Origin: Myxococcota bacterium
GTDB taxonomy: Bacteria; Myxococcota_A; Bradymonadia; UBA4248
Direction of reading: 5' to 3'
DNA: 64,000 nt
NCBI GenBank assembly: GCA_045599585.1
Contig: JAZRWH010000088.1
Span: 11,082-75,081, forward strand
Both the position numbers and the translations under genes were made by a program. Under the pieces are notes generated by a model that searched no databases, had not been told where the DNA came from, and saw nothing but the letters and a program-made list of their open reading frames with translations. Shown here in pieces: positions 1 to 64,000 of this stretch; the first letter of the stretch is position 1; each line of letters opens with the position of its first letter.

Positions 1-2383
1 TTTCACTTTCGTATTCGCGAAGTTGAACGTGTTTTGTGGCGAAAACGACGTCAGAGCGACTGAGCGGTTCAAAATTGAACAGCAAGAAAGTTGCGTTTTC
101 TGGGAGTTTTTGAGAAGCGTCACGAATGAACAGCGTAAAGGGGAACTGTGAGCGTTCGATGTTATTTGTCAGAATGTTGAAAATAAATTCATAAACGCCG
201 GGTACATTCGTTTTTTCAATGTACGTGAGTTCAGCACGCGCTTTGACTTCATTCGTAAGCTTATCATAAATTTCCCAACGGTCACCGCTTTGATGTCCGG
301 GTCTAGATTTGTTATTTGCGCTAATATACCGAATGGCATGTTGGGTGTTTTCGCCTTCATAGAGCTCGAATTGCGGAGCGATGACTTTTTGCAACGGATC
401 AAACCAAGCGGAGACGCGGATATCGTTTGAAGGCTGATCCACGAGATTGCAAACATGGTGATTGTCGACGAAGCTATAGCATGGGGTATAGGTATTGCTT
501 TGTGGTTGCCAAACAGAGACTTCGCGGAGCTCGATGGGATGAAACGTAGTGGCGCGCAGCTGAACGGGCATTTTGATGGGAGGTGCAATCGTATCCGTTA
601 TTTCAATTTCAGCATTCCATATCGCAAACTCGCTCCATTCCGGTTCGATTTGAAACGCGCCGTCGTAGGACGTGACGATGGTACCGTTAGGCAATTTAAG
701 TTTGTATTGAATGACGTCTGAGTCTGAGTCGACGGCGAGGGCACGAATGGTGAGTCTATCTGCAGCACCGACTTTGACGGGTCTGCCTGAAATACTCGTT
801 TTTTCTCCAGTTGTAGCATTATCTACGATGATGTTGATTAATTCTGGTGCTGTGTTTGGTCTTGAAACCAATATGCGTATATTTTTTGAATCTTTGCTTG
901 CTGGAGGCCCATCACTGATGCAATTGACGGTGAGCTCATAGCTTTTACCTTGTCGTTTTCCGTCTTCAAATTGGGGTTTCCATCGAAGTTCTCCAGGGCA
1001 GTCTGGGTGATTCATACTTTGTGAGCAAGCCTGGAGGGATTCGAGGACGGCATAAAGTGAGCAGTTGTCCTGCCAACACGCGGCGTTTTGGTCCATCGTG
1101 ACCGAAGCGTGGACGTTGCTTCCGCCTGTGCAAAGTGGAATGACGAGTTCATGGCCTACGTTGACAGGAAATTCGATAACAGATGTTCCTTCTCCAGCGA
1201 ATTCTACAGGCAGACCGCCTGTAATTCTTGCGACACAGAAAACAAAAAGTGAGATTAAAAAGATGCTGATAATGACGAAGATCGAGAGATATTTATGGCT
1301 TTTTTTCTTAGGTTGTATGGGCAAATAGTCGAAGACTGGGAGCGACAGGATGGCGGCCTTCTTGTATTTATCTTTTGAGTCGAGTCGAAATCGGAAACCG
1401 CCTTCAAACTCGTTCATTTCGTGCAGAACGCCGCGCAGCCCCAGGCCGTACTGAGAGGGTTCGGGGAGTTTGTCGCTTTCATCATAGGTTCTGAAGATCA
1501 AAAACTGAGCTCCAGTAAAGTCATCTGACGAAAGTTCGCACTGTATGAGGACGTCACCGCCGACCGTGAGAGCGTTGTCAATGACGCGCATGAGGCACAT
1601 TGCGATGGTCTGTGGCGCCGCAGTACACAGCCATCGACCTTTGGGGACATTTTGCATATGAATGCGTTTAAGGGCATCTGCGCGTCCCGTTTGAACGCTA
1701 AGCATGTCGATGGCTTGTTTGATGATGATTTCGGGCTCAATAACCATGCGGCATGCAGCCGCGAGTTCGAGAATCTGCTGATAAATGTTCCCGCATTTTT
1801 CGAGGTGGAGCGCCTCAATTGCTTCTGGGGTGACGGCTTTTGCCTTATCTTTGCTGACGAAGAGGTGGAACATGCTTCGGAGCTTGATCATGGCGCGCGT
1901 CGTGTCCATGAGCATCGGATCGATGTGCGGGGCGACGAGGTAGAAGTGCGCTATTTTTCGTATTTCCCAAAAAGTTTTGCCCCATTTTTTCCAGAGTCGT
2001 TCTTCCGGAGCGGATTTGACGCCGCAGAGTCTGAACATTTCTTCTCGAACGCCATCGAGCTGATCGTTGGTCAGTTCGTATGATCCGTCTTGTTTTTTGA
2101 CGTTCTTCACTTCTTCCGAGAGTGAAACCATGCCGAGGAGTCTGTGTTTGAGGACGTCATGAGCGAGTATTTCGAGGAGTTTGCGTACGCGTCTGAGGTT
2201 GGCTGCATTTGTTGCATCGCCTTTGGTTCGTTGTTTTTCGATCCATTGTGCGAGCGTTGGTCCCAAATAGACGAAGATATTGAGCATCACGCCCAATATG
2301 AGCAGAAGTTGAACGACGATCGCGAAGATCGTAAGCAAAAAGATGAGTCTGGAATTTGGCAGAGCAAAAATCAGTTCATACAT
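1..2383 (-). CDS. Atypical membrane histidine-kinase-like protein (TM, HisKA-like, HATPase-like, second TM, extracytoplasmic domain); 3' end lies outside the window
   Basis: Manual translation from the ATG at 2383 (MYELIFALPNSRLIFLLTIFAIVVQLLLILGVML...) stays open to base 1, so it is absent from the ORF track. Motifs: ILAHDVLKHRL (H-box-like), CLMRVIDNAL (N-box-like), YGLGLRGVLHEMNEFEGG (G2-like), then the hydrophobic segment YLSIFVIISIFLISLFVFCVA. Confidence 0.7.
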   Translation of the reverse strand, partial: MYELIFALPNSRLIFLLTIFAIVVQLLLILGVMLNIFVYLGPTLAQWIEKQRTKGDATNAANLRRVRKLLEILAHDVLKHRLLGMVSLSEEVKNVKKQDGSYELTNDQLDGVREEMFRLCGVKSAPEERLWKKWGKTFWEIRKIAHFYLVAPHIDPMLMDTTRAMIKLRSMFHLFVSKDKAKAVTPEAIEALHLEKCGNIYQQILELAAACRMVIEPEIIIKQAIDMLSVQTGRADALKRIHMQNVPKGRWLCTAAPQTIAMCLMRVIDNALTVGGDVLIQCELSSDDFTGAQFLIFRTYDESDKLPEPSQYGLGLRGVLHEMNEFEGGFRFRLDSKDKYKKAAILSLPVFDYLPIQPKKKSHKYLSIFVIISIFLISLFVFCVARITGGLPVEFAGEGTSVIEFPVNVGHELVIPLCTGGSNVHASVTMDQNAACWQDNCSLYAVLESLQACSQSMNHPDCPGELRWKPQFEDGKRQGKSYELTVNCISDGPPASKDSKNIRILVSRPNTAPELINIIVDNATTGEKTSISGRPVKVGAADRLTIRALAVDSDSDVIQYKLKLPNGTIVTSYDGAFQIEPEWSEFAIWNAEIEITDTIAPPIKMPVQLRATTFHPIELREVSVWQPQSNTYTPCYSFVDNHHVCNLVDQPSNDIRVSAWFDPLQKVIAPQFELYEGENTQHAIRYISANNKSRPGHQSGDRWEIYDKLTNEVKARAELTYIEKTNVPGVYEFIFNILTNNIERSQFPFTLFIRDASQKLPENATFLLFNFEPLSRSDVVFATKHVQLREYESE

Positions 2384-2440
2384 AAGGTGCCAATCATTCC
2401 GATAATGTTATTCGTACGAGAATAATTAAATGTATTTTGA

Positions 2441-2588
2441 GGGGGAAGAGTCCCCCTGAGCGTCTATTGTCTTCGCCGTTAGCACTAGGCTTATTTAGTC
2501 TATAATGCGTGTTATCGAAAGAAAGTGTTATCCGGTTTTAGTGGTTTGGTGCGAAGCCAATACGCCGCTACCCCTTCTGGCCTGCGGC
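2441..2588 (-). repeat. REP-like element copy 1 (92-nt insert)
   Basis: GGGGGAAGAGTCCCCCTGAGCGTCTAT ... ATACGCCGCTACCCCTTC, followed by the CCTGCGGC tail. For all copies, strand is the one reading GGGGTAGCGGCG. Confidence 0.9.
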
Positions 2589-2603
2589 GCGTCAACGATC
2601 ATG

Positions 2604-4250
2604 TTAAGCTTTGGGCGTCAACGATCTTGGAACGAGCGAGGCGTCGACGGCGTACCATTTGCCTTCGAGTCGAACGAGCGGCACAATGAAATAGTTTTCG
2701 CCAGATTCAAAGAGGACGACGAGGGCATTTTTGGATTCGGAGCCAGAAACAGTTTTAAGCGAGATGGCTTCAATGGTCTTAAAACGCGCCATAATTGCCT
2801 GTGGCATGGGTAGAAGGTCTTTTTCCCAAAGCGCAGCGGGTTCAAGGATGATGCTTTCATCTTTGGGCATTGCCATGAGCTTATTGGCTGCGCTGTAACA
2901 GCGTCCACGTTTTGCTTTAATCAGAGAGCTAATCGTTGCATTGACAGTCTGATTAGGTTGCTGTTGCAGGTTCGGCGAAGCGATGAGAAGCAAAATGACT
3001 GTGACGAGAAATAAAATGCCGCCGGCGATTGCAGAAAAGACAAAAGCAATGATCGTAAGACAGAGTCCAAAGGTCGTAGGCAGGAGCGAGAGCAGCACGT
3101 TGAGCATCTGTGCCTTACCAGGGGTATAGTCGTTTGGATCAGGGGTTGGGCAGTCGATGGTAAACTTATTTTCAAACTTGTAAGGTCTGAAATTTTTGAG
3201 CAATCGTTTGTCGATGGCTTCGCCTTTAGGTTCTTCTGTTTTGTCTTCGACAGCCAGGAGGCGTCTACGGCCTTCTTCAGAGAAGTCGTAGTTGACGGAT
3301 TTTACGGAGCGCAGATTATTAGCGTCACTGGTTGTGCTTTCGGGTTGTCGAATGCCGGTATTGTCTTGTTTTACGTTGACGACGTCGGCAATGCTATCGC
3401 GGCGTACAGCTTTTTCGTTGGCCGAGGAAGATTTTGCGACGTTAAATTTGTCGTCAAAGGAAAAGTCGAATCCGTCGATACCATTTTTGTTTTGTGCAAC
3501 GGCTTCTGCGGGACGGACAGGTGTTTTTTCTTGTTGGCTGATCGGTTTCGGGGCACCTTCATTTTGTGCTTTGATCGGCCGAGCTGGTGTTGCTGCTTGT
3601 TGACTTACTGGTCTTTCGGCAGAAGTCTTTTGGAACATTCCGGAGATTTTATTTTTAGAGGCAGCTTCTGCGACGCGCGGAATATGACGCAATCCGGAGT
3701 TTAAACTTGGCTCGGAGAACATACCCGATCCGGAGCGCGGAGGTGTAAGCAATCCGGAAGTTGTTTTGGGTGCTTTGATAAAGCCTGATTCTAAGCTTGG
3801 CTGTTGCGGTTCATCGGAATCAAAATTGATATTGAGATCGCTACCGGCCAAGGTTGGTCGACGCATACGTTCTCGGATGCGTTTGTTCGACTCACTACTT
3901 TCGAGCGGGCTTCTTTTACCCATATCCATGGGAGCATCCATGGGGCTTTTTTTGCCTAACGTCGAGAGTGATGGCAAGTTATTGTTCGCGCAAAAATCTT
4001 TGATCAGCCCAAGAAATCGTTCGTAATCGGCTTCGGCTTCTGGTGTAAAAGCGTGGAGCTGTTCGTAGATGACGTAGTCCATTTTATTGGCTTGTCGAAC
4101 GTCTTTGCAGAGATAAGCGCAGAAATCACGGCAAATTTCTTGGGCACGAGCTTGATCGCTAGCCGACAGGTTTCCCAAACGCGCAAGGTACTGGGCAAAC
4201 TCGTCAACAACGGCATCTACTGTATTTTCAAAGGAATCTTTCCACGCCAT
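2604..4250 (-). CDS. Hypothetical protein with a low-complexity Ser/Pro-rich middle and two C-terminal TM helices
   Basis: 548-aa ORF; hydrophobic stretch LNVLLSLLPTTFGLCLTIIAFVFSAIAGGILFLVTVILLLIA; no family recognised. Confidence 0.75.
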   Translation of the reverse strand: MAWKDSFENTVDAVVDEFAQYLARLGNLSASDQARAQEICRDFCAYLCKDVRQANKMDYVIYEQLHAFTPEAEADYERFLGLIKDFCANNNLPSLSTLGKKSPMDAPMDMGKRSPLESSESNKRIRERMRRPTLAGSDLNINFDSDEPQQPSLESGFIKAPKTTSGLLTPPRSGSGMFSEPSLNSGLRHIPRVAEAASKNKISGMFQKTSAERPVSQQAATPARPIKAQNEGAPKPISQQEKTPVRPAEAVAQNKNGIDGFDFSFDDKFNVAKSSSANEKAVRRDSIADVVNVKQDNTGIRQPESTTSDANNLRSVKSVNYDFSEEGRRRLLAVEDKTEEPKGEAIDKRLLKNFRPYKFENKFTIDCPTPDPNDYTPGKAQMLNVLLSLLPTTFGLCLTIIAFVFSAIAGGILFLVTVILLLIASPNLQQQPNQTVNATISSLIKAKRGRCYSAANKLMAMPKDESIILEPAALWEKDLLPMPQAIMARFKTIEAISLKTVSGSESKNALVVLFESGENYFIVPLVRLEGKWYAVDASLVPRSLTPKA

Positions 4251-4360
4251 TTTTTTCGTTTCCTTGAGCTAAGCCAAAAGTCATAAAACGCCGTTCTCTG
4301 CGCACAAAGGAACGTGCTGAAGTAAACTTTATTACCACGTCGTGCAAATGATATAAAGCA

Positions 4361-4954
4361 TTATAGAATCGCTCGAATGACGCTAAATAGTCCAATGGTA
4401 ATAAAGATGATGCCGGCGACCAGCTTACAGAGTGCGACTTTACCTTGAAGATGCTTTCCAATGTAATACCCACCGATCAAGATGACCGCGCCCCACATGG
4501 CACTTCCGATCAAGACACCGGGCAGGGTCAGAGGCATGGAATCGACCGAGGTGATTTCCAGCATTGGGAAGAGGAGGATCATGAGGCCCAGGGTAGCCGG
4601 AGAGATTGACAGCAAAAACGTTGTAACGCCGGTGGCTGCAATCTCTGTTGCTGTAAATTTTTTGGGTGGCTTATTTCGCGTAAAGATGAGCTGGGCACCG
4701 ATACAGGCAAATAAAGATCCAGTACAGACTTTAATAATCCAGGCGTAGTCTTGTGTCAGCGCCAGAACGTAGGACATTCCGATGAGCACGAGTACGGCCG
4801 AACATACGTCTGCGATGGCCATGACGATGACAGACGGCAGGCCTGTTTTCCAACCGTACGTCATGGTGCGTTCCAGACAAAATAATCCTACGGGGCCAAC
4901 TGGGATGGCGACGACCAATCCAACGATGATCCCCTTTAAAAAAGTAGTAAGCAT
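4361..4954 (-). CDS. LysE family translocator
   Basis: N-terminus FLKGIIVGLVVAIPVGPVGLFCLERT..G...G is typical of LysE/RhtB; 197 aa, about six TM segments. Confidence 0.85.
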   Translation of the reverse strand: MLTTFLKGIIVGLVVAIPVGPVGLFCLERTMTYGWKTGLPSVIVMAIADVCSAVLVLIGMSYVLALTQDYAWIIKVCTGSLFACIGAQLIFTRNKPPKKFTATEIAATGVTTFLLSISPATLGLMILLFPMLEITSVDSMPLTLPGVLIGSAMWGAVILIGGYYIGKHLQGKVALCKLVAGIIFITIGLFSVIRAIL

Positions 4955-5026
4955 ATAACCGTATTTCCGCGCAGAATATTCGTTTGCGCAATTTTAGACT
5001 TCTGTTTTGTCCTCACTGAGGTGCAG

Positions 5027-5058
5027 ACAAAATAAAACGCCGCCCAAGGGCGCGGCGC
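5027..5058 (-). terminator. Probable intrinsic terminator
   Basis: GC-rich hairpin CGCCGC...GCGGCG preceded by an A-rich run on the + strand (U tract on -), downstream of 5276..7117. Confidence 0.45.
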
Positions 5059-5190
5059 TTAAAATGACCTATACGGCATTTATTGCCAATTATTTAAGGT
5101 TTTTCTTAAATTTCCGACCTTAAAGTCGTTGTCTTTTAACGAAAATGAATAACAATAAAGTGTGTTTTGTTGAGCTGTTGCGTATTAGCT

Positions 5191-5256
5191 GCCGCAGGCA
5201 GAGGGGGTAGCGGCGTATCTCCGCAGGAGATAGCCGCTCAGGGGGAGGCTTCCCCC
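5191..5256 (+). repeat. REP-like element copy 2 (minimal form, 11-nt insert)
   Basis: GCCGCAGGCAGAGGGGGTAGCGGCGTATCTCCGCAGGAGATAGCCGCTCAGGGGGAGGCTTCCCCC. Confidence 0.95.
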
Positions 5257-5275
5257 TCAGAGCAGGATTCTCGCT

Positions 5276-7117
5276 TTAGAGGATGACCGTCTGGAGTTTT
5301 GTCTCCTGGGTCGTCCATTCGAACTGGTCGAGCAGGACGAGGGAGTCGCGCTGATGTCCCCAACCGTTTGTTTTACTCGCGTCGCGGTCGCCAGCGTCGA
5401 AGATGATGAGATCGAGGGTAAAGACTTCGCCTGGAACGATTGGGGCGGCCGTTTCGAGCCAGCGCGTTGCGCCAGCGCCCGTTGTATCAAAGTAGGCTTT
5501 GACGTTGGCTGAGCCGTCGGAGCATGTGCTGCTGTTGATGGTTTGGCTGCAGTTCGTGTTGTTTTTGCAGGCAGAGAGGTCGCACTCTGTGAAGAAGGCG
5601 TTGTTTACCGAAACGGGATTGCCTGCCGTGTCGAACGAAATGTTGTGGTCAGCGGGGATGTCGGGGTGCTGTGAGGAGAGGAGTGCGAGGAAGAAGTCGT
5701 TGTAATCGCTGCAGACGTAGTTGGGGAATTCTTTGGAGAAGAATTTGAAGCGGAATTTGAAGCCTGCGGCGTTGGCGGGGGCGTGGAATTTGAGGCGGAG
5801 CATCATGGAGTCGTTGGCTTTGGTACCGCCGCCGTTTGAGCAGAGGGAGCTTTTGGGGAGTTTACCGCCATGCGCATTCAGGTAGACGCTGGGTACAGAT
5901 ACTTCGGAACCCATGCAGTCTTTTGCGCCGGTGTTTTCGGAGCCCGTAGCTTTACCCGACGAGAGAATGGCCATGGTGTTGCCAGAGAGGGGGGCAATGG
6001 AAGGCGTGTTTCCGAGTTTGTTGACGACAGAGACTTGCTGCGAAGGGGAGATATTCGTCGCACTGCCACAAATGGACGTATTGCAGGATTTTTCGAGTGG
6101 TGAGCCATCCGCGTGGAGAAGTTGAGCACTGATGAGTCCGGAAGCGCCCGTTTCGGAAGCGCCCGTCACGCAGATATCCATTGCCTGAGCGAGTTTAAGC
6201 GCGTCAGCGTCTGTAAGCTGGACGTTTGCGTTGGGGATGTAGGCTGCTGTAGAGCATGAAGTCGCGGAGATGACATTATCAATTTTGCCATCACAGTCGT
6301 CATCGATACCATTTCCGGCGACTTCGATTGCGCCTGGATTTACTTTGGCTGGATCGTTAACGGCACAGGTGAGTGGGCTATCGCAGCAGTCTCCTTGTCC
6401 GACAGTCCAACCGTCACCGTCGATATCGTCGTCGGCGCCTTCATCGATTTGGCCGTCGCAATCATCGTCTAGACCGTTGCCAGGCGTTTCGATCCAAGCA
6501 GGCGTGACTTCGCCCTCGCAATCGAAGCTGAAATAGCCGTCGCTTTCGCAAACCTGTATGCCAGCTTTACAAATGCCTACGCCTAGTGTCGTGCTGACAG
6601 ACGAGTAGCAGGCGCGCGTTTCGCCGGGGACGCATTCGCATTCATTTGCGCGCGTCTCACAACCGTTGAGGAGATTACCATCGCAATCTGCGTAATTTGT
6701 ATTGCAGATGCATTGGCTATTGGAACACAGCATATTTGTGCCACACGGATTGTCGCATTCGCCGCAGTTATCGCTGTTGTTGCGTGTATCGATGCATTTG
6801 CCTCCACAGATCTTAGCGCCGGGGCCGTCACAGGAGGCTACACAAACACCATTTTTGCAGTACGAACTGGATTTGCAGGCATTACCTGCTTTGCCGCAGT
6901 TTTTGATATCCGACCTGAAGTCGACGCAGATTCCATTAGCACAACCGTTGGGACATGTGATCAGTGTGCAAGGATCGACGCTCGGCGTGTCGTCTTCAAT
7001 TCCTGTTTGCCCGCCAGATGTGCCGTTGTTATCTGTGGGCTCATTGTTGTCATTGCCATCAGAACAACCAGCAGTTAGAATGACTGTCAGCAATATTGCC
7101 ATCCATGATTTACGCAT
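5276..7117 (-). CDS. Cys-rich lipoprotein with MopE-related putative metal-binding repeats and a C-terminal choice-of-anchor L-like domain
   Basis: Lipobox ILTAGC after MRKSWMAILLTV (start moved to 7117, GGAG upstream); repeats NGLDDDCDGQIDE and NGIDDDCDGKIDN; C-terminal FKFFSKEFPNYVCSDYNDFF...NISFD...DAGD...DSLVLLD. Confidence 0.8.
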   Translation of the reverse strand: MRKSWMAILLTVILTAGCSDGNDNNEPTDNNGTSGGQTGIEDDTPSVDPCTLITCPNGCANGICVDFRSDIKNCGKAGNACKSSSYCKNGVCVASCDGPGAKICGGKCIDTRNNSDNCGECDNPCGTNMLCSNSQCICNTNYADCDGNLLNGCETRANECECVPGETRACYSSVSTTLGVGICKAGIQVCESDGYFSFDCEGEVTPAWIETPGNGLDDDCDGQIDEGADDDIDGDGWTVGQGDCCDSPLTCAVNDPAKVNPGAIEVAGNGIDDDCDGKIDNVISATSCSTAAYIPNANVQLTDADALKLAQAMDICVTGASETGASGLISAQLLHADGSPLEKSCNTSICGSATNISPSQQVSVVNKLGNTPSIAPLSGNTMAILSSGKATGSENTGAKDCMGSEVSVPSVYLNAHGGKLPKSSLCSNGGGTKANDSMMLRLKFHAPANAAGFKFRFKFFSKEFPNYVCSDYNDFFLALLSSQHPDIPADHNISFDTAGNPVSVNNAFFTECDLSACKNNTNCSQTINSSTCSDGSANVKAYFDTTGAGATRWLETAAPIVPGEVFTLDLIIFDAGDRDASKTNGWGHQRDSLVLLDQFEWTTQETKLQTVIL

Positions 7118-7620
7118 AATTCGTCTCCAACTTTGTATGCTGCGCACCCTTCATTGCGCATTGCCCTCAATCAAAGGGCGGCTAAAATAGCGGTCGCTTT
7201 TGTCCTTGTCGAGTGAAAACACGGTTGAATTGTAAGGTTCATTACGACTTAAGAGGTTTCCCGCGTGCCTTCAGCAAGCGGGAAGAAAGGGGGGCATCCT
7301 CCCTGCACGTCTTGCCATCCGGCTTCAACGGATGGGATGTTCAAGTTGACGGCTTACTGCCGCGTGAGTCAAGCGCGCGTTCACTTGGTCTCTTTAGGCC
7401 CCGACGGATTCGTAACCATGATTTTTCTATTTTTAGGGCTCTATCTTACGTTGGGCGGCATAATCTGGTAAAGATTTGACGGCAGGTTGAGTTGGTTCGT
7501 ATTTCTTGTCCTGCAGAAGGACCATACGTCCATGTCTATTAAAGCTTAAGCGTCGATTTGAATGCTTCGACGATTCCATTAGAGATCATACTTGTGCCTA
7601 TGTGGGCAGAAGGGGGTTAA

Positions 7621-10600
7621 ATGAAAAGACGAAACTGGTTTTATGCACTGGCTGCCTCTTTGGTGATGATGGCAGGTTGCGGAGATGATTCGGCTAGCAG
7701 CGTATCAGACGATGGAGACGATACCCCCGGAGCGTTTTGTGGTAATGGCAAAGTAGAATCAGGTGAACAATGTGACGACGGTAATGTGCGAGATGGCGAC
7801 GGTTGTTCGGCCTTATGTCGCACCGAAAAGGGATACACGTGTCCAGCTGAAGGTGGCGGCTGCGATAAAGATGTCGAGCCCAATCCGCCTGTTTCACAGA
7901 ATCTTTGTGGCAACGCTGTACTCGATGACGATGAACAATGTGACGACAGTAACACAGTATCGGGCGATGGTTGCTCAGATAAGTGTCAGATTGAGACTGG
8001 TTATGACTGCCCAACGGTTGGAAGCGCGTGCATCCTTCTGCCTGTTTGTGGCAACGGCCAAGTAGAATCAGGTGAACAATGTGACGACAGTAACACAGTA
8101 TCGGGCGATGGTTGCTCTGACAATTGTCAGATCGAAGCGGGTTACAAATGTCCCATTGCAGGTAGTCTCTGTGCCCCCAAATCTTGTGGTGACGGTGAGG
8201 TACAGGAAGACATGGGCGAAGCCTGTGACGATGGCTACGATAATATGCCGTACGCACCTTTTAACGGAATGTGTGGCACGAACTGTCAGCCGGCGCACTA
8301 CTGCGGCGATGGATTGCTCGACGAAATTGATCGGCAAAATGGCGAAGAATGCGATTCTGGCGATGAAAATACGACCATGCTTTATCATGGGTGTACTTTC
8401 GACTGTAAGATTATCAACTTCTGCGGCGATGGCATGGTTTCGCATGATGAGAGCTGTGATGACGGCAACACGGAATCGGGCGATGGCTGCTCAGATCAAT
8501 GTACTTACGAACCCGGATTTTCATGTCAGTCGGTGAACGGCAAAACAGAGTGCAGACCGCTTCCTTGTGGCAATGGCAAGCTGGATGTGAACGAAAGTTG
8601 TGACGACGGCAATCGAACGTCTGGCGACGGTTGTTCTGCAGCTTGTTTGATCGAAGCTGGATACCGCTGTACGCAAGATGCTTCGGGCGTTTCGGTATGT
8701 CTCTCAATGATCGGAAATGGCGTCTTGGATGAGGATGTGGGGGAAGCTTGCGACGACGGTAACGTCAACGATGGTGACGGTTGCTCATCCAAAGGGGCTG
8801 TCGAGCCGGGGTGGATCTGTCCTGAGGCTGGCAAACCCTGTAAAGCACGTGCATGCGGCGATGGTATCGTCGCGCTTGGCGAACAGTGTGACGATGGTAA
8901 TACAGAATCAGGCGATGGCTGCTCCTATCGCTGTCGTATCGAAAACGGATTTACTTGCGACAAAGCTGGTGAGCCCTGCACGAAGGGGTTTTGCGGTGAC
9001 GGTTTGATTCAACACGGTGAAGCTTGCGATGATGGAAACACCAACGATGGTGACGGCTGCTCTTCGACTTGTGTGATCGAACCTAAATTTGAGTGCAAAA
9101 CGGATGGTGGAAGTTGTCAACCCGTCGTTTGCGGCGATGGTTCGATTGCTCCGACTGCCGGTTATACGTCCCACGAAACGTGTGACCTCGGAGAAGGGCT
9201 CAACGACGGCAACCATGGCTGCGAAGAAGACTGCTCTATCTCTAAAGGTTGGCATTGCGATGTGAGCGGCCAAAACTGCGTTCAAGGTAGATGTGGCGAT
9301 GGTATTCTCGATGTCGGTGAAACTTGCGATGACGGTAACAATCTCCCCGCTGATGGATGCTCGCCCACCTGTACTTCAGAATCTGGAATCGAATGCGAAA
9401 ATGGCGTGTGCAAGCCTATTTGCGGCGATGGCATCACGATGTGGAAACTTGATTCCTCCATTGCAGAAGAATGTGACGACGGCAACCTCGTTTCGGGCGA
9501 TGGTTGCTCTGCGGAATGCAAATTTGAAGAAGGGTTTGCGTGCACTGCTTTCGATACGGCTGAACCGCCCGCTTTCATTCAGCTCCCCGTTACCTATCGC
9601 GATTTCCGCAGCGATGGTCTCGAAAGTGTTGCCAATGTCGATTCGCTTGCGGATGAAGAGGCAGACGGATTTATTACGTCAAAATTGATGGCAAAATATC
9701 CTGCTGCTGGCTGGACGTCAGCAAACTTGGGGCGTCCTCTCCCCGATTTTAATGCGCAGGGCGGTTGCCAGCGCGCTGGCTATACGCTCAAAGAACTCGA
9801 TGCCGACGGCAAACCCGTGCTCAATCCCAATCCTTCGGTCTATCAAGTCAGTTCGGCCAACGGCAAATACTGCTTCCATAGCCCGACAGAGTACGCGATG
9901 TGGTATCGCAATACGCCCGGTATTAACCGCGAAGTAGAAGGTAAACTTTATCTTTGGCTCACAGATAAAGCTAAGAGCGTTTACTATTTCTCGAGCAATT
10001 CCCCCAATACGAATGGTGCGCCCAATGCCTGCGTCGATGGTGAACCCATGGAGACCGGTTACTTTTTGCCGCTTTCGTCGGCGGGCTATGGCGTTACGCC
10101 TGGTTATACGTCGCGTCATGCCAATTACAGCTTCACTTCCGAAGTGCGCACCTACTTCCAGTACAAAGGCGGTGAAAACCTCACGTTCAGCGGTGACGAT
10201 GACTTGTGGGTCTTCTTAAACGGCAAACTCTTCGTCGATCTCGGTGGACTTCACGGTTCAGCAACAGGTTCTAAAACCCTTAAGGCTCTTCCTTATAATA
10301 CGGTGGATGCCAATGGTAATCCTACGACGATCAATTACGATCCCGACTATGACGTCTATGAAGGCGGCATTTATGAGATCAGTTTGTTCCATGCCGAACG
10401 TAACGCGACAGGCTCCAACTTCAGCTTGACGCTTACGGGCTTCGTTAATACCGGTAAAGCTTCGTGCGATGCTCAGTGTGGCGATGGCAAGATTCGTGGC
10501 GGCGAAGAGTGTGACTACGTTGGTATTCAAAACGATGTCGAACTTCAGCATGAAAAAGGCTGTTCGGCAACGTGCAAACTCCAAGCATATTGCGGCAATG

Positions 10601-11214
10601 GCAAAATTGAGCAAGGTGAACAGTGTGATGGTGGGGCTGCCGGAGTTGAGTGGTGCGATAAAACGACCTGTCACTTGATTCCTGATACTTGCGGTAACGG
10701 CAAGCTCGATGCGCATGAACAGTGCGATTACATGATCACCGATCCTTCTGCTCCCGACTATCATGCTGGCTGTCTCGATACCTGCCGCATTTCGGGTTGC
10801 GGCGACGGTATTCTCGATCGTGCGGCTGGCGAAGAATGTGATGATGGCAATACTTCCAACGAAGATATGTGTACGACAGCGTGCAAAGTTCCGACGTGCG
10901 GTGACAGTATCGTTTCTGCCTTCCTCGGCGAAGTGTGTGACGACGGTATAAACGATGGCGCTTACGGTCACTGTGGTCTTGGTTGCTCTTATCAACCGCC
11001 TTATTGTGGTGATGGCATCGTCGCAGCTGCCTATGAAGCTTGTGATGATGGCAAAAACGATGGCTCATACAATGGTTGTATGCCTGGTTGTCAGCAGCGC
11101 GGCCCGTTCTGCGGCGATGGTATTGTTCAAATGGACAGCGGCGAAGAGTGTGATCCCGCCGATCCCACCTCGACGGTACCTTGCTCATCCTCTTGCGTGA
11201 TCGCCATTCTCTAA
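7621..11214 (+). CDS. DUF4215 (Myxococcus cysteine-rich repeat) lipoprotein with a central fibro-slime/PA14-like domain
   Basis: Lipobox MMAGC; many CGNG/CGDG...E.CDDGN...GDGCS..C repeats; fibro-slime motifs [46 protein letters not shown]...SNF. Confidence 0.92.
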
Positions 11215-11229
11215 CTTTTCTATCTCTAG

Positions 11230-11306
11230 GCGAGCTATTCGCTTTCGCGAATACGCTCGCTCGCTCGGCCGGCTATTCGCTTTCGCAAATACGCCGGCCT
11301 TTTTTT
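11230..11306 (-). repeat. Bulged-hairpin doublet A, probably also a terminator
   Basis: GCGAGC-TATTCGC-TTTC-GCGAATA-C-GCTCGC and GGCCGGC-TATTCGC-TTTC-GCAAATA-C-GCCGGCC, followed by a T7 tract, between convergent genes. Confidence 0.85.
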
Positions 11307-11377
11307 GTGGGCCGCGAATACGTTTTTTATCAATATTGATCGCGTATTTATTCGTGAAACAGCAAAGAATTGGTTGG

Positions 11378-13445
11378 TTACTTACAGTCACACTGATCTA
11401 GAGTGACGTTACCTTCTATTTCGCCAATTAGATTTTCTGTTGTGGATTTACCATTGCTGCACAGGTTGTCAGTAAAGCTAGAATCAGAGATCTGCGCTTT
11501 TTCATTATCTGTTCCAGTATATTTGCCGACGAGTCCTCCTTTCGCATCCCCGCCGCTGAGCATAGAAATCGATGTATCATCCGTCGGATATTGAAAGATT
11601 ACCTTAGCCTTTTGAATCAAGGTGTCTTTGGCCGTACCTGCAATGCCACCAACGTAACTTTGATCTTTAATATAGTTTGTATATTCTTGTTTTATATTTT
11701 TGGGAAGAATGCTTTCAATTGTCCCAAAAGATCCATTACTAGGATTAAATAGTGTTTTTACTGTGGCTGTAGATATTTTACTATTTTCGATGTCGCCAAC
11801 GATTCCGCCGACCGATCCAACTAGCGCATAAATTGATTTTTTAGGTGTAGTTGAACAATCATGATTATTCGAACAAATACAACTTGAATGTGGAGTAATA
11901 CAGGTGATGGTATGTGGTTGATTGTCGTAAGCCACATTTTCTAAATGCGTATTATGGGCCGTCCCGATCAATCCCCCGCAATGCATAGGGACAACTTTAG
12001 AAGCTCCACAAGATGAATCACAGTTCTCTGGAATAACGGCATCACAATAAACATACATATTGGCTGTTGAATTTGTAATTAGAGGTTCGCCAGACGCATC
12101 GCCTTCTGCGATGCCGATCATACCTCCCACCGAAAGATATGAAGTGTTTAGGTATTGAATATAACGTCTTGCTTGAACAGACCCTTGTACTGTACAATGA
12201 TCGATGACCGTGTTACCTACAACTGCACCTGCAATGGATCCGATAGGAATGGGCGTATTAGAGGCCTCTATAGTTAAGCTTATATCTATATTTAAATCTT
12301 TAACTGTAGCGCCGATGAGTTTACTAAATAATCCACATCCCGATTCTGTCGCTTGATTACAGTGTACAGTACCCATTGTTATGGTTTTGTTATTTCCATA
12401 AAATTTACCGGTAAAGCCAGGCATTTTATTTTCTAATGAACCGTCGCTCCATCCAATGCCCATCCAAGACAACTGATTAGTTTGGAGTAGTGGATAAAGA
12501 AAAAACCGAATATTGTTCATCAGAATATAGGCATTGTCTTTGTTTGTTTCGGTGTTCCAACGTGGATCTGATGATTGAAAACCGGCATTAGATATCTCAA
12601 ATTCATAAAAGTCTTGAGCATCTCCAATGCAAGCTGCTTTGATCAACGTACCATTGTCATTAATCGTTAGAAAGCCATCAGGGCAAATGCACATGCCACT
12701 ATTTTTTCTTGATTCATCGCAAGATTTTTCTTTTGGGCCTGTACATTTTACATTGGCGGTTTTCTCTACACAATCGTAATAGTTGCGTTTGATTTCTGAG
12801 TCTTCTGTTTGTATTGTTTCTTCGATTTGTATAATATTTTGTATGCACGTGTATTTTTTATAATCTTCGGCTTGTGGCTCAAGTATGATCTGATCATAAT
12901 TTTCGTCACGGTTGCATTGAAATACGCATTCTCCGTCGTCGCTGCAATAAGAAGTATTGCCCAGGTTATCGTCAGTACAACGCTTGATTTGGGATGGATT
13001 ATCGGGTGCATTGTATTTGGGGCCACAGTTCAAGGCAGAATTTTTTACGCAGCTTCCGTCTTCGATCATGTGATAACCATTTTCGCAAATACAATGGCCA
13101 TCGACTGGGGTGGTGTCATAGTGGTCTTGCGTATTACACACACATGCCATCTTGTATTTCTGCATGATCCATACAAACGGTTTGACATTCGCCATTAACA
13201 CATCGTCCGTTAGAAACGGATTTGTGGCAGTTGGTTCCAAGACTACCGCATTTTTCGTCTGTGTCTGCTTCACAGACGCCATCTTCATTGAGGTGAAGGA
13301 ACTTTTGCCCCTCATCGTTTAATATTTCTTCACACTCAAGATAGCTATCCACGGAACATGAGGTTAAAATATAAGCCATGCATACCGTTACGAGCGCGGC
13401 AGAATGCTTTTTGATGTATTTGTGGGTGTTGTGGTACACGTTCAT
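11378..13445 (-). pseudogene. Cys-rich/GLUG-motif surface lipoprotein, frameshifted at a (TG)n tract
   Basis: ORF 13134..13445 has the lipobox ILTSC and ends ...DGMCV*. ORF 11378..13315 continues CVCNTQDHY... in another frame and has repeated GG(L/I/M)(V/I/A)G GLUG-like motifs. Adding one TG at 13136-13144 joins them. Confidence 0.8.
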
Positions 13446-13627
13446 GAGGTTTCCTTAGTTATAGATTGAGGATCTGCTAACGAATAAGAAAGATGTTCAA
13501 GCGTGGCGCTTAAAATACTGTTTGGCAGACAAGTGCGTACGAAGCGGATTGCGTTCGTGCAGAAAGATATATAGAGCAATGATGTTTGCTTGTCGAATGC
13601 GTTTTGTTGAGGTTTGGAGAGAAGGCG

Positions 13628-13693
13628 GCCGCAGGCAGAGGGGGTAGCGGCGTATCTTCGAAGAAGATAGCCGCTCAGGGGGAGGCTTCCCCC
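13628..13693 (+). repeat. REP-like element copy 3 (minimal form)
   Basis: GCCGCAGGCAGAGGGGGTAGCGGCGTATCTTCGAAGAAGATAGCCGCTCAGGGGGAGGCTTCCCCC. Confidence 0.95.
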
Positions 13694-13906
13694 TTCATAA
13701 AAAACTGCGATGATGTGTTTGTGCAAACGTCTTGGGATGCGTTGATTGGTGCGACACGTAAAATGATATTTCAATCTGTAATTTTATTCGATATTTAACT
13801 ATAATCTTTTGTAGATAATACCTGCGCAATTATGTGCAGCATGCGTCACAGCTTTTCATCAGCTGCACAACATTGGGACACATCAACCACCATAGAGGAA
13901 TTTGCA

Positions 13907-14446
13907 ATGCCCTCTCTTTCCGATCTTTCAGACACAGCAGCTTTGGCCGAAGCCAAACGTCTATCACTCGTCATTATGGCACGCCGGGACAAACTCGACA
14001 CGTGGATCGGTGTACCTTCTTCATCACCAGCGCCTAAACCTGACGAAAATTCAGGGTTTACGATAGGCATGCTCGCTATGTTTCGCTATGCACGCGGGGA
14101 GGATGTACCTGACGCAATCGTGCGTGTATTCATCGACGATTTGCTCGAATTATTATTCTGTGGCTTGGCGAGTCCGAGCATGGCTTTACCAAGTTTTAGG
14201 CGCATGGAAGACCGCCCTTGGGCGCATGCTTGGCGAGCAGCCGAACTCCGTCTTATCCGCTCCGCACACGAAGACACCGATACAGGTACGCTTGCGCATC
14301 TTCTCAAAATACCATCAAATACACTCGCCAAGTATCTTATACAAAATGGTTGCGAACCTGATTGCGTTCCTGCTGCTAAGCTTGATGAAGTTTGTGAATT
14401 TTTTAAAAATCTTTCTGAACTTCCGCAGCAGCATATCATTAAATAA
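13907..14446 (+). CDS. Hypothetical protein
   Basis: ORF with AGAGGA upstream of the ATG at 13907 (MPSLSDLSD...); no family recognised. Confidence 0.7.
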   Translation: MPSLSDLSDTAALAEAKRLSLVIMARRDKLDTWIGVPSSSPAPKPDENSGFTIGMLAMFRYARGEDVPDAIVRVFIDDLLELLFCGLASPSMALPSFRRMEDRPWAHAWRAAELRLIRSAHEDTDTGTLAHLLKIPSNTLAKYLIQNGCEPDCVPAAKLDEVCEFFKNLSELPQQHIIK

Positions 14447-14551
14447 ACAAAGTTTGAAAGTTATCATTATTGACTGTATTATAATGTGACTCAAATGAAC
14501 GATTGTTATTATAAATTAGGTAATGCCTAGTTTGTAGAATTTGTAATAATA

Positions 14552-15169
14552 ATGAAACTACCGAATTTTTTTCATGAAATCGTGGCTGTTCTTGATCGTA
14601 CAATTCCAGATCCTCACATCCCGCTTGACTTTTCTGATCCCTATTCGCTGCTCATTGCGGTTGTATTGTCTGCACAATGCACAGACAAACGTGTGAATGA
14701 GGTCATGCCAGAATTGCTCAAGCACGGCAAAACGCCTGCCGAAATTGCATCGCTTGGCGTCGATAAAGTCACGGAAATTATAAAGCCGTGTGGTTTATAT
14801 ACACGAAAAGCGCCTGCTATTATAAAAATTAGCGAAACACTTCGCGATCAGTTTGACGGCCAGGTGCCATCCGATCGCAAAGCGCTCGAAGCCCTGCCTT
14901 GCGTCGGACGGAAAACGGCAAACGTCGTCCTCTCTCATGCATTTGGTATTCCTGCATTTCCTGTTGATACGCACATTTTGCGTCTCAGCGCACGCTGGAA
15001 TTGGTCACATGGCAAAACCGCCGACGCTGTCGAAAAAGATTTGTGCAAACTATTTCCACCCGAAGAATGGCTAAAACGACATCTTCAACTCATTCTTTTT
15101 GGACGCACTTACTGTAAAGCAACAGGCCACAAACCCGAAAGCTGTCCAGCCTGTGCCCTGCTTTTATAA
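14552..15169 (+). CDS. nth: Endonuclease III
   Basis: LLIAVVLSAQCTDKRVN, HhH motif LPCVGRKTANVV, FPVDTHILR, C-terminal Cys cluster. Confidence 0.95.
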   Translation: MKLPNFFHEIVAVLDRTIPDPHIPLDFSDPYSLLIAVVLSAQCTDKRVNEVMPELLKHGKTPAEIASLGVDKVTEIIKPCGLYTRKAPAIIKISETLRDQFDGQVPSDRKALEALPCVGRKTANVVLSHAFGIPAFPVDTHILRLSARWNWSHGKTADAVEKDLCKLFPPEEWLKRHLQLILFGRTYCKATGHKPESCPACALLL

Positions 15170-15192
15170 TATAATAAAGTATAATCATTTTA

Positions 15193-15277
15193 CGCTGCGC
15201 TATGGCTAGCCATACGCGCAGCGGCTTCGGCTATTGCTGCTTGCGCGCAATACGCCTCCGCACCTTGATGAGGGTGC
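15193..15277 (-). repeat. Bulged-hairpin doublet B plus a third small hairpin
   Basis: CGCTGCGC-TATGGC-TA-GCCATA-C-GCGCAGCG; GGC-TATTGC...GCAATA-C-GCC; then GCACCTT-GATG-AGGGTGC. Confidence 0.8.
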
Positions 15278-15304
15278 GTCACACTTTAAACAAAGGTTAA
15301 TACA

Positions 15305-16729
15305 ATGAACGATACCGAAGTTAAATCGTTGCTTGATCAAATCAAAAATAACCGTGAAGCTTATCAAAAATCCGGCTACGGCGCTCCAGCACGCGAAACG
15401 GATCTAACCACCGAACTTGCGCAATATGAATGTGCTGGTCTTACGGCACGACGCGCCCGGTTTGATGGTGAAGTCGGCATCGAACGCGATCCTATCGTCA
15501 TTGCGCGTGGTAAAGGTGCATTCATTTGGGACGCCGATGGACGCGTCTACGTCGATATGGGTGCCTGCTTTGCCGTTGCTGCCTACGGACACGCAAACGA
15601 CGAACTCGTTGAAGCGCTCAATACCCAAGCTCAAAAGCTCATGCACGGTATGGGCGATGTTTATCCCACCGATACAAAGATCGCTTTTCTTAAAAAACTC
15701 GCTGAAATGTGTCCTGGCAATCTCAATCAGGCTTTGCTCAGTCAGTCTGGTGCCGAAGCCATCGAAACCGCAACGAAAATGGCTCAGATTGCGACTAAAC
15801 GCTCCCGCTTTATTGCCTTTGAAAACTGTTATCACGGTTTAAGTTATGGTGCGCTTTCACTCACAGGCCACTCAGACGAATTTAAACGTCCTTTTAAGAG
15901 CCGCATCTGTGCCGAAACGACCTATGTTCCCTATGCCTACTGTGCACGCTGTGCCTATGGCAAAACGCCTGATTCCTGTGAGTTTGCCTGCCTTAAACAT
16001 ATCGAACGACTGCTTAAAGCACCTTCTAGCGGGGCTGCCGATGTTGCAGCCATCATTGCTGAACCCGTTCAAGGACGAGGTGGCGACGTCGTACCGCCTA
16101 AGGGCTGGCTCAAGGCACTGCGTGATCTTTGTACGCGCAACGGCGTTTTGCTTATTTTGGATGAGATTTACACTGGTTTTGGCCGTACGGGCGCCCGTTT
16201 TGCTTGCTGCCACGAAGAGGTCGTCCCTGATATTCTTTGTTTGGGCAAAGCCATGACAGGCGGTTTTCCGCTTTCGGCAGCCATTGCAACGCCCGAAGTC
16301 CTCAAACACTGGCCGCTCAATACAGCAGAAGCCATTCATACCAGCACGTTTTTGGGTAATCCAATGGGGTGTGCAGTCGGACTCAAAGCCCTGGAAATCT
16401 TAGAGCGAGATCATCTTCCCGAACGCGCTGCAGAGCTCGGTGCCTGGCTAAAAGATGCGTTGCAGCGTATTGCTCAAAGCCGTACGGACATTATCCGAGA
16501 AGTTCGAGGCAAAGGTTTTATGATCGGCATCGAGTTTTCGCAAAAAGATGGTACGCCTCGCACTGATCTTGCGCTCAAAGTCGTTGATCTCATGCGAGAT
16601 CGTGGTTTTATGCTCCTGCCAAGTGGGCCCTGGTCACAAGTCGTATCGCTTTCGCCTGCACTCGTTACGCCCAAAGCCTGCCTTGAAGCCTTCCTTCAAA
16701 ACTTTGAAGAAGTCTTAGCTATTTTGTAA
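15305..16729 (+). CDS. Class III PLP-dependent aminotransferase (GabT/ArgD-like)
   Basis: SGAEAIETATK, FENCYHG, IIAEPVQGRGG, LILDEIYTGFGRTG, PDILCLGKAMTGG, HTSTFLGNP. Confidence 0.92.
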   Translation: MNDTEVKSLLDQIKNNREAYQKSGYGAPARETDLTTELAQYECAGLTARRARFDGEVGIERDPIVIARGKGAFIWDADGRVYVDMGACFAVAAYGHANDELVEALNTQAQKLMHGMGDVYPTDTKIAFLKKLAEMCPGNLNQALLSQSGAEAIETATKMAQIATKRSRFIAFENCYHGLSYGALSLTGHSDEFKRPFKSRICAETTYVPYAYCARCAYGKTPDSCEFACLKHIERLLKAPSSGAADVAAIIAEPVQGRGGDVVPPKGWLKALRDLCTRNGVLLILDEIYTGFGRTGARFACCHEEVVPDILCLGKAMTGGFPLSAAIATPEVLKHWPLNTAEAIHTSTFLGNPMGCAVGLKALEILERDHLPERAAELGAWLKDALQRIAQSRTDIIREVRGKGFMIGIEFSQKDGTPRTDLALKVVDLMRDRGFMLLPSGPWSQVVSLSPALVTPKACLEAFLQNFEEVLAIL

Positions 16730-16789
16730 TTCAAAATGCAGTCGATCATGATCGACGACACTCATCATTTATATGATTTAGATTTAGAT

Positions 16790-17965
16790 TTAGATCCATC
16801 TTCGCCTTATGATGCGGGCAATCATGCCATCAAAAGCCCCCGTGACGACTTCGTTGGGCATATATCCCGTTTCGATGCGCACATCTTGATCGCTATCATA
16901 GGGTGAATGTGGCCAATCATACCCATCGAAGACGGGGAGCGGTGCAGGACCTGGTCGTTCTGCAAAATAACGATTTTCTTCGACTTCGACGTGTTCGGTA
17001 TCGATCGGTTCTGACGTAAATAAGGCTTCGTCAAGTGAATGGCCGCACTCCAGCATGAGTGCGGCGCGTACGAGATCGATGCCTGTCGCCATTTCTGTCA
17101 CACCATGTTCTACTTGTAGACGAGGATTTACTTCGAGAAGGTGGATTTGTCCATCGGCAGCAACGATCGTTTCGAGTGTCCCCCAAGATTTATAGCCAAG
17201 CGATGCAAAAGCAGCTTCGATTCGTGCTACAAACGGACGAATCCATGCTTCCGAATTAAAAGCGACGTGAAACTCGCGTTGCTTTTGACATCGTTTTTGA
17301 TCGGAGCAATCACGGACGCCCAGGACGCGAGCTTTTCCGCTGCCGTCGCCAAAAATCTGAAATTCAATATGTCTTCCCGAAACGAGTGGTTCGGCATAGT
17401 ACGCATTGAGGCTGTTGGTCTGTGTGAGGTCGTGGAGCTGCTGCACAAGATTAGCTGCAGATCCACACAGGTAAATCCCCTTTCCTCCACCGCCCATGCG
17501 ATTTTTTAAAACCCAATTTTGTTGGGAGGCTTGAGCCAATTTGTCTGTAAATTGTGGGTCATCACAGCAAAGATAGTGTTGAGGTAAACCGAGCGGGGGA
17601 GCGAGCTTTTTGAGCGTTTCGAGTTTGTCCCCAAAAAGGGCGAGTTGCGATGTCTTGGGGCCAACAAAGTGAATGCCGCTTAAACGACATTGTTGTGCAA
17701 AAATAGCAGTTTCGCTCAAAAAACCCCAACCGGGCAAAAGGGCTTCGCAGTGGCGTTGGTGTGCTGCTTCGATAAGATTCTCGGCATGAACAAAAGCATC
17801 TCGATCTGCACCCGTTACGATGATCTCATCGGCTTTCGATTCGGGAAGGGATAATCGGTCGTTTGTGCCGACGGCCAATACCGCCTCAATGCCGAGCGCA
17901 TGAACTCCATCTATTAATCTTGCGGCACAATCCGCGCGGTTTGCAATCAGAACCCGTTTATACAT
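16790..17965 (-). CDS. Biotin carboxylase-like ATP-grasp protein, divergent and short at the C-terminus
   Basis: KRVLIANRADCA, PGWGFLSE, GGGGKG, RHIEFQIFGD, RDCS.Q, LEVNPRLQVEHGVTE. Confidence 0.85.
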   Translation of the reverse strand: MYKRVLIANRADCAARLIDGVHALGIEAVLAVGTNDRLSLPESKADEIIVTGADRDAFVHAENLIEAAHQRHCEALLPGWGFLSETAIFAQQCRLSGIHFVGPKTSQLALFGDKLETLKKLAPPLGLPQHYLCCDDPQFTDKLAQASQQNWVLKNRMGGGGKGIYLCGSAANLVQQLHDLTQTNSLNAYYAEPLVSGRHIEFQIFGDGSGKARVLGVRDCSDQKRCQKQREFHVAFNSEAWIRPFVARIEAAFASLGYKSWGTLETIVAADGQIHLLEVNPRLQVEHGVTEMATGIDLVRAALMLECGHSLDEALFTSEPIDTEHVEVEENRYFAERPGPAPLPVFDGYDWPHSPYDSDQDVRIETGYMPNEVVTGAFDGMIARIIRRRWI

Positions 17966-18089
17966 TTGTTACGTTTCCAGACTTATTGAACAATTTGTCG
18001 TAGATTTCGCACGTATTCGCTCTGACAAGTCAACGACGTGCGAGGCTGTGACGGATACTATGCCCACCTTGAACGGACAATAAAACGAT

Positions 18090-18196
18090 TTTTCCACAAT
18101 TTTTACGCATTAGGTGGATAGGGGGAGCCAGGCTGTGGATTGGTTGTGGTGTATCTGTGGATAACTTGTGGAAAAATAAGTAAAATTTGTGGATAA
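18090..18196. promoter_or_regulatory. DnaA-box cluster, putative oriC
   Basis: Perfect TTWTNCACA boxes at 18090-98 (+) and 18156-64, 18167-75, 18188-96 (-); degenerate boxes at 18113, 18134 and 18145. Starts 18134/18145/18156/18167 are exactly 11 bp apart. AT-rich flank. Confidence 0.75.
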
Positions 18197-18438
18197 CTCA
18201 GATAAATAGATACAATCTCCGTACATTTTAAAAAAGTTCATGTCACAAATGAACAAAATGCGTTGTGGTTCGTACCAAGCAAGCAAATGCGCACGTCAAG
18301 CAGTGCAGAGATAGGACGATACTTTTTGCAAAACATCCCAAAATCGTTCTTGCCAAAAAAAGCGCACGGTCTAAACTGGACTTACCGGTGCAAAACCGTG
18401 GGCTGTTCTCTTTAATTTTACAATTTAGGAGATTTACC

Positions 18439-19089
18439 ATGAAAAAAAGCATCATTATTACAATCATTCTCACGATTTTATTGTTTGTTGTTTCGGGAGT
18501 GTTTGTTGCGCTCATGCCTGATTCAGTGCCGATTCATTTTAATGCGGCAGGCACAGCAGACGCCTATGGCTCGCCACTCACGTACATGATCTTTCCAATT
18601 TGTTGCGTGTTTATTGCCTGTGTTTTAGTTGTAGCGCAGGTCATTAGTCGTGTCCGAGGGTTAGGATCTGATAATTTGGCACTTTCTTATATTACAAATG
18701 GTGCATTAGTTTTGCTCAACCTAATCAACCTATGTATTTGTATCAATGCCTTTATATATGGTTCGCCCAATGCTTACGTGCGCGGTGATTTTTTGATTCG
18801 GATTATTTTTGTTGGCGTGGGTATTTTTCAGATTTTTATGAGCCACTGGATTCCCATGCTTCCGCGTCATTATGCTAAAGAGAACAAAAAAATACTTACC
18901 GAAGAGAGTTACAATGTCATCATGCAATTTATCAAAAAAAGTGGGATGTACCATGGTGGTCTTATAGCGTTGACGGCTTTATTTGTACCACTCATACCTG
19001 AAACGATGATTGTTGTTGGACTTTACGTGATCTGGAGTATGGTTGTAGTGATTTATGCGAGCAAAAAGCTTCGTACGAATGCCGCATAA
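18439..19089 (+). CDS. DUF1648/SdpI-like membrane protein
   Basis: AGGAG RBS before the ATG at 18439; MPDSVPIHFNAAGTADAYGS is the DUF1648 motif; multiple TM segments; lower GC. Confidence 0.85.
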   Translation: MKKSIIITIILTILLFVVSGVFVALMPDSVPIHFNAAGTADAYGSPLTYMIFPICCVFIACVLVVAQVISRVRGLGSDNLALSYITNGALVLLNLINLCICINAFIYGSPNAYVRGDFLIRIIFVGVGIFQIFMSHWIPMLPRHYAKENKKILTEESYNVIMQFIKKSGMYHGGLIALTALFVPLIPETMIVVGLYVIWSMVVVIYASKKLRTNAA

Positions 19090-19132
19090 CGAGACAAAAA
19101 CAATTTTATTATTATCTCTAAAAGTTCAAATT

Positions 19133-19182
19133 GACAGCAATGATATATAACTCAATATAAATATCATTGCTGTCTCACTAAA
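19133..19182. repeat. 14-bp perfect inverted repeat matching the ends of the MITE-like element
   Basis: GACAGCAATGATAT-N14-ATATCATTGCTGTC. CATTGCTGTCTCACTAAA matches the reverse complement of 27853-27870 at 17/18 positions. Confidence 0.7.
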
Positions 19183-19325
19183 CGTTCGTTTTACTGAAGC
19201 GAAATTAACTCAGTAAATGAATATTTCTTGTATATTAAAAAATCGTGGGGCAAAGCTGAGCCTTATAGAAGCGAATGCACGTGGTACACGCTTTTTGTAT
19301 GATTGTACAGATTGAGCATGAAACT

Positions 19326-19361
19326 GCGAAGCCGTATTGCCCGACGGGCAATAGGCGAAGC
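19326..19361 (+). repeat. Bulged hairpin C (single copy)
   Basis: GCGAAGCC-G-TATTGCCC-GAC-GGGCAATA-GGCGAAGC followed by an A tract; lies just downstream of the minus-strand rhomboid gene. Confidence 0.8.
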
Positions 19362-19388
19362 AAAAAAATAAAATGCGTTGCAGTATAA

Positions 19389-20510
19389 TTAGAAACGAAT
19401 TTGATCACACAGCATTGTGAAAGGCAGGGGACGATTGTCTTCTTTTTGGGATGCAAATTGTTCATCAGCGCGTTTACACAGCGTATTCGCCGTTTTGTAA
19501 TCTTTGCGCAGTGCATTTACGAGAATGTAGTTTCGCCACGCGTTAGGATTGTTGTTATCAGCGTCAAAAGCAGTTTTGCATGACGTAAGCGCTTGATCGT
19601 AGTTTTTGATCAATAGATTTTGCTCACATTCTCTTTGAGATTTTTCATTTCCGCCAACGATGCCAAGCGTACAAAAAGCGGGGATGATGACCGCGAGTGA
19701 GCCAAGGCAGAGCGCGTAGGAGAGTCGATACTGCCAACGTTTGGTAAAACCAGTTGCATTAAGTCGCGGTAGGATAAGGCCGGCGATGAGACCGACGACA
19801 AGGCCGGCGATGTGCGCGATGTTGTCGATGCCGTGTCCCATGGATTTGGCTATCGAACCGTTGACGAGAATGCCGAATCCAACGGTTGCAGCTGCTGCTG
19901 TCAGCATACTATTGCGGATTTTGAGCGAAAGAGGCGTGTGTTCTCGATGGGCTGCAATACCGGCCATTGCGATCAGAGCCATGATTGCCCCGCTTGCACC
20001 GGCAACAACGATCCCCGCGTCACCGATAAGATTAGAGGCTGTCATGGATGCAGCGCCCAAAAAGACAAAAGCGCCAAAGGTGACTGGAGCTCCAAAAGTA
20101 CGTTCGACATAAGGTCCAACGTAACGCAAAGCCATCATATTAAAAAGAATGTGGACTAATCCGAGATGCGCAAAGTTTGCCGTAAACACACGCCACCAAA
20201 CCAGTTCGCCCTTTATCTGAGCTCCCCAGCGCAGTACGATTTCGGCGGGTGGCGTAAAAAGAGCATCTTGCAGCGTAAAATCCGGATGGAGTAAAATATC
20301 GATCGTCAAAACCACGAACAGCAGAATATTCAAAAAAAGGAGCATTCGCGTTGCAGGGCTTGCCGTGGGGATTACAGCTTTGCCTAAGCGTTGAAGGACG
20401 ATTTCGCCACGCGTCAATTGCGCGCTTTTGCAGTATGGGCATTGGGCGAAATCTATTTCAAGTTCGGCCTGACAGCCGATGCAATTCTTTTTCGCGGTTT
20501 TTTTAGGCAT
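19389..20510 (-). CDS. Rhomboid intramembrane serine protease with an N-terminal zinc ribbon and a C-terminal TPR-like region
   Basis: WWRVFTANFAHLGLVHILFNM, catalytic AGASGA, IDNIAHIAG; N-terminal CIGC...CPYC. Confidence 0.92.
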   Translation of the reverse strand: MPKKTAKKNCIGCQAELEIDFAQCPYCKSAQLTRGEIVLQRLGKAVIPTASPATRMLLFLNILLFVVLTIDILLHPDFTLQDALFTPPAEIVLRWGAQIKGELVWWRVFTANFAHLGLVHILFNMMALRYVGPYVERTFGAPVTFGAFVFLGAASMTASNLIGDAGIVVAGASGAIMALIAMAGIAAHREHTPLSLKIRNSMLTAAAATVGFGILVNGSIAKSMGHGIDNIAHIAGLVVGLIAGLILPRLNATGFTKRWQYRLSYALCLGSLAVIIPAFCTLGIVGGNEKSQRECEQNLLIKNYDQALTSCKTAFDADNNNPNAWRNYILVNALRKDYKTANTLCKRADEQFASQKEDNRPLPFTMLCDQIRF

Positions 20511-20747
20511 GATCAGTGCTCTCAAATCTTTAGGACGTACCATACGGCCTATCATTAAAAACACGCTTTTGTGCCTTTAACTTCCCTATATTACTATAAT
20601 TAGAGCTTGATGTCACACTTGCACATACCAAGAGCGGTTTGTCAGTGTTTTCTTGCGTTATAAAGACAAACTCGATTCAACGTGCTAAACTGTTCGTGTC
20701 AGTTCGGGCTGGCAGACGACAAAACGCGAACTTAAAGGTAGAACGTT

Positions 20748-21341
20748 ATGCAAAAAAGAAGATGTGTATTTCGAGATAACCCCGATCCCAACGACCCCGA
20801 ATTTTTCGAAAAGGTCATGAGCGTCATACAGCGCTTAGGCTCCAATGGGGCTGAGCTTATTCTCATGAGTGACGAATCCTCCGAAGTTACGCAGCTTCAC
20901 CAGATTACCTGGCAAAGTGCGAACGAAGAGCTTCAAACGGAACTTTCTATTGTTCGCGATCTGCACAACGAAGTCTGCTATGCGACGATCTCCTCCAAAC
21001 AGGCATGGATTGTTAAAGAAGCCGAGACTGCTTTTCGCGAGACGATCGATTGTTATACGATTGGCGAACTCGTCGATACCTGCCATGGTCGTTTTTACGA
21101 TGCCCAACTTCTCATTGCGCTTGGTTTACTTGCTCGAAAACCAGACGCAGATATCATACGCACGCTTTCGGAAGCACTTGATCACGACCTACCTCGCACG
21201 CGTTGCTGTGCCGCCCGTGCCATTGCTTTCACGCAGTGGAGCGTTTTCATTCCCGATCTCGAGATCATGCTTAAAATGGAAGATGATCCTACAGCCCGTG
21301 ACATGGGCGAACGTGCACTTGAGATTTGTGAACGTCGTTAG
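20748..21341 (+). CDS. Hypothetical protein with C-terminal HEAT-like repeats
   Basis: 197-aa ORF; LSEALDHDLPRTRCCAARAIA...EDDPTARDMGERAL is HEAT-like. Confidence 0.7.
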   Translation: MQKRRCVFRDNPDPNDPEFFEKVMSVIQRLGSNGAELILMSDESSEVTQLHQITWQSANEELQTELSIVRDLHNEVCYATISSKQAWIVKEAETAFRETIDCYTIGELVDTCHGRFYDAQLLIALGLLARKPDADIIRTLSEALDHDLPRTRCCAARAIAFTQWSVFIPDLEIMLKMEDDPTARDMGERALEICERR

Positions 21342-21367
21342 ACGCGCTGAATTCTTTGGGCTTATAT

Positions 21368-21410
21368 AAGCGGCCTGACTCGTCTATACCTGAGCAGAGC
21401 CGCTTTTTTT
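21368..21410 (+). terminator. Probable intrinsic terminator
   Basis: AAGCGGC...GCCGCTT stem followed by a T tract. Confidence 0.6.
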
Positions 21411-21573
21411 GCGCATATTGCCCGTGGGTCAGACAGCAAAAATCCCCCCCAAATGATTGTGCATCTGGAGTAGAATGCGCTGGTTTTGGGGCGATTGTGT
21501 CTCAATGCAAAATGCAAAGCGATAAGAGGTATTCTCAACGAATATTCTAAGATGGATGGAGAAACGATAGACT

Positions 21574-23187
21574 ATGATCACACTGATTCCCTCACAAATG
21601 CCGCAGCAGGATCTTGGTATGATAGCGCAAGTGCTGATGGGGCAAGGATTTGTCCAGCAGCCGGCAAGTGAACGCAAGCGCGAAAGTCCAGCGATTGTAT
21701 TTTACACTGAGGACAAATCGAACATCGTGACGATGAAGTTTTACCAGGACATCGGTACACTTCGCGTCGAAACTCGCGGTGCAGCGGCCGACAAAATCGC
21801 CGTAGCCATGGGACAGTATATGGAAGCGATGACCGTCGCGAGTCTGACCGATTTGTTCGACGCATCCCAATCAGATATGGAGCGCCGCGTCTATGCAATC
21901 CTGTTGGTTTTGGCCTATCCAAGTGCACTGGATGCTCTTGCAGCCCTTCACGAGAAGTACATTAAAAATGGTAGTGAGGCGACGCGTGAAGGTATCGTAC
22001 AAGGCTTTGCGTTTTTGGAAACGCCGGATGTTGGTGACGCGCTAGAGTCTATCGAAGCTGAGTTTACGGGTCAGCCCATTGCTGTTTTGTGTCGTAAAGG
22101 CATCGATGCCCTCAGTGCACGTGGTCTGATCAAAGAGTCGCTCGCTTCCTTTATGAACAAAATACGCGGTATGGTCGATGATAAAGCAGCCGAAGCGGTG
22201 ACGATGATCGACAAGTATTGTGAGAACAACCCAGATGCGCCGGCATTGCGTGCGCTCAAAGCGCGCGCGTTGATCGTTTTGGGCAAATCAGATGAAGCTT
22301 CGGCGTTGTTGGCTCAGATCGATCTGAGCGATCCCGATGCGGCAGAAGCGTTTGTCGAGCGCGCTAAACTTCGTGAGGCTGGTCGATTTGTGGAATACGC
22401 CTTGCGCGACATTCAGTGTGCCTTGGCTCTCGAACCTGAAAACGAAGAAGCTGCCGTGATTTGTCGACGCTTGTCGATGTTGGCGACGCAAAAAGAATCA
22501 AGCGACGAAGAAAAACTGGCCGAGTATACGAAGGCGCTCGAAGAAAACGCTGAAGATGCCAATTTGCTTTGTCAACGTGCCGAATGTCTGTTGCACCTTG
22601 GCGAATTTGAAAAGGCACGTGCGGATGCGATTCATGCGCGCAAGCTTTCGGCAAACGATCCGCGTCTGCCGCTGATCTTGGGCGAAGCCTATTTGGGCAT
22701 GCGTTGGCTGGGGAGTGCACTTGAACAGGCTACGACAGCGCAGCGTGTATTTGCTGCTTCGCAGCGCGTCGAAGCCAGTCTTCTGAAAGTCCGGGTTTTC
22801 ATGGCAATCAATCGCATTGATGCCGCACGTCACGCGCTCCGCGAACTTGCACCCGAAATTCAGTTGGAGTCTGCTGTTAGACTTTATGCCGGTATTCTTG
22901 AGGAACTTTTAGGCAATGCGAATGAGGCGCGTGCGATTTATGCGGAGCTTACGGCTGATGAGATGAGCGCCGTCTTGCGTACACAGACACCTTGTCTATA
23001 CGTCAACCTTCCTGTTCTGCGCGAGTTTGCTTCGGCTGACGTTCCCGCAATTAGCGAACAGCCTGCAGTCGAACTCGACAAAGAGCCGATGGATCCTTAC
23101 TTTAAACGATGTGATGCTTGCGGTGCGCTTACCATGGCACGCCGAACCCTTTGCAAAGAATGCTCGAACGCGACTTTCTTTAGCTAA
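21574..23187 (+). CDS. TPR-repeat protein with a C-terminal zinc ribbon
   Basis: Repeated TPR-like helices (AFVERAKLRE, LLCQRAECLLHLGEFEKARAD); C-terminal CDACG...CKEC. Confidence 0.85.
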   Translation: MITLIPSQMPQQDLGMIAQVLMGQGFVQQPASERKRESPAIVFYTEDKSNIVTMKFYQDIGTLRVETRGAAADKIAVAMGQYMEAMTVASLTDLFDASQSDMERRVYAILLVLAYPSALDALAALHEKYIKNGSEATREGIVQGFAFLETPDVGDALESIEAEFTGQPIAVLCRKGIDALSARGLIKESLASFMNKIRGMVDDKAAEAVTMIDKYCENNPDAPALRALKARALIVLGKSDEASALLAQIDLSDPDAAEAFVERAKLREAGRFVEYALRDIQCALALEPENEEAAVICRRLSMLATQKESSDEEKLAEYTKALEENAEDANLLCQRAECLLHLGEFEKARADAIHARKLSANDPRLPLILGEAYLGMRWLGSALEQATTAQRVFAASQRVEASLLKVRVFMAINRIDAARHALRELAPEIQLESAVRLYAGILEELLGNANEARAIYAELTADEMSAVLRTQTPCLYVNLPVLREFASADVPAISEQPAVELDKEPMDPYFKRCDACGALTMARRTLCKECSNATFFS

Positions 23188-23199
23188 TATTTTTTGAAA

Positions 23200-23255
23200 G
23201 GGGGAAGTATCCCCCTGAGCTGCTATCTTCTGCGAAGATACGCAGCTACCCCCTC
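23200..23255 (-). repeat. REP-like element copy 4 (minimal form, compensatory change)
   Basis: GGGGGAAGTATCCCCCTGAGCTGCTATCTTCTGCGAAGATACGCAGCTACCCCCTC; AGCTGC/GCAGCT replaces AGCGGC/GCCGCT. Confidence 0.95.
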
Positions 23256-23342
23256 GTCGTTGACTAAGCTCAACAACCGGCGGTCTGCAGCGACACGCCT
23301 AACGTTGACGACTGCAAACATTTTTCTTCAAACAATCAAACC

Positions 23343-24602
23343 ATGATGAACTTCAAACGCATTCTGCCCATACTCTTGGGATTGAGCCTCGTCTGCGGTA
23401 CGGCAAACGCTGACGACAAAAAAAAGCAAGATCCATATGCTCGACTTGATGCCTTTGCTCAGATTCTGAGCGTCGTCGAATCGAACTATGTTGATACAAT
23501 CGACCGCAATAAGGTCATCGACGGAGCGATTAACGGCATGATACGGGCACTCGATCCACATTCGAGCTTTATGAGTGCAGATGAGCGACGTGACTTTGAG
23601 ATGCGAACTGGCGGACAATTTGTCGGCATTGGCGTCGAAGTTGGTCTGCGTGAAAGCTCACTTCAGATCATCACTGCGATTCCTGGTGGACCGGCTGCAC
23701 AAGCTGGGTTGGAATCGGGCGATACGATCCTCGCTATTGATGGCGAAGATGTTTCACAAATGTCACTCGATCATCTGCAGATGAAACTTCATGGCGCGGC
23801 GGGCTCAAAATTGACTTTGACCGTTCGTCGAGTCAACAGTCTTGCACCTCGAAGTTATACGCTTACGCGCGCTGTCGTTCAAACGCCACTTACATTTACG
23901 CAGCTGCTCGACCTGCACTATGGCTATGTCGCGCTTAAATCGTTTGGTCCAGGGTCTGCAGAGAAAGTCAAAACAGAGATCAAACGTCTGCAATCGCTTG
24001 TGGGTGGGGATTTGCGAGGTTTAGTTTTGGATCTACGGCAAAACCCTGGTGGCTTTATTCGCGAAGCAACGTCATTGGTCGACTATTTTTTAGACAGCGG
24101 CACGATTGTCGAAACGCGAGGAAGAGATGGCGTTGTTATGCAGACTTATACAGCGAGTCGAGGTACTGCGTTTGATTTTCCGCTGGTTGTTTTAATTGAT
24201 GCAGGATCCGCATCTGCATCAGAGATAGTCGCAGGGGCGCTTCAGGCTAACAAACGCGCGTACATTGTTGGTACGACATCTTTTGGCAAGGCCAGCGTAC
24301 AAAGTCTGTTTACGCTTAAGGATGGCTCGTCGCTCAAACTTACGATCGGGCGCTACTACACGCCAGATGGACGTTCGATTCAAACGCTTGGCATCACGCC
24401 AGATTTTTATGTTGAAGCGGCTGAACTCGTTACGCCCTCTGAAAAACGTGTCATGCGTGAAAAAGACCTGCCGGGAGCGCTTCCACCAGGCCCCGAAGCT
24501 GCACAGGCCAGTGACCTTCAACCTGTTACGCCAACGATCGAAGACTTACAACTGTTTACGGCATACAATATTCTTCGCGCAATGCCCGCGAAATTACAAT
24601 AA
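23343..24602 (+). CDS. ctpA: S41 carboxyl-terminal processing protease with PDZ domain
   Basis: LDPHS, GIGVEV, LVLDLRQNPGG, SASASEIVAGALQ, TSFGKASVQ, YYTPDGRSIQ. Confidence 0.95.
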   Translation: MMNFKRILPILLGLSLVCGTANADDKKKQDPYARLDAFAQILSVVESNYVDTIDRNKVIDGAINGMIRALDPHSSFMSADERRDFEMRTGGQFVGIGVEVGLRESSLQIITAIPGGPAAQAGLESGDTILAIDGEDVSQMSLDHLQMKLHGAAGSKLTLTVRRVNSLAPRSYTLTRAVVQTPLTFTQLLDLHYGYVALKSFGPGSAEKVKTEIKRLQSLVGGDLRGLVLDLRQNPGGFIREATSLVDYFLDSGTIVETRGRDGVVMQTYTASRGTAFDFPLVVLIDAGSASASEIVAGALQANKRAYIVGTTSFGKASVQSLFTLKDGSSLKLTIGRYYTPDGRSIQTLGITPDFYVEAAELVTPSEKRVMREKDLPGALPPGPEAAQASDLQPVTPTIEDLQLFTAYNILRAMPAKLQ

Positions 24603-24665
24603 TCTTTTAATGCATTGTGCCGCAGTTTAAAGCGGCTCGATGGGGTGGGCTTTATACTATAAAGA

Positions 24666-24734
24666 GCCGGACGTATTTGCGAAGCAAATAGGACGGCTGC
24701 GAAGCCGTATTCGCCGTAGGCGAATAGGCGAAGC
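24666..24734 (+). repeat. Bulged-hairpin doublet D
   Basis: GCCGGAC-G-TATTTGC-GAA-GCAAATA-GGACGGC and GCGAAGCC-G-TATTCGCC-GTA-GGCGAATA-GGCGAAGC. Confidence 0.85.
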
Positions 24735-24912
24735 CCACAAACACCTACATTCGATTATTTCGCTTTCACTGCGTGTTTTTTAGCGAATAAAGATTGCCCG
24801 CTTTTATTTTATGCAATTCTGTACTAAAAAGCTCGCTTTGTATTTGTATCGCCTGCAAGAGGGCGATTTTTATTGTTTTTTTGCCAAATAAGGCAAGTAT
24901 TGAGGAGAATTT

Positions 24913-26655
24913 ATGACAGACATCGCAGCACAGTCGATTGAAATTGCAAAACAGTGGGCCGCCGAACCTTTTGACGCCGAAACGCGAGCAGAAGTGCAAA
25001 AGCTCATCGATGCCAACGACATCGAAACGATCAAGAATCGATTTGGTGCCAGTATGCAGTTTGGAACTGCGGGTCTTCGCGGAGTCATGGGTGCCGGACG
25101 TACCATGATGAATATTTATATGATCGCCAAAGCCACGCGTGCCCTTGCGCAGTGTCTCATCGAAGAGTATGGCGATGAAGCTGTCAAACGTGGCGTTGTC
25201 GTAGGTTATGACTGCCGTCACAACTCTGAAAAATTTGCCAAGATGACCGCTGGCGTACTCGCGGCAAACGGCATTAAAGTTTATCTTTACGATCGTCTCA
25301 CGCCGACAAATCTCGTTCCGTTCGCAATTCGTACTAAGAACGCCTTTGCTGGTGTAATGATTACGAGCTCCCATAACCCCAAAGTTTACAACGGCTACAA
25401 AGTTTTCTGGTCCAATGGCGCTCAGATCATCAGCCCTGTCGATGCTCAAGTCGCTTCGCGTATGGACAAACTCGCTGACATTGGTAACGACAGCATTTCA
25501 GTCGAAGATGGCATTGCTAAAGGCCTCATTGAGATCATGGGCGATGCTATGATTGATGCTTATACTGACTGGGTCGTCAAAAGCGCCGTTCGTACAGGCA
25601 AAACGGACGTCGACGTCATTTATACACCGCTCGGCGGTACAGGTTGGGCATGTGCTAAAGCTTCTTTTGACAAAGCTGGCTTCAAAAAAGTTCGCGTTGT
25701 CGAAGAAGAAAAAACGCCTTCGGGAGATTTCGCAGGCCTCGATGCTCCTAACCCCGAACGCGCAGACACATGGCCGCGTGCGCTTAAAATGGCCAAAGAA
25801 GTCAACGCCGAAATTGTCCTCGCAAACGACGGTGATGCTGACCGCCTCGGTGTTGCAATCCCCGTTAACGGTGAATACAAAGTCCTTGGTGGCAACCAAA
25901 TTGGTGCCCTCATGCTCAACTACATCATCGAAAACCTCGCGGATGACAAACGCAATACCGATAGCTTTGCTATTTGCTCTGTCGTTTCGAGCCCCCTTAC
26001 GCGCGCCATCTGCGAAAATGCTGGCGTTGATTTCCAAGAAACCCTCACTGGTTTTAAATGGATGGGCAATGTCGCTGATCAGCGCGTGAAATGTGGTCAG
26101 AACTTCCTCTTCGCCTATGAAGAAGCCTTCGGTTTCACCTTTAGTGATGCTCGCGATAAAGACGGTATCATCTCAGTTCTCCTCCTCGCTGAACTTGCTG
26201 CCGATTGTAAAGCCAAAGGCAAACGCGTGATCGACGTCCTTGACGAAATTTACATTAATAACGGTATTCACTGCGAAGATGCTGCAGAGCGCTTCTACGA
26301 AGGTCTCTCTGGCAAAGACACGATGGCTAAAGTCCTCTCTGACCTCCGCAACAATCCGCCTGCAGCTATCGCTGGTATAGACGTCGCCTGCGTTCGCGAT
26401 CTCCTCAATTCGCGTACGACAGATCTCAAATCCGGCGAAGTTATTCCCGTTATCCATCTCCCCAAACAGGATATGCTTACCTTCTATCTCGCAGATAATA
26501 GCTGGATTTCCTTGCGTCCCTCTGGCACCGAGCCCAAACTTAAAGCCTACCTTGGCGTCATCGGTCACGCCTCAAAAGACGAATATCCCGTTATTAAAGC
26601 GGCGCTCGAATACAAACTTGCTAATATCAAAAAAGCTGTCAAAGAAATGCTCTAA
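24913..26655 (+). CDS. pgm: Phosphoglucomutase/phosphomannomutase
   Basis: FGTAGLRG, phosphoserine loop TSSHNP, DGDADR, YEEAFG, RPSGTEPKLKAY. Confidence 0.95.
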   Translation: MTDIAAQSIEIAKQWAAEPFDAETRAEVQKLIDANDIETIKNRFGASMQFGTAGLRGVMGAGRTMMNIYMIAKATRALAQCLIEEYGDEAVKRGVVVGYDCRHNSEKFAKMTAGVLAANGIKVYLYDRLTPTNLVPFAIRTKNAFAGVMITSSHNPKVYNGYKVFWSNGAQIISPVDAQVASRMDKLADIGNDSISVEDGIAKGLIEIMGDAMIDAYTDWVVKSAVRTGKTDVDVIYTPLGGTGWACAKASFDKAGFKKVRVVEEEKTPSGDFAGLDAPNPERADTWPRALKMAKEVNAEIVLANDGDADRLGVAIPVNGEYKVLGGNQIGALMLNYIIENLADDKRNTDSFAICSVVSSPLTRAICENAGVDFQETLTGFKWMGNVADQRVKCGQNFLFAYEEAFGFTFSDARDKDGIISVLLLAELAADCKAKGKRVIDVLDEIYINNGIHCEDAAERFYEGLSGKDTMAKVLSDLRNNPPAAIAGIDVACVRDLLNSRTTDLKSGEVIPVIHLPKQDMLTFYLADNSWISLRPSGTEPKLKAYLGVIGHASKDEYPVIKAALEYKLANIKKAVKEML

Positions 26656-26678
26656 TTTCTGACGCCTAGTTTTTGTAA

Positions 26679-26748
26679 CGCAGCCTATCGGCTTTGCCAA
26701 TACGGCTGCGCAAAGCGGCTATCGCTCACGCGATACGCCGCTTTTTTT
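26679..26748 (-). repeat. Bulged-hairpin doublet E, probably also the pgm terminator
   Basis: CGCAGCC-TATCGGC-TTT-GCCAATA-C-GGCTGCG and AAAGCGGC-TATCGC-TCAC-GCGATA-C-GCCGCTTT, followed by a T tract. Confidence 0.85.
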
Positions 26749-27546
26749 ATTATTCTGCTATGCAACAGAAAACGTCTGCTCTCTGCGTACATCTTCTTAT
26801 GCACGCGTATGTTCGACGGCAAAACGCATTAAGGTTAATCTGATATTTTCATTTATCTTGATGGTGTACGTGATGGATAATATTGTGCGTTGGCAAGGGA
26901 TATTTTATGTGAGAGTTGTAAGCCTTAATAATGTGTTCGAGTTCGCATTTTGTTTAACTGCGCGAGTATCCGTGATTTTAGCCTGAGGAACGGTGGGCTT
27001 AGGCTGCAGTTCGGGCCCAAATTTTGGGCCCCGCCCCCGCCTCCACCACCGCCGGTTTGCTGCTCAGGGCCGACCGCCGGACAGACGCCTCCGGCAGTTT
27101 CACCTGAGCGTTTTTTTGAAAAATCTCAAAAAAACTTCGTGGTCAAACCGAAAAACTCCACAAAATTTCTGCGCCCAGCGAGTACATGACGTAGAAATTC
27201 GTTTGAGCGAGCTGCGCCGCAAGTCATATGCGTTCGTCAACGGAGTATAACTTAGGCGGGGTAGATAAGTTTTAGGTGGACTACGACAACTAGAACTGTC
27301 AACGCGATACGAACGCATAAGTGATCTCCTTCTGGCAAAGCATTTGTGAGGAGAACAGACCTGTTTTCCTCTATACAGTTATGCCTTCGAAAATCGATTC
27401 GTTACGCTTTGAATGTCGTTTTTTTTTTAAGAGGTGCAATTTTCATTGCATAGTGAAAGAGACAAGGTTGGCGTATTTGTAAGTGAAGTTGGTTGGGACT
27501 GTCGTAATGTTAAGTCAATTATACTAACGAAAGACAGATGAATAAG

Positions 27547-27870
27547 CACTGCTGTCCCACAACATATTTTCATTAACTATAACGAAATGCGTTCGTTACA
27601 GAATTTTATACTTTTCTTATTCTCATTCTGTTCTACGGACGGCCCAAAGAGGCGTCGTATCGCGGACGCCCCTTGGGAATCCCCGCGCGAACTTGACTTC
27701 GTCTTCAACATGCGCGCCCGGTGCGCCCGCTGCTTGCCTTCGGCTTCGCGACGCGTGCGATTAAAGTAATCTTAAGTCTTTTTCATGTTTAGAAGTGACT
27801 ATATATCGATAAAACAAGGCTACTGTAGAGTTGTCCGAGTATTTTATGAAATTTTAGTGGGACAGCAATG
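27547..27870. mobile_element. MITE-like non-autonomous element (about 324 bp)
   Basis: Terminal inverted repeats CACTGCTGTCCCAC / GTGGGACAGCAATG (13/14 match, imperfect extension to TTTCAT/ATGAAA); GC-rich hairpin core at 27636-27760; no convincing ORF. Confidence 0.6.
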
Positions 27871-28001
27871 ATTTGCTTTACAAGTATTCATTATGATTGA
27901 TGGTTTTCCTACAAACCAGAATAGAGCAGAGTGGGTAAGATGATAAAAGAAGAGAAAATTTGGTATAAACAAAACATCACTTTTATAATGATAGAAGAGA
28001 T

Positions 28002-28030
28002 AAAAAAAGCCGCTCAAATGAGCGGCTTTT
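28002..28030. terminator. Bidirectional intrinsic terminator
   Basis: AAAAAAAGCCGCTCA-AA-TGAGCGGCTTTT. Confidence 0.85.
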
Positions 28031-28049
28031 AAGGAGAGATCGCTAGGTA

Positions 28050-29768
28050 TTAACGACCGCAGCGAGAATAGATGTAATACCAGTAGTAACCGAGTTCATC
28101 GTACCAGTATTCGCCGTCGAAAGTCCAGAAGAGGTGTTCATCGTCAGCGCTCATGACTTCATCGATTTGATTTTCGAATTCGATAAGAGCGTTAGGATCT
28201 TGTTCTTTGAGCTCTACGCCAGCTGCATATTTTTCAGTTGTTTCGATTTCGATATCGAGTGCGCGGTTGTTGAGGTCGCGGAGTTCTTCCTGGAGGCGTT
28301 CGAGGCGTTGTTTACCTTTTTTACCGACTTCAGAGATCGAGAGGGCTTTAACAGCGATGATTTCCTGAACCATGCTATTTCCGAGGGGGGTACCTTCGAG
28401 GGATTTATCTGCTTCGATGCGTTTAATTTCGTCATCGAGCATATCGATATAGGCGATACCGCGGCGAAGGTCACGGTCCTGGACAGCGGCGTTAAGGACC
28501 TGCTGGAGGGTAGGATCATAATCGTCTTTGTCGAGCTTACGGACTTTATCGAGGAATTCGTAAACTTCTTCGGGCTGGAAGAGGCGAGCAACGAGTTCGT
28601 CGACCTTAGCTTTGAGGGGATCGTACGTTGCTTTGTAATCGGTAAGAATATCGACAACGCGGTCGTAGTGGCAGTTGGTATAATAAATTGTAGCCTGAAG
28701 CAACATAGCTTCGGGGTAATATTTATCATTGAAGTAGGGGCTATTCAAGGTCAGGAGGAGACCCAATGCTTTACCGAAGTGGTCAACGCGGTAGTAAGCC
28801 CAGCTTGCTTCGAAGAGGGATTCGAGCCACATCTCACTGTTACGCGAGAATGCATTGTAATACTTAAGCGCCGTATTCCATGAATTGGCTGCTTTTTCGC
28901 GTTCGCCCATTTTCCAGAGGGTAGAACCGACCTGATAGAAGACGCGGCCGAGAGCAGCGATTGTAAATTCGCGAAGCTGAAGCTCAGATGCTGTGAGGGA
29001 GCCTTCTTTAGCTTTTTTCTCGTCCAACCAACGAAGGGTTTCTTTGAAGGATTCGAGGGCTTCCTGGCCTTTGTACTGACGAACATAGGTTACGCCTTCG
29101 AGATAACGAGAGCGAGCATAGTATTTGCTATTGTCGGCAACGTGACCAACGAAGAAAACGACGTCGTCGAATTTGGATTCACGATAGGCGGCCATAGCGA
29201 GCATATAGCCAACCTCGTTATACATACTAGGATCAACTTCGGTCGGGAATTTCTCGAGATAGGAATCGTAAACTCGCGAATAACGACGAGGTTCGCCCGG
29301 AAGTTCTGCGCCGATATTGACGAGATAGCTTAGTGTTTCATCAAATTCTTTGTCGTGGTTACCCATGACAACGATATCAAAATGGTTGAGTGCCGACTGG
29401 AAATAACCCATTTTATAGAGGGCACGGCCCATTTCGAAGTGGAGTTGGTTCGAAAGATTTTCTGCTGCATCTCCGCCTTGGCTGATGATGTCATAAAGCT
29501 GACGTGCACCTTCGACGTACTGCTGAGCATCAATGAGGCTTTTTGCCTGATTATAGGCTGCATAAGCTGAAGATGACGTGTCTATGACTGCAGACGAAGT
29601 TGAACTGTCTCCACCAAAATCCATTCCGCCATCATCTGCGCCGAAATCCATTCCATCGTCGCCGCCGAAATCAAAACCATCCTGGCCAAAGGCAACTGCC
29701 GGGCTAAGTATCAATGCGCCTGCAAGCAACGCGGCTGCCAAGCTGCGTTTTCCACTTTTAATATGCAT
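28050..29768 (-). CDS. gltC: GltC-like secreted TPR protein (myxobacterial gliding-motility accessory family)
   Basis: Signal peptide; TPR helices; SLFEASWAYY...ALGLLLTLNSPYF..YYPEA; C-terminal DDEHLFWTFDGEYWYDELGYY...SRCGR resembles GltC as I recall it. Confidence 0.75.
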   Translation of the reverse strand: MHIKSGKRSLAAALLAGALILSPAVAFGQDGFDFGGDDGMDFGADDGGMDFGGDSSTSSAVIDTSSSAYAAYNQAKSLIDAQQYVEGARQLYDIISQGGDAAENLSNQLHFEMGRALYKMGYFQSALNHFDIVVMGNHDKEFDETLSYLVNIGAELPGEPRRYSRVYDSYLEKFPTEVDPSMYNEVGYMLAMAAYRESKFDDVVFFVGHVADNSKYYARSRYLEGVTYVRQYKGQEALESFKETLRWLDEKKAKEGSLTASELQLREFTIAALGRVFYQVGSTLWKMGEREKAANSWNTALKYYNAFSRNSEMWLESLFEASWAYYRVDHFGKALGLLLTLNSPYFNDKYYPEAMLLQATIYYTNCHYDRVVDILTDYKATYDPLKAKVDELVARLFQPEEVYEFLDKVRKLDKDDYDPTLQQVLNAAVQDRDLRRGIAYIDMLDDEIKRIEADKSLEGTPLGNSMVQEIIAVKALSISEVGKKGKQRLERLQEELRDLNNRALDIEIETTEKYAAGVELKEQDPNALIEFENQIDEVMSADDEHLFWTFDGEYWYDELGYYWYYIYSRCGR

Positions 29769-30011
29769 GCCTGTGTCTCCTTAGTGATCAGCTCTCGCTG
29801 AAAACCATCGTATGTATGCTATCTCGAACGTAAGAACTACGTCGTGTGCTATCTAACCACAAAATAAACCCTTTTGTCAATGCGTCCATGACATAAGGCA
29901 AAATTCCACAATCAAAAAGCAAAGCTCCTCAATTGCGTGCGTTTTCGCTTAAAAATGCTTTTTTGAGCGTGATCGCTGTTAAAATTGTCGCGCAACATCA
30001 TGCTCAAATTT

Positions 30012-30168
30012 GAGGGGGTAGCGACGTATCGCCGAAGGAAATGGATCAAGTTTCGTAGATGGTAGCCGAATATGGCTGAGTTGCTGTAAACGAAAGCTTT
30101 ACGACAATGTGAACAATGTTGATGAGCCGTTTCCGAAGAAGATAGGCGCTCAGGGGGAGACATCCCCC
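30012..30168 (+). repeat. REP-like element copy 5 (112-nt insert)
   Basis: GAGGGGGTAGCGACGTAT ... ATAGGCGCTCAGGGGGAGACATCCCCC. Confidence 0.9.
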
Positions 30169-30180
30169 TCCCAAACAAGA

Positions 30181-31272
30181 TTAGTGAAGCGAGAAAATGA
30201 TCTCAACACGGTCATTTAGAGGACGATTCGATTTCGTTTTTTCATCATAACGAAGATAGTCTTTGCCCTTAGCTGTGACCTGAATGCGTTTATAGTCAAC
30301 GCCTTGACTGATGAGAAAATCGCGAACAGCATCCGCTCGACGCTGACTCACTTCGAAGTACTGTTTCGTATTTTTCTGTGTATAACCTTCGATAGAGATG
30401 CCTGCATCAGGATACTTTTTGGCAAGCTCTGCTACGCGCTTGAAAGCATCCTGTTTTTCGTATGAAATATCGTATTTGTCTTTTTCAAAAGCGTTCGCGA
30501 AGATCATACGCGTCGTAGTGAGCGTCGTTTCGGCATAGGTTGGGCCTACGATATTTTTTGCATCTTCGTACAGAGCTTTTTGTGCTTCTGCAGCTTTTGC
30601 AGATGCGAGACGTTTTTCGTAATCCGGCTTCGCCAAATCATAAGCTTTTATGTAGAGTGCTTTTGCTTCATCGGCCAAAGCACTTGCTTCTTCGCGTTTA
30701 CCGTATGCATTGGCTTCGCCTGCTTGTTTGAGTTTGGCTGTCGCTTCGGCGTAGACGGCTTTTGACGCATCAGCAATGTCGGCTTCGATGCTTCGAGCTT
30801 TTTCCTGCTCTGTCATAGCAAGCTGAATACGATGTTCTGCGTTGGCATTATCTGCGTTAGCAATGTTGGCTTTCATCAACGAAATACTTTTTTCCAGACC
30901 TTCTTGCTTAGCATTTAAGGTCTCCATTTGAAGTTTGATAGCTTTTGCTTCATCTTGGGCCGCACTGATACGTGCTAAAGCCTCTTGTCGTTTAGCTTCT
31001 GCTCTGGCTGTCGCATACTGTCTTTGACCCAGTGAAGCGTACATTTTTGCCGTCGACTGCTCGCCATCCTGCCAGGCGCTGATTGCCTTTTCGGTCAGAT
31101 CTGTACATCGTTTATAAGCTTCGGGCGCAGCAACATTGATCGCGGCCGTATCTTCGCTGGCTCGTTGTTCTTCAAGCTGCGTTAGCTCTTCGGGTTTAGG
31201 CTGAGGACCACAGCCCACCGCAAAACTCGCGATCGCTAAAGCGAGTGCCAATTTGATTGTTCGTGGCATCAT
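30181..31272 (-). CDS. OmpA-domain lipoprotein with a coiled coil
   Basis: Lipobox AVGC; C-terminal ISIEGYT...SQRRADAVRDFLISQGV...NDRVEI. Confidence 0.9.
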   Translation of the reverse strand: MMPRTIKLALALAIASFAVGCGPQPKPEELTQLEEQRASEDTAAINVAAPEAYKRCTDLTEKAISAWQDGEQSTAKMYASLGQRQYATARAEAKRQEALARISAAQDEAKAIKLQMETLNAKQEGLEKSISLMKANIANADNANAEHRIQLAMTEQEKARSIEADIADASKAVYAEATAKLKQAGEANAYGKREEASALADEAKALYIKAYDLAKPDYEKRLASAKAAEAQKALYEDAKNIVGPTYAETTLTTTRMIFANAFEKDKYDISYEKQDAFKRVAELAKKYPDAGISIEGYTQKNTKQYFEVSQRRADAVRDFLISQGVDYKRIQVTAKGKDYLRYDEKTKSNRPLNDRVEIIFSLH

Positions 31273-31294
31273 CTGTTTTCTCCTGTCGACAGCG

Positions 31295-31750
31295 CTATTT
31301 GGGCTGAGTCATCGATTCAATTTTTTTCGTCAAAAGGCTTTCTTCAGCCTCAAGCTGCTGTACTTCAGCTTCGAGCTTTCCATATTCAGCTTTGAGCGCT
31401 TTGAGTTCAGTTTCTGCATTTAAAGCTTCGACCAATTTTGCGTCTTTCGCAATGCTGACTTCGATGTACTCAAGATAGACACCCGACTTAACGACGAGGC
31501 TCTTGACCTGCTGAAGCTCATTTCTTCCAATCAGAATAAGAGCCTGTTCAATCCATTCAGAAACAGAGGCCATTTCGCTCGAATATTTGAGAGGGTCTTG
31601 GGTTTTCAGTTTGGAAAGACGTGCCTGATAATCATGGATAGATTCACGGTACGAGGCGATATCATCTGCAAATGCAGAAGTTCCTCCAACGATCGACAAA
31701 CCAAATCCCAACAGAAGTACTAAGCCAAACTTCCTTATTTTATTCATCAC
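31295..31750 (-). CDS. Secreted coiled-coil hypothetical protein
   Basis: Signal peptide ending AFA; heptad-rich C-terminus; lies directly upstream of the OmpA gene in the same orientation. Confidence 0.8.
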   Translation of the reverse strand: MMNKIRKFGLVLLLGFGLSIVGGTSAFADDIASYRESIHDYQARLSKLKTQDPLKYSSEMASVSEWIEQALILIGRNELQQVKSLVVKSGVYLEYIEVSIAKDAKLVEALNAETELKALKAEYGKLEAEVQQLEAEESLLTKKIESMTQPK

Positions 31751-31853
31751 CTTGAACTCCTTATAGGGTCAGGAATTGTAAACGTTTCCAGTCGACATGA
31801 TAAGTGTCGGAAGGACAAATGGTCTATAATTTTAGCGCGAACAGCACCGCAAA

Positions 31854-32699
31854 TCATCCCAAAAAAGCGCGAATTGCACCAATTTTAACGGTCGCATCTG
31901 CGCGCCCCAATTCGTACATCTCGAGAATTTTACGAGGATCCTTTTCTAAATGGGCAATATCAACGGATTTAGAGGGACGTAACGCAATACATTGCCCACA
32001 CTGTTCCTGCCTCATAACTTCATCAATCGTTGCATTATAGCGAATATGGCGCGTACGCATAGCCTCGATAAAGGCTGGACTCTTTCGATAAAGAAATTTC
32101 ACAAGCCACGAACACGATTCCGTTTTGCGGTAACCTGATGGTCTCGTCATAACGACGACACACCGGTCAAAACCAAGCTCCTGAAACGCCGTGAGAGGAA
32201 TACTATCGGCAATTCCACCATCTAAAAGCTCGACGCCATCCAGTTTGACTTTTTGAGACAGAAGTGGAAGCGACGCCGAGGCTCTCAAGGCGTCCATTCC
32301 CGTGCCGCGTAGCGAAGGTGTGCGGCGATAATAGGCACCGCCGGTCGCAACATCGGTACAGGTCACGTAAAACTGCGTCTTGGAATTCTCAAACGTGTAA
32401 TGATCAAATGGACAGAGCTCTTCGGGTAGGTCTTGATAACAAAACTGCGTTCCGATATAGGATCCCTTGAAAAGCAGGTTGCGTAAACTGGCAAATCGAG
32501 CATCGCCGGAATAAGCGAGGTAGTAACGTATGCTTCTTCCTGGCTGACAGGATACAAAGGAACAACCGTGAACGGCTCCGGCAGAAACGCCAATGACTCC
32601 GTCAAATCGTATGCCCTTTTCAAAAAGCACGTCTAAAACGCCCGCAGCATAAATGCCGCGTGTTGCTCCGCCTTCTACTACCAATCCAGTCTTTGCCAT
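31854..32699 (-). CDS. Patatin-like phospholipase
   Basis: LVVEGGATRGIYAAGVLD, nucleophile motif GVSAG, DGGIADSIP. Confidence 0.93.
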   Translation of the reverse strand: MAKTGLVVEGGATRGIYAAGVLDVLFEKGIRFDGVIGVSAGAVHGCSFVSCQPGRSIRYYLAYSGDARFASLRNLLFKGSYIGTQFCYQDLPEELCPFDHYTFENSKTQFYVTCTDVATGGAYYRRTPSLRGTGMDALRASASLPLLSQKVKLDGVELLDGGIADSIPLTAFQELGFDRCVVVMTRPSGYRKTESCSWLVKFLYRKSPAFIEAMRTRHIRYNATIDEVMRQEQCGQCIALRPSKSVDIAHLEKDPRKILEMYELGRADATVKIGAIRAFLG

Positions 32700-32937
32700 G
32701 CGTCGTCTCAAACTCTCTGAGCCGCTAACTGCCCTGTTGTGCTTAGAAACCTTAGGTTTCCAGTTTTTGGTCTGTCCTTCTCTATGAAGAACGATGCGAT
32801 TCCTGTTGGGTTATATGCCATGAATCTTGGGTAATTCAAGCAACTTGACCACATACACTTACATTGCTGTTTTCTTTGCATCCGTGCCAAGTCCATCTCA
32901 ACGTCCTCTGTTCAGGTGTTTTGAATTTGTCATTTGA

Positions 32938-33082
32938 GGGGGAAGTGTCCCCCTGAGCGGCTATCTGTTCGCCCCAAGTCCTTCAGCTTTAATGCAATCT
33001 GTTGCGCTTCGTTTGAGTTTAGCTTTGTAAACGCTTTTTTAAGCTATGAACTTGGGCGATACAGATACGCCGCTACCCCCTC
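32938..33082 (-). repeat. REP-like element copy 6 (100-nt insert)
   Basis: GGGGGAAGTGTCCCCCTGAGCGGCTATCTGTTCGCCCCAAGT ... ACTTGGGCGATACAGATACGCCGCTACCCCCTC. Confidence 0.93.
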
Positions 33083-33193
33083 TGAACCTCAGCTAAAGCT
33101 TCGGCATGCATGCTTGCCGTCACTTCTTTGTGCAGAGTAGTTTGATGTTCAGTAGAAATTAAGTTAAAAAGAATGAAAATTTGATTTGTAAAA

Positions 33194-33207
33194 TGAAATT
33201 AAGTTCA
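33194..33207. promoter_or_regulatory. Possible SOS/LexA-type operator upstream of dinB
   Basis: TGAAATTAAGTTCA is one mismatch from GAAC-N4-GTTC; GAAATTAAGTT is repeated at 33155-33165. Confidence 0.4.
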
Positions 33208-33245
33208 CTATTCTAAAAGAGCTTTGAGAGGAGGTCTGAACTGAT

Positions 33246-34484
33246 ATGCGGACGATTTTGCACTGTGACATAAACAATTGTTTTGCAAGCATTGAGATGC
33301 TTCGAGATCCTACGCTTCGAGGCAAAGCCATTGCCGTCTGTGGTAATCCTGCTGAACGACGAGGAATCGTATTAGCAAAGTCCGAAGCTGCAAAAGTGTG
33401 TGGCGTACAAACGGGGGACGCACTTTGGGAAGCAAAACAAAAATGCCCTCATATCATCTTTGTAGAACCGCATTACGATTTGTATGTTCAGTATTCTAGG
33501 GCGATTCGAAAGTACTACGAATCTTTGACGACGCGCGTTGAACCGCTCGGATTAGACGAATGTTGGCTTGACCTTACAAATGACATCCATCGACTTGGAC
33601 GTTCCGGCCTCGAGCTAGGCAATTTTATACGTGAACACGTCAAAAACACTTTTGGACTCACAATTTCTGTTGGTGTCAGCTTTAACAAAGTTTTTGCAAA
33701 ACTTGGTTCGGACTACAGAAAACCCGATGCCGTCACTGAATTTGGATACACCGATTTTAAACGCCGAGTTTGGCCTTTAGAGGCTTCGACGATGTTTGGT
33801 GTAGGACGCGCCACCGGTGCCAAGCTTTCTCGCTTCGGTATTCACACGATCGGAGAACTCGCGCAATGTGACAAGACATTCATTCGCAGTCTGCTTGGAA
33901 AAAACGGTCATTTGTTGTGGTTGTATGCAAATGGATTGGATCAATCTGAGGTCTGCACGCCAAACGAGCTTGCCCCTCGTAAATCTGTCGGACACAGTAC
34001 GACACTTCCCCATGATCTCGTGCATGATCATGAGGTTTGGGCTGTTCTTTTGAGATTGGCTGCTAGAGTCGCAGAGACACTCCGGTGTGAAAATTTTATC
34101 GCACGTGGCATTGCTCTAGGCGTACGCGACAGTTTACTTAAATTCCATCAGTATTTTTATCTCATGAACCAACCGACAGACCTCACACAAACCTTGGCCA
34201 GCTTTGGATTTATGCTTTTCAAACAAAGATACGCGTGGCAATTGCCTGTACATGCAATAGGAATCACAGCGGTACATCTTGAATCACGTAGTATGCCACG
34301 CCAACTCGAACTTTTCGCTTCTAACGCCTACGTGACTTCAAAGGAAATGCAGGCTCGTCCCGCAGAACTTGCGATCTCTCATTTAAATAAAAGTATGGGG
34401 GGAGAGTATCTTCGAAGAGCCACAACGATCGACTGTATTTCAGCGCATCCTACGGGGTTTGGACGTCCCGATGGTTCTGGATGA
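33246..34484 (+). CDS. dinB: DNA polymerase IV
   Basis: [51 protein letters not shown]; GGAGG RBS. Confidence 0.95.
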
Positions 34485-34508
34485 ATCTGTGAGCTGTTTT
34501 AGAAGAAT

Positions 34509-34536
34509 AAAAAAAGGCGTACGCAATGCGTACGCC
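34509..34536 (-). terminator. Intrinsic terminator between convergent genes
   Basis: A7-GGCGTACGCA-A-TGCGTACGCC. Confidence 0.75.
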
Positions 34537-34568
34537 AAGTATAATCGATTTAAAGGGATGGATGGATG

Positions 34569-35081
34569 TTATTCGTCTTCAAAACCACCAAGCTCAGCGA
34601 GTCCGGCAAACTCATCATCGTCATCATCAAACGCGTCATCGTTGCCCAAAACATTTCGCAATTTATCAAGGCCGCTTTTTTCGACTTGTCGAATGCGTTC
34701 ACGCGTGAGATTCAAAAGGATACCCACATCTTCAAGCGTAATACCGCCTCGGTCTGCAACATCCAGCGCGCAGGTTTCTGTCATTTCCCAGACCTCAAGG
34801 TCAGGAAAATTCATCTTGATCGAACCAGACTGAGGTACAATATCAAGATAAAGATGGTACTTACAGCTTACCCACGGACAAGGACGAGGGGCATTTCGAC
34901 ACTCACCACGCGATGTAGGCCGAAACTGTTCGAACGTCTGAAATATTTGTTGAGCCTCTTCGACCTTTTCACGAGGAAGCCCTCTTACCGCGAGTGTCTT
35001 AGAACGACGAAGACCACGCCTGGCACCTCGGCGTGCTGTTGTCGTTCGAATCGGCCGTGATTGGTTTTGTTCGTCAGTCAT
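34569..35081 (-). CDS. Stand-alone sigma-70 region 4 HTH protein with a Cys/His-rich N-terminal motif
   Basis: [29 protein letters not shown] (region 4.2); RPTSRGEC...[12 protein letters not shown]. Confidence 0.88.
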
Positions 35082-35274
35082 CTTGATCCATACATCCTGT
35101 ATGAAAAAAATTTATAAGCGGTATTGACGTGATCAGTGTATACGCCAAAACGCTAATACTTTCGCTTAAAATAGGTGGTTTTGTCAAGCAATAGCGACAC
35201 TAAACACAGTACAAATATTGCCTAAATCAGTGTACGATAGCTCCTGGTTTTTGCCTATCCATTGGAGGATGAAG

Positions 35275-37002
35275 ATGACAGTTTACGACAATACTCTGAA
35301 AACCATTTCTAAAGGCCTTGATCGATTCATTAAAGCTATTAACCGCATGCAAAATCATGCAGAAGAAAATACGAAGTCTCAGGCTGCCCCCCCTGCTGAA
35401 CCCAAGCTCTCGATGAAATTGGCAAAGAGCAACCATGCCCTCATCAAAAGGCTCCTCGATGCACTTAAAGCTGCTTCCGGAAATGCCGAAAACAAAGCCT
35501 TCCGCGAGCACGCAGAATGCTGTGCCCTCATGCTCAATGCCATGCTCTCACTCGCAAATATTCTCGTCGAAAAACACGATAAGTTGCCAATACCAGCTTC
35601 TCCTGATCTTGCCGAAACGCTTGTAAACTGTTGTGAGCAAAAATTGCAGGCGACGGTTGAACTCTCCTACAAAACGCTTAGCCAAGATATTTACGCTGCT
35701 TTCACACTCGTCTTTAACATGTTCGCAATGCGCGACATCATCGTCGCCGCAACATCAGAGATTCGATACAGCGCTGATATGGATCGCGATTTCTTTTACA
35801 TGAAAGAAGATGCGTTCCGACGCTTCGTTGAAGACATGAAAGCGCACGTCAAAATGCTGGGCGCCAACGGCTATGCATTCGAGGCAGACGAATTTAAAGA
35901 TGCAGGACCACGCAAAAATCCTTTTATTCGTCTCTCTGGTACGCTCAGCGATCTTCAGTTCACACGCTCAACAGATCGAAATGCTGATTCCGAAAATTCG
36001 CAGTACATGGGATACGTTCTCATGCACGTACGTGCGCCCGAAGGGACTTATCCTTCTGACTTTGCGGCTGCTTTAACCAAAGATCAAGCCATTCGCTTGC
36101 AACGTCTCTTTGCTGCGTTCTCACTCGCTGACTGCCTTTTCATTCTGGATCATTCAGAAAAATGGCCCCATGCCAATGCGATTTCAACGCAATTACCGCC
36201 TGAAACGCGTATACAAAGAGCCCTCGAAAAGCTGAAATGCGAATTTAAAAATAGTGATAAAGCTGAATCGTTTAAAACGCGAAAAGTTTGGACTGAATTC
36301 GTTGAACACAAAAAAGCGATCTATCAAATTGCTCCGCTCATGCATCCTTTTGATACAAAATGCGATATCGACCGCATGCGTGAGGCTATGATCGATATCG
36401 TCCAAAAAGCTTCTGATGCGGTTGAACCGATATCCTTCCCTGTTTTACTCGAGGTGATTTTAAGGAATGCTGATTACAGAGGCGATGCATTGCGATCCTA
36501 CGATAAAGCTTGCCTCGAAGCACGCGCACAAGCAGACTCTTTCGCAGAGTTCAACAAAATTGCCGATCAGTTTGAAACCGATAACGAAGAATCCGAGCGC
36601 GCCTTTAACGCTATCGTTTCTAAAAACCTCGCTAAGCGCCTTGCCTATATTGCGCCTAGTCGCTACGCTCAAGATCGTGCTCATCGTGTGGTCTCCGTCG
36701 AGCGCAATGCTGATATCGGCAGTGCCATGAATGCACTTCTTCAAGACGTTGGCCTTACTTTGATAAATGCACCAGAATTTGATCAAATTGTTTCATATCA
36801 CAAACAATGCAAAGCCTGGAGTGCCATCCTACCTCCAACGATTGTTCTCGTTGCCGTGGATCTTCCCAAAACGGTTACTTCAAAAGTGTATCTATGCTTG
36901 CTCTCCGCTGACGATGCACGTTTGTTTTCTAACACGGTTACAACGCTCAGTGCGTCGAGTGGCGTGTCGTGCTTTTGCGGTGGTAAATCTTTTAACGCAT
37001 AG
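35275..37002 (+). CDS. Hypothetical alpha-helical protein
   Basis: Long ORF with GGAGG upstream of the ATG at 35275; no family recognised. Confidence 0.75.
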   Translation: MTVYDNTLKTISKGLDRFIKAINRMQNHAEENTKSQAAPPAEPKLSMKLAKSNHALIKRLLDALKAASGNAENKAFREHAECCALMLNAMLSLANILVEKHDKLPIPASPDLAETLVNCCEQKLQATVELSYKTLSQDIYAAFTLVFNMFAMRDIIVAATSEIRYSADMDRDFFYMKEDAFRRFVEDMKAHVKMLGANGYAFEADEFKDAGPRKNPFIRLSGTLSDLQFTRSTDRNADSENSQYMGYVLMHVRAPEGTYPSDFAAALTKDQAIRLQRLFAAFSLADCLFILDHSEKWPHANAISTQLPPETRIQRALEKLKCEFKNSDKAESFKTRKVWTEFVEHKKAIYQIAPLMHPFDTKCDIDRMREAMIDIVQKASDAVEPISFPVLLEVILRNADYRGDALRSYDKACLEARAQADSFAEFNKIADQFETDNEESERAFNAIVSKNLAKRLAYIAPSRYAQDRAHRVVSVERNADIGSAMNALLQDVGLTLINAPEFDQIVSYHKQCKAWSAILPPTIVLVAVDLPKTVTSKVYLCLLSADDARLFSNTVTTLSASSGVSCFCGGKSFNA

Positions 37003-37014
37003 TGTCTGGCCGCG

Positions 37015-37083
37015 CCGCCTATTGCATTCGCAATACGGCGGACGCAAAGCCGCTATTTGCTCTCGCAAATACGCGCCTTTTTT
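37015..37083 (-). repeat. Bulged-hairpin doublet F
   Basis: CCGCC-TATTGC-ATTC-GCAATA-C-GGCGG and GC-TATTTGC-TCTC-GCAAATA-C-GC, followed by a T tract. Confidence 0.8.
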
Positions 37084-37222
37084 ATATTCGGTGGGCGATT
37101 TTGCTCGTAGTTTGAAAATACAAGTAAAAACTTAATATTAAAACTAATGGTGTATTTATAATCGTTAAACGTCGTTGTCGATGCGGTGACGCTAAAGGTG
37201 AGAACCTTTAGGCGTCACCGAA

Positions 37223-37336
37223 GAGGGGGTAGCGGCGTATTGCCAAAGACCAAGGCAGGCGTTTGGATGCATTACGGAATAAGGGGCTATTGTGCCTTGG
37301 GCAATGGCAATAGCCGCTCAGGGGGAGGCTTCCCCC
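37223..37336 (+). repeat. REP-like element copy 7 (69-nt insert)
   Basis: GAGGGGGTAGCGGCGTATTGCCA..CCAAGGCA ... TGCCTTGG..TGGCAATAGCCGCTCAGGGGGAGGCTTCCCCC. Confidence 0.93.
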
Positions 37337-37645
37337 CCACAAAAAAAAGATTTCTTCAAGCTGAACACTGTTGCGTTCGTTCGTAAGTCATAAATTGCCT
37401 GCCATGCTTTTTGGCTAGATACAAAAAGAATGATTTGAATTGTCAAGTGAAACAAATTAAAAAAGAATCAAGAAAAACCTATAAAATTCAATGAATTAAG
37501 AGAATGGAAAGAAAAAAAAACAAATTTTTTGTTTTCAAAAAAAGGCGACTTGTGTAAAAAGTGAGTGTGTTCGAAAGAGAACTTTTGGACGATAAGCCCG
37601 AGACCGAGCGTTTTGCTGGCGGGCAATTACAGACTTTAGTTTTTC

Positions 37646-37796
37646 AAGGCGTAAGTTAGTCGGAATGTGGCGTAGCTGGGTGTAAAGATATTGGTTTAAT
37701 AACGGAGCGGTTGAATGCGCGATCTGTGCATTCGAGCTTTAAACCAAATCTTTGCACCCTAAAACGCGCACCCCGTGTCTAACTTGCGCCTTTTTT
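37646..37796 (+). promoter_or_regulatory. Putative Trp attenuator: long hairpin plus U tract containing a MWRSWV leader peptide
   Basis: ATG TGG CGT AGC TGG GTG TAA at 37665-37685. Pairings 37646-59/37779-92, 37678-89/37748-59 and 37691-98/37740-47. Followed by a T tract just upstream of trpB2. Confidence 0.6.
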
Positions 37797-37827
37797 ATTT
37801 TTTAAATGCCGAAATAGGAGAAAAGCA

Positions 37828-39198
37828 ATGACTGACAAGAAAATCCCTTACAAAATGTACCTCGAAGAATCTGAAATGCCGACGAAATGGTACAACGTTC
37901 GTGCTGACATGAAAGTTAAGCCTGAGCCGCTTGTTAATCCTGGCACTGGCAAACCCATGACGGCAGAAGAACTTGGCCAAGTTTTTTGTGCGGAACTCGT
38001 CGAGCAGGAACTCGACAACGATACGCGCGAAGTTGATATTCCGGAAGAAATCCTTGGCTTTTACAAGATGTATCGTCCAGCTCCGCTCGTTCGTGCTTAT
38101 TGCCTTGAAAAAGCGCTCGGTACGCCTGCCAAGATTTATTATAAATTCGAAGGTAACAATACGTCGGGAAGTCATAAGCTCAATTCGGCAATTGCCCAGG
38201 CTTATTATGCCAAAAAACAGGGCCTCAAAGGTGTGACGACAGAAACGGGCGCCGGTCAGTGGGGCACAGCGCTTTCGATGGCTTGCGCTTACCTTAATCT
38301 CGACTGCAAAGTCTTCATGGTAAAATGCTCTTACGAGCAAAAACCGTTCCGCCGCGAAGTTATGCGTACGTATGGCGCAAGCGTTACGCCCAGCCCTTCG
38401 ATGGAAACAAATGTTGGTCGTGCGATGAATGAGCGTTTCCCCAACAGCACGGGATCGCTCGGTACGGCGATTTCGGAAGCTGTCGAAGTGGCTGTTTCGA
38501 CGCCGGGATATCGCTATGTTTTGGGATCGGTGCTCAATCAAGTTTTGCTCCATCAGTCGATCATCGGTGTCGAAACCAAGATTGCATGTGATAAATACGG
38601 CATTGAACCTGACATCATCATTGGTTGTGCAGGTGGTGGTTCCAACCTCGGTGGTTTGATTGCTCCGTTCATGGGTGAAAAACTCCGTGGCGAAAAAGAT
38701 TATCGTATCATCGCTGTTGAGCCTGCGTCTTGCCCCAGCTTTACGCGTGGTACGTTTGCTTTCGACTTCTGCGACACTGGTATGATCTGCCCGCTCGCCA
38801 AAATGTACACGCTCGGTTCCAGCTTCATTCCGTCTGCAAACCACGCCGGTGGTCTTCGTTTCCACGGTATGAGCCCTGTTCTTTCGCAGCTCTATCATGA
38901 TGGTTATATGGAAGCGCGTTCAGTCGAGCAGACAGCTGTTTTCGAAGCAGCTGAGCAGTTTGCACGTACTGAAGGTATCCTTCCAGCACCTGAATCGAGT
39001 CATGCGATTCGTGCTGCCATTGACGAAGCGCTTAAATGCAAAGAAACAGGCGAAGATAAAACGATCATCTTTGGTCTGACGGGTACGGGTTACTTTGATC
39101 TCTATGCCTACAAACAATTCAACGACAACACGATGACGGATGTCATTCCTACAGATGAAGATATTGCAGCGAGCGTTGCAAAACTTCCTAAAGTCTAA
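37828..39198 (+). CDS. trpB2: TrpB-like PLP-dependent enzyme (tryptophan synthase beta chain 2)
   Basis: SGSHKLNSAIAQAYY, TTETGAGQWG, GSLGTAISEAVE, LGSVLNQVLLHQ, GGGSN, HAGGLRFHG, PAPESSHA. Confidence 0.95.
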   Translation: MTDKKIPYKMYLEESEMPTKWYNVRADMKVKPEPLVNPGTGKPMTAEELGQVFCAELVEQELDNDTREVDIPEEILGFYKMYRPAPLVRAYCLEKALGTPAKIYYKFEGNNTSGSHKLNSAIAQAYYAKKQGLKGVTTETGAGQWGTALSMACAYLNLDCKVFMVKCSYEQKPFRREVMRTYGASVTPSPSMETNVGRAMNERFPNSTGSLGTAISEAVEVAVSTPGYRYVLGSVLNQVLLHQSIIGVETKIACDKYGIEPDIIIGCAGGGSNLGGLIAPFMGEKLRGEKDYRIIAVEPASCPSFTRGTFAFDFCDTGMICPLAKMYTLGSSFIPSANHAGGLRFHGMSPVLSQLYHDGYMEARSVEQTAVFEAAEQFARTEGILPAPESSHAIRAAIDEALKCKETGEDKTIIFGLTGTGYFDLYAYKQFNDNTMTDVIPTDEDIAASVAKLPKV

Positions 39199-39213
39199 TG
39201 TGGCTGTTTGAAT

Positions 39214-39246
39214 AAAAAAGGCCAGGCATAGCGCCTGGCCTTTTTT
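39214..39246. terminator. Bidirectional intrinsic terminator
   Basis: AAAAAAGGCCAGGC-ATAGC-GCCTGGCCTTTTTT. Confidence 0.88.
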
Positions 39247-39309
39247 GTATCTTAAGTGATTGAAGCTTAGTCAGTTGGTGTGTGATGAGAAGGGGAATCT
39301 TTTGTGATT

Positions 39310-40458
39310 TTACAAAAGTCGTGAAATGTTCTTTTGGAGGGCTTCATTGGTGCCACCTCCAATCGAAAGTAGAATGGCATCGCGGTGGAGGCGTTCAACA
39401 GGGTAGCCTTTACTGTAGCCGTTTGCGCCCAATACTTGGATTGCTGTTCGGCTGACGAATTCGCCCATTTCTGTACAAGCGAGTTTGACAGCATCTGCAT
39501 CGAGTGAAGCGGAGGGCTCTCCGTCGAGCAAGGCTTCGAGTGTGTTGTATAAGAAACACCTACATGCAGAAAATTTTGCATAACATTCTGAAATAAGGCG
39601 TTGTATTTGTCCAAAATCCGCAATGGGTTTGCCGAAAGCATGGCGTTCGCGCATATATTTTTTCATGATTTGAAGGCAGGTATGCGCGAGTCCGCAAGAT
39701 TCGGCTGCGAGTCCGAGTCGTTCAATGGCGAGGTTACGGAGCATGGGACGCAGTCCGTGATTGAGTTCACCGACGAGTGCGTCTGCAGGCAGATGGCAAT
39801 GATCAAAGGTCAGTGCTCCTGTTGGACTAGAGCGCATGCCCATTTTTTCTTCAGGCAAGCCTCTGACGAGTCCAGGACAACTGCTTTCTACTAAAAAAAG
39901 GCTAAGGTCGCGTCGACCTTCGCCAGTACGAGCATAGACCAAAAAAGCATCACCGACGGGAGCATTGGTGATCCACATTTTAGATCCGTTCATCATAAAC
40001 GAACCATCTTCTAAACGTTCTGCGGTGGTGTGCATGCCTAGGACATCAGTTCCTGCGTCTGGTTCAGTCATGGCCATACCGGCAAGGGGTCTTTTTTGTA
40101 GGAGCTTGGCATGTCGTGGTGGAATTGTAGAGCCGTTGGCCGACCAAGTTCGATAGAGCTGATGTGTAAAAAGCAGTTCTTGTGCCAGATAACTCATTGA
40201 AAAAGCAGGATCGACTTCGGCTAAAGCTTCGATGACGATAACTGTTGCTGCTTCATCAAGTCCGGCACCGCCGAGGTTTTCGGGCAAAGTCATGCCTGTG
40301 ACGCCGAGTTCTGTGTTTAATCGATCAAACAGGGCAGCATCAAAACGTCCTTCGGCGTCGCGAGCACCAGCTTGAGGTTCGAGGTTGGCCCGTGCCCAGG
40401 CACGCACTGTTTCACGAAGGGTTACGTGTATTTCACTTTTATCAAAACGCGAAGACAT
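39310..40458 (-). CDS. Acyl-CoA dehydrogenase (isovaleryl-CoA dehydrogenase-like)
   Basis: AMTEPDAGTDV, NGSKMWITNAP, KMGMRSSPT, RHAFGKPIADFGQIQ, IQVLGANGY, IGGGTNE. Confidence 0.93.
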   Translation of the reverse strand: MSSRFDKSEIHVTLRETVRAWARANLEPQAGARDAEGRFDAALFDRLNTELGVTGMTLPENLGGAGLDEAATVIVIEALAEVDPAFSMSYLAQELLFTHQLYRTWSANGSTIPPRHAKLLQKRPLAGMAMTEPDAGTDVLGMHTTAERLEDGSFMMNGSKMWITNAPVGDAFLVYARTGEGRRDLSLFLVESSCPGLVRGLPEEKMGMRSSPTGALTFDHCHLPADALVGELNHGLRPMLRNLAIERLGLAAESCGLAHTCLQIMKKYMRERHAFGKPIADFGQIQRLISECYAKFSACRCFLYNTLEALLDGEPSASLDADAVKLACTEMGEFVSRTAIQVLGANGYSKGYPVERLHRDAILLSIGGGTNEALQKNISRLL

Positions 40459-41215
40459 CGAATTCTCCTTTTTCTGGGCGTTTATACTGTGCTCCTAAAA
40501 GAACAGAGTATTGTTTAAGTGTCGAAAGCTCAAAACGTTCAGTTGGTGTTGCTTCAAGCGTCTCGGCGTCAAGGCGTTTTAGAACGAAGGAAACGTCAGG
40601 TTCAGCGTCATTTGAAATGATCAGCTGATTGGGCATGGCATTAGTCGTATCAATTTTACCGCGTGCTGTTACGACCAATTTGGGATCGAGTGTGCGTATG
40701 GTAACTAAAACTTCGTTACCGAGTTCAAACACTTCGAGCGTATGTCCTAAGGTTGTTCGATAAAAGCCCTGAAACGAGCCGGGAGTTTCGATTAAGATTG
40801 CCTGATTGACCTGAAGCGTAATCGTTTCGGCCCGATCACTTGTCGATTGTACATAAGCTTCTTGTACTGTTTTACCTGTTTTGAGGATAGCATTTAAGTC
40901 GCGTCCTCGGCCTTGGGTGAGCCATCTTTTTTGAGCTGCTTCTAAGCGGGCATATTGGGTTTCAGAAAGTATTTCTTTGGCATTAGCCATAGCTTTTGAG
41001 AGCGCTTCGTCAGCTGAATTACCTTTATGAACGTTATTAAGGATGTTTTCGCGCATCGAATGTTGACGATCGATTTCTTCCTGCGTCAATCCTTCTTCAC
41101 CTGTCACGACGAGTGCAATTTTTTCTTCATCCGTCATTTGATCATAGGGTTTTTGTGTTTTGCATGATGCACAGATAAAGCAGAGCATCAAAAGTATGAT
41201 GGTAAAATTTTTCAT
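40442..41215 (-). CDS. Hypothetical lipoprotein
   Basis: MKNFTIILLMLCFICASC lipobox; stop overlaps the start of the downstream gene. Confidence 0.78.
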   Translation of the reverse strand: MKNFTIILLMLCFICASCKTQKPYDQMTDEEKIALVVTGEEGLTQEEIDRQHSMRENILNNVHKGNSADEALSKAMANAKEILSETQYARLEAAQKRWLTQGRGRDLNAILKTGKTVQEAYVQSTSDRAETITLQVNQAILIETPGSFQGFYRTTLGHTLEVFELGNEVLVTIRTLDPKLVVTARGKIDTTNAMPNQLIISNDAEPDVSFVLKRLDAETLEATPTERFELSTLKQYSVLLGAQYKRPEKGEFDVFAF

Positions 41216-41228
41216 AGACATAAAATGG

Positions 41229-41258
41229 AAAAACGCGGTCTGCTGAGCAGGACCGCGT
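41229..41258 (-). terminator. Probable intrinsic terminator
   Basis: A5-CGCGGTC-TGCTGAGCAG-GACCGCG, downstream of the PP2C gene. Confidence 0.6.
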
Positions 41259-41316
41259 CCATTGCGAATTGTGATATGTGTATTGAAGTGGAAAACGCTA
41301 TTCGCCTTATAAGACT

Positions 41317-43161
41317 TTAGAATTCAAAAGTACTATGAGGGAAATTTGGAGTAGCGTTAATTTCGATGCTGTCGTCGTCGTCGTCATCGTAGCTTGAAGG
41401 AGGCTTGATAGCTTCTTTAGGAGCTACGTAGCTAGCCGAACTTTTGCCATAGTTGAAGGATGGCGGTGCCGGGGGAGTAGGCGGCGCAGGTGGTTTAGCG
41501 ACTGAGGGAACGGAGCCAGCAGACGAAATACGTGAAGCCGGTTTAAGTCCTTCTGCAGAGGCGTTACGCGCGGCCAGAGCCTCGGAAGAAACGGGGTTAG
41601 GTCGAGGGACGTCATCGACGAATGGGTCACTAGGAGGGGTAAAAAGCTCATTGGGAATGATGTTGTCGATTTGCGTTTTAGGACCGGCATCGTCGTCATT
41701 CTCAAAATCTTCGTACTCCTGAATGCTTGAAGATTCTCCGTTAGCAGCGGCAGGGGGAGCTGTAAGGAGAAGTTCAGGGCTTGGAAGTGGGGTTTCAGCT
41801 TCTTTAACGGCCTGAGCGTTCACTAGGCGTGGCTGTTGCACGTCTGGCGTTGGTGGAACGTTTGCTGCGGCTCGCACCGTCGCCATGCCGATTTCGCGGA
41901 GGATTTCTTCACGCGACTGGATGCGGGTTTCGCAAGTTTCGTCATCATCATCGTCATCAAAGGCTTCTTGAGAAACGGAGGCCTCTTTAGGCTCAACGAC
42001 CTGTTCTACGATGGGTTTAGGTTTTTGTCCTGGAAGGTTAGGCATACCGCCGCGAGCTGAAGGCGGTTTCGGCATAGAGCGTTTAGCGACAGGAATCGCT
42101 TCTGTCAGGATGTACTCACGAATGGAGTGCATGCGCACGGGCTGAGCGACGGCAGGCGACATCTGTGCGGTTGGCATGGGTGCCATACCATTGCGGGGCA
42201 TTGCAGCGGGGGGCATACCCATACGGGATTTGGGTGCGGGAGCTTTACCCACAGGGACGGGGCCCATTGGGGTCGGAGCCGGAGCGGGATGTGCCATCGG
42301 CGGGTTACCAGCCTGATAAGGGGTAGGCTGAGGAGCAGCTGCGGGCATGGTTGACGTACTTACATGGCGTGGAGGTTGTGCTGTAACGCCATCTTCTTGT
42401 TCAACGCATACGGTGACGACGGTAACGTTATCTTTGCCGCCGGCTTTGAGAGCGAGGCCGATTAGAATGTTGCAAGCTTCGTCAAGAGAAGCGGCATTAG
42501 TGACGGTTTGACAGATCTGTTGATCTGAGACGAGGTCACTCAAGCCATCGGAGCACATCAAATAGACGTCGCCCTGTTCGCGTTTAAACTCACGCACATC
42601 AACTTCGACATTTTCTTTGAGACCGATGGCACGAAGGATGATGTTCTTTTTACCGTAGCTCTTAACGTCTTCGGGCTTAAGCTCGCCCGTATCCAAAAGG
42701 TGGTTAATGAGCGAGTGGTCACGGCTAACCTGCGTGATTTGGCCTTTGCGGATGCGATAGATACGCGAATCACCGACCCAAGCGATGATGATCCCCTGAG
42801 GCGCATTAAACACGGAGGTACATGTTGTTCCCATGCCTTCCATTGAGCGGTCTTTACAGCTTTGAATGTACACGCGCTCATTGGCGAACTTAATTGCGTT
42901 TGCCAATAAGTTAGCCTCGTAGCTCAGCTGAGGATTAGGCGGGTACATAAACTGGAAGCCGGGCTGTTTGGCCATTTCGCAGATAAACTGTGAAACGTGT
43001 TTAACACACAGCGTAGACGCGACTTGTCCGGAAGAATGACCGCCCATGCCGTCTGCTAAGATGTACAAGCCCTGGCTAGGGACCATACAAAAGTTGTCTT
43101 CGTTTCTTTGGCGTTTCAGCCCGACGTCTGTCTTGGCTGCACACACAAGCCTCGTAGTCAT
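41317..43161 (-). CDS. PP2C/PPM family Ser/Thr phosphatase (Stp1/IreP-like) with a long Pro-rich acidic tail
   Basis: TDVGLKRQRNEDNF, LADGMGGHSSGQVAS, GMGTT, VGDSRIY, RDHS, CSDGLSD, GGKDNVT. Confidence 0.93.
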   Translation of the reverse strand: MTTRLVCAAKTDVGLKRQRNEDNFCMVPSQGLYILADGMGGHSSGQVASTLCVKHVSQFICEMAKQPGFQFMYPPNPQLSYEANLLANAIKFANERVYIQSCKDRSMEGMGTTCTSVFNAPQGIIIAWVGDSRIYRIRKGQITQVSRDHSLINHLLDTGELKPEDVKSYGKKNIILRAIGLKENVEVDVREFKREQGDVYLMCSDGLSDLVSDQQICQTVTNAASLDEACNILIGLALKAGGKDNVTVVTVCVEQEDGVTAQPPRHVSTSTMPAAAPQPTPYQAGNPPMAHPAPAPTPMGPVPVGKAPAPKSRMGMPPAAMPRNGMAPMPTAQMSPAVAQPVRMHSIREYILTEAIPVAKRSMPKPPSARGGMPNLPGQKPKPIVEQVVEPKEASVSQEAFDDDDDDETCETRIQSREEILREIGMATVRAAANVPPTPDVQQPRLVNAQAVKEAETPLPSPELLLTAPPAAANGESSSIQEYEDFENDDDAGPKTQIDNIIPNELFTPPSDPFVDDVPRPNPVSSEALAARNASAEGLKPASRISSAGSVPSVAKPPAPPTPPAPPSFNYGKSSASYVAPKEAIKPPSSYDDDDDDSIEINATPNFPHSTFEF

Positions 43162-43271
43162 GATTATCCTCTCGACGACTCCATGTCACGATGCGTAACC
43201 GGTCGATTGTTTCTCTCTGTTCGGTAAACTGCTCTTCGACTCGCCCAATTCCACAGGGCTAAGGACCTCAA

Positions 43272-43691
43272 TTATTGTGCAAGCGTTACTTCTACCGTGT
43301 ACTCGCTCATGTAAGCTTCGCACGATATTTCCAAAAAGTAGTGGCTTTGTACGGCATCGAAAACCTGAATATTTCTCGAGCCAGGTTTAAATCTTAAGTC
43401 ATGAAGTTCTTCACCTGTTGCCTTACGAATGATGATATGTCCGCCTGCTGCGGCCTCATCAAAAGCAAATGCAACCTGAACTTTCGCAGCTGCCGGTACG
43501 GTGAAAAATTTCCAGTCCGTTTTGTCCCCGTCTATGCATGATACAAAATCAAGCACGAGATCGTTAAGCTTTATTTCGATGGCACCAAGTCGGTCCTGAT
43601 CAGGACCCGAATTGCTTTCGGGGGTCATGGAACACCCCATCATTCCCAATGCGCTTGCTAATAGGATAAGCCCCCTTCCCAGTCGTTTCAT
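43272..43691 (-). CDS. Small lipoprotein with a PPC-like beta-sandwich domain
   Basis: AGGAG RBS; MKRLGRGLILLASALGMMGC lipobox; GDKTDWKFF motif. Confidence 0.78.
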   Translation of the reverse strand: MKRLGRGLILLASALGMMGCSMTPESNSGPDQDRLGAIEIKLNDLVLDFVSCIDGDKTDWKFFTVPAAAKVQVAFAFDEAAAGGHIIIRKATGEELHDLRFKPGSRNIQVFDAVQSHYFLEISCEAYMSEYTVEVTLAQ

Positions 43692-44060
43692 AACAGCTCC
43701 TTCATCCTGATTTGGTGTGTCAAAACTTACTGAACACAACAGTACTTGTCTATTATACCCCCATTGGCTTTTTGAGGTCAAGGCAAGCCTTGTCTCCTTG
43801 TGCCTTTTCGCGTTTAGATCCATATACATTATATATGGGATATATGGGAGCACAATTTGTTCTAAAAAATTGTGTTTTAAAATTCTTGTAGTAAATTTGT
43901 GAACTGTCTGTGGCTTTAAAGGTTTGAGCTTGTGCGTAAAATAACTGCTGCTTGTGATTGTTTTGACAGACTCGATGGCCTTTTTTGGGGGCGTTCTTCA
44001 ACGTCATTCGAGAAAAAAGTGTGCTTTTTTTTCTGACGTGCATTTGTAAGCTAAAATCGG

Positions 44061-44091
44061 TTGACACGATCCAATGTCGGCGCTATACCAT
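44061..44091 (+). promoter_or_regulatory. Putative sigma70 promoter of rpsT
   Basis: TTGACA-17 bp-TATACC(AT). Confidence 0.5.
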
Positions 44092-44176
44092 ACGGCCGTT
44101 ATTGGCGCCTGTAACGCGCAGACGCACTTTCGACATGGGTATTCCGATCTTTGCCCTTTATTTGAGGAGATTCAAA

Positions 44177-44443
44177 GTGGCGCATCATAAATCAGCCATT
44201 AAACGTATTCGTCAGACGATCGACAGAACTGAACGTAACTGCTCCGGTCGCAGCGCAGTCAAAACTGCTATCCGCAAATTCCGTGAAGCTTGTGCTTCTG
44301 ATTCCATGACGGATGATCTTTCCAGCAAGACCATCAAAGTCATCAGCAAAGCCTCTTCCAAGGGACTCATCCCTGCTAAACGTGCTAGCCGCAAAATCAG
44401 CCGCCTCATGAAGGCTGCTAACCGCGCTAAAGCTAACGTCTAA
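44177..44443 (+). CDS. rpsT: 30S ribosomal protein S20
   Basis: GAGGAG RBS, GTG start; AHHKSAIKRIRQT...RN...RSAVKTAIRK...KASSKGLI..KRASRKISRL. Confidence 0.96.
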   Translation: MAHHKSAIKRIRQTIDRTERNCSGRSAVKTAIRKFREACASDSMTDDLSSKTIKVISKASSKGLIPAKRASRKISRLMKAANRAKANV

Positions 44444-44509
44444 TTTTGCTTCGCGGCCAGAAGTTCTGCCCTGTTTTCATTACAGGGTTGAATCTTCAAG
44501 CTTCTTATG

Positions 44510-44542
44510 AGACAACAGGCCTCGCCTGTTGTCTTTTTTTTT
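44510..44542 (+). terminator. Intrinsic terminator of rpsT
   Basis: AGACAACAGGC-CTC-GCCTGTTGTCT followed by a T tract. Confidence 0.85.
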
Positions 44543-44567
44543 ATGGTCCACCACGGAGGGTCCTGCT

Positions 44568-45314
44568 ATGGCTTTTATCAAACGTTTTCTTTCGGCTGCC
44601 GCTGGCGCTTGTTGCTTCTTTGCTGCTTCCGCGGCTTTTGCTGGAAACGTGGATAGTAATATTTATACCAGCAATTTAGGCTATACCGTTACTCCTCCGG
44701 CGGGTTGGGTGCGTTACGATGCTTCGACAGCTCAGGCGCTCGAAGTCGTTCCACAAAATATTAAAGATACGAACTTTACTCGCATCGATGCCGTCTTTTT
44801 CCCGCCTGTCGATGGCTATAAGCCTGATACGCTTGAGGCCGATAATAAACGACTCGAAGAACGTAAAGCCGCTGCTGCTGATGGTGAACGCCCTGCACTC
44901 GGTACTCCGGAATCTGAGGCGTATGACAAAACTCAACGCGAAGAAGCACGTGCAAATTTGCCTAAAGCTCCAAATTTCTCCGCTAATATCTCGATTATGG
45001 CTGCCAAAAAACTCCCTTCGCAGGTCAATAATGATCTCGCTGTCGCGTTTAAGGATAGACTGATCAAAGATATTAAGGAAAATGCACCCTACGCTTCGGG
45101 CTTCAAAGTTACGAAAACAACGACCGATCATAGCTCCGGAAAAGATATCTTCGTCTTTAACATGGAATATAACCTCGATGGCAGAGATGTTCTCGTCGAA
45201 CAAACTGTTCTCGTCGGTAAAGATCGCAGTCTCGTCGTCACATGCATTAGCAGTGCAAACGACTACTTAGACAAAGATTATTGTACGCGTACCGTCAAAT
45301 CGATTCGCTTCTAA
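44568..45314 (+). CDS. Secreted hypothetical protein (possible PsbP/DcrB-like fold)
   Basis: GGAGG RBS; signal peptide ending AFA; YTVTPPAGW motif. The fold is an inference. Confidence 0.75.
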   Translation: MAFIKRFLSAAAGACCFFAASAAFAGNVDSNIYTSNLGYTVTPPAGWVRYDASTAQALEVVPQNIKDTNFTRIDAVFFPPVDGYKPDTLEADNKRLEERKAAAADGERPALGTPESEAYDKTQREEARANLPKAPNFSANISIMAAKKLPSQVNNDLAVAFKDRLIKDIKENAPYASGFKVTKTTTDHSSGKDIFVFNMEYNLDGRDVLVEQTVLVGKDRSLVVTCISSANDYLDKDYCTRTVKSIRF

Positions 45315-45338
45315 ATCAGATCTCATTCCATATTCTAT

Positions 45339-45362
45339 AAGCCGCAGTTCTGCGGCTTTTTT
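45339..45362 (+). terminator. Intrinsic terminator
   Basis: AAGCCGCAG-TT-CTGCGGCTTTTTT. Confidence 0.8.
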
Positions 45363-45505
45363 CGTTCTTGAGACATCGGTTTGCTTTGCTCATTTCATCT
45401 TTAATGTTGATTTTCGTAAACAATTGTTTATGTTTCATCGTTCAAAAACATGGCGTTCACGAATTGACGATCGTTTGTTTGTGAAACGCTTAAACGCGTG
45501 ACGCA

Positions 45506-45593
45506 GAGAGGGTCGCGGCGTATTTCTGAAAAAGGCAGCTTTAGAAAAGCTGCGCTTTTGAAAGAAATAGCCGCGCAGGGGGAAACTTCCCCC
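45506..45593 (+). repeat. REP-like element copy 8 (43-nt insert, compensatory change)
   Basis: GAGAGGGTCGCGGCGTATTTCT ... AGAAATAGCCGCGCAGGGGGAAACTTCCCCC; CGCGGC/GCCGCG replaces AGCGGC/GCCGCT. Confidence 0.9.
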
Positions 45594-45648
45594 TCCACGT
45601 AAAATACATTTTAAACATACTTTTTTTGAGGATAAATTATTAAAAATT

Positions 45649-47802
45649 ATGAAAAAGCTACTTTTATTATCGTTTTCTGCTTTTCTTTGCACGAGCTGCG
45701 CATCAACACAGACTCCTGCCAACACCACGGCTGCTGCCATGCAATCACAAATCAAACTCGCTGACCACCCCGCCAATCATCCCGGAAATGACGCTGACAT
45801 GCTTTGGGGCGAATCGAATCCTGATCCCTATCGATGGCTTGAAAATGCCGATGATCCCGCCGTTAAAACTTGGGCGGCTGCTCAGGACAAACGTGCGCGC
45901 GATTACATCAATCAACTTCCGATGAGGCAGCGCTTTGTCGATCGTTTGAGCGAGTTGCTGTATGTTTCGAATATTACAACGCCGGAAGTTGCTGGCACGA
46001 ATGCCTTTTATTTTGCACGTGATGCGAAGGCTGAAAAATCTACATTGTTTGTCAAGGGCGTCGACGAGCCTACCGAGAACGCTCGCGTGCTTCTTGATCC
46101 CAACACGCTCTCTGCTGATGGTTCGATTTCAATTGGTGAGGTCTTCCCTTCACCCGACGGCACAAAACTCGCCTATACGCTTAAACAGAACAATGCAGAT
46201 ACTTCGACGTTGTACATTATGGACGTCGCTACAGGGAAAAATCTCTCCGATGTCATTGAAGGCGCGCGCTATGCCGAGCCACAGTGGCTTCCCGATGGTT
46301 CGGCCTTTTATTACACGTATTTTCCGACAGATACTTCGATTCCCGTCGATCAGCGTCCCGGTGAAACCGATATTCGCCTCCATAAAGTTGGGACGGACGC
46401 AGCTCAGGACGTGGTCCTCGTTAATCCACTCCACGACGCAACCAAATTCCATGGCGTTACGCTTTCGAAAGACGGGCAGTGGCTCACTTATCAGATTCAG
46501 GATGGCTGGAACGGAAATTCGCTCTCGATTAAGCGCATCAATGCAGACAGCTGGATTGCGCTGAACGCCGTAACCAATACGACTTATGCGCCGATTATTC
46601 ATCGCGGTGTCATGTATTTACTTACGAATGCTGATGCCCCCCACTTTAAACTCGTCAAGGTAGATCTCAATCAAGACAATGTGAATATCGAACCCGAAGC
46701 CTGGCAAAACGTTATTGCTGAATCCGATGCTGTGATTGAGAATTTTACGGTTGTTCAGGATAAGATCTTCGTCAAAACGCTCAAAGATGTCGCTGAGTAC
46801 CTCGATGTCTATGATTTGGAGGGAAATCATATTCGATCCCTCGAAATGCCAGACAAAGGTATGATCGGCGCTCTTTCGGGGGAAGGCGAAGATAAATCGG
46901 TATATTTTCTATTTTCATCGTATAGAACACCAAAAAATATTTATAGAGTTGACGTAAATTCACTTGATACTTCGTTGTGGATGGACGTTAAAACGCCTGC
47001 TGACATCGAAAATGTCGTTGTTGAGCAGCTTTTTGCGACATCCAAAGACGGCACAAAAGTGCCTTTTTGGGTTCTTCGACGCAAGGACACGCCACTCGAT
47101 GGTACAGCCAAGACCATTGTGTATGGTTACGGCGGATTTACGTATGCAGTGACGCCCTTTTTCAATCCGCATGCGTTTGCGTGGCTAGAACAAGGCGGCA
47201 TATATGTTTGGTCCAATCTGCGCGGTGGTTCTGAGTACGGCGAAGCGTGGCATCAAGACGGCATGCGGCTTAAAAAGCAAAATGTTTTCGATGATTACTA
47301 TGCGGTTGCAGAGGAACTCATCAAAAATAAATACACTTCGAGTGCGCACATTGCGGCTTACGGCGGTTCGAACGGTGGTCTTTTGGTTGGTGCTGCACTT
47401 ACGCAGCGTCCCGACCTGTATGGGGCCATCGTTTGCGCAGTTCCGCTTTTGGACATGATTCGATACCACCTGTTTGGTTCGGGCAGGACGTGGACGAGTG
47501 AGTATTCGTCGGTTGAAGAGAGCGAGGAGAATTATCGAGCGATCCGTGCATATTCGCCTTATAGCAATGTCAAGCAGGGCACGCAGTATCCGCCAGTGCT
47601 CTTTTTGGGGGCTGACAGTGATGATCGCGTAGATCCTATGCATGCGCGCAAAATGACTGCTGCGATTCAGGATGCGACAGCCAGCGATGCGCCCGTTCTG
47701 CTTCGCATCGAAAAGAATTCGGGGCATGGCGGTGCCGACATGACAGGCCAGCGCATTGCGCAGTTCGCCGATATGTTTGCGTTCCTTCAGTCCGTTCTTT
47801 AA
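45649..47802 (+). CDS. Prolyl oligopeptidase (S9A), lipoprotein
   Basis: Lipobox CTSC; DPYRWLE, SKDGTKVP, YGYGGF, GGSNGGLL, DDRVDPMH, SGHG. Confidence 0.95.
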   Translation: MKKLLLLSFSAFLCTSCASTQTPANTTAAAMQSQIKLADHPANHPGNDADMLWGESNPDPYRWLENADDPAVKTWAAAQDKRARDYINQLPMRQRFVDRLSELLYVSNITTPEVAGTNAFYFARDAKAEKSTLFVKGVDEPTENARVLLDPNTLSADGSISIGEVFPSPDGTKLAYTLKQNNADTSTLYIMDVATGKNLSDVIEGARYAEPQWLPDGSAFYYTYFPTDTSIPVDQRPGETDIRLHKVGTDAAQDVVLVNPLHDATKFHGVTLSKDGQWLTYQIQDGWNGNSLSIKRINADSWIALNAVTNTTYAPIIHRGVMYLLTNADAPHFKLVKVDLNQDNVNIEPEAWQNVIAESDAVIENFTVVQDKIFVKTLKDVAEYLDVYDLEGNHIRSLEMPDKGMIGALSGEGEDKSVYFLFSSYRTPKNIYRVDVNSLDTSLWMDVKTPADIENVVVEQLFATSKDGTKVPFWVLRRKDTPLDGTAKTIVYGYGGFTYAVTPFFNPHAFAWLEQGGIYVWSNLRGGSEYGEAWHQDGMRLKKQNVFDDYYAVAEELIKNKYTSSAHIAAYGGSNGGLLVGAALTQRPDLYGAIVCAVPLLDMIRYHLFGSGRTWTSEYSSVEESEENYRAIRAYSPYSNVKQGTQYPPVLFLGADSDDRVDPMHARKMTAAIQDATASDAPVLLRIEKNSGHGGADMTGQRIAQFADMFAFLQSVL

Positions 47803-47817
47803 TCATTCATATAAGTG

Positions 47818-47983
47818 GGGGGAAGTCTCCCCCTGAGCGTCTATCAGCTTTGCCAAGGATGCATCTTCATCGTCATTTTCGCGTTTCGGCGTTCTGTCAC
47901 GGCCCCTAGGCCGCTCCCTCCGCCTCGCGCTCGATGCCTCGAATCTGCATCACTTGTCTTCGCTGATACGCCGCTACCCCCTC
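47818..47983 (-). repeat. REP-like element copy 9 (121-nt insert)
   Basis: GGGGGAAGTCTCCCCCTGAGCGTCTAT ... ATACGCCGCTACCCCCTC; the insert is homologous to that of copy 10. Confidence 0.93.
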
Positions 47984-48052
47984 GGGTTAACTTGGTATAA
48001 TCTTAGCTGTAGCTCGAATTGATTTTGACGAATGTACAAAAGAGAATAAACA

Positions 48053-49705
48053 ATGCGAAAAAAAATACAATTTTGGATGTTATCCGTACTCTTTTGTCTG
48101 ACGTCGTTTGCTTCAGAAGTTTTTGCACAATCTTCCGTAAAAACTGCTCAATCCACAGAAAATAAAAAATCTCCCGCACAAAGTTCAAATTCAAAGCCTA
48201 AAAGACTAACAGAAGATGAAAAACAGCTGATTTATATGAAGGCTGCCGATGACGCATCGAAGGCTATTCGAGCGGGACAATACGCATCCGCGCTTGCGCG
48301 TTGTGAAGAGGCTATGCGTCTGGATCCAAAGCATGAGATTGATGATCTCACAATGCTTTGCGCGGTTTTGTATGACAAAAACAACGATAACGCATCCGCC
48401 GAGTCTCTGATTCGATTGTTACGCAAGAAACAACGTGGCCCGCAGATGGATTTTGATCTCTGTTTTACGCATGCGACATTGCTTGACAAACTTCATCGTT
48501 ATACAGATGCCATTTCGACGTATCGATCATGTGTACCCGGTAGCGACGTTGAAAAAGCAGTGGTACTTTCGAACATTGCAGAAATAGAAATGGTCATGGA
48601 AGAGCCTGACAAGGCGATACAAACGTACCAGCAGGCTCTCGAGCTCAAACCAGATAATCCTTTTGCTATTTTTGGTTTAACAGTGGCGCTTGTACGCACG
48701 GGACGATCTTTAGAGGCACACGAAGCGTTCGTGCGAGGACTACAATACGACCCGACACTTCGTTTTTTAACCTCTTCTTTTTTTGAGCCTAAGGCTGAAG
48801 CTTATTTTCACAAAGCTGTTCTATCTTTGTTTTCACATAGAATCTTTGATGCAAAATTTTATCTTGAAGCGTGTTTAAAGCACGAAGTTCGAACGAAGTA
48901 TCGGGAAATTACCAAAGCATTGCTTGCAGACGTCGAATCAGGTGTTTATTCCAAAGCTGAGTATCAAGCGTATCCTGTTGTTCTCAACGATATCACAGCC
49001 GTTGCTGTAGATGATGCTGCGCGTTTTTTAGCTTTTGCTGACAAACAGAGTCGTTCGCTATGGGTTTTGGATACAGAAACGGGGCGTTATACAGAGCGAG
49101 TGCGTGGTATTGAGGATGTTCGAGCTGTGAAGTTTATTCCGCAGACGGGTATGCTGCGCGCTGTAGGTAAGAATATGCGCGTTGAACTTGACCCTTTGGG
49201 TACGGGGTATACTTATTATGAAACGCTTCCTGACGAAGCCAAATGGTGTGGACTAACGCCTGAAGGTGACTTGTTGGGGGTGGAGAGGAGCACCGTCGTT
49301 CAAGCGCCTTTTAGAGCGCCGCTTAATACGGAATCACTCTATGCGTTTAACGCAAACGACATGGAGGGAGGGCGGCTCGTCGATGAGATATCCATTTCGG
49401 AAGATAAAAAACGGTTGTTGATAAATTTAAAGAAGCATTGCGTACAGATAGAGATTGAAAGTCAAAACGTTTTGGGAATGATAGCGTTAGGCGCAGACGT
49501 TCTGTCAATGAGTACGACGAAAGACGTTTTAGTATTGAGCTCGTCGGGTGGTGCCGTCATGTATGATCGCCAGGGTATGCCTGCTACGCTCATTGGTGAT
49601 GTGCAATATCAAGGTACTTCAGGCGGAGCGTTTTCTCCGCATGGGCGATATTTGCTCACGGTTAGCGGTACGCTTGCGGAAATATGGAAAGTTGACGAAC
49701 TTTAA
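48053..49705 (+). CDS. Secreted TPR plus beta-propeller (WD40-like) protein
   Basis: Signal peptide; TPR motif AIQTYQQALELKPDNPFAIFGL; C-terminal AFSPHGRYLLTVSGTLAEIW. Confidence 0.8.
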   Translation: MRKKIQFWMLSVLFCLTSFASEVFAQSSVKTAQSTENKKSPAQSSNSKPKRLTEDEKQLIYMKAADDASKAIRAGQYASALARCEEAMRLDPKHEIDDLTMLCAVLYDKNNDNASAESLIRLLRKKQRGPQMDFDLCFTHATLLDKLHRYTDAISTYRSCVPGSDVEKAVVLSNIAEIEMVMEEPDKAIQTYQQALELKPDNPFAIFGLTVALVRTGRSLEAHEAFVRGLQYDPTLRFLTSSFFEPKAEAYFHKAVLSLFSHRIFDAKFYLEACLKHEVRTKYREITKALLADVESGVYSKAEYQAYPVVLNDITAVAVDDAARFLAFADKQSRSLWVLDTETGRYTERVRGIEDVRAVKFIPQTGMLRAVGKNMRVELDPLGTGYTYYETLPDEAKWCGLTPEGDLLGVERSTVVQAPFRAPLNTESLYAFNANDMEGGRLVDEISISEDKKRLLINLKKHCVQIEIESQNVLGMIALGADVLSMSTTKDVLVLSSSGGAVMYDRQGMPATLIGDVQYQGTSGGAFSPHGRYLLTVSGTLAEIWKVDEL

Positions 49706-49779
49706 TGGCGATGGACTAAGATTGGTTGAATTTTCTGCACAAAATAAAGTGTAGAGGACTGCATAACGAAGGTCATATT

Positions 49780-50895
49780 ATGAAAAAATCGATTTATTTG
49801 GTTTTAGCATCATGTTTGGCGATCACGATTTTCGCAGATCACGGATCCTTTGCAGAACAGCTATCTGAGCTGCTTGTACCGTCAGCCCAAGCTCAGTCGT
49901 ATGTAATCAAAAATGACGTGCTTCGTCGTACTCAAGATGAGCAGAACACGATCGATGTCTTCAGTAAATCGGCGTCAGCGACTGTGTTTGTGATTCAAAA
50001 CCAAAAACAACGTGATTATTGGACAGCGCGTACGATGGAAGTTCCGGCCGGTTCGGGATCTGGTTTTATCTGGGATAAAGCTGGGCACATTGTAACGAAT
50101 TATCACGTCGTCAAGGATGGCTCTAGCTTTAGTGTGACGCTTTACAATCAAAAGAAGTACTCAGCTAAAGTCGTTGGTGTCGATCCCAAAAAAGACATCG
50201 CTGTGCTAAAGATTGATGCTCCTGCCTCAGAACTAACGCCGATTATCGTTCCTAAAGACGGCTATCAGCTTCAGGTGGGACAAAAGACGATTGCTATTGG
50301 TAATCCATTTGGTCTGGATCATACGCTGACGACAGGCATTGTATCGGCGCTTGAGCGAGAAATGGCTGGTATCGGTGGTGTAACCATTAAGGGGTGTATT
50401 CAGACGGATGCAGCGATCAACATGGGAAACTCTGGCGGTCCACTTTTGGACTCGGCAGGTCAGTTGATCGGCATGAATACCATGATTTTTTCGCCGTCAG
50501 GCGGAAGTGCCGGTATTGGTTTTGCCGTTCCCTATACAGCGATCAAACGTGTTGTTCCTCAAATTATAGCGACAGGTAAAGCCGAACAGGTCGGATTGGG
50601 CATTTCCATTTTGCCGGACGACATTGCCAGACAAAATGGTGTGAAAGGCGTTATTGTTCGCGATGTTGATGAATCTTCTCCGGCTGCTAAAGTTGGGATT
50701 ATGGGGATCAAACAAACGGATTCTGGCCGCTATATCAACGACATTATTGTCGGGATAGATGACACGCCTGTCGTGAATTACGACTCTCTTTATAACGCGC
50801 TCGACGGCCGAAAAGCTGGTGATAAGGTCAAAGTTACGGTCAAGCGCAAGGGTGAACTTAAAACGTTTGAAATCGAATTGGTGGTTTTGAAGTAA
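49780..50895 (+). CDS. HtrA/DegP-family trypsin-like serine protease with one PDZ domain
   Basis: GSGSGFIWD, TNYHVV, DIAVLK, IGNPFGLDHT, IQTDAAINMGNSGGPL. Confidence 0.95.
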   Translation: MKKSIYLVLASCLAITIFADHGSFAEQLSELLVPSAQAQSYVIKNDVLRRTQDEQNTIDVFSKSASATVFVIQNQKQRDYWTARTMEVPAGSGSGFIWDKAGHIVTNYHVVKDGSSFSVTLYNQKKYSAKVVGVDPKKDIAVLKIDAPASELTPIIVPKDGYQLQVGQKTIAIGNPFGLDHTLTTGIVSALEREMAGIGGVTIKGCIQTDAAINMGNSGGPLLDSAGQLIGMNTMIFSPSGGSAGIGFAVPYTAIKRVVPQIIATGKAEQVGLGISILPDDIARQNGVKGVIVRDVDESSPAAKVGIMGIKQTDSGRYINDIIVGIDDTPVVNYDSLYNALDGRKAGDKVKVTVKRKGELKTFEIELVVLK

Positions 50896-51602
50896 TGAAA
50901 CGCTTTGTTACGCGCGAAACGGATTTGTCTGGTTGGGAAGAAGGTGGGTTGTACGCGCTTCCCAACGATGTTTCTCATCATGCCTGTACTGTGATGCGGC
51001 TTGGTCCAGGCGATGAACTTGAACTTGTTGATGCGGCTCAAAATCTCATCGCAGCGCGGATCCAAAAAAACGGCGACGTTTTATGCTGCACGCATACGAC
51101 TTGTGCAGTTCATTCCAAACGCTTCAAGATTACGTTGGGCGTTGCGCTTTTTAAGTGGCCCCGATTCGAATGGATGCTCGAAAAAGTTACGGAATTGGGG
51201 GTATCGCGTATCATTCCACTCGATTGCGAACGAAGTGTCATTAAGGTTTCCGATTGGGACAAAAAATCAGATCGACTCGAAAAGATCATGGTCGAAGCTT
51301 CGCGTCAATCGTTGAATCCTTGTCCTCCGATTCTAGAAAAACCGCAGAAACTTACGACGTTTCTTAACGGCATTTCACATACGAATCTCTTCTTTGCGCA
51401 TTTGGGTGATTATCCATCGCTGGCTGAATTGCGTCCATCGTTGGAAGGCGATCTTAGTTTTGTCATTGGTCCCGAAGGTGGTTTTTCGCCGAACGAAGTT
51501 GAGCTTTTGACTCAGAATGCCACGCCGATCTCGCTCGGGCCTACGGTGCTGCGAGCGGAAACCGCTGCTATTGCTTGTGCTTGCACACTTTCACTATTTT
51601 AA
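50895..51602 (+). CDS. rsmE: 16S rRNA m3U1498 methyltransferase
   Basis: HHACTVMRL, EKVTELGV, EASRQS, IGPEGGFS, LGPTVLRAETA. Confidence 0.93.
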   Translation: MKRFVTRETDLSGWEEGGLYALPNDVSHHACTVMRLGPGDELELVDAAQNLIAARIQKNGDVLCCTHTTCAVHSKRFKITLGVALFKWPRFEWMLEKVTELGVSRIIPLDCERSVIKVSDWDKKSDRLEKIMVEASRQSLNPCPPILEKPQKLTTFLNGISHTNLFFAHLGDYPSLAELRPSLEGDLSFVIGPEGGFSPNEVELLTQNATPISLGPTVLRAETAAIACACTLSLF

Positions 51603-51740
51603 TACTTACCTTTAACCACATCATGCTCTTTTTTCTTGAATGACGTGAAAAAGTACGCTTTAAAGTGATGAGCGTTTATGGCACGCTGATTGCGATTAGA
51701 AATCAGACATGCCGTATTTCCGGCGAAAAAGGAGGCAACC

Positions 51741-51950
51741 ATGATCATTCCTGACTATCTGATTATTGATGAGATCAAGCGTCGAGAAGAAAAAAAGTGG
51801 CAGCCTGAAACCCATCAGATTCCGCTGTATATTCCAACGCCGCCAGACCCTAGGGAGCCTAACCGCCCCACAACCAACCAGAAACCCGGCATCAAGAAAG
51901 AAAATGGAGCGATCGTCATCAATCTCTTGACCAATTCGCTTCACATATAA
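51741..51950 (+). CDS. Small Pro-rich hypothetical protein
   Basis: AAGGAGG RBS, ATG at 51741 (MIIPDYLIIDEIKRREE...), followed by its own terminator. Confidence 0.75.
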   Translation: MIIPDYLIIDEIKRREEKKWQPETHQIPLYIPTPPDPREPNRPTTNQKPGIKKENGAIVINLLTNSLHI

Positions 51951-51963
51951 TCTGACCATATCT

Positions 51964-51990
51964 GGCGATCCTTAGGGGTCGCCTTTTTTT
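51964..51990 (+). terminator. Intrinsic terminator
   Basis: GGCGATCC...GGGTCGCC followed by T7. Confidence 0.8.
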
Positions 51991-52066
51991 GTATTTTCAA
52001 GCTTTCGCAAAACAGGTTTTGCGGTGGTTTGATTTGCGAAGTGCCTTTAAACAGGCAAGAGCACGT

Positions 52067-53260
52067 ATGAGCACAGCACCTAAAAGTCTTCGTCTTCACA
52101 TTGGCATTTTTGGCCGTCGAAATGTCGGCAAATCTAGTTTACTCAATGGCATTACGCACCAGACTGTTTCGATTGTTTCGTCACAGGCCGGTTCGACAAC
52201 AGACCCTGTTGAAAAACCTATGGAACTTTTGCCGCTGGGCCCCGTTTTGTTTATCGATACGGCTGGTCTGGATGATTGTGGCGTTTTGGGCGAGCTTCGC
52301 GTTGAAAGAACACGTAAGATTTACGATCGATGTGATTTTGCACTTGTTGTCAGTGATGGCGCATGGGATGTTGACGAAAAGACGATCGCCGAAGAACTCG
52401 ATTCTCGCAAAGTGCCATGGATTGCTGTTTTGACAAAATCGGATGAGGTTGATCACACTCAGCTTGAGGCCGATCTTAAGGCTCAGGGCAAAAATGTCGT
52501 TGTCCTCACGACGAGCGACGACGAGGGCATTGAGACGCTTTCGCAGGCGATCATTAAATATGCGCCCGAAAGCTTTTTAGAAAGTACGCGTATTGTAGGT
52601 GATATTTTGCCCGAAAAGGCGCACGTCGTATTGGTCGTTCCCATCGACAAAGAAGCGCCTAAAGGTCGTTTGATCATGCCGCAAGTCCAGACGATTCGCG
52701 ATATTCTCGATGCACATTGCGTCTGTACGGTTTGCCAGGAGCCGCAGTTGGCTGAGGTCTTGGCATCCTTTAAAAAAGCGCCGGATCTTGTTGTAACGGA
52801 TTCACAGGCTTTTAAGACTGTTTCGGCGATCGTTCCCGAAAACATTCCACTTACGGGCTTTTCTGTGTTGTTTGCGCGGTTTAAGGGAGATTTGGCGAGC
52901 TTTGTAGCGGGGGCTAAAAAAATAGGAGCGCTGAAAGCAGGGGATCGCGTGTTGATTGCTGAGGCTTGTACGCATCATCCTGTAAAAGACGATATTGGTC
53001 GCGATAAATTGCCACGTTGGCTTAAAGCGAAAGCAGGAGAGCTGATCGTCGACGTCGTGAGTGGTCAAGCGTTTCCGGAAGATTTGACGCAGTACGCGTT
53101 GATCATTCATTGTGGTGGCTGCATGTGGACGCGTAGGCAAATGTTGGCGCGCCAACAGAGAGCGGCAAGTCAAAATGTTCCGATGACGAACTACGGAATT
53201 GCGATTGCGGAGCTTAATGGCATTTTAGAGCGAGCGCTAAAACCTTTTGGGCTTTCGTAA
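52067..53260 (+). CDS. hydF: [FeFe]-hydrogenase H-cluster maturation GTPase
   Basis: RLHIGIFGRRNVGKSS, TTDPVEKPMELLPLGP, DTAG, APKGRLIMPQ, TDSQAF, and the Fe-S motif EACTHH...HCGGC. Confidence 0.96.
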   Translation: MSTAPKSLRLHIGIFGRRNVGKSSLLNGITHQTVSIVSSQAGSTTDPVEKPMELLPLGPVLFIDTAGLDDCGVLGELRVERTRKIYDRCDFALVVSDGAWDVDEKTIAEELDSRKVPWIAVLTKSDEVDHTQLEADLKAQGKNVVVLTTSDDEGIETLSQAIIKYAPESFLESTRIVGDILPEKAHVVLVVPIDKEAPKGRLIMPQVQTIRDILDAHCVCTVCQEPQLAEVLASFKKAPDLVVTDSQAFKTVSAIVPENIPLTGFSVLFARFKGDLASFVAGAKKIGALKAGDRVLIAEACTHHPVKDDIGRDKLPRWLKAKAGELIVDVVSGQAFPEDLTQYALIIHCGGCMWTRRQMLARQQRAASQNVPMTNYGIAIAELNGILERALKPFGLS

Positions 53261-53301
53261 AGTGTATCGAAGCTTGGATGGATGTTGTCGGCCAAGAGCC
53301 A

Positions 53302-53467
53302 GAGGGGGTAGCGGCGTATCAGCGAAGTCAATGAATGCAGATTCGAGGAAACGAGCGTAAGGCGGAGGGAGCGGCCTGGTGGCCGTGACGGAACGCTGAG
53401 ACGCGAAGCTGACGAAGAAGATGCGACGTTGGCTTCGCTGATAGACGCTCAGGGGGACACTTCCCCC
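53302..53467 (+). repeat. REP-like element copy 10 (121-nt insert)
   Basis: GAGGGGGTAGCGGCGTATCAGCGAAGTCA ... TGGCTTCGCTGATAGACGCTCAGGGGGACACTTCCCCC. Confidence 0.93.
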
Positions 53468-53648
53468 AATACTTCCCCTCAATTTTTTCGAAGTTATCAT
53501 TAATATTTTGGACGCAAAGTGCGAACCAAACGTCCAAATGGCGTAGTTCCATAGAATTGTTGATATAAAATATTCAAGATATTGTCATGTATGTCGTATA
53601 TTATTCGTTAACGGCATGGACAAAGCGTAAAATACGATCGGTTGTGGT

Positions 53649-55019
53649 ATGATTCAAATCATTCTCGTCATTCTGCTTTTACTCATGAATGCATTTTTTG
53701 TTGCAGCGGAATTTTCGCTAGTTCGGGTGCGTGTGTCGCAGCTTGAGGGACTACAAAACGACGGAAATGGTTCAGCGACGCAGGTATTGAAGATTTTAGA
53801 AAAGATCGACTCATACCTTTCGGCGGTTCAGTTAGGCGTTACGATCGCCAGTCTTGGTTTGGGTTGGCTCGTTGAACCGGCGATCAACGAGTATTTGAAG
53901 ATGTTTTTTGACTGGATTTCGATGCCGATTCCCGAAGCGGTTTCGCACGGAATCAGTGCTGTGATTGCGTTTACGCTTGCGTCATTTTTGCACATCGTCA
54001 TTGGCGAGATTACGCCGAAGAGCATCGCGATTGCCAAACCTCTTGAAGTTGCGATGTTTGTAGCGCGTCCGATGCGCATTTTTCACACGGTATTCAATCC
54101 CGTGATGGCTTTGTTGGTGTGGACGAGTAACGCGTTGCTTAAGCTTTTGCATGTGACGCCCGTCAGTGGGGATCATTCGGCTGGTGTATCGGCCGAGGAA
54201 TTGCGCATCATAGCCCAACATTCTTCAACCGACGGCATGATTACGAAGGAAACGGGAACCCTTTTGGACAACGTGTTTAGTTTTTCGGCACTCAATGCAA
54301 AGGAAATTATGATTCCACGCGGGAATGTGATTGCCATGCCTGCCGATCGTCCCCTAGAAGCATTTTTGGTAGAAGCGCTTAAGACGGGGCATTCGCGTTA
54401 TCCTGTTTACGGCAGCAATTTGGATGATATTCGCGGGGTTGTTCATATTAAGGATGTCATCGCTGCGTTGCACAACGTCGATCCGCACTATATTACGAGT
54501 GGGGAGCATCATGCGGTTTCGTCAAAGAGCAATATCACGCTCGAATCGCTTGCGCGTAAGGTCATTATTATTCCCGAAACAGCGACGATTGCGAATGTCT
54601 TAGAAACGCTGCAGCAGAAGCGTTCACGTATGGCGGTTGTCGTTGATGAATATGGTGGGACGTCGGGTATTTTGACGATTGAGGATGCGATTGAGCGACT
54701 CGTTGGCAATATTGAAGATGAGTTTGATCCCGAGCCGCAAAAGAACATTGTCAAGACAGAGGAAGGTTGGAGTGTTGCTGGTGTGACGCTTCTCAGTGAA
54801 TTCTGCGAAGAACTTGATATTGAAGAGATTGAATGTGAAAGCGACACGGTCGCTGGATTTTTTATGGAAAAACTCGGAAACGTCGCGCAGTTAGGCGATT
54901 GTATTGAGTTTAATGGTTATCGATTCCGCGTTGATAAGATGGATAAGTTGCGCATTGACAAAGTTTTGGTGAATGCGCTCGTCCCCGAATCATCGCCAGT
55001 TCAGGAAACCAAGAGCTGA
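53649..55019 (+). CDS. Hemolysin family (CNNM/DUF21-CBS-CorC) membrane protein
   Basis: NAFFVAAEFSLV, QLGVTIASLGLGW, HIVIGEITPK, HSRYPV, VVDEYGGTSGILTIED. Confidence 0.94.
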   Translation: MIQIILVILLLLMNAFFVAAEFSLVRVRVSQLEGLQNDGNGSATQVLKILEKIDSYLSAVQLGVTIASLGLGWLVEPAINEYLKMFFDWISMPIPEAVSHGISAVIAFTLASFLHIVIGEITPKSIAIAKPLEVAMFVARPMRIFHTVFNPVMALLVWTSNALLKLLHVTPVSGDHSAGVSAEELRIIAQHSSTDGMITKETGTLLDNVFSFSALNAKEIMIPRGNVIAMPADRPLEAFLVEALKTGHSRYPVYGSNLDDIRGVVHIKDVIAALHNVDPHYITSGEHHAVSSKSNITLESLARKVIIIPETATIANVLETLQQKRSRMAVVVDEYGGTSGILTIEDAIERLVGNIEDEFDPEPQKNIVKTEEGWSVAGVTLLSEFCEELDIEEIECESDTVAGFFMEKLGNVAQLGDCIEFNGYRFRVDKMDKLRIDKVLVNALVPESSPVQETKS

Positions 55020-55075
55020 ATCGTGCGCGATGAACGCAGCATGTGTGCGAAGGTTTCGGTTAGTAAAGGAAAATA

Positions 55076-56758
55076 ATGACAACATCTCTAAGCGCGTCAG
55101 AACAGACAAACGCGCAGCCCTGTGTAAAAGTATTATCGATTGGTGGGACGGGCGTATTTGGCATGAACTGCCTGCTCATGACCACGCCAGAACGCCGTAT
55201 TTTGATCGATTGTGGCGTATTGTTTCCCGCAGATGAAGACCTTGGCGTCGACCTGATTACGCCAGATTTTTCGGTACTCGAAAACGATCCGCCTGATGCG
55301 CTTCTCGTCACACATGCCCACGAAGACCACGTGGGTGCGATCCCTTATCTTCTGATGGCACTCAAAAAAGGCGGAATGAAGCGTAAACTCGCGATTTATG
55401 CTTCAGACATCACAACAGCATTTATTCGTCGTCGTCTGATTGAGCATGATCTTGAGTTAAGCGTTGATTTTCATGTTGTTTCGCCCAAACACACCGAGCA
55501 ACTCGGAGATATAAGCGTCGAATTTATCGATGTTTGCCACTCCATTCCGGGATCATTGGCATTTGCCTTTGACACGCCATGCGGCAAGATCGTTCATTCT
55601 GGTGACTGGCGTATTGACAATACGCCTATGGCTGGTGCCAAGACCAACCTCGCGCGCTTTGAATCTCTCGGTGATGGCGGTGTTCGACTCTTTTTGAGCG
55701 ATTCGACGAACGTCGAGGTCGATAATCATAACATTACGAGTGAGCTCGATGTTTTTAACGACCTACAAAAATGTATCAAAGATGCCGAAGGACGTGTTTT
55801 TGTAACGCTTTTTGCGTCGAATATTGGACGTCTTCAATCGCTGATTTTTGCAGCAGCCAATGTCGGTCGAAAACTTGCGGTCTGCGGGCGATCCATGACG
55901 GCAAACATGAACCTCGCTCGCGAACTAGGTTATCTGACGATTCCAGTTAACCTTGAGATTGTTCCTGAAGAAAAGATTCAAGATGCGGGAGATAATATTG
56001 TTATTGTCGTTTCGGGGTCTCAGGGCGAAAAAGCTGCATCGCTCTACAAGATTTCGCAAGGCGTTCATCCCAAGATCAAGCTTAAGCAGGGCGACATGTT
56101 GATCTATTCAGCGCGTCAAATTCCCGGCAACGAACGACGCGTCGGTTCGATTATCAACGGGTTTTATTGTCAGGGCGCTTCGATTGTCGATGCCCCAGAG
56201 CTCCATTTGCACAGTTCTGGTCACGGCAATCAGCGCGAACTTGAGCTTCTTATCGAACTTATTGCGCCCGAGATTTTCGTTCCGATTCACGGCGATTTCC
56301 GTCGCCTTGCACTTCACGAAAAACTTGCACAGCGCATCGAAACGAAGACGACGACAGAGATTCTTCAGGAAGGTCAATGCCTGTGCCTTTATCCCGATCG
56401 CCACGAAATTCACGACGGCTTTGAGCCGCTTCGACGTTATGTTGTCGGTAAATGTCCCGATGGCATCAATGCAGACATCGTCAAAGAAAAGAAAAATATT
56501 GCCCACCAAGGCATTGTCATTATCAATGGTGTGCTTGATCAACGCGATATGCTCGTGGGTGAGCTTTCGGTGCATGTCATTGGTGTTTGCGTCAACGATG
56601 GCTGGCAGGATGAGCTTCTGCCCGAAATCCTGCGCACGATCACGAGCAGTGCGAATCATGGCGATATGACGGAAATCGTGCGTCATAAAGCCGCGAAATA
56701 CATAAAATCTGTCCTTGGTCGAATGCCAACGATCGTCGTCGATTTCCATCGCATTTAA
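55076..56758 (+). CDS. rnj: Ribonuclease J
   Basis: IDCGVLFP, THAHEDHVGAIPY, HSIP, HSGDW, SDSTN, SGSQGE, IPGNE, HSSGH, VPIHG. Confidence 0.93.
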   Translation: MTTSLSASEQTNAQPCVKVLSIGGTGVFGMNCLLMTTPERRILIDCGVLFPADEDLGVDLITPDFSVLENDPPDALLVTHAHEDHVGAIPYLLMALKKGGMKRKLAIYASDITTAFIRRRLIEHDLELSVDFHVVSPKHTEQLGDISVEFIDVCHSIPGSLAFAFDTPCGKIVHSGDWRIDNTPMAGAKTNLARFESLGDGGVRLFLSDSTNVEVDNHNITSELDVFNDLQKCIKDAEGRVFVTLFASNIGRLQSLIFAAANVGRKLAVCGRSMTANMNLARELGYLTIPVNLEIVPEEKIQDAGDNIVIVVSGSQGEKAASLYKISQGVHPKIKLKQGDMLIYSARQIPGNERRVGSIINGFYCQGASIVDAPELHLHSSGHGNQRELELLIELIAPEIFVPIHGDFRRLALHEKLAQRIETKTTTEILQEGQCLCLYPDRHEIHDGFEPLRRYVVGKCPDGINADIVKEKKNIAHQGIVIINGVLDQRDMLVGELSVHVIGVCVNDGWQDELLPEILRTITSSANHGDMTEIVRHKAAKYIKSVLGRMPTIVVDFHRI

Positions 56759-56767
56759 TTTTGAGGT

Positions 56768-56823
56768 GGGGGAAGTTTCCCCCTGAGCGGCTATTTCCTG
56801 CGGAAATACGCCGCTACCCCCTC
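56768..56823 (-). repeat. REP-like element copy 11 (minimal form)
   Basis: GGGGGAAGTTTCCCCCTGAGCGGCTATTTCCTGCGGAAATACGCCGCTACCCCCTC. Confidence 0.95.
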
Positions 56824-57104
56824 TGTGCCGTGGGCAATAAGAAAGCTGATTTTATGAATTTTTTTGTTCAGCTTTGAAGAATATTTAAGAGCGATCTTGA
56901 ATAACGCGATAGAATCAAGTTTGCAGCTCAGAAATTGAATAAGGCACAATGGAATAGGGATTAAGCCTTAGATGTTAATAGCGTTGTGTGGGTTGCTTGC
57001 CTACATTTGTTCATAGCAATCACCCCCATCGTGTGTTACAATGTAGGTGCAGGGCAGGCACTTGGTTCATCTGCTGTTTTTAGTCGTAGTTTTTTAGGGT
57101 TATC

Positions 57105-58916
57105 ATGCTTCAGCTTGAAGTCATATCAGGAAAGAGTATCGGCAAACGCGCGACGTTTAGCAGTCGTGTTGTTCGTATTGGCACGGCAGCCGAGAATGAT
57201 TTTCAGCTTGATGACGAGCTGGCTAGCCGTAACCATGGCATTTTTGTTGTAAGGCCTGGTCACAACTCGTACGTCTATCGAGATTTGTTGAGCACCCATG
57301 GATCGCGTGTTCATACGAACGCAACGGATGTCGTACTGTTGGATCACCAGGTACCGCAATCTGTTTTGCTTTCGCATGAAGTAATCATTCACGTTGGTCG
57401 AAGTACGATCAAATGTCTTTGTCGAGCGGACGAACCGGAAGACAGCTGCGACAAGGTTTCGCTGATTGAAGAAGTTTCATGTAAAGGCAACACGGGGATC
57501 AGTGCATCCAAAGAAGTCGAGCAGCTTTTAGGCAGTCTTCGAGAGGTAGCGTACAAAACGTCGCTTCGCGACACGTTTAAGAGCATGATTGATTCAGCTT
57601 TTGCGTATGCGCCCGATATAGATCACGGAACGATTTGGCAGTGCGACCGAGATCGCTGTATTTTTTCGTGTGCGTTTGAGCGTATGCGTCGACAGCAACA
57701 GGGAACGGCATCGGTTGGTTTAACGCAGTTCAAAAAGGCACTTGAGAAAGACGAATCCACCTTACTTCTTGTCAATCGAATGAGCGGGGAGAAGATTGTT
57801 CCGTCGAACGTGTTGATCATTCCAGTATGCGAAGAGTTTTTCAGTGAGACGATTGTTGTTTTTGAGTCACTGAAGCCGATAACGCACGGAATGATTGGTT
57901 GGCTAATAGAGCTTGTCAAAAACGCATCGATCTCAGCGGCGCGGACGTATCAGAATGCGGATTTATACGATGTTTTAGACGGGTTTATCCGTTCGACGAT
58001 CTCAGCGTTTGATACGCGCGACCCTGCTTCTGCGGGGCATTCGACTCGTGTTTCGAATTACGTGTTAATGACGGCGCATGTGATTGATTCGCAGACGACG
58101 GGTCCGTTTGCTTCGACGTCTTTTTCGCGGGATGAGTTTGATGAGCTGCGTTATGCGGCGCTTTTGCATGACATTGGCAAGATTTCTGTACGCGAAGAGA
58201 TCGTATTGAAATCGGGTCGATTATTTCCACGCGATTACACGTCCTTGCTTGAGCGCATTGATTTATTTTCGGCGTGGTTTGAGACGCAGACGCCCGAGAA
58301 GTTGGGTGCAGCGTGGCGTTCTCAGGAGACCTTTGCGCATTATCGAGAGTTAGTGGGTCGACTTCAGCACGCAGATGCACCGATTATGGATGCAGATCGA
58401 GCGTACATGGAAGAAATGCGTAAGACGTTCATCACGACGCGTCCGACCCTTCCGTTGTTGTCAGCGAATGAGCACAAGAATCTTTTAATTCCGTACGGAA
58501 CGCTGAATGCAGATGAGCGCCGAGATATTCAGCAGCATGCATTAATATCGTGGCGCTATTTATCGCGAATTTTGTGGCCGCGCCGTTGGTCTCGCGTACC
58601 ATCGTTTGTTCTTCAGCATCATGAGAAGCTCAATGGTACGGGATATCCGTACGGAATAAGCGGCGAAGCCATATTTTTACAGAGTCGAATTCTCACCGTA
58701 TGCGATATTTTTGATGCGCTGACGGGGGGAGACAGGCCCTATAAGCAGCGACATTCTTTTTCGGAAGCGGCAGAAATTCTGATTCGGGATGCCGATCGCG
58801 GAGCACTTGATAAGGACGTTACAAATCTCTTTATCGAGCAAGTTTTGCCTCAGATTTGTGATCTTGATTCGAGTTATGCGGAGCTTTCGAGTGCCGGCAT
58901 TCCGTCGATGGCTTAA
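57105..58916 (+). CDS. FHA - GAF-like - HD-GYP cyclic dinucleotide phosphodiesterase
   Basis: FHA motifs (RIGT...ASRNH...DLLSTHGS); GHSTRV, LLHDIGK, HHEKLNGTGYP, DIFDALT..RPYK. Confidence 0.9.
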   Translation: MLQLEVISGKSIGKRATFSSRVVRIGTAAENDFQLDDELASRNHGIFVVRPGHNSYVYRDLLSTHGSRVHTNATDVVLLDHQVPQSVLLSHEVIIHVGRSTIKCLCRADEPEDSCDKVSLIEEVSCKGNTGISASKEVEQLLGSLREVAYKTSLRDTFKSMIDSAFAYAPDIDHGTIWQCDRDRCIFSCAFERMRRQQQGTASVGLTQFKKALEKDESTLLLVNRMSGEKIVPSNVLIIPVCEEFFSETIVVFESLKPITHGMIGWLIELVKNASISAARTYQNADLYDVLDGFIRSTISAFDTRDPASAGHSTRVSNYVLMTAHVIDSQTTGPFASTSFSRDEFDELRYAALLHDIGKISVREEIVLKSGRLFPRDYTSLLERIDLFSAWFETQTPEKLGAAWRSQETFAHYRELVGRLQHADAPIMDADRAYMEEMRKTFITTRPTLPLLSANEHKNLLIPYGTLNADERRDIQQHALISWRYLSRILWPRRWSRVPSFVLQHHEKLNGTGYPYGISGEAIFLQSRILTVCDIFDALTGGDRPYKQRHSFSEAAEILIRDADRGALDKDVTNLFIEQVLPQICDLDSSYAELSSAGIPSMA

Positions 58917-58932
58917 GGAATGAAGTATAAGC

Positions 58933-59093
58933 GCCGCAGGCGAAGAGGGGGTAGCGGCGTATTCGCGAAGCCATGGGCAATCGAATGGCGTAAGCGCGTA
59001 CGAAGGGGAAGGAACGGCTAAAGGCTGAGCTTGAATGCTAATGCGCGAGATGTCTTGGCTTCGCGGATAGACGGTCAGGGGGAGACTTCCCCC
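58933..59093 (+). repeat. REP-like element copy 12 (104-nt insert)
   Basis: GCCGCAGG..GAGGGGGTAGCGGCGTATTCGCGAAGCCA ... TGGCTTCGCGGATAGACGGTCAGGGGGAGACTTCCCCC. Confidence 0.9.
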
Positions 59094-59319
59094 TCACAAA
59101 ACCACCCTAAAAAGGTTTGTTAAAGCAAGGTAGTACGCCAATTTGCGCAATTTTGTTCAAACGAGAGCGGGCTGCTTTTAAATGTTCAGTAATCACAAAA
59201 AAGTGCATTCGTAGTAAAAGGTATGGTGTTTGTTCGAGGCGTTAAAAAAGCTCGGACACATCGTTCAACTAAGCTTAGCGTTCCGGTGTTTGCGCAATTG
59301 CACGCCGGTTTTTATTTGT

Positions 59320-60705
59320 ATGCGTCGAAGAATTCCCATCCTTATTACGCTTTTTATTTTGGTCGGTACGCTTGTCATCGCCCAGATCGACAGTCAGATT
59401 TTATCGAGTCGCAGCGAGAAAATGGATTTTGTCGAAGTGTCGTCGTGCGAGTCGAGCGAGACAATCACGCTTGCAACGTCATCGGATAAGATTGAGACAA
59501 ACTATTTGATTTACGTATGCAGCGGCAATGCAGTGGCGCCACAAGAGCAGAAGCAGACGATGCAGATGCCCAAGGTTGTGTCAGAGGACATGCCGGTGAT
59601 GGTACAGCAGATGATGTCTGACGGCATAACCGGCGACACATTTTTTGTTCATCCAGATGTAACGGAGCATTTAAAGTGTAAATATGGCGAGCGTAACTTT
59701 TGTTACAACGCGTCGATCACTGAACAAGCGATGGGAGCTTTTCCGGAAATTTTTCATACGGATGCCAAAGACTCGGTTTTGACGCTGTCGCCAGGTGAAT
59801 TTGTCATTCGATTGGCTGAGCAAAAGGAAGTGTCGACTGTAAGTCGGACGCTTTTGTTGACGGCCCTGGCGTCACTTTTGTTTGGGTTATTTTTTGCGTG
59901 GCGTCGACGAGACGCTTTTCCACGTCCGAACTACAAAGTTTACGACGGCCCGATTGCATTTGTTTTAAGTTTAATTGTGGGCGTTGTGCTGTCCAGCTTA
60001 GCGTTTAAAATCGTACCGTTTAGTGGCCTATATATTCCTCAAACGACGATGACATGTGCCAATTTCGGCATGTTTTTGGGTCTTTTTGGTGTTGCATCGA
60101 TCTACGTTTTGATCAGGACGTTTTCAAAAGATTCTGAGTCGATGCCAGTTCTCGAAGCGCCTGCGCAAGTATCGGCCGCGTCGTCGATCATTGCCGAGGA
60201 TGCAGCGCCTGTCACCGTAGAAAAAGAAGGAGCCGATCAGCCGCCGTCACCGAAGGTCTTCAAGATGCATCCGATGGCGTTTGCGATGATAGCCGGTTTT
60301 ATTCTTGCGATCTTAGCAGCTGTATCCACGGTATTTTCGGGTTCGTTTGAGCTTGATCTAAACGATATCGCCAATCAATTTACGAGCGAGCGATTAGCGT
60401 TAGGTCATTTTGCAATGCTTGCTGGTATTTCGGAAGAACTGCTTTATCGCGGCGTTATACAGACTGCGATTGGTGGACGTAAAACGCATGGTGTACGTGC
60501 TGTGTTGGGTATGGTGATTACGGCATTACTCTTTATGTCCGTTCACATTCCCCAATCGATGGGTCATCTTTTTACGCTTCTTCCCGTCTTCTGTCTTGGG
60601 CTCACGAGCGGCTATGCCAAGATGAGAACGCAATCGATTTTTCCGTCGATGACCATGCATATGACATACAACACCGTTCTTCTGATTCCGTCATTTTTCG
60701 TCTGA
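59320..60705 (+). CDS. CPBP (CAAX/Abi) intramembrane metalloprotease with an N-terminal extracytoplasmic domain
   Basis: SEELLYRG, FMSVH, HMTYN motifs; start codon uncertain. Confidence 0.88.
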   Translation: MRRRIPILITLFILVGTLVIAQIDSQILSSRSEKMDFVEVSSCESSETITLATSSDKIETNYLIYVCSGNAVAPQEQKQTMQMPKVVSEDMPVMVQQMMSDGITGDTFFVHPDVTEHLKCKYGERNFCYNASITEQAMGAFPEIFHTDAKDSVLTLSPGEFVIRLAEQKEVSTVSRTLLLTALASLLFGLFFAWRRRDAFPRPNYKVYDGPIAFVLSLIVGVVLSSLAFKIVPFSGLYIPQTTMTCANFGMFLGLFGVASIYVLIRTFSKDSESMPVLEAPAQVSAASSIIAEDAAPVTVEKEGADQPPSPKVFKMHPMAFAMIAGFILAILAAVSTVFSGSFELDLNDIANQFTSERLALGHFAMLAGISEELLYRGVIQTAIGGRKTHGVRAVLGMVITALLFMSVHIPQSMGHLFTLLPVFCLGLTSGYAKMRTQSIFPSMTMHMTYNTVLLIPSFFV

Positions 60706-60725
60706 TACAGGATCGATAATACTTT

Positions 60726-61340
60726 ATGACTGCACGTTTTATTGCGATTGCCGGCAACATCGGTGCTGGCAAATCGACCATGGTAGGATTTATGTCTCGC
60801 CGATTTGGTCTTCATCCTCTTTACGAACCTGTCGACGAGAATCCATACATTGCCGATTTTTATGAAGATATGAATCGTTGGTCGTTCAACTCGCAGATCT
60901 TTTATTTGTCGCGCAAATTTGCGCTTCATCTTGAAGCACAGAAGAGCGAATCGCGGGTCATTCTCGATCGAACGATCTACGAAGATGCAGAAATTTTTGT
61001 CGAGAATCTTTATCGTAGGCGCGGGTTGAGCAAACGGGACTACAATACGTATCGAGAGCTATATGCGACGATTCGTCAAGAGCTTCAGCCGCCAGATCTT
61101 TTGATATATCTTCGTTGTTCAGTTCGAGGCGTACGCCACCGCATTCGCAAGCGTGCCCGTGAATCAGAAATGGCCATACCACTTTCGTACATCCAGCGTT
61201 TGCATGAGCAGTACGAGAGTTGGTTTGAAAAATACGACTTAGGCCCCAAAGCCGTGATCGAGACTGGGAAACTCGATTATCTCAACGACATCATTCATCG
61301 TGCAGACCTCATTGAGCAGATTGAAACGCTTCTTTCTTAA
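60726..61340 (+). CDS. Deoxynucleoside kinase
   Basis: IAIAGNIGAGKST, EPVDENPY, DRTIYED, PDLLIYL. Confidence 0.93.
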   Translation: MTARFIAIAGNIGAGKSTMVGFMSRRFGLHPLYEPVDENPYIADFYEDMNRWSFNSQIFYLSRKFALHLEAQKSESRVILDRTIYEDAEIFVENLYRRRGLSKRDYNTYRELYATIRQELQPPDLLIYLRCSVRGVRHRIRKRARESEMAIPLSYIQRLHEQYESWFEKYDLGPKAVIETGKLDYLNDIIHRADLIEQIETLLS

Positions 61341-63405
61341 AACGGGCGTCGCGCTGAGTATATTTTTAAGCGCGTCATCAGCCTATGCAACGGACGTCGC
61401 ATCGAAGACTGAGCTTGTATCACAATTGTTCAGCGAAGATGATTCGACGGCCGACGCAGCGGCAGAGGCATTAAGCCGTCAAAACGATCCATCGATTCTT
61501 CCACTGATCCTTGTAAATCTGGATCGATCGACGCATCTTGAGGCGCTTGCGCGTGCGATTGAAGTCGCAGCGCCGATTTGCGATTCGACGTGTGTGCCTT
61601 ATTTGGCAACGAACCTTCGTCACAACGACCGTGGTGTTGTCTTGGCTTCGGCGCATGCTGCGGAACTATTAGCGCGTCCTGAACTTCGACCGGCGCTTTT
61701 GGATCTTGTGGTCAATAACACGGACGAGCTAGTACGGCTAACGGCAGCCAATGCGTTAATCCGCATCACGCCCGACGAAGCCTATGATGAACTATTTGCA
61801 TTCGTTCTTTCCAAAGCGCCCAATGCAGCATCGTTGGCGATTGTACGGGCTTTGCCGAAGTCACGTATGAGTGATTTTGTGCCGCGTTTTGCAGAACTTG
61901 CGCTTAATCCTAATTATGCGACGAGTGTGATTGCAGCGTACACGCGTTGTGATCAGGCACATTTGCTCTTTGATGTTCTCGTTAGGATGTCGGTAGAGAA
62001 TTTGCCTAATGCGCAGCGAGAAGCTCTGTTGCGTGCGCTTCGCCGGCTTGCGCCGTATGCAGCTTCCAAAGCGTCTGTGTTTGCATCGGAACGTCTACGC
62101 AGCTTTGCCGAATCGACGACGACGCTCGAGAGTGTTCAGGTTTCGGCCAGAATGCTCGCTTCGTTTGACGGAATGCTTCCGACGATTTTACGTCGAGCCG
62201 CTGTGTATCCCGAAGCGTTTACGCCGGATGTTGTAGCAGACATCGTGGATCACCTTTCGGAGCAAGATTGTGCTCAGCTCGTCGATATGCTTTTACTCGA
62301 TGATGGGGTGACGAGCGAACCGTTTGGTCGAAAACAGCTTTTGAATATCGAAACGCCGTCCGTAGCCACGATGGCTTTGCTTCGTCGCATGCAGGGGATG
62401 CATACGAGCGAGGTCATGCGTTTTGGAATTGAAGCGACCTATAGTCACAATGACAGTGTTGTTGAGCAGGCGATCGATATTTTAGGTGCCGAGGATGATC
62501 CGAGTGCGTCGGTAACACAGCGCCTAACCTCGTTGTTAGGGCGTCGAGGAACAGCGCAACGCGCAGCTTTGGCGCTCAAAACGCCCGTGGCACTCGCTGC
62601 AGATACGAATGACGTTCCTGGGGCTCAACTATATGCTCGTTGGGCTAATGCCGCTATTGCACGACGTATTGCGCCTTCGCCCGAAGCGATTGCGGAAGCG
62701 CGTAAAATTGTTGAAAATCCACGCAGACGTCATGCCCTTCCTGCGATGGCATTGCTTGTAGCTGCACATGAAGTGCCGCCCGAAATTGAAATGGACGTTT
62801 TGCAAACGCTTGCGACAGATATGCAGCGTTTGTGGCTCAAAGCTAAATGCAGTTCTGGTACAGCAACGGTTGAACTCATGCAGACTGCACTTAACACCAA
62901 CACACTTTGTGCCGAAGCCCTAAGTTGCCTGAACGAAGATCTTGAACTTGCGCGCTCGACTTTTAGCGATACGCAGACGTTGGTGCCGTTGATTCGCGCT
63001 CAAAACCCTCAAGTTGCATTGCGTGCTATGCGATTGACGGCTTTGCTTGCTGAACAGCAGATGCGCATGGATTCAAAAGTTCGAAGCGCGCTTGAAGCAC
63101 GTCTTTTCGACAAAGATCAACGTCTTCCGCACAATGCTCTTCGTGCGCTTCAAGCGCTTCACGCCCTTCCAGCGCGCGATACGCTTCTTTCTCTCTACGG
63201 CCGTGCGACGCTTCCGCAGACGCGCAACTATCTGGCTCTTTTGGGCGGTCTTACAGTCTTTGAGGATGAGCCCGAAAGTGGTCGCTCAAAATCTGCTTTG
63301 GGTGCTGCGCAGACTAAGCTCGGTTCGCATTACATTTTTACCTACGATCACGGCGCTTTTGACGTTCTAGACGCCGCTTCGACCGCCGTACAATTTGGAT
63401 TTTAA
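61300..63405 (+). CDS. HEAT-repeat protein, probably exported
   Basis: Signal-like N-terminus; HEAT units (DELVRLTAANAL, NPQVALRAMR, DQRLPHNALRAL). Confidence 0.78.
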   Translation: MQTSLSRLKRFFLKTGVALSIFLSASSAYATDVASKTELVSQLFSEDDSTADAAAEALSRQNDPSILPLILVNLDRSTHLEALARAIEVAAPICDSTCVPYLATNLRHNDRGVVLASAHAAELLARPELRPALLDLVVNNTDELVRLTAANALIRITPDEAYDELFAFVLSKAPNAASLAIVRALPKSRMSDFVPRFAELALNPNYATSVIAAYTRCDQAHLLFDVLVRMSVENLPNAQREALLRALRRLAPYAASKASVFASERLRSFAESTTTLESVQVSARMLASFDGMLPTILRRAAVYPEAFTPDVVADIVDHLSEQDCAQLVDMLLLDDGVTSEPFGRKQLLNIETPSVATMALLRRMQGMHTSEVMRFGIEATYSHNDSVVEQAIDILGAEDDPSASVTQRLTSLLGRRGTAQRAALALKTPVALAADTNDVPGAQLYARWANAAIARRIAPSPEAIAEARKIVENPRRRHALPAMALLVAAHEVPPEIEMDVLQTLATDMQRLWLKAKCSSGTATVELMQTALNTNTLCAEALSCLNEDLELARSTFSDTQTLVPLIRAQNPQVALRAMRLTALLAEQQMRMDSKVRSALEARLFDKDQRLPHNALRALQALHALPARDTLLSLYGRATLPQTRNYLALLGGLTVFEDEPESGRSKSALGAAQTKLGSHYIFTYDHGAFDVLDAASTAVQFGF

Positions 63406-63408
63406 ATT

Positions 63409-63903
63409 ATGACAGTTCGTTCAGCTTCTCTTGAAGAAACCATTCGCTTTGGCGAAAAACTCGGTAAAGTACTTAAACCAGGCGACATCGTTGCGCTTAA
63501 GGGCACGTTGGGCATCGGTAAAACGCAACTCGTCCGTGGTATCGCCCGTACCTATCTCGGTTCAGACAACCGCGTGTGCTCGCCGTCGTTTACAATCATT
63601 AATCAATACGAAGCCAAAGGCCGCACGATTAATCACCTCGACCTGTATCGCCTTTCGACCCTCGAAGAAGTTGAGTCGACAGGCTATTGGGACTGCGTCG
63701 AAGATCCGAATGCACTCGTCATCATCGAGTGGCTCGAACAAGTCGATCAAGCGCAGCCGATCGACTTTGTCACGCTCGACATTACTTTTGAAGGGGATAC
63801 GGACGACGTGGAGCTTTCGGGGCTTCCGCGTCTGTATAACCTCGTGGGCGATCCCGATTCGGATTTGTATCAGCGACTCGCGGTCGTTTTTGAAGAGGCG
63901 TAA
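63409..63903 (+). CDS. tsaE: tRNA t6A biosynthesis ATPase
   Basis: LKGTLGIGKTQLVRG, SPSFTIINQY, HLDLYRL, IIEW. Confidence 0.95.
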   Translation: MTVRSASLEETIRFGEKLGKVLKPGDIVALKGTLGIGKTQLVRGIARTYLGSDNRVCSPSFTIINQYEAKGRTINHLDLYRLSTLEEVESTGYWDCVEDPNALVIIEWLEQVDQAQPIDFVTLDITFEGDTDDVELSGLPRLYNLVGDPDSDLYQRLAVVFEEA

Positions 63904-63906
63904 TTC

Positions 63907-64000
63907 ATGCAGCGATTGTACCTTTGTCGACACGGCAAGACCTCATGGAATGGTGAGCGACGTATTCAGGGACTAAACGACATTGAGTTAAGCCAAGAAG
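63907..64000 (+). CDS. Histidine phosphatase family protein (5' part only)
   Basis: MQRLYLCRHGKTSWNGERRIQGLNDIELSQE contains the RHG motif; the ORF runs off the window edge. Confidence 0.85.
   Translation, partial: MQRLYLCRHGKTSWNGERRIQGLNDIELSQE

Follow-up and report, generated by a model that had tools for sequence, protein, structure and literature searches.

A REP-like hairpin element with a variable tip, and a candidate RAYT-like nuclease, in one family of Myxococcota

The sequence GAGGGGGTAGCGGC, with up to 2 mismatches allowed, matched 12 times in the 64-kb window (the whole stretch of DNA analysed, from an uncultured Myxococcota MAG), 7 times on the + strand and 5 times on the - strand; 100 dinucleotide shuffles of the window gave a mean of 0.17 matches, and none reached 12. 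Pairing of 5' and 3' arms yielded 12 complete elements from the 12 matches, with inserts between GTAT and ATAG of 11, 11, 11, 11, 43, 69, 92, 100, 104, 112, 121 and 121 nt. Arm search and pairing thus reproduced all the copies, mixed orientations and insert lengths of the original prediction, although three of its start positions (5191, 13628 and 58933) take in an extra upstream mini-hairpin, GCC-GCA-GGC, and the element itself begins later.

Short forms lie at 5201..5256 (+; 11-nt tip CTCC-GCA-GGAG, mini-hairpin upstream from ~5190, DNA fold of -23.7 kcal/mol with z -4.55), 13638..13693 (+; 11-nt tip CTTC-GAA-GAAG), 23200..23255 (-; compensated stem change GCTGC/GCAGC, 13 nt past the stop of ORF 21574..23187) and 56768..56823 (-; 10 nt past the stop of ORF 55076..56758). 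Longer copies lie at 2441..2577 (-; 92-nt insert, 27 nt past the stop of the - strand ORF 2604..4250), 30012..30168 (+; 112-nt insert), 32938..33082 (-; 100-nt insert), 37223..37337 (+; 69-nt insert), 45506..45593 (+; 43-nt insert, a GTCG/GCGCAG variant with a fold z of -6.38) and 58945..59093 (+; 104-nt insert, mini-hairpin upstream from ~58933). The copies at 47817..47983 (-) and 53302..53467 (+) carry 121-nt inserts of one family, 83% identical to each other. Two copies, 13638 and 32938, lie between divergent ORFs, as had been predicted. Generic bulged G-TAT/ATA hairpins also occur on the - strand outside the 12, at 11232..11258 (with a different outer stem), 26716..26740 and 37016..37040; the second of these looks like a terminator, as a T-run comes after it when read on the + strand, 61 nt past ORF 24913..26655.

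The element consists, in order, of an optional GC mini-hairpin (the GCC-GCA-GGC above, present in about a quarter to half of copies genome-wide), a single-stranded GAGGGGGTA tag, a stem, the variable tip, TCA and a second, 3' hairpin of the form G5-N4-C5. Within the stem, a GC clamp (GCGGC/GCCGC) encloses a bulged G and three A-T pairs (G-TAT/ATA). The stems covary: 91% of cells were paired, as against 45-60% when partners were slid, and 54 cells were changed on both sides, as against 20.9 in shuffles, with 0 of 500 shuffles reaching 54. DNA folds had z scores of -3.5 to -6.4. Both strands folded equally well under nearest-neighbour models, and G.T and A.C mismatches were about equally frequent (77 and 64). 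Purine loops were strand-specific (GAAG 185, CTTC 51), and loops included C-GNA-G triloops, a stable motif of the DNA type. The GTAG at the foot of the palindrome had been put forward as the signature of RAYT-associated sequences; this was not supported: half of the GTAG lies within the stem, and covariation links its A to the base opposite. In the 45506..45593 copy, the A and its partner T have changed jointly to C and G.

The source genome (G000; 4.2 Mb) contained 525 5' arms and 464 3' arms, forming 458 paired elements that together span 41,345 nt (0.98% of the 4.2 Mb). Copies were dispersed in both orientations, without arrays. A covariance model matched G000 and 15 of 16 relatives from the same taxonomic family, and 0 of 96 genomes from other families in the class; the repeat family is confined to one taxonomic family. 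The number of 5' arms with 0, 1, 2 and 3 mismatches dropped steeply (290, 113, 23 and 8), with no tail of decayed arms in the G000 distribution, and arms carried ~1 mismatch per 34 nt irrespective of insert. A recent burst of 99 near-identical short forms (tip TTGC...GCAA) was found alongside older, heterogeneous long forms. In one relative (G004, genus g3), the elements formed a homogeneous 63-nt population that retains the outer frame and lacks the G-TAT/ATA core, which shows the two to be separable.

We compared 35 spacers of conserved gene pairs between G000 and its congeners G001 and G002. Eleven were occupied in either genome and only 1 in both, and empty spacers were short. The shared spacer, orthologous to that of 47817..47983, holds in G001 a copy inverted relative to G000 with an unrelated 46-nt insert. 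The G001 spacer orthologous to that of 53302..53467 has no copy; the spacer of 56768..56823 contains a copy with a 50-nt insert in G002 and an ordinary hairpin plus T-run terminator in G001. Copy positions at orthologous sites are therefore not identical, and species differ by gains and losses of copies. No target duplication of at least 4 bp was found, direct repeats of 4-5 bp at any offset reaching at most 11 of 458 copies. Between tandem genes, 70% of copies lay closer to the upstream stop codon, at a median of 36 nt for anti-oriented copies.

Across G000, tips ranged from 5 to 164 nt. Genome-wide, the four positions at one end of the insert pair with the four at the other, with Watson-Crick covariation, and among 198 long inserts the perfect stems at the ends were far longer than in a control pairing left and right ends from different inserts, which upholds the predicted self-complementarity of insert ends. 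The companion claim, that each insert extends the stem with a different sequence, was only partly correct: of 200 long inserts, 61 begin with 14 nt that recur, at 2 mismatches or fewer, at the start of an insert of another length (control mean 5.05, maximum 13); 55 of these form one cluster. Conservation declines from base towards tip, the 121-nt insert family includes deletion derivatives, and other REPs are nested within tips. Four close RAYT-like loci have identical outer stems and a TAT-ATA stretch that differs discretely, from 11 to 62 nt; tip lengths across these four loci were 24 / 26 / 13, 12 / 11 / 11 / 43 and 11 / 62 / 62 / 62 nt. The TAT-ATA stretch thus behaves as a real slot, whose content is hairpins and not genes, and tips change by discrete events (internal deletions, nesting of small REP hairpins and wholesale replacement) that leave the flanking stems unchanged.

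The original prediction had gone further and proposed that cargo is carried or exchanged at this fixed site. The slot is real, but its content is non-coding hairpin sequence only, and no insert was seen moving between sites. An attC-like exchange, in which a single-strand recombinase swaps the TAT-ATA segment between arms acting as sites, would fit the whole-tip differences bounded exactly by TAT and ATA in otherwise identical hairpins at the four homologous loci, the compensated variation of the basal 4-bp stem even within one homologous insert family, and the combination of an extrahelical G with a variable terminal structure. We nevertheless consider it unlikely. Of the 208 inserts of at least 25 nt, 190 match nothing else in G000 and 197 are unrelated to any other insert, so no cassette is seen at two sites and, long inserts being unique, no donor was found; the two inserts searched gave no match to phage (30012) or plasmid (53302). 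Moreover, inserts contain no ORFs, copies do not form arrays, and the base-to-tip conservation gradient is more readily explained by local indels than by exchange. G000 has three tyrosine recombinases (XerD, an XerC-like protein and one weak match), all under the integron-integrase cut-offs, and no integron integrase was found.

The bulged core extends beyond the element. Short-tip X4-G-TAT...ATA-X4' hairpins numbered 551 in G000, whereas seven control triplets gave 0-3; of the 551, 243 are the element and 308 have other stems. Counts of the form GCC-G-TAT...ATA-GGC were 25-247 per genome for 14 of the 16 family relatives (177 for G000), 2-4 for two more family genomes and zero for G003, and did not exceed two in any of the 24 genomes scanned outside the family. 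Generic core hairpins are over-represented in convergent spacers (101), and 51 of them follow an A-run, equivalent to a T-run terminator when read from the opposite strand. Such placement, together with the proximity of tandem-pair copies to upstream stop codons, the constant arm divergence whatever the insert and the ordinary terminator at one orthologous G001 site, could point to a host structural motif (terminators, mRNA 3' stabilisers or sites bound by a clade-specific protein) selected at each site. This is improbable, however, given that congeners share only the one spacer of 11, that divergent spacers hold copies roughly pro rata (58 of 408), that copies run both with and against the neighbouring genes (120 co, 159 anti), and that the last hairpin of the composite element is followed by an A-rich, not T-rich, tract, T-runs being almost absent. 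The burst of TTGC short forms and the uniform G004 population also speak against it.

A structured non-coding RNA family with a variable-length stem would account for the conserved single-stranded linkers and two covarying helices, but it is very hard to reconcile with the 57% of tandem-context copies antisense to flanking genes, the DNA-type triloops and the lack of wobble bias; nor did any Rfam family match, whether the window was searched at the gathering score or a 6-kb stretch with three copies at E <= 1. An IS30-family IS (NF033563, 276.6 bits) inserts specifically in the loop of the element's 3' hairpin, with ~47-52 junctions, all in that loop and with GAC on either side, and generates a 3-bp target duplication. 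That the element is a miniature derivative (MITE) of this IS, which interrupts 44 of 67 unpaired 5' arms, deserves almost no credence, since IS and element ends are dissimilar, the element lacks the duplication made by the IS, and the distribution (of 17 family genomes, the IS was found in only 2 and the element in 16) refutes it.

The original prediction also held that the mobilising enzyme is encoded elsewhere. Contig C94 of G000 carries a 252-aa ORF for a divergent RAYT-like Y1-HUH protein; it and its relatives retain the HUH motif and the Y-I-x-N-N tyrosine. The family scored 32-42 bits against the REP_Tyr_transpos model, short of the 80 bits set as the curated RAYT cut-off, its best PDB sequence match was TnpA-REP (4er8), and in a fold search the 19 best chains listed were all Y1 transposases (prob 0.99-1.00, target TM 0.48-0.62). 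Arrays of G-TAT/ATA hairpins precede these genes: at 9 of 15 loci examined, hairpins lay 36-280 nt upstream on the opposite strand, where a rough estimate from hairpin density gives a chance rate of ~2.5% per locus. Strong matches were limited to genera g1 (3 of 3 genomes) and g4 (4 of 11). Some genomes carry several copies of the gene, and its identity between genera is 82-92%; in this it departs from RAYTs, which are single-copy and inherited vertically, and it looks horizontally shared. No Y1 gene was flanked by the full 58-nt composite element: its arms were within 1.5 kb at 0 of 24 PF01797-match loci, and among further weak-match loci only G001:C335 has a full copy, ~500 nt upstream. At E <= 1e-5, the gene was not found in 6 of 11 hairpin-rich g4 genomes, including the 99% complete G007, nor in g5, although g5 has the element. 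Loss from MAGs is possible, because the gene often lies on short or truncated contigs. The nuclease and its hairpin arrays thus support an enzyme encoded elsewhere, but 6 of 13 genomes from the two hairpin-rich genera show no such gene.

On balance, we favour, with modest confidence, a REP-type non-autonomous mobile hairpin element of a new RAYT-like system; the predicted REP-like, hairpin-forming, non-autonomous character of the repeat is borne out. Copies of this small, clade-specific element would act as folded single-stranded DNA. The bulged G-TAT/ATA hairpin may be the structure recognised by the C94-type nuclease, as their genomic association suggests, and movement would be of a single-strand, peel-and-paste type. 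Tip changes would be tolerated because they leave the recognised core undisturbed, and some may be produced by this nuclease, or by a related HUH enzyme, acting at the exposed loop. Set against this reading are the equal folding of both strands with similar G.T and A.C mismatch counts, the patchy distribution of the candidate gene and its lack of flanking composite elements, its multi-copy state and high identity between genera, the protein scores under the RAYT cut-off, the separable core and frame in G004, the lack of a donor for any insert, and the orientation of copies: IS608-type insertion into the lagging-strand template predicts a bias, but no GC-skew orientation bias was seen (101:101 and 68:85).

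Integron attC sites resemble the element as folded single-strand sites with extrahelical bases, conserved ends and variable terminal structure, and their size range, 57-141 bp, is similar overall; unlike them, the element is dispersed both ways, with no integron integrase, cassette arrays or ORFs found. The IS200/IS605 insertion sequences and their miniature derivatives share with the present system the Y1-HUH fold, hairpin recognition and the absence of a target duplication of at least 4 bp. They differ in that TnpB is absent from G000, no skew-linked orientation bias exists here, and the element's arms pair together instead of forming separate left-end and right-end hairpins.

Insertion sequences that target one precise position within a palindromic repeat, as here, belong in Tobes and Pareja (2006, PMC1525189) to the IS3, IS110, IS4, IS256 and IS5 families, a list that does not include IS30. 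In Corneloup et al. (2021, PMC8266576) and Di Nocera et al. (2013, PMC3733652), REPs, like the myxococcotal element, are imperfect palindromes that occur between genes in high copy number, with a conserved foot tetranucleotide, a bulged stem (the bulge being needed for E. coli TnpA-REP activity) and CT/CA immediately 3' of the hairpin. Their loops are likewise variable, with complementary ends of up to 27 bp in GTAG-14, and in REPtrons, too, the Y1-HUH gene is preceded by arrays of its own hairpins. A GGGGWSAS motif that adjoins tyrosine transposase genes (PMC8266576; PMC3733652) agrees with GGGGAGAC in the element's 3' hairpin. Di Nocera et al. (2013, PMC3733652) describe REPs nested in other palindromes and mosaics of a REP and an unrelated stem-loop, both as here; the word Myxococcota has 0 occurrences in that survey. 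Unlike RAYTs, the candidate nuclease is 230-270 aa long with a variable central insert, falls under the curated threshold, and has the multi-copy, apparently horizontal distribution noted above. Unlike the REPs described there, the element has as its common word an internal bulged G-TAT paired with ATA and not a free 5' GTAG, bears tips of up to 164 nt that are mostly unique, and keeps one sequence across a whole taxonomic family.

The repeat family described in the original prediction is real, and richer than first described. We searched the window for the 14-mer GAGGGGGTAGCGGC, allowing up to 2 mismatches, and found 12 matches, of which 7 are in plus and 5 in minus orientation, as compared to a mean of 0.17 in shuffled sequence. 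Pairing of the 5' and 3' arms recovered 12/12 elements, with insert lengths identical to those predicted. Printed in one orientation, the copies follow a common plan: GAGGGGGTAGCGGC-G-TAT, the insert, ATA-GCCGC-TCA, and GGGGG-N4-6-CCCCC. A match to a known Rfam family, which would have counted against the original prediction, was not found, with 0 matches at the gathering score for the 64-kb window and 0 at E <= 1 for 6 kb with three copies.

We then counted the element across the source genome (G000), a 4.2-Mb MAG in 203 contigs (completeness 95.7%, contamination 5.9%). Allowing each arm 3 mismatches or fewer, we counted 525 5' arms and 464 3' arms, forming 458 paired elements and leaving 67 5' arms and 6 3' arms unpaired; element DNA makes up 0.98% of the genome. 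Insert lengths (n = 458) peak at 10–11 nt (174/458) and are then nearly flat from 13 to ~123 nt, with a few up to 164 nt. Arm positions are 91–100% conserved, with the exception of a few subfamily positions. The G that stays unpaired where the GC clamp gives way to TAT is invariant, and TCA follows the hairpin in 91–98% of copies. An A-rich tract lies downstream of the copies, and a mini-hairpin of the GCC-GCA-GGC type lies upstream of about one quarter to one half of them; this mini-hairpin is seldom found away from the element, with the 5' arm following it in 122/204 occurrences.

DNA folding prediction (z -3.5 to -6.4) gave the mini-hairpin, GAGGGGGTA as a single strand, a hairpin from which one G bulges out, and a second hairpin. 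When 28 short forms, drawn from G000 plus four or more further genomes, were aligned, helix positions paired in 91% of cells, as compared to 45–60% with slid partners, and both-side changes occurred in 54 cells versus 20.9 in shuffles (0/500 shuffles reached 54). Within G000, covariation links the first four insert positions to the last four, position 11 of the 5' arm to position 5 of the 3' arm (L11-R5), and position R15 to R22. Copies of the composite element conserve the GTAG tetramer at 97–100%. Two of its bases, the A and the G, lie in pairs, and the A changes together with its partner (AT 416, CG 11). Among the 174 short inserts there are 72 distinct tips, 158 of the inserts form a perfect 4-bp stem, and the tips close in a C-GNA-G triloop, a C-AAA-G triloop or a TT loop. 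In long inserts, C-GNA-G lies at an equal offset from either end. Purine-rich internal loops of long inserts occur on the + strand only (GAAG 185 versus CTTC 51), and this asymmetry points to the + strand as the one that would fold; nearest-neighbour energies and wobble counts gave no strand distinction.

Changes at base 3 of the 5' tag and at the fifth G of the second hairpin go together, like with like (L2, R15 and R22). Across all copies, the link between GAAGGGG and GGGGAAGG was counted as GG 387, AA 46, AG 23 and GA 2; in one example, GAAGGGG occurs with GGGGAAGGCCTTCCCC, and the same subfamily is found in another MAG (locus L035). These linked bases probably reflect nested subfamily descent. 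A triplex or mirror (base-triple) reading of the GAAGGGG link is less favoured, nested descent being the simpler explanation.

Gene context was determined using a crude longest-ORF call, by which tandem gene pairs hold 279 copies (120 co-oriented, 159 anti-oriented), convergent spacers 71 and divergent spacers 58, and 29/458 copies fall within ORFs of at least 100 aa. Copies are distributed roughly in proportion to the spacer classes, and in tandem pairs 70% of them are closer to the upstream stop codon. Orientation relative to GC skew revealed no replication-strand bias. We rejected an intrinsic terminator for the composite element, with its A-rich downstream tract and T-runs numbering 0–1.

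The bulged core is not confined to the composite element. A search for X4-G-TAT-(stem-loop)-ATA-X4' with short tips returned 551 hairpins in G000, as compared to 0–3 for seven control triplets, and 695 when long tips were allowed. The 551 divide into 243 that belong to the element and 308 with other outer stems, a split that depends on the filter and was 193/358 in another count. The generic hairpins, about 300 in number, lack the 5' GTAG, their constant word being the internal G-TAT. The other-stem hairpins often form tandem pairs, are enriched between convergent genes, and carry A-runs, never T-runs, on the G-TAT strand; 51 generic hairpins have an upstream A-run and are terminator-like on the opposite strand. 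One such hairpin is in the window at 26716-26740, where it lies after an ORF, is followed by a T-run on the + strand and resembles an intrinsic terminator, and two further window hairpins with other outer stems are at 11232-11258 and 37016-37040. The GCC version of the hairpin numbers 177 in G000, 25–247 per genome in 14/16 relatives and 2–4 in two more; it was absent from the relative G003, and reached at most 2 copies in any of 24 genomes scanned outside the family.

Using the 28 short forms, we built a covariance model, a check proposed in the original prediction; scoring up to 48 candidates per genome, it matched G000 and 15/16 family genomes, and 0/96 genomes of the class's other families. 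In the genus of one relative (G004), the outer frame is kept and the G-TAT/ATA core is absent, and nearly all copies are 63 nt. Turnover at orthologous spacers, as anticipated for a mobile element, was evident when we compared 35 conserved adjacent gene pairs between G000 and its congeners, for which coding DNA identity is only ~70%. At least one genome has an element in 11 of the spacers, and just 1/11 is filled in both genomes; the two elements there are in opposite orientation and have unrelated inserts. At one site (window 56700-57120), G000 and the congener G002 carry an element with different tips, and the congener G001 carries an ordinary GC hairpin and T-run terminator (L017:4100-4500). 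The distribution of 5' arm mismatches had no tail of decayed copies; this distribution covered 434 5' arms at up to 3 mismatches versus the 525 of the main count, since the looser non-overlapping pattern can mask neighbours, and its shape alone was used. A metagenome scan for close strains returned only relatives at 36–50% identity, and no public sequencing run was listed for the window. A tip beginning TTGC is present in 56% of short forms versus 1% of long forms, and a G.A mismatch clamp variant in 33% of long forms versus 6%. Arm mismatches per 34 nt rise from 0.88 in TTGC short forms to 1.05 in other short forms and 1.22 in longer forms. Because of this tip dominance and mismatch gradient, we read the family as one in which a single short form burst recently, beside older long forms.

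The original prediction treated the inserts as cargo to be traced to the host genome, phages or plasmids, and for most inserts no source elsewhere in the genome was recovered. Among 208 inserts of 25 nt or more, 197 had no relative among the inserts and 190 matched only themselves in the genome; neither of two elements tested matched a phage or plasmid. A family of 121-nt inserts has ~13–16 members, including internal-deletion derivatives. The first 14 nt are shared with an insert of another length for 61/200 long inserts versus 5.05 in the control, and 55 of those 61 form one cluster with lengths of 31–151 nt. Conservation therefore declines from the stem base to the tip. Two long inserts (G000:C187:55370-55492 and G000:C197:15974-16103) have a 57-nt piece in common that is found at six or more further genome sites; this piece is a further small repeat lodged inside the tip.

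That discrete changes really do occur at the tip position is best supported by an alignment, read by eye, of four close copies of the RAYT-like gene locus (G000:C94, G002:C52, G012:C53 and G012:C92, the last two from a family relative). The outer stems and spacers of these loci are identical, and the stretch from TAT to ATA varies: the first hairpin tip is 24, 26 or 13 nt, the second is 12, 11, 11 or 43 nt, and the third is 11 nt in G002 versus 62 nt in the other three loci. Long tip versions hold a GTAGAGACGC...GCGTCTC hairpin, a different type of REP, copies of which both flank the ORF on contig C94 and lie inside it. The same hairpin fills element tips in G002, and variants of it fill tips in G001 and the relative G006. 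The predicted variable slot at a fixed site stands as a place of discrete tip change, and the material that occupies it is small hairpins.

Standard searches first argued against a link to RAYT nucleases, because the composite element was present at 0/24 PF01797 loci across the family and the RAYT model NF047646 scored above its cut-off in only 3/17 family genomes. Weak NF047646 matches nevertheless led to a candidate in G000, an ORF of 252 aa on contig C94, with relatives of 227–270 aa. These proteins have an N-terminal YRI..R..W..Y..G.Y motif, an HUH motif, a variable central insert, and C-terminal W-Q-x-R-F/Y and Y-I-E-N-N-V motifs; the HUH motif and the tyrosine are invariant in 7 sequences. 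NF047646 gives 32–42 bits, below its cut-off of 80, and PF01797 21–25 bits versus a cut-off of 23. The best solved-structure match by sequence is TnpA-REP (4er8). The predicted structure has a mean pLDDT of 62, with core blocks of 80–96, and in a fold search with it, each of the 19 best chains listed was a Y1 transposase. On this modelling, the family is assigned a Y1-HUH fold.

At 9/15 RAYT-like loci the covariance model gave partial matches, to the hairpin part only, 36–280 nt upstream of the gene and on the opposite strand. In an alignment of that region, G-TAT/ATA hairpins form a conserved array, two or three to a locus. An HUH gene adjoined by copies, as sought in the original prediction, was found for the G-TAT/ATA hairpins, and not for the full composite element. 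We infer that the C94-type protein acts on G-TAT/ATA hairpins and would cut one of their strands, and the tip changes may be enzymatic. The main evidence against the link is that no RAYT-like gene was detected in six hairpin-rich MAGs of genus g4, and that no Y1 gene is flanked by a whole composite element. Strong profile matches were restricted to genera g1 (3/3) and g4 (4/11), with 7/13 counted for the g1 and g4 genomes together; none was found in g5, and many matches are cut by contig ends. The RAYT-like proteins of the four aligned loci are 82–92% identical, as compared to ~30–90% (typically ~60%) for ordinary orthologs between the two genera, suggesting that the locus may have moved horizontally, and recently. 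A GTAGAGACGCAAAATTTTGCGTCTCTAC-type REP occurs upstream of and inside the RAYT-like ORF (L215, on G000:C94, at 196-226, 371-401, 634-690 and 905-934). Within the central region of the ORF it forms two separate in-frame stretches that leave the frame open, and at the matching position the G002 and G015 relatives contain repetitive peptides.

Several other candidate mobilisers were also tried. The standard PF01797 search identified two IS200/IS605-type Y1 transposase genes in G000, L001 (G000:C151:9715-10260) and L002 (G000:C55:4585-5121), each flanked by other repeats; these are hairpins of the GCGGCTTCCAGCCGC and GTCCCGAAGGGAC types, unrelated to the element. A RAYT-like ORF of G001 has no homolog in G000. 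TnpB (PF07282) is encoded in 3/17 genomes and IS110 (PF01548) in 6/17, G000 in neither case among them, and a search for genes flanked by three or more hairpins gave 4 candidates and 0 nucleases. We also rejected a DDE-type MITE: no 4–5 bp direct repeat flanks the copies at any offset, and the element ends are unlike those of the resident IS30-family element. Membership of the integron attC sites, which the original prediction brought in for comparison, was not supported, since the integron-integrase models scored 41–130 bits versus cut-offs of 265 and 435, and the copies are dispersed in both orientations, with no cassette arrays. Because reverse transcriptase (PF00078) is absent from G000, we no longer read the A-rich 3' flank as the mark of a retro-element.

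Many of the unpaired arms are associated with an insertion sequence (IS). We observed that 44/67 unpaired 5' arms run into either end of a 1043-bp IS at contig ends (G000:C106:1-1043, L110). There are 47 and 52 junctions with the two IS ends, nearly all 117–141 nt from the contig end, and one lies just past the window (G000:C88:75662-75850, L128). Junctions are preceded by GGGGGAGAC when read along one strand and by GGGGGAAGTC when read along the opposite one, placing GAC on both sides of the IS, and in all of them the landing site is the loop of the element's second hairpin. The transposase belongs to the IS30 family (NF033563, 276.6 bits versus a cut-off of 80; Pfam HTH_38 and rve), and the IS has inverted ends. 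It was found in G000 alone, apart from one fragment in G002. The IS does not mobilise the element but parasitised it later, and is probably the cause of much of the assembly fragmentation; it provides a clean case of a second parasite living only in the loops of the first. Three copies are interrupted by the end of a third mobile element (its sequence begins TGAAGTGTCCCCC...), each at a different position and all at contig ends (C67:30820, C72:32696 and C74:3448, + strand); one of the interruptions falls exactly after GTAT.

A bolder and rather unlikely reading of the tip changes is that a divergent RAYT-like nuclease cuts at the TAT and ATA boundaries, and would thereby excise, insert or swap the tip, beyond copying whole hairpins. 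If so, the ~700–1000 hairpins per genome would be miniature single-strand recombination sites with exchangeable content, comparable to attC cassettes but without genes, and would give the genome its own source of new hairpin forms. Nature has provided filled versus empty comparisons at a fixed hairpin position, and the Y1-HUH cut site and tip remodelling are therefore directly testable.

Most of what is known of REP sequences and RAYT nucleases comes from Proteobacteria, and the mode of REP spread is still unclear. Three motif words gave no literature match, and no description of REP-type repeats in Myxococcota was found among the literature matches listed, which comprise titles and abstract openings; supplementary REP lists may bear on novelty. 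The element family is best filed with the REP/RAYT kind. Like REP sequences, its members are high-copy, mostly intergenic imperfect palindromes (458 paired copies, 29 in crude ORFs) with covarying helices; they have a stem irregularity as in group 2 REPs, here the invariant bulged G; and, for the G-TAT/ATA hairpins, a Y1-HUH gene has cognate repeats adjoining it. The candidate proteins fall below the curated RAYT cut-off. What is new relative to REP/RAYT systems is a mosaic element whose core, the putative recognition feature, is an internal bulged G-TAT/ATA hairpin, a tie to a divergent RAYT-like family missed by curated models, and turnover of the hairpin tip by discrete events. An uncultured Myxococcota clade thus offers a sequence-conserved, highly abundant REP-like family together with a candidate nuclease that escapes those models.
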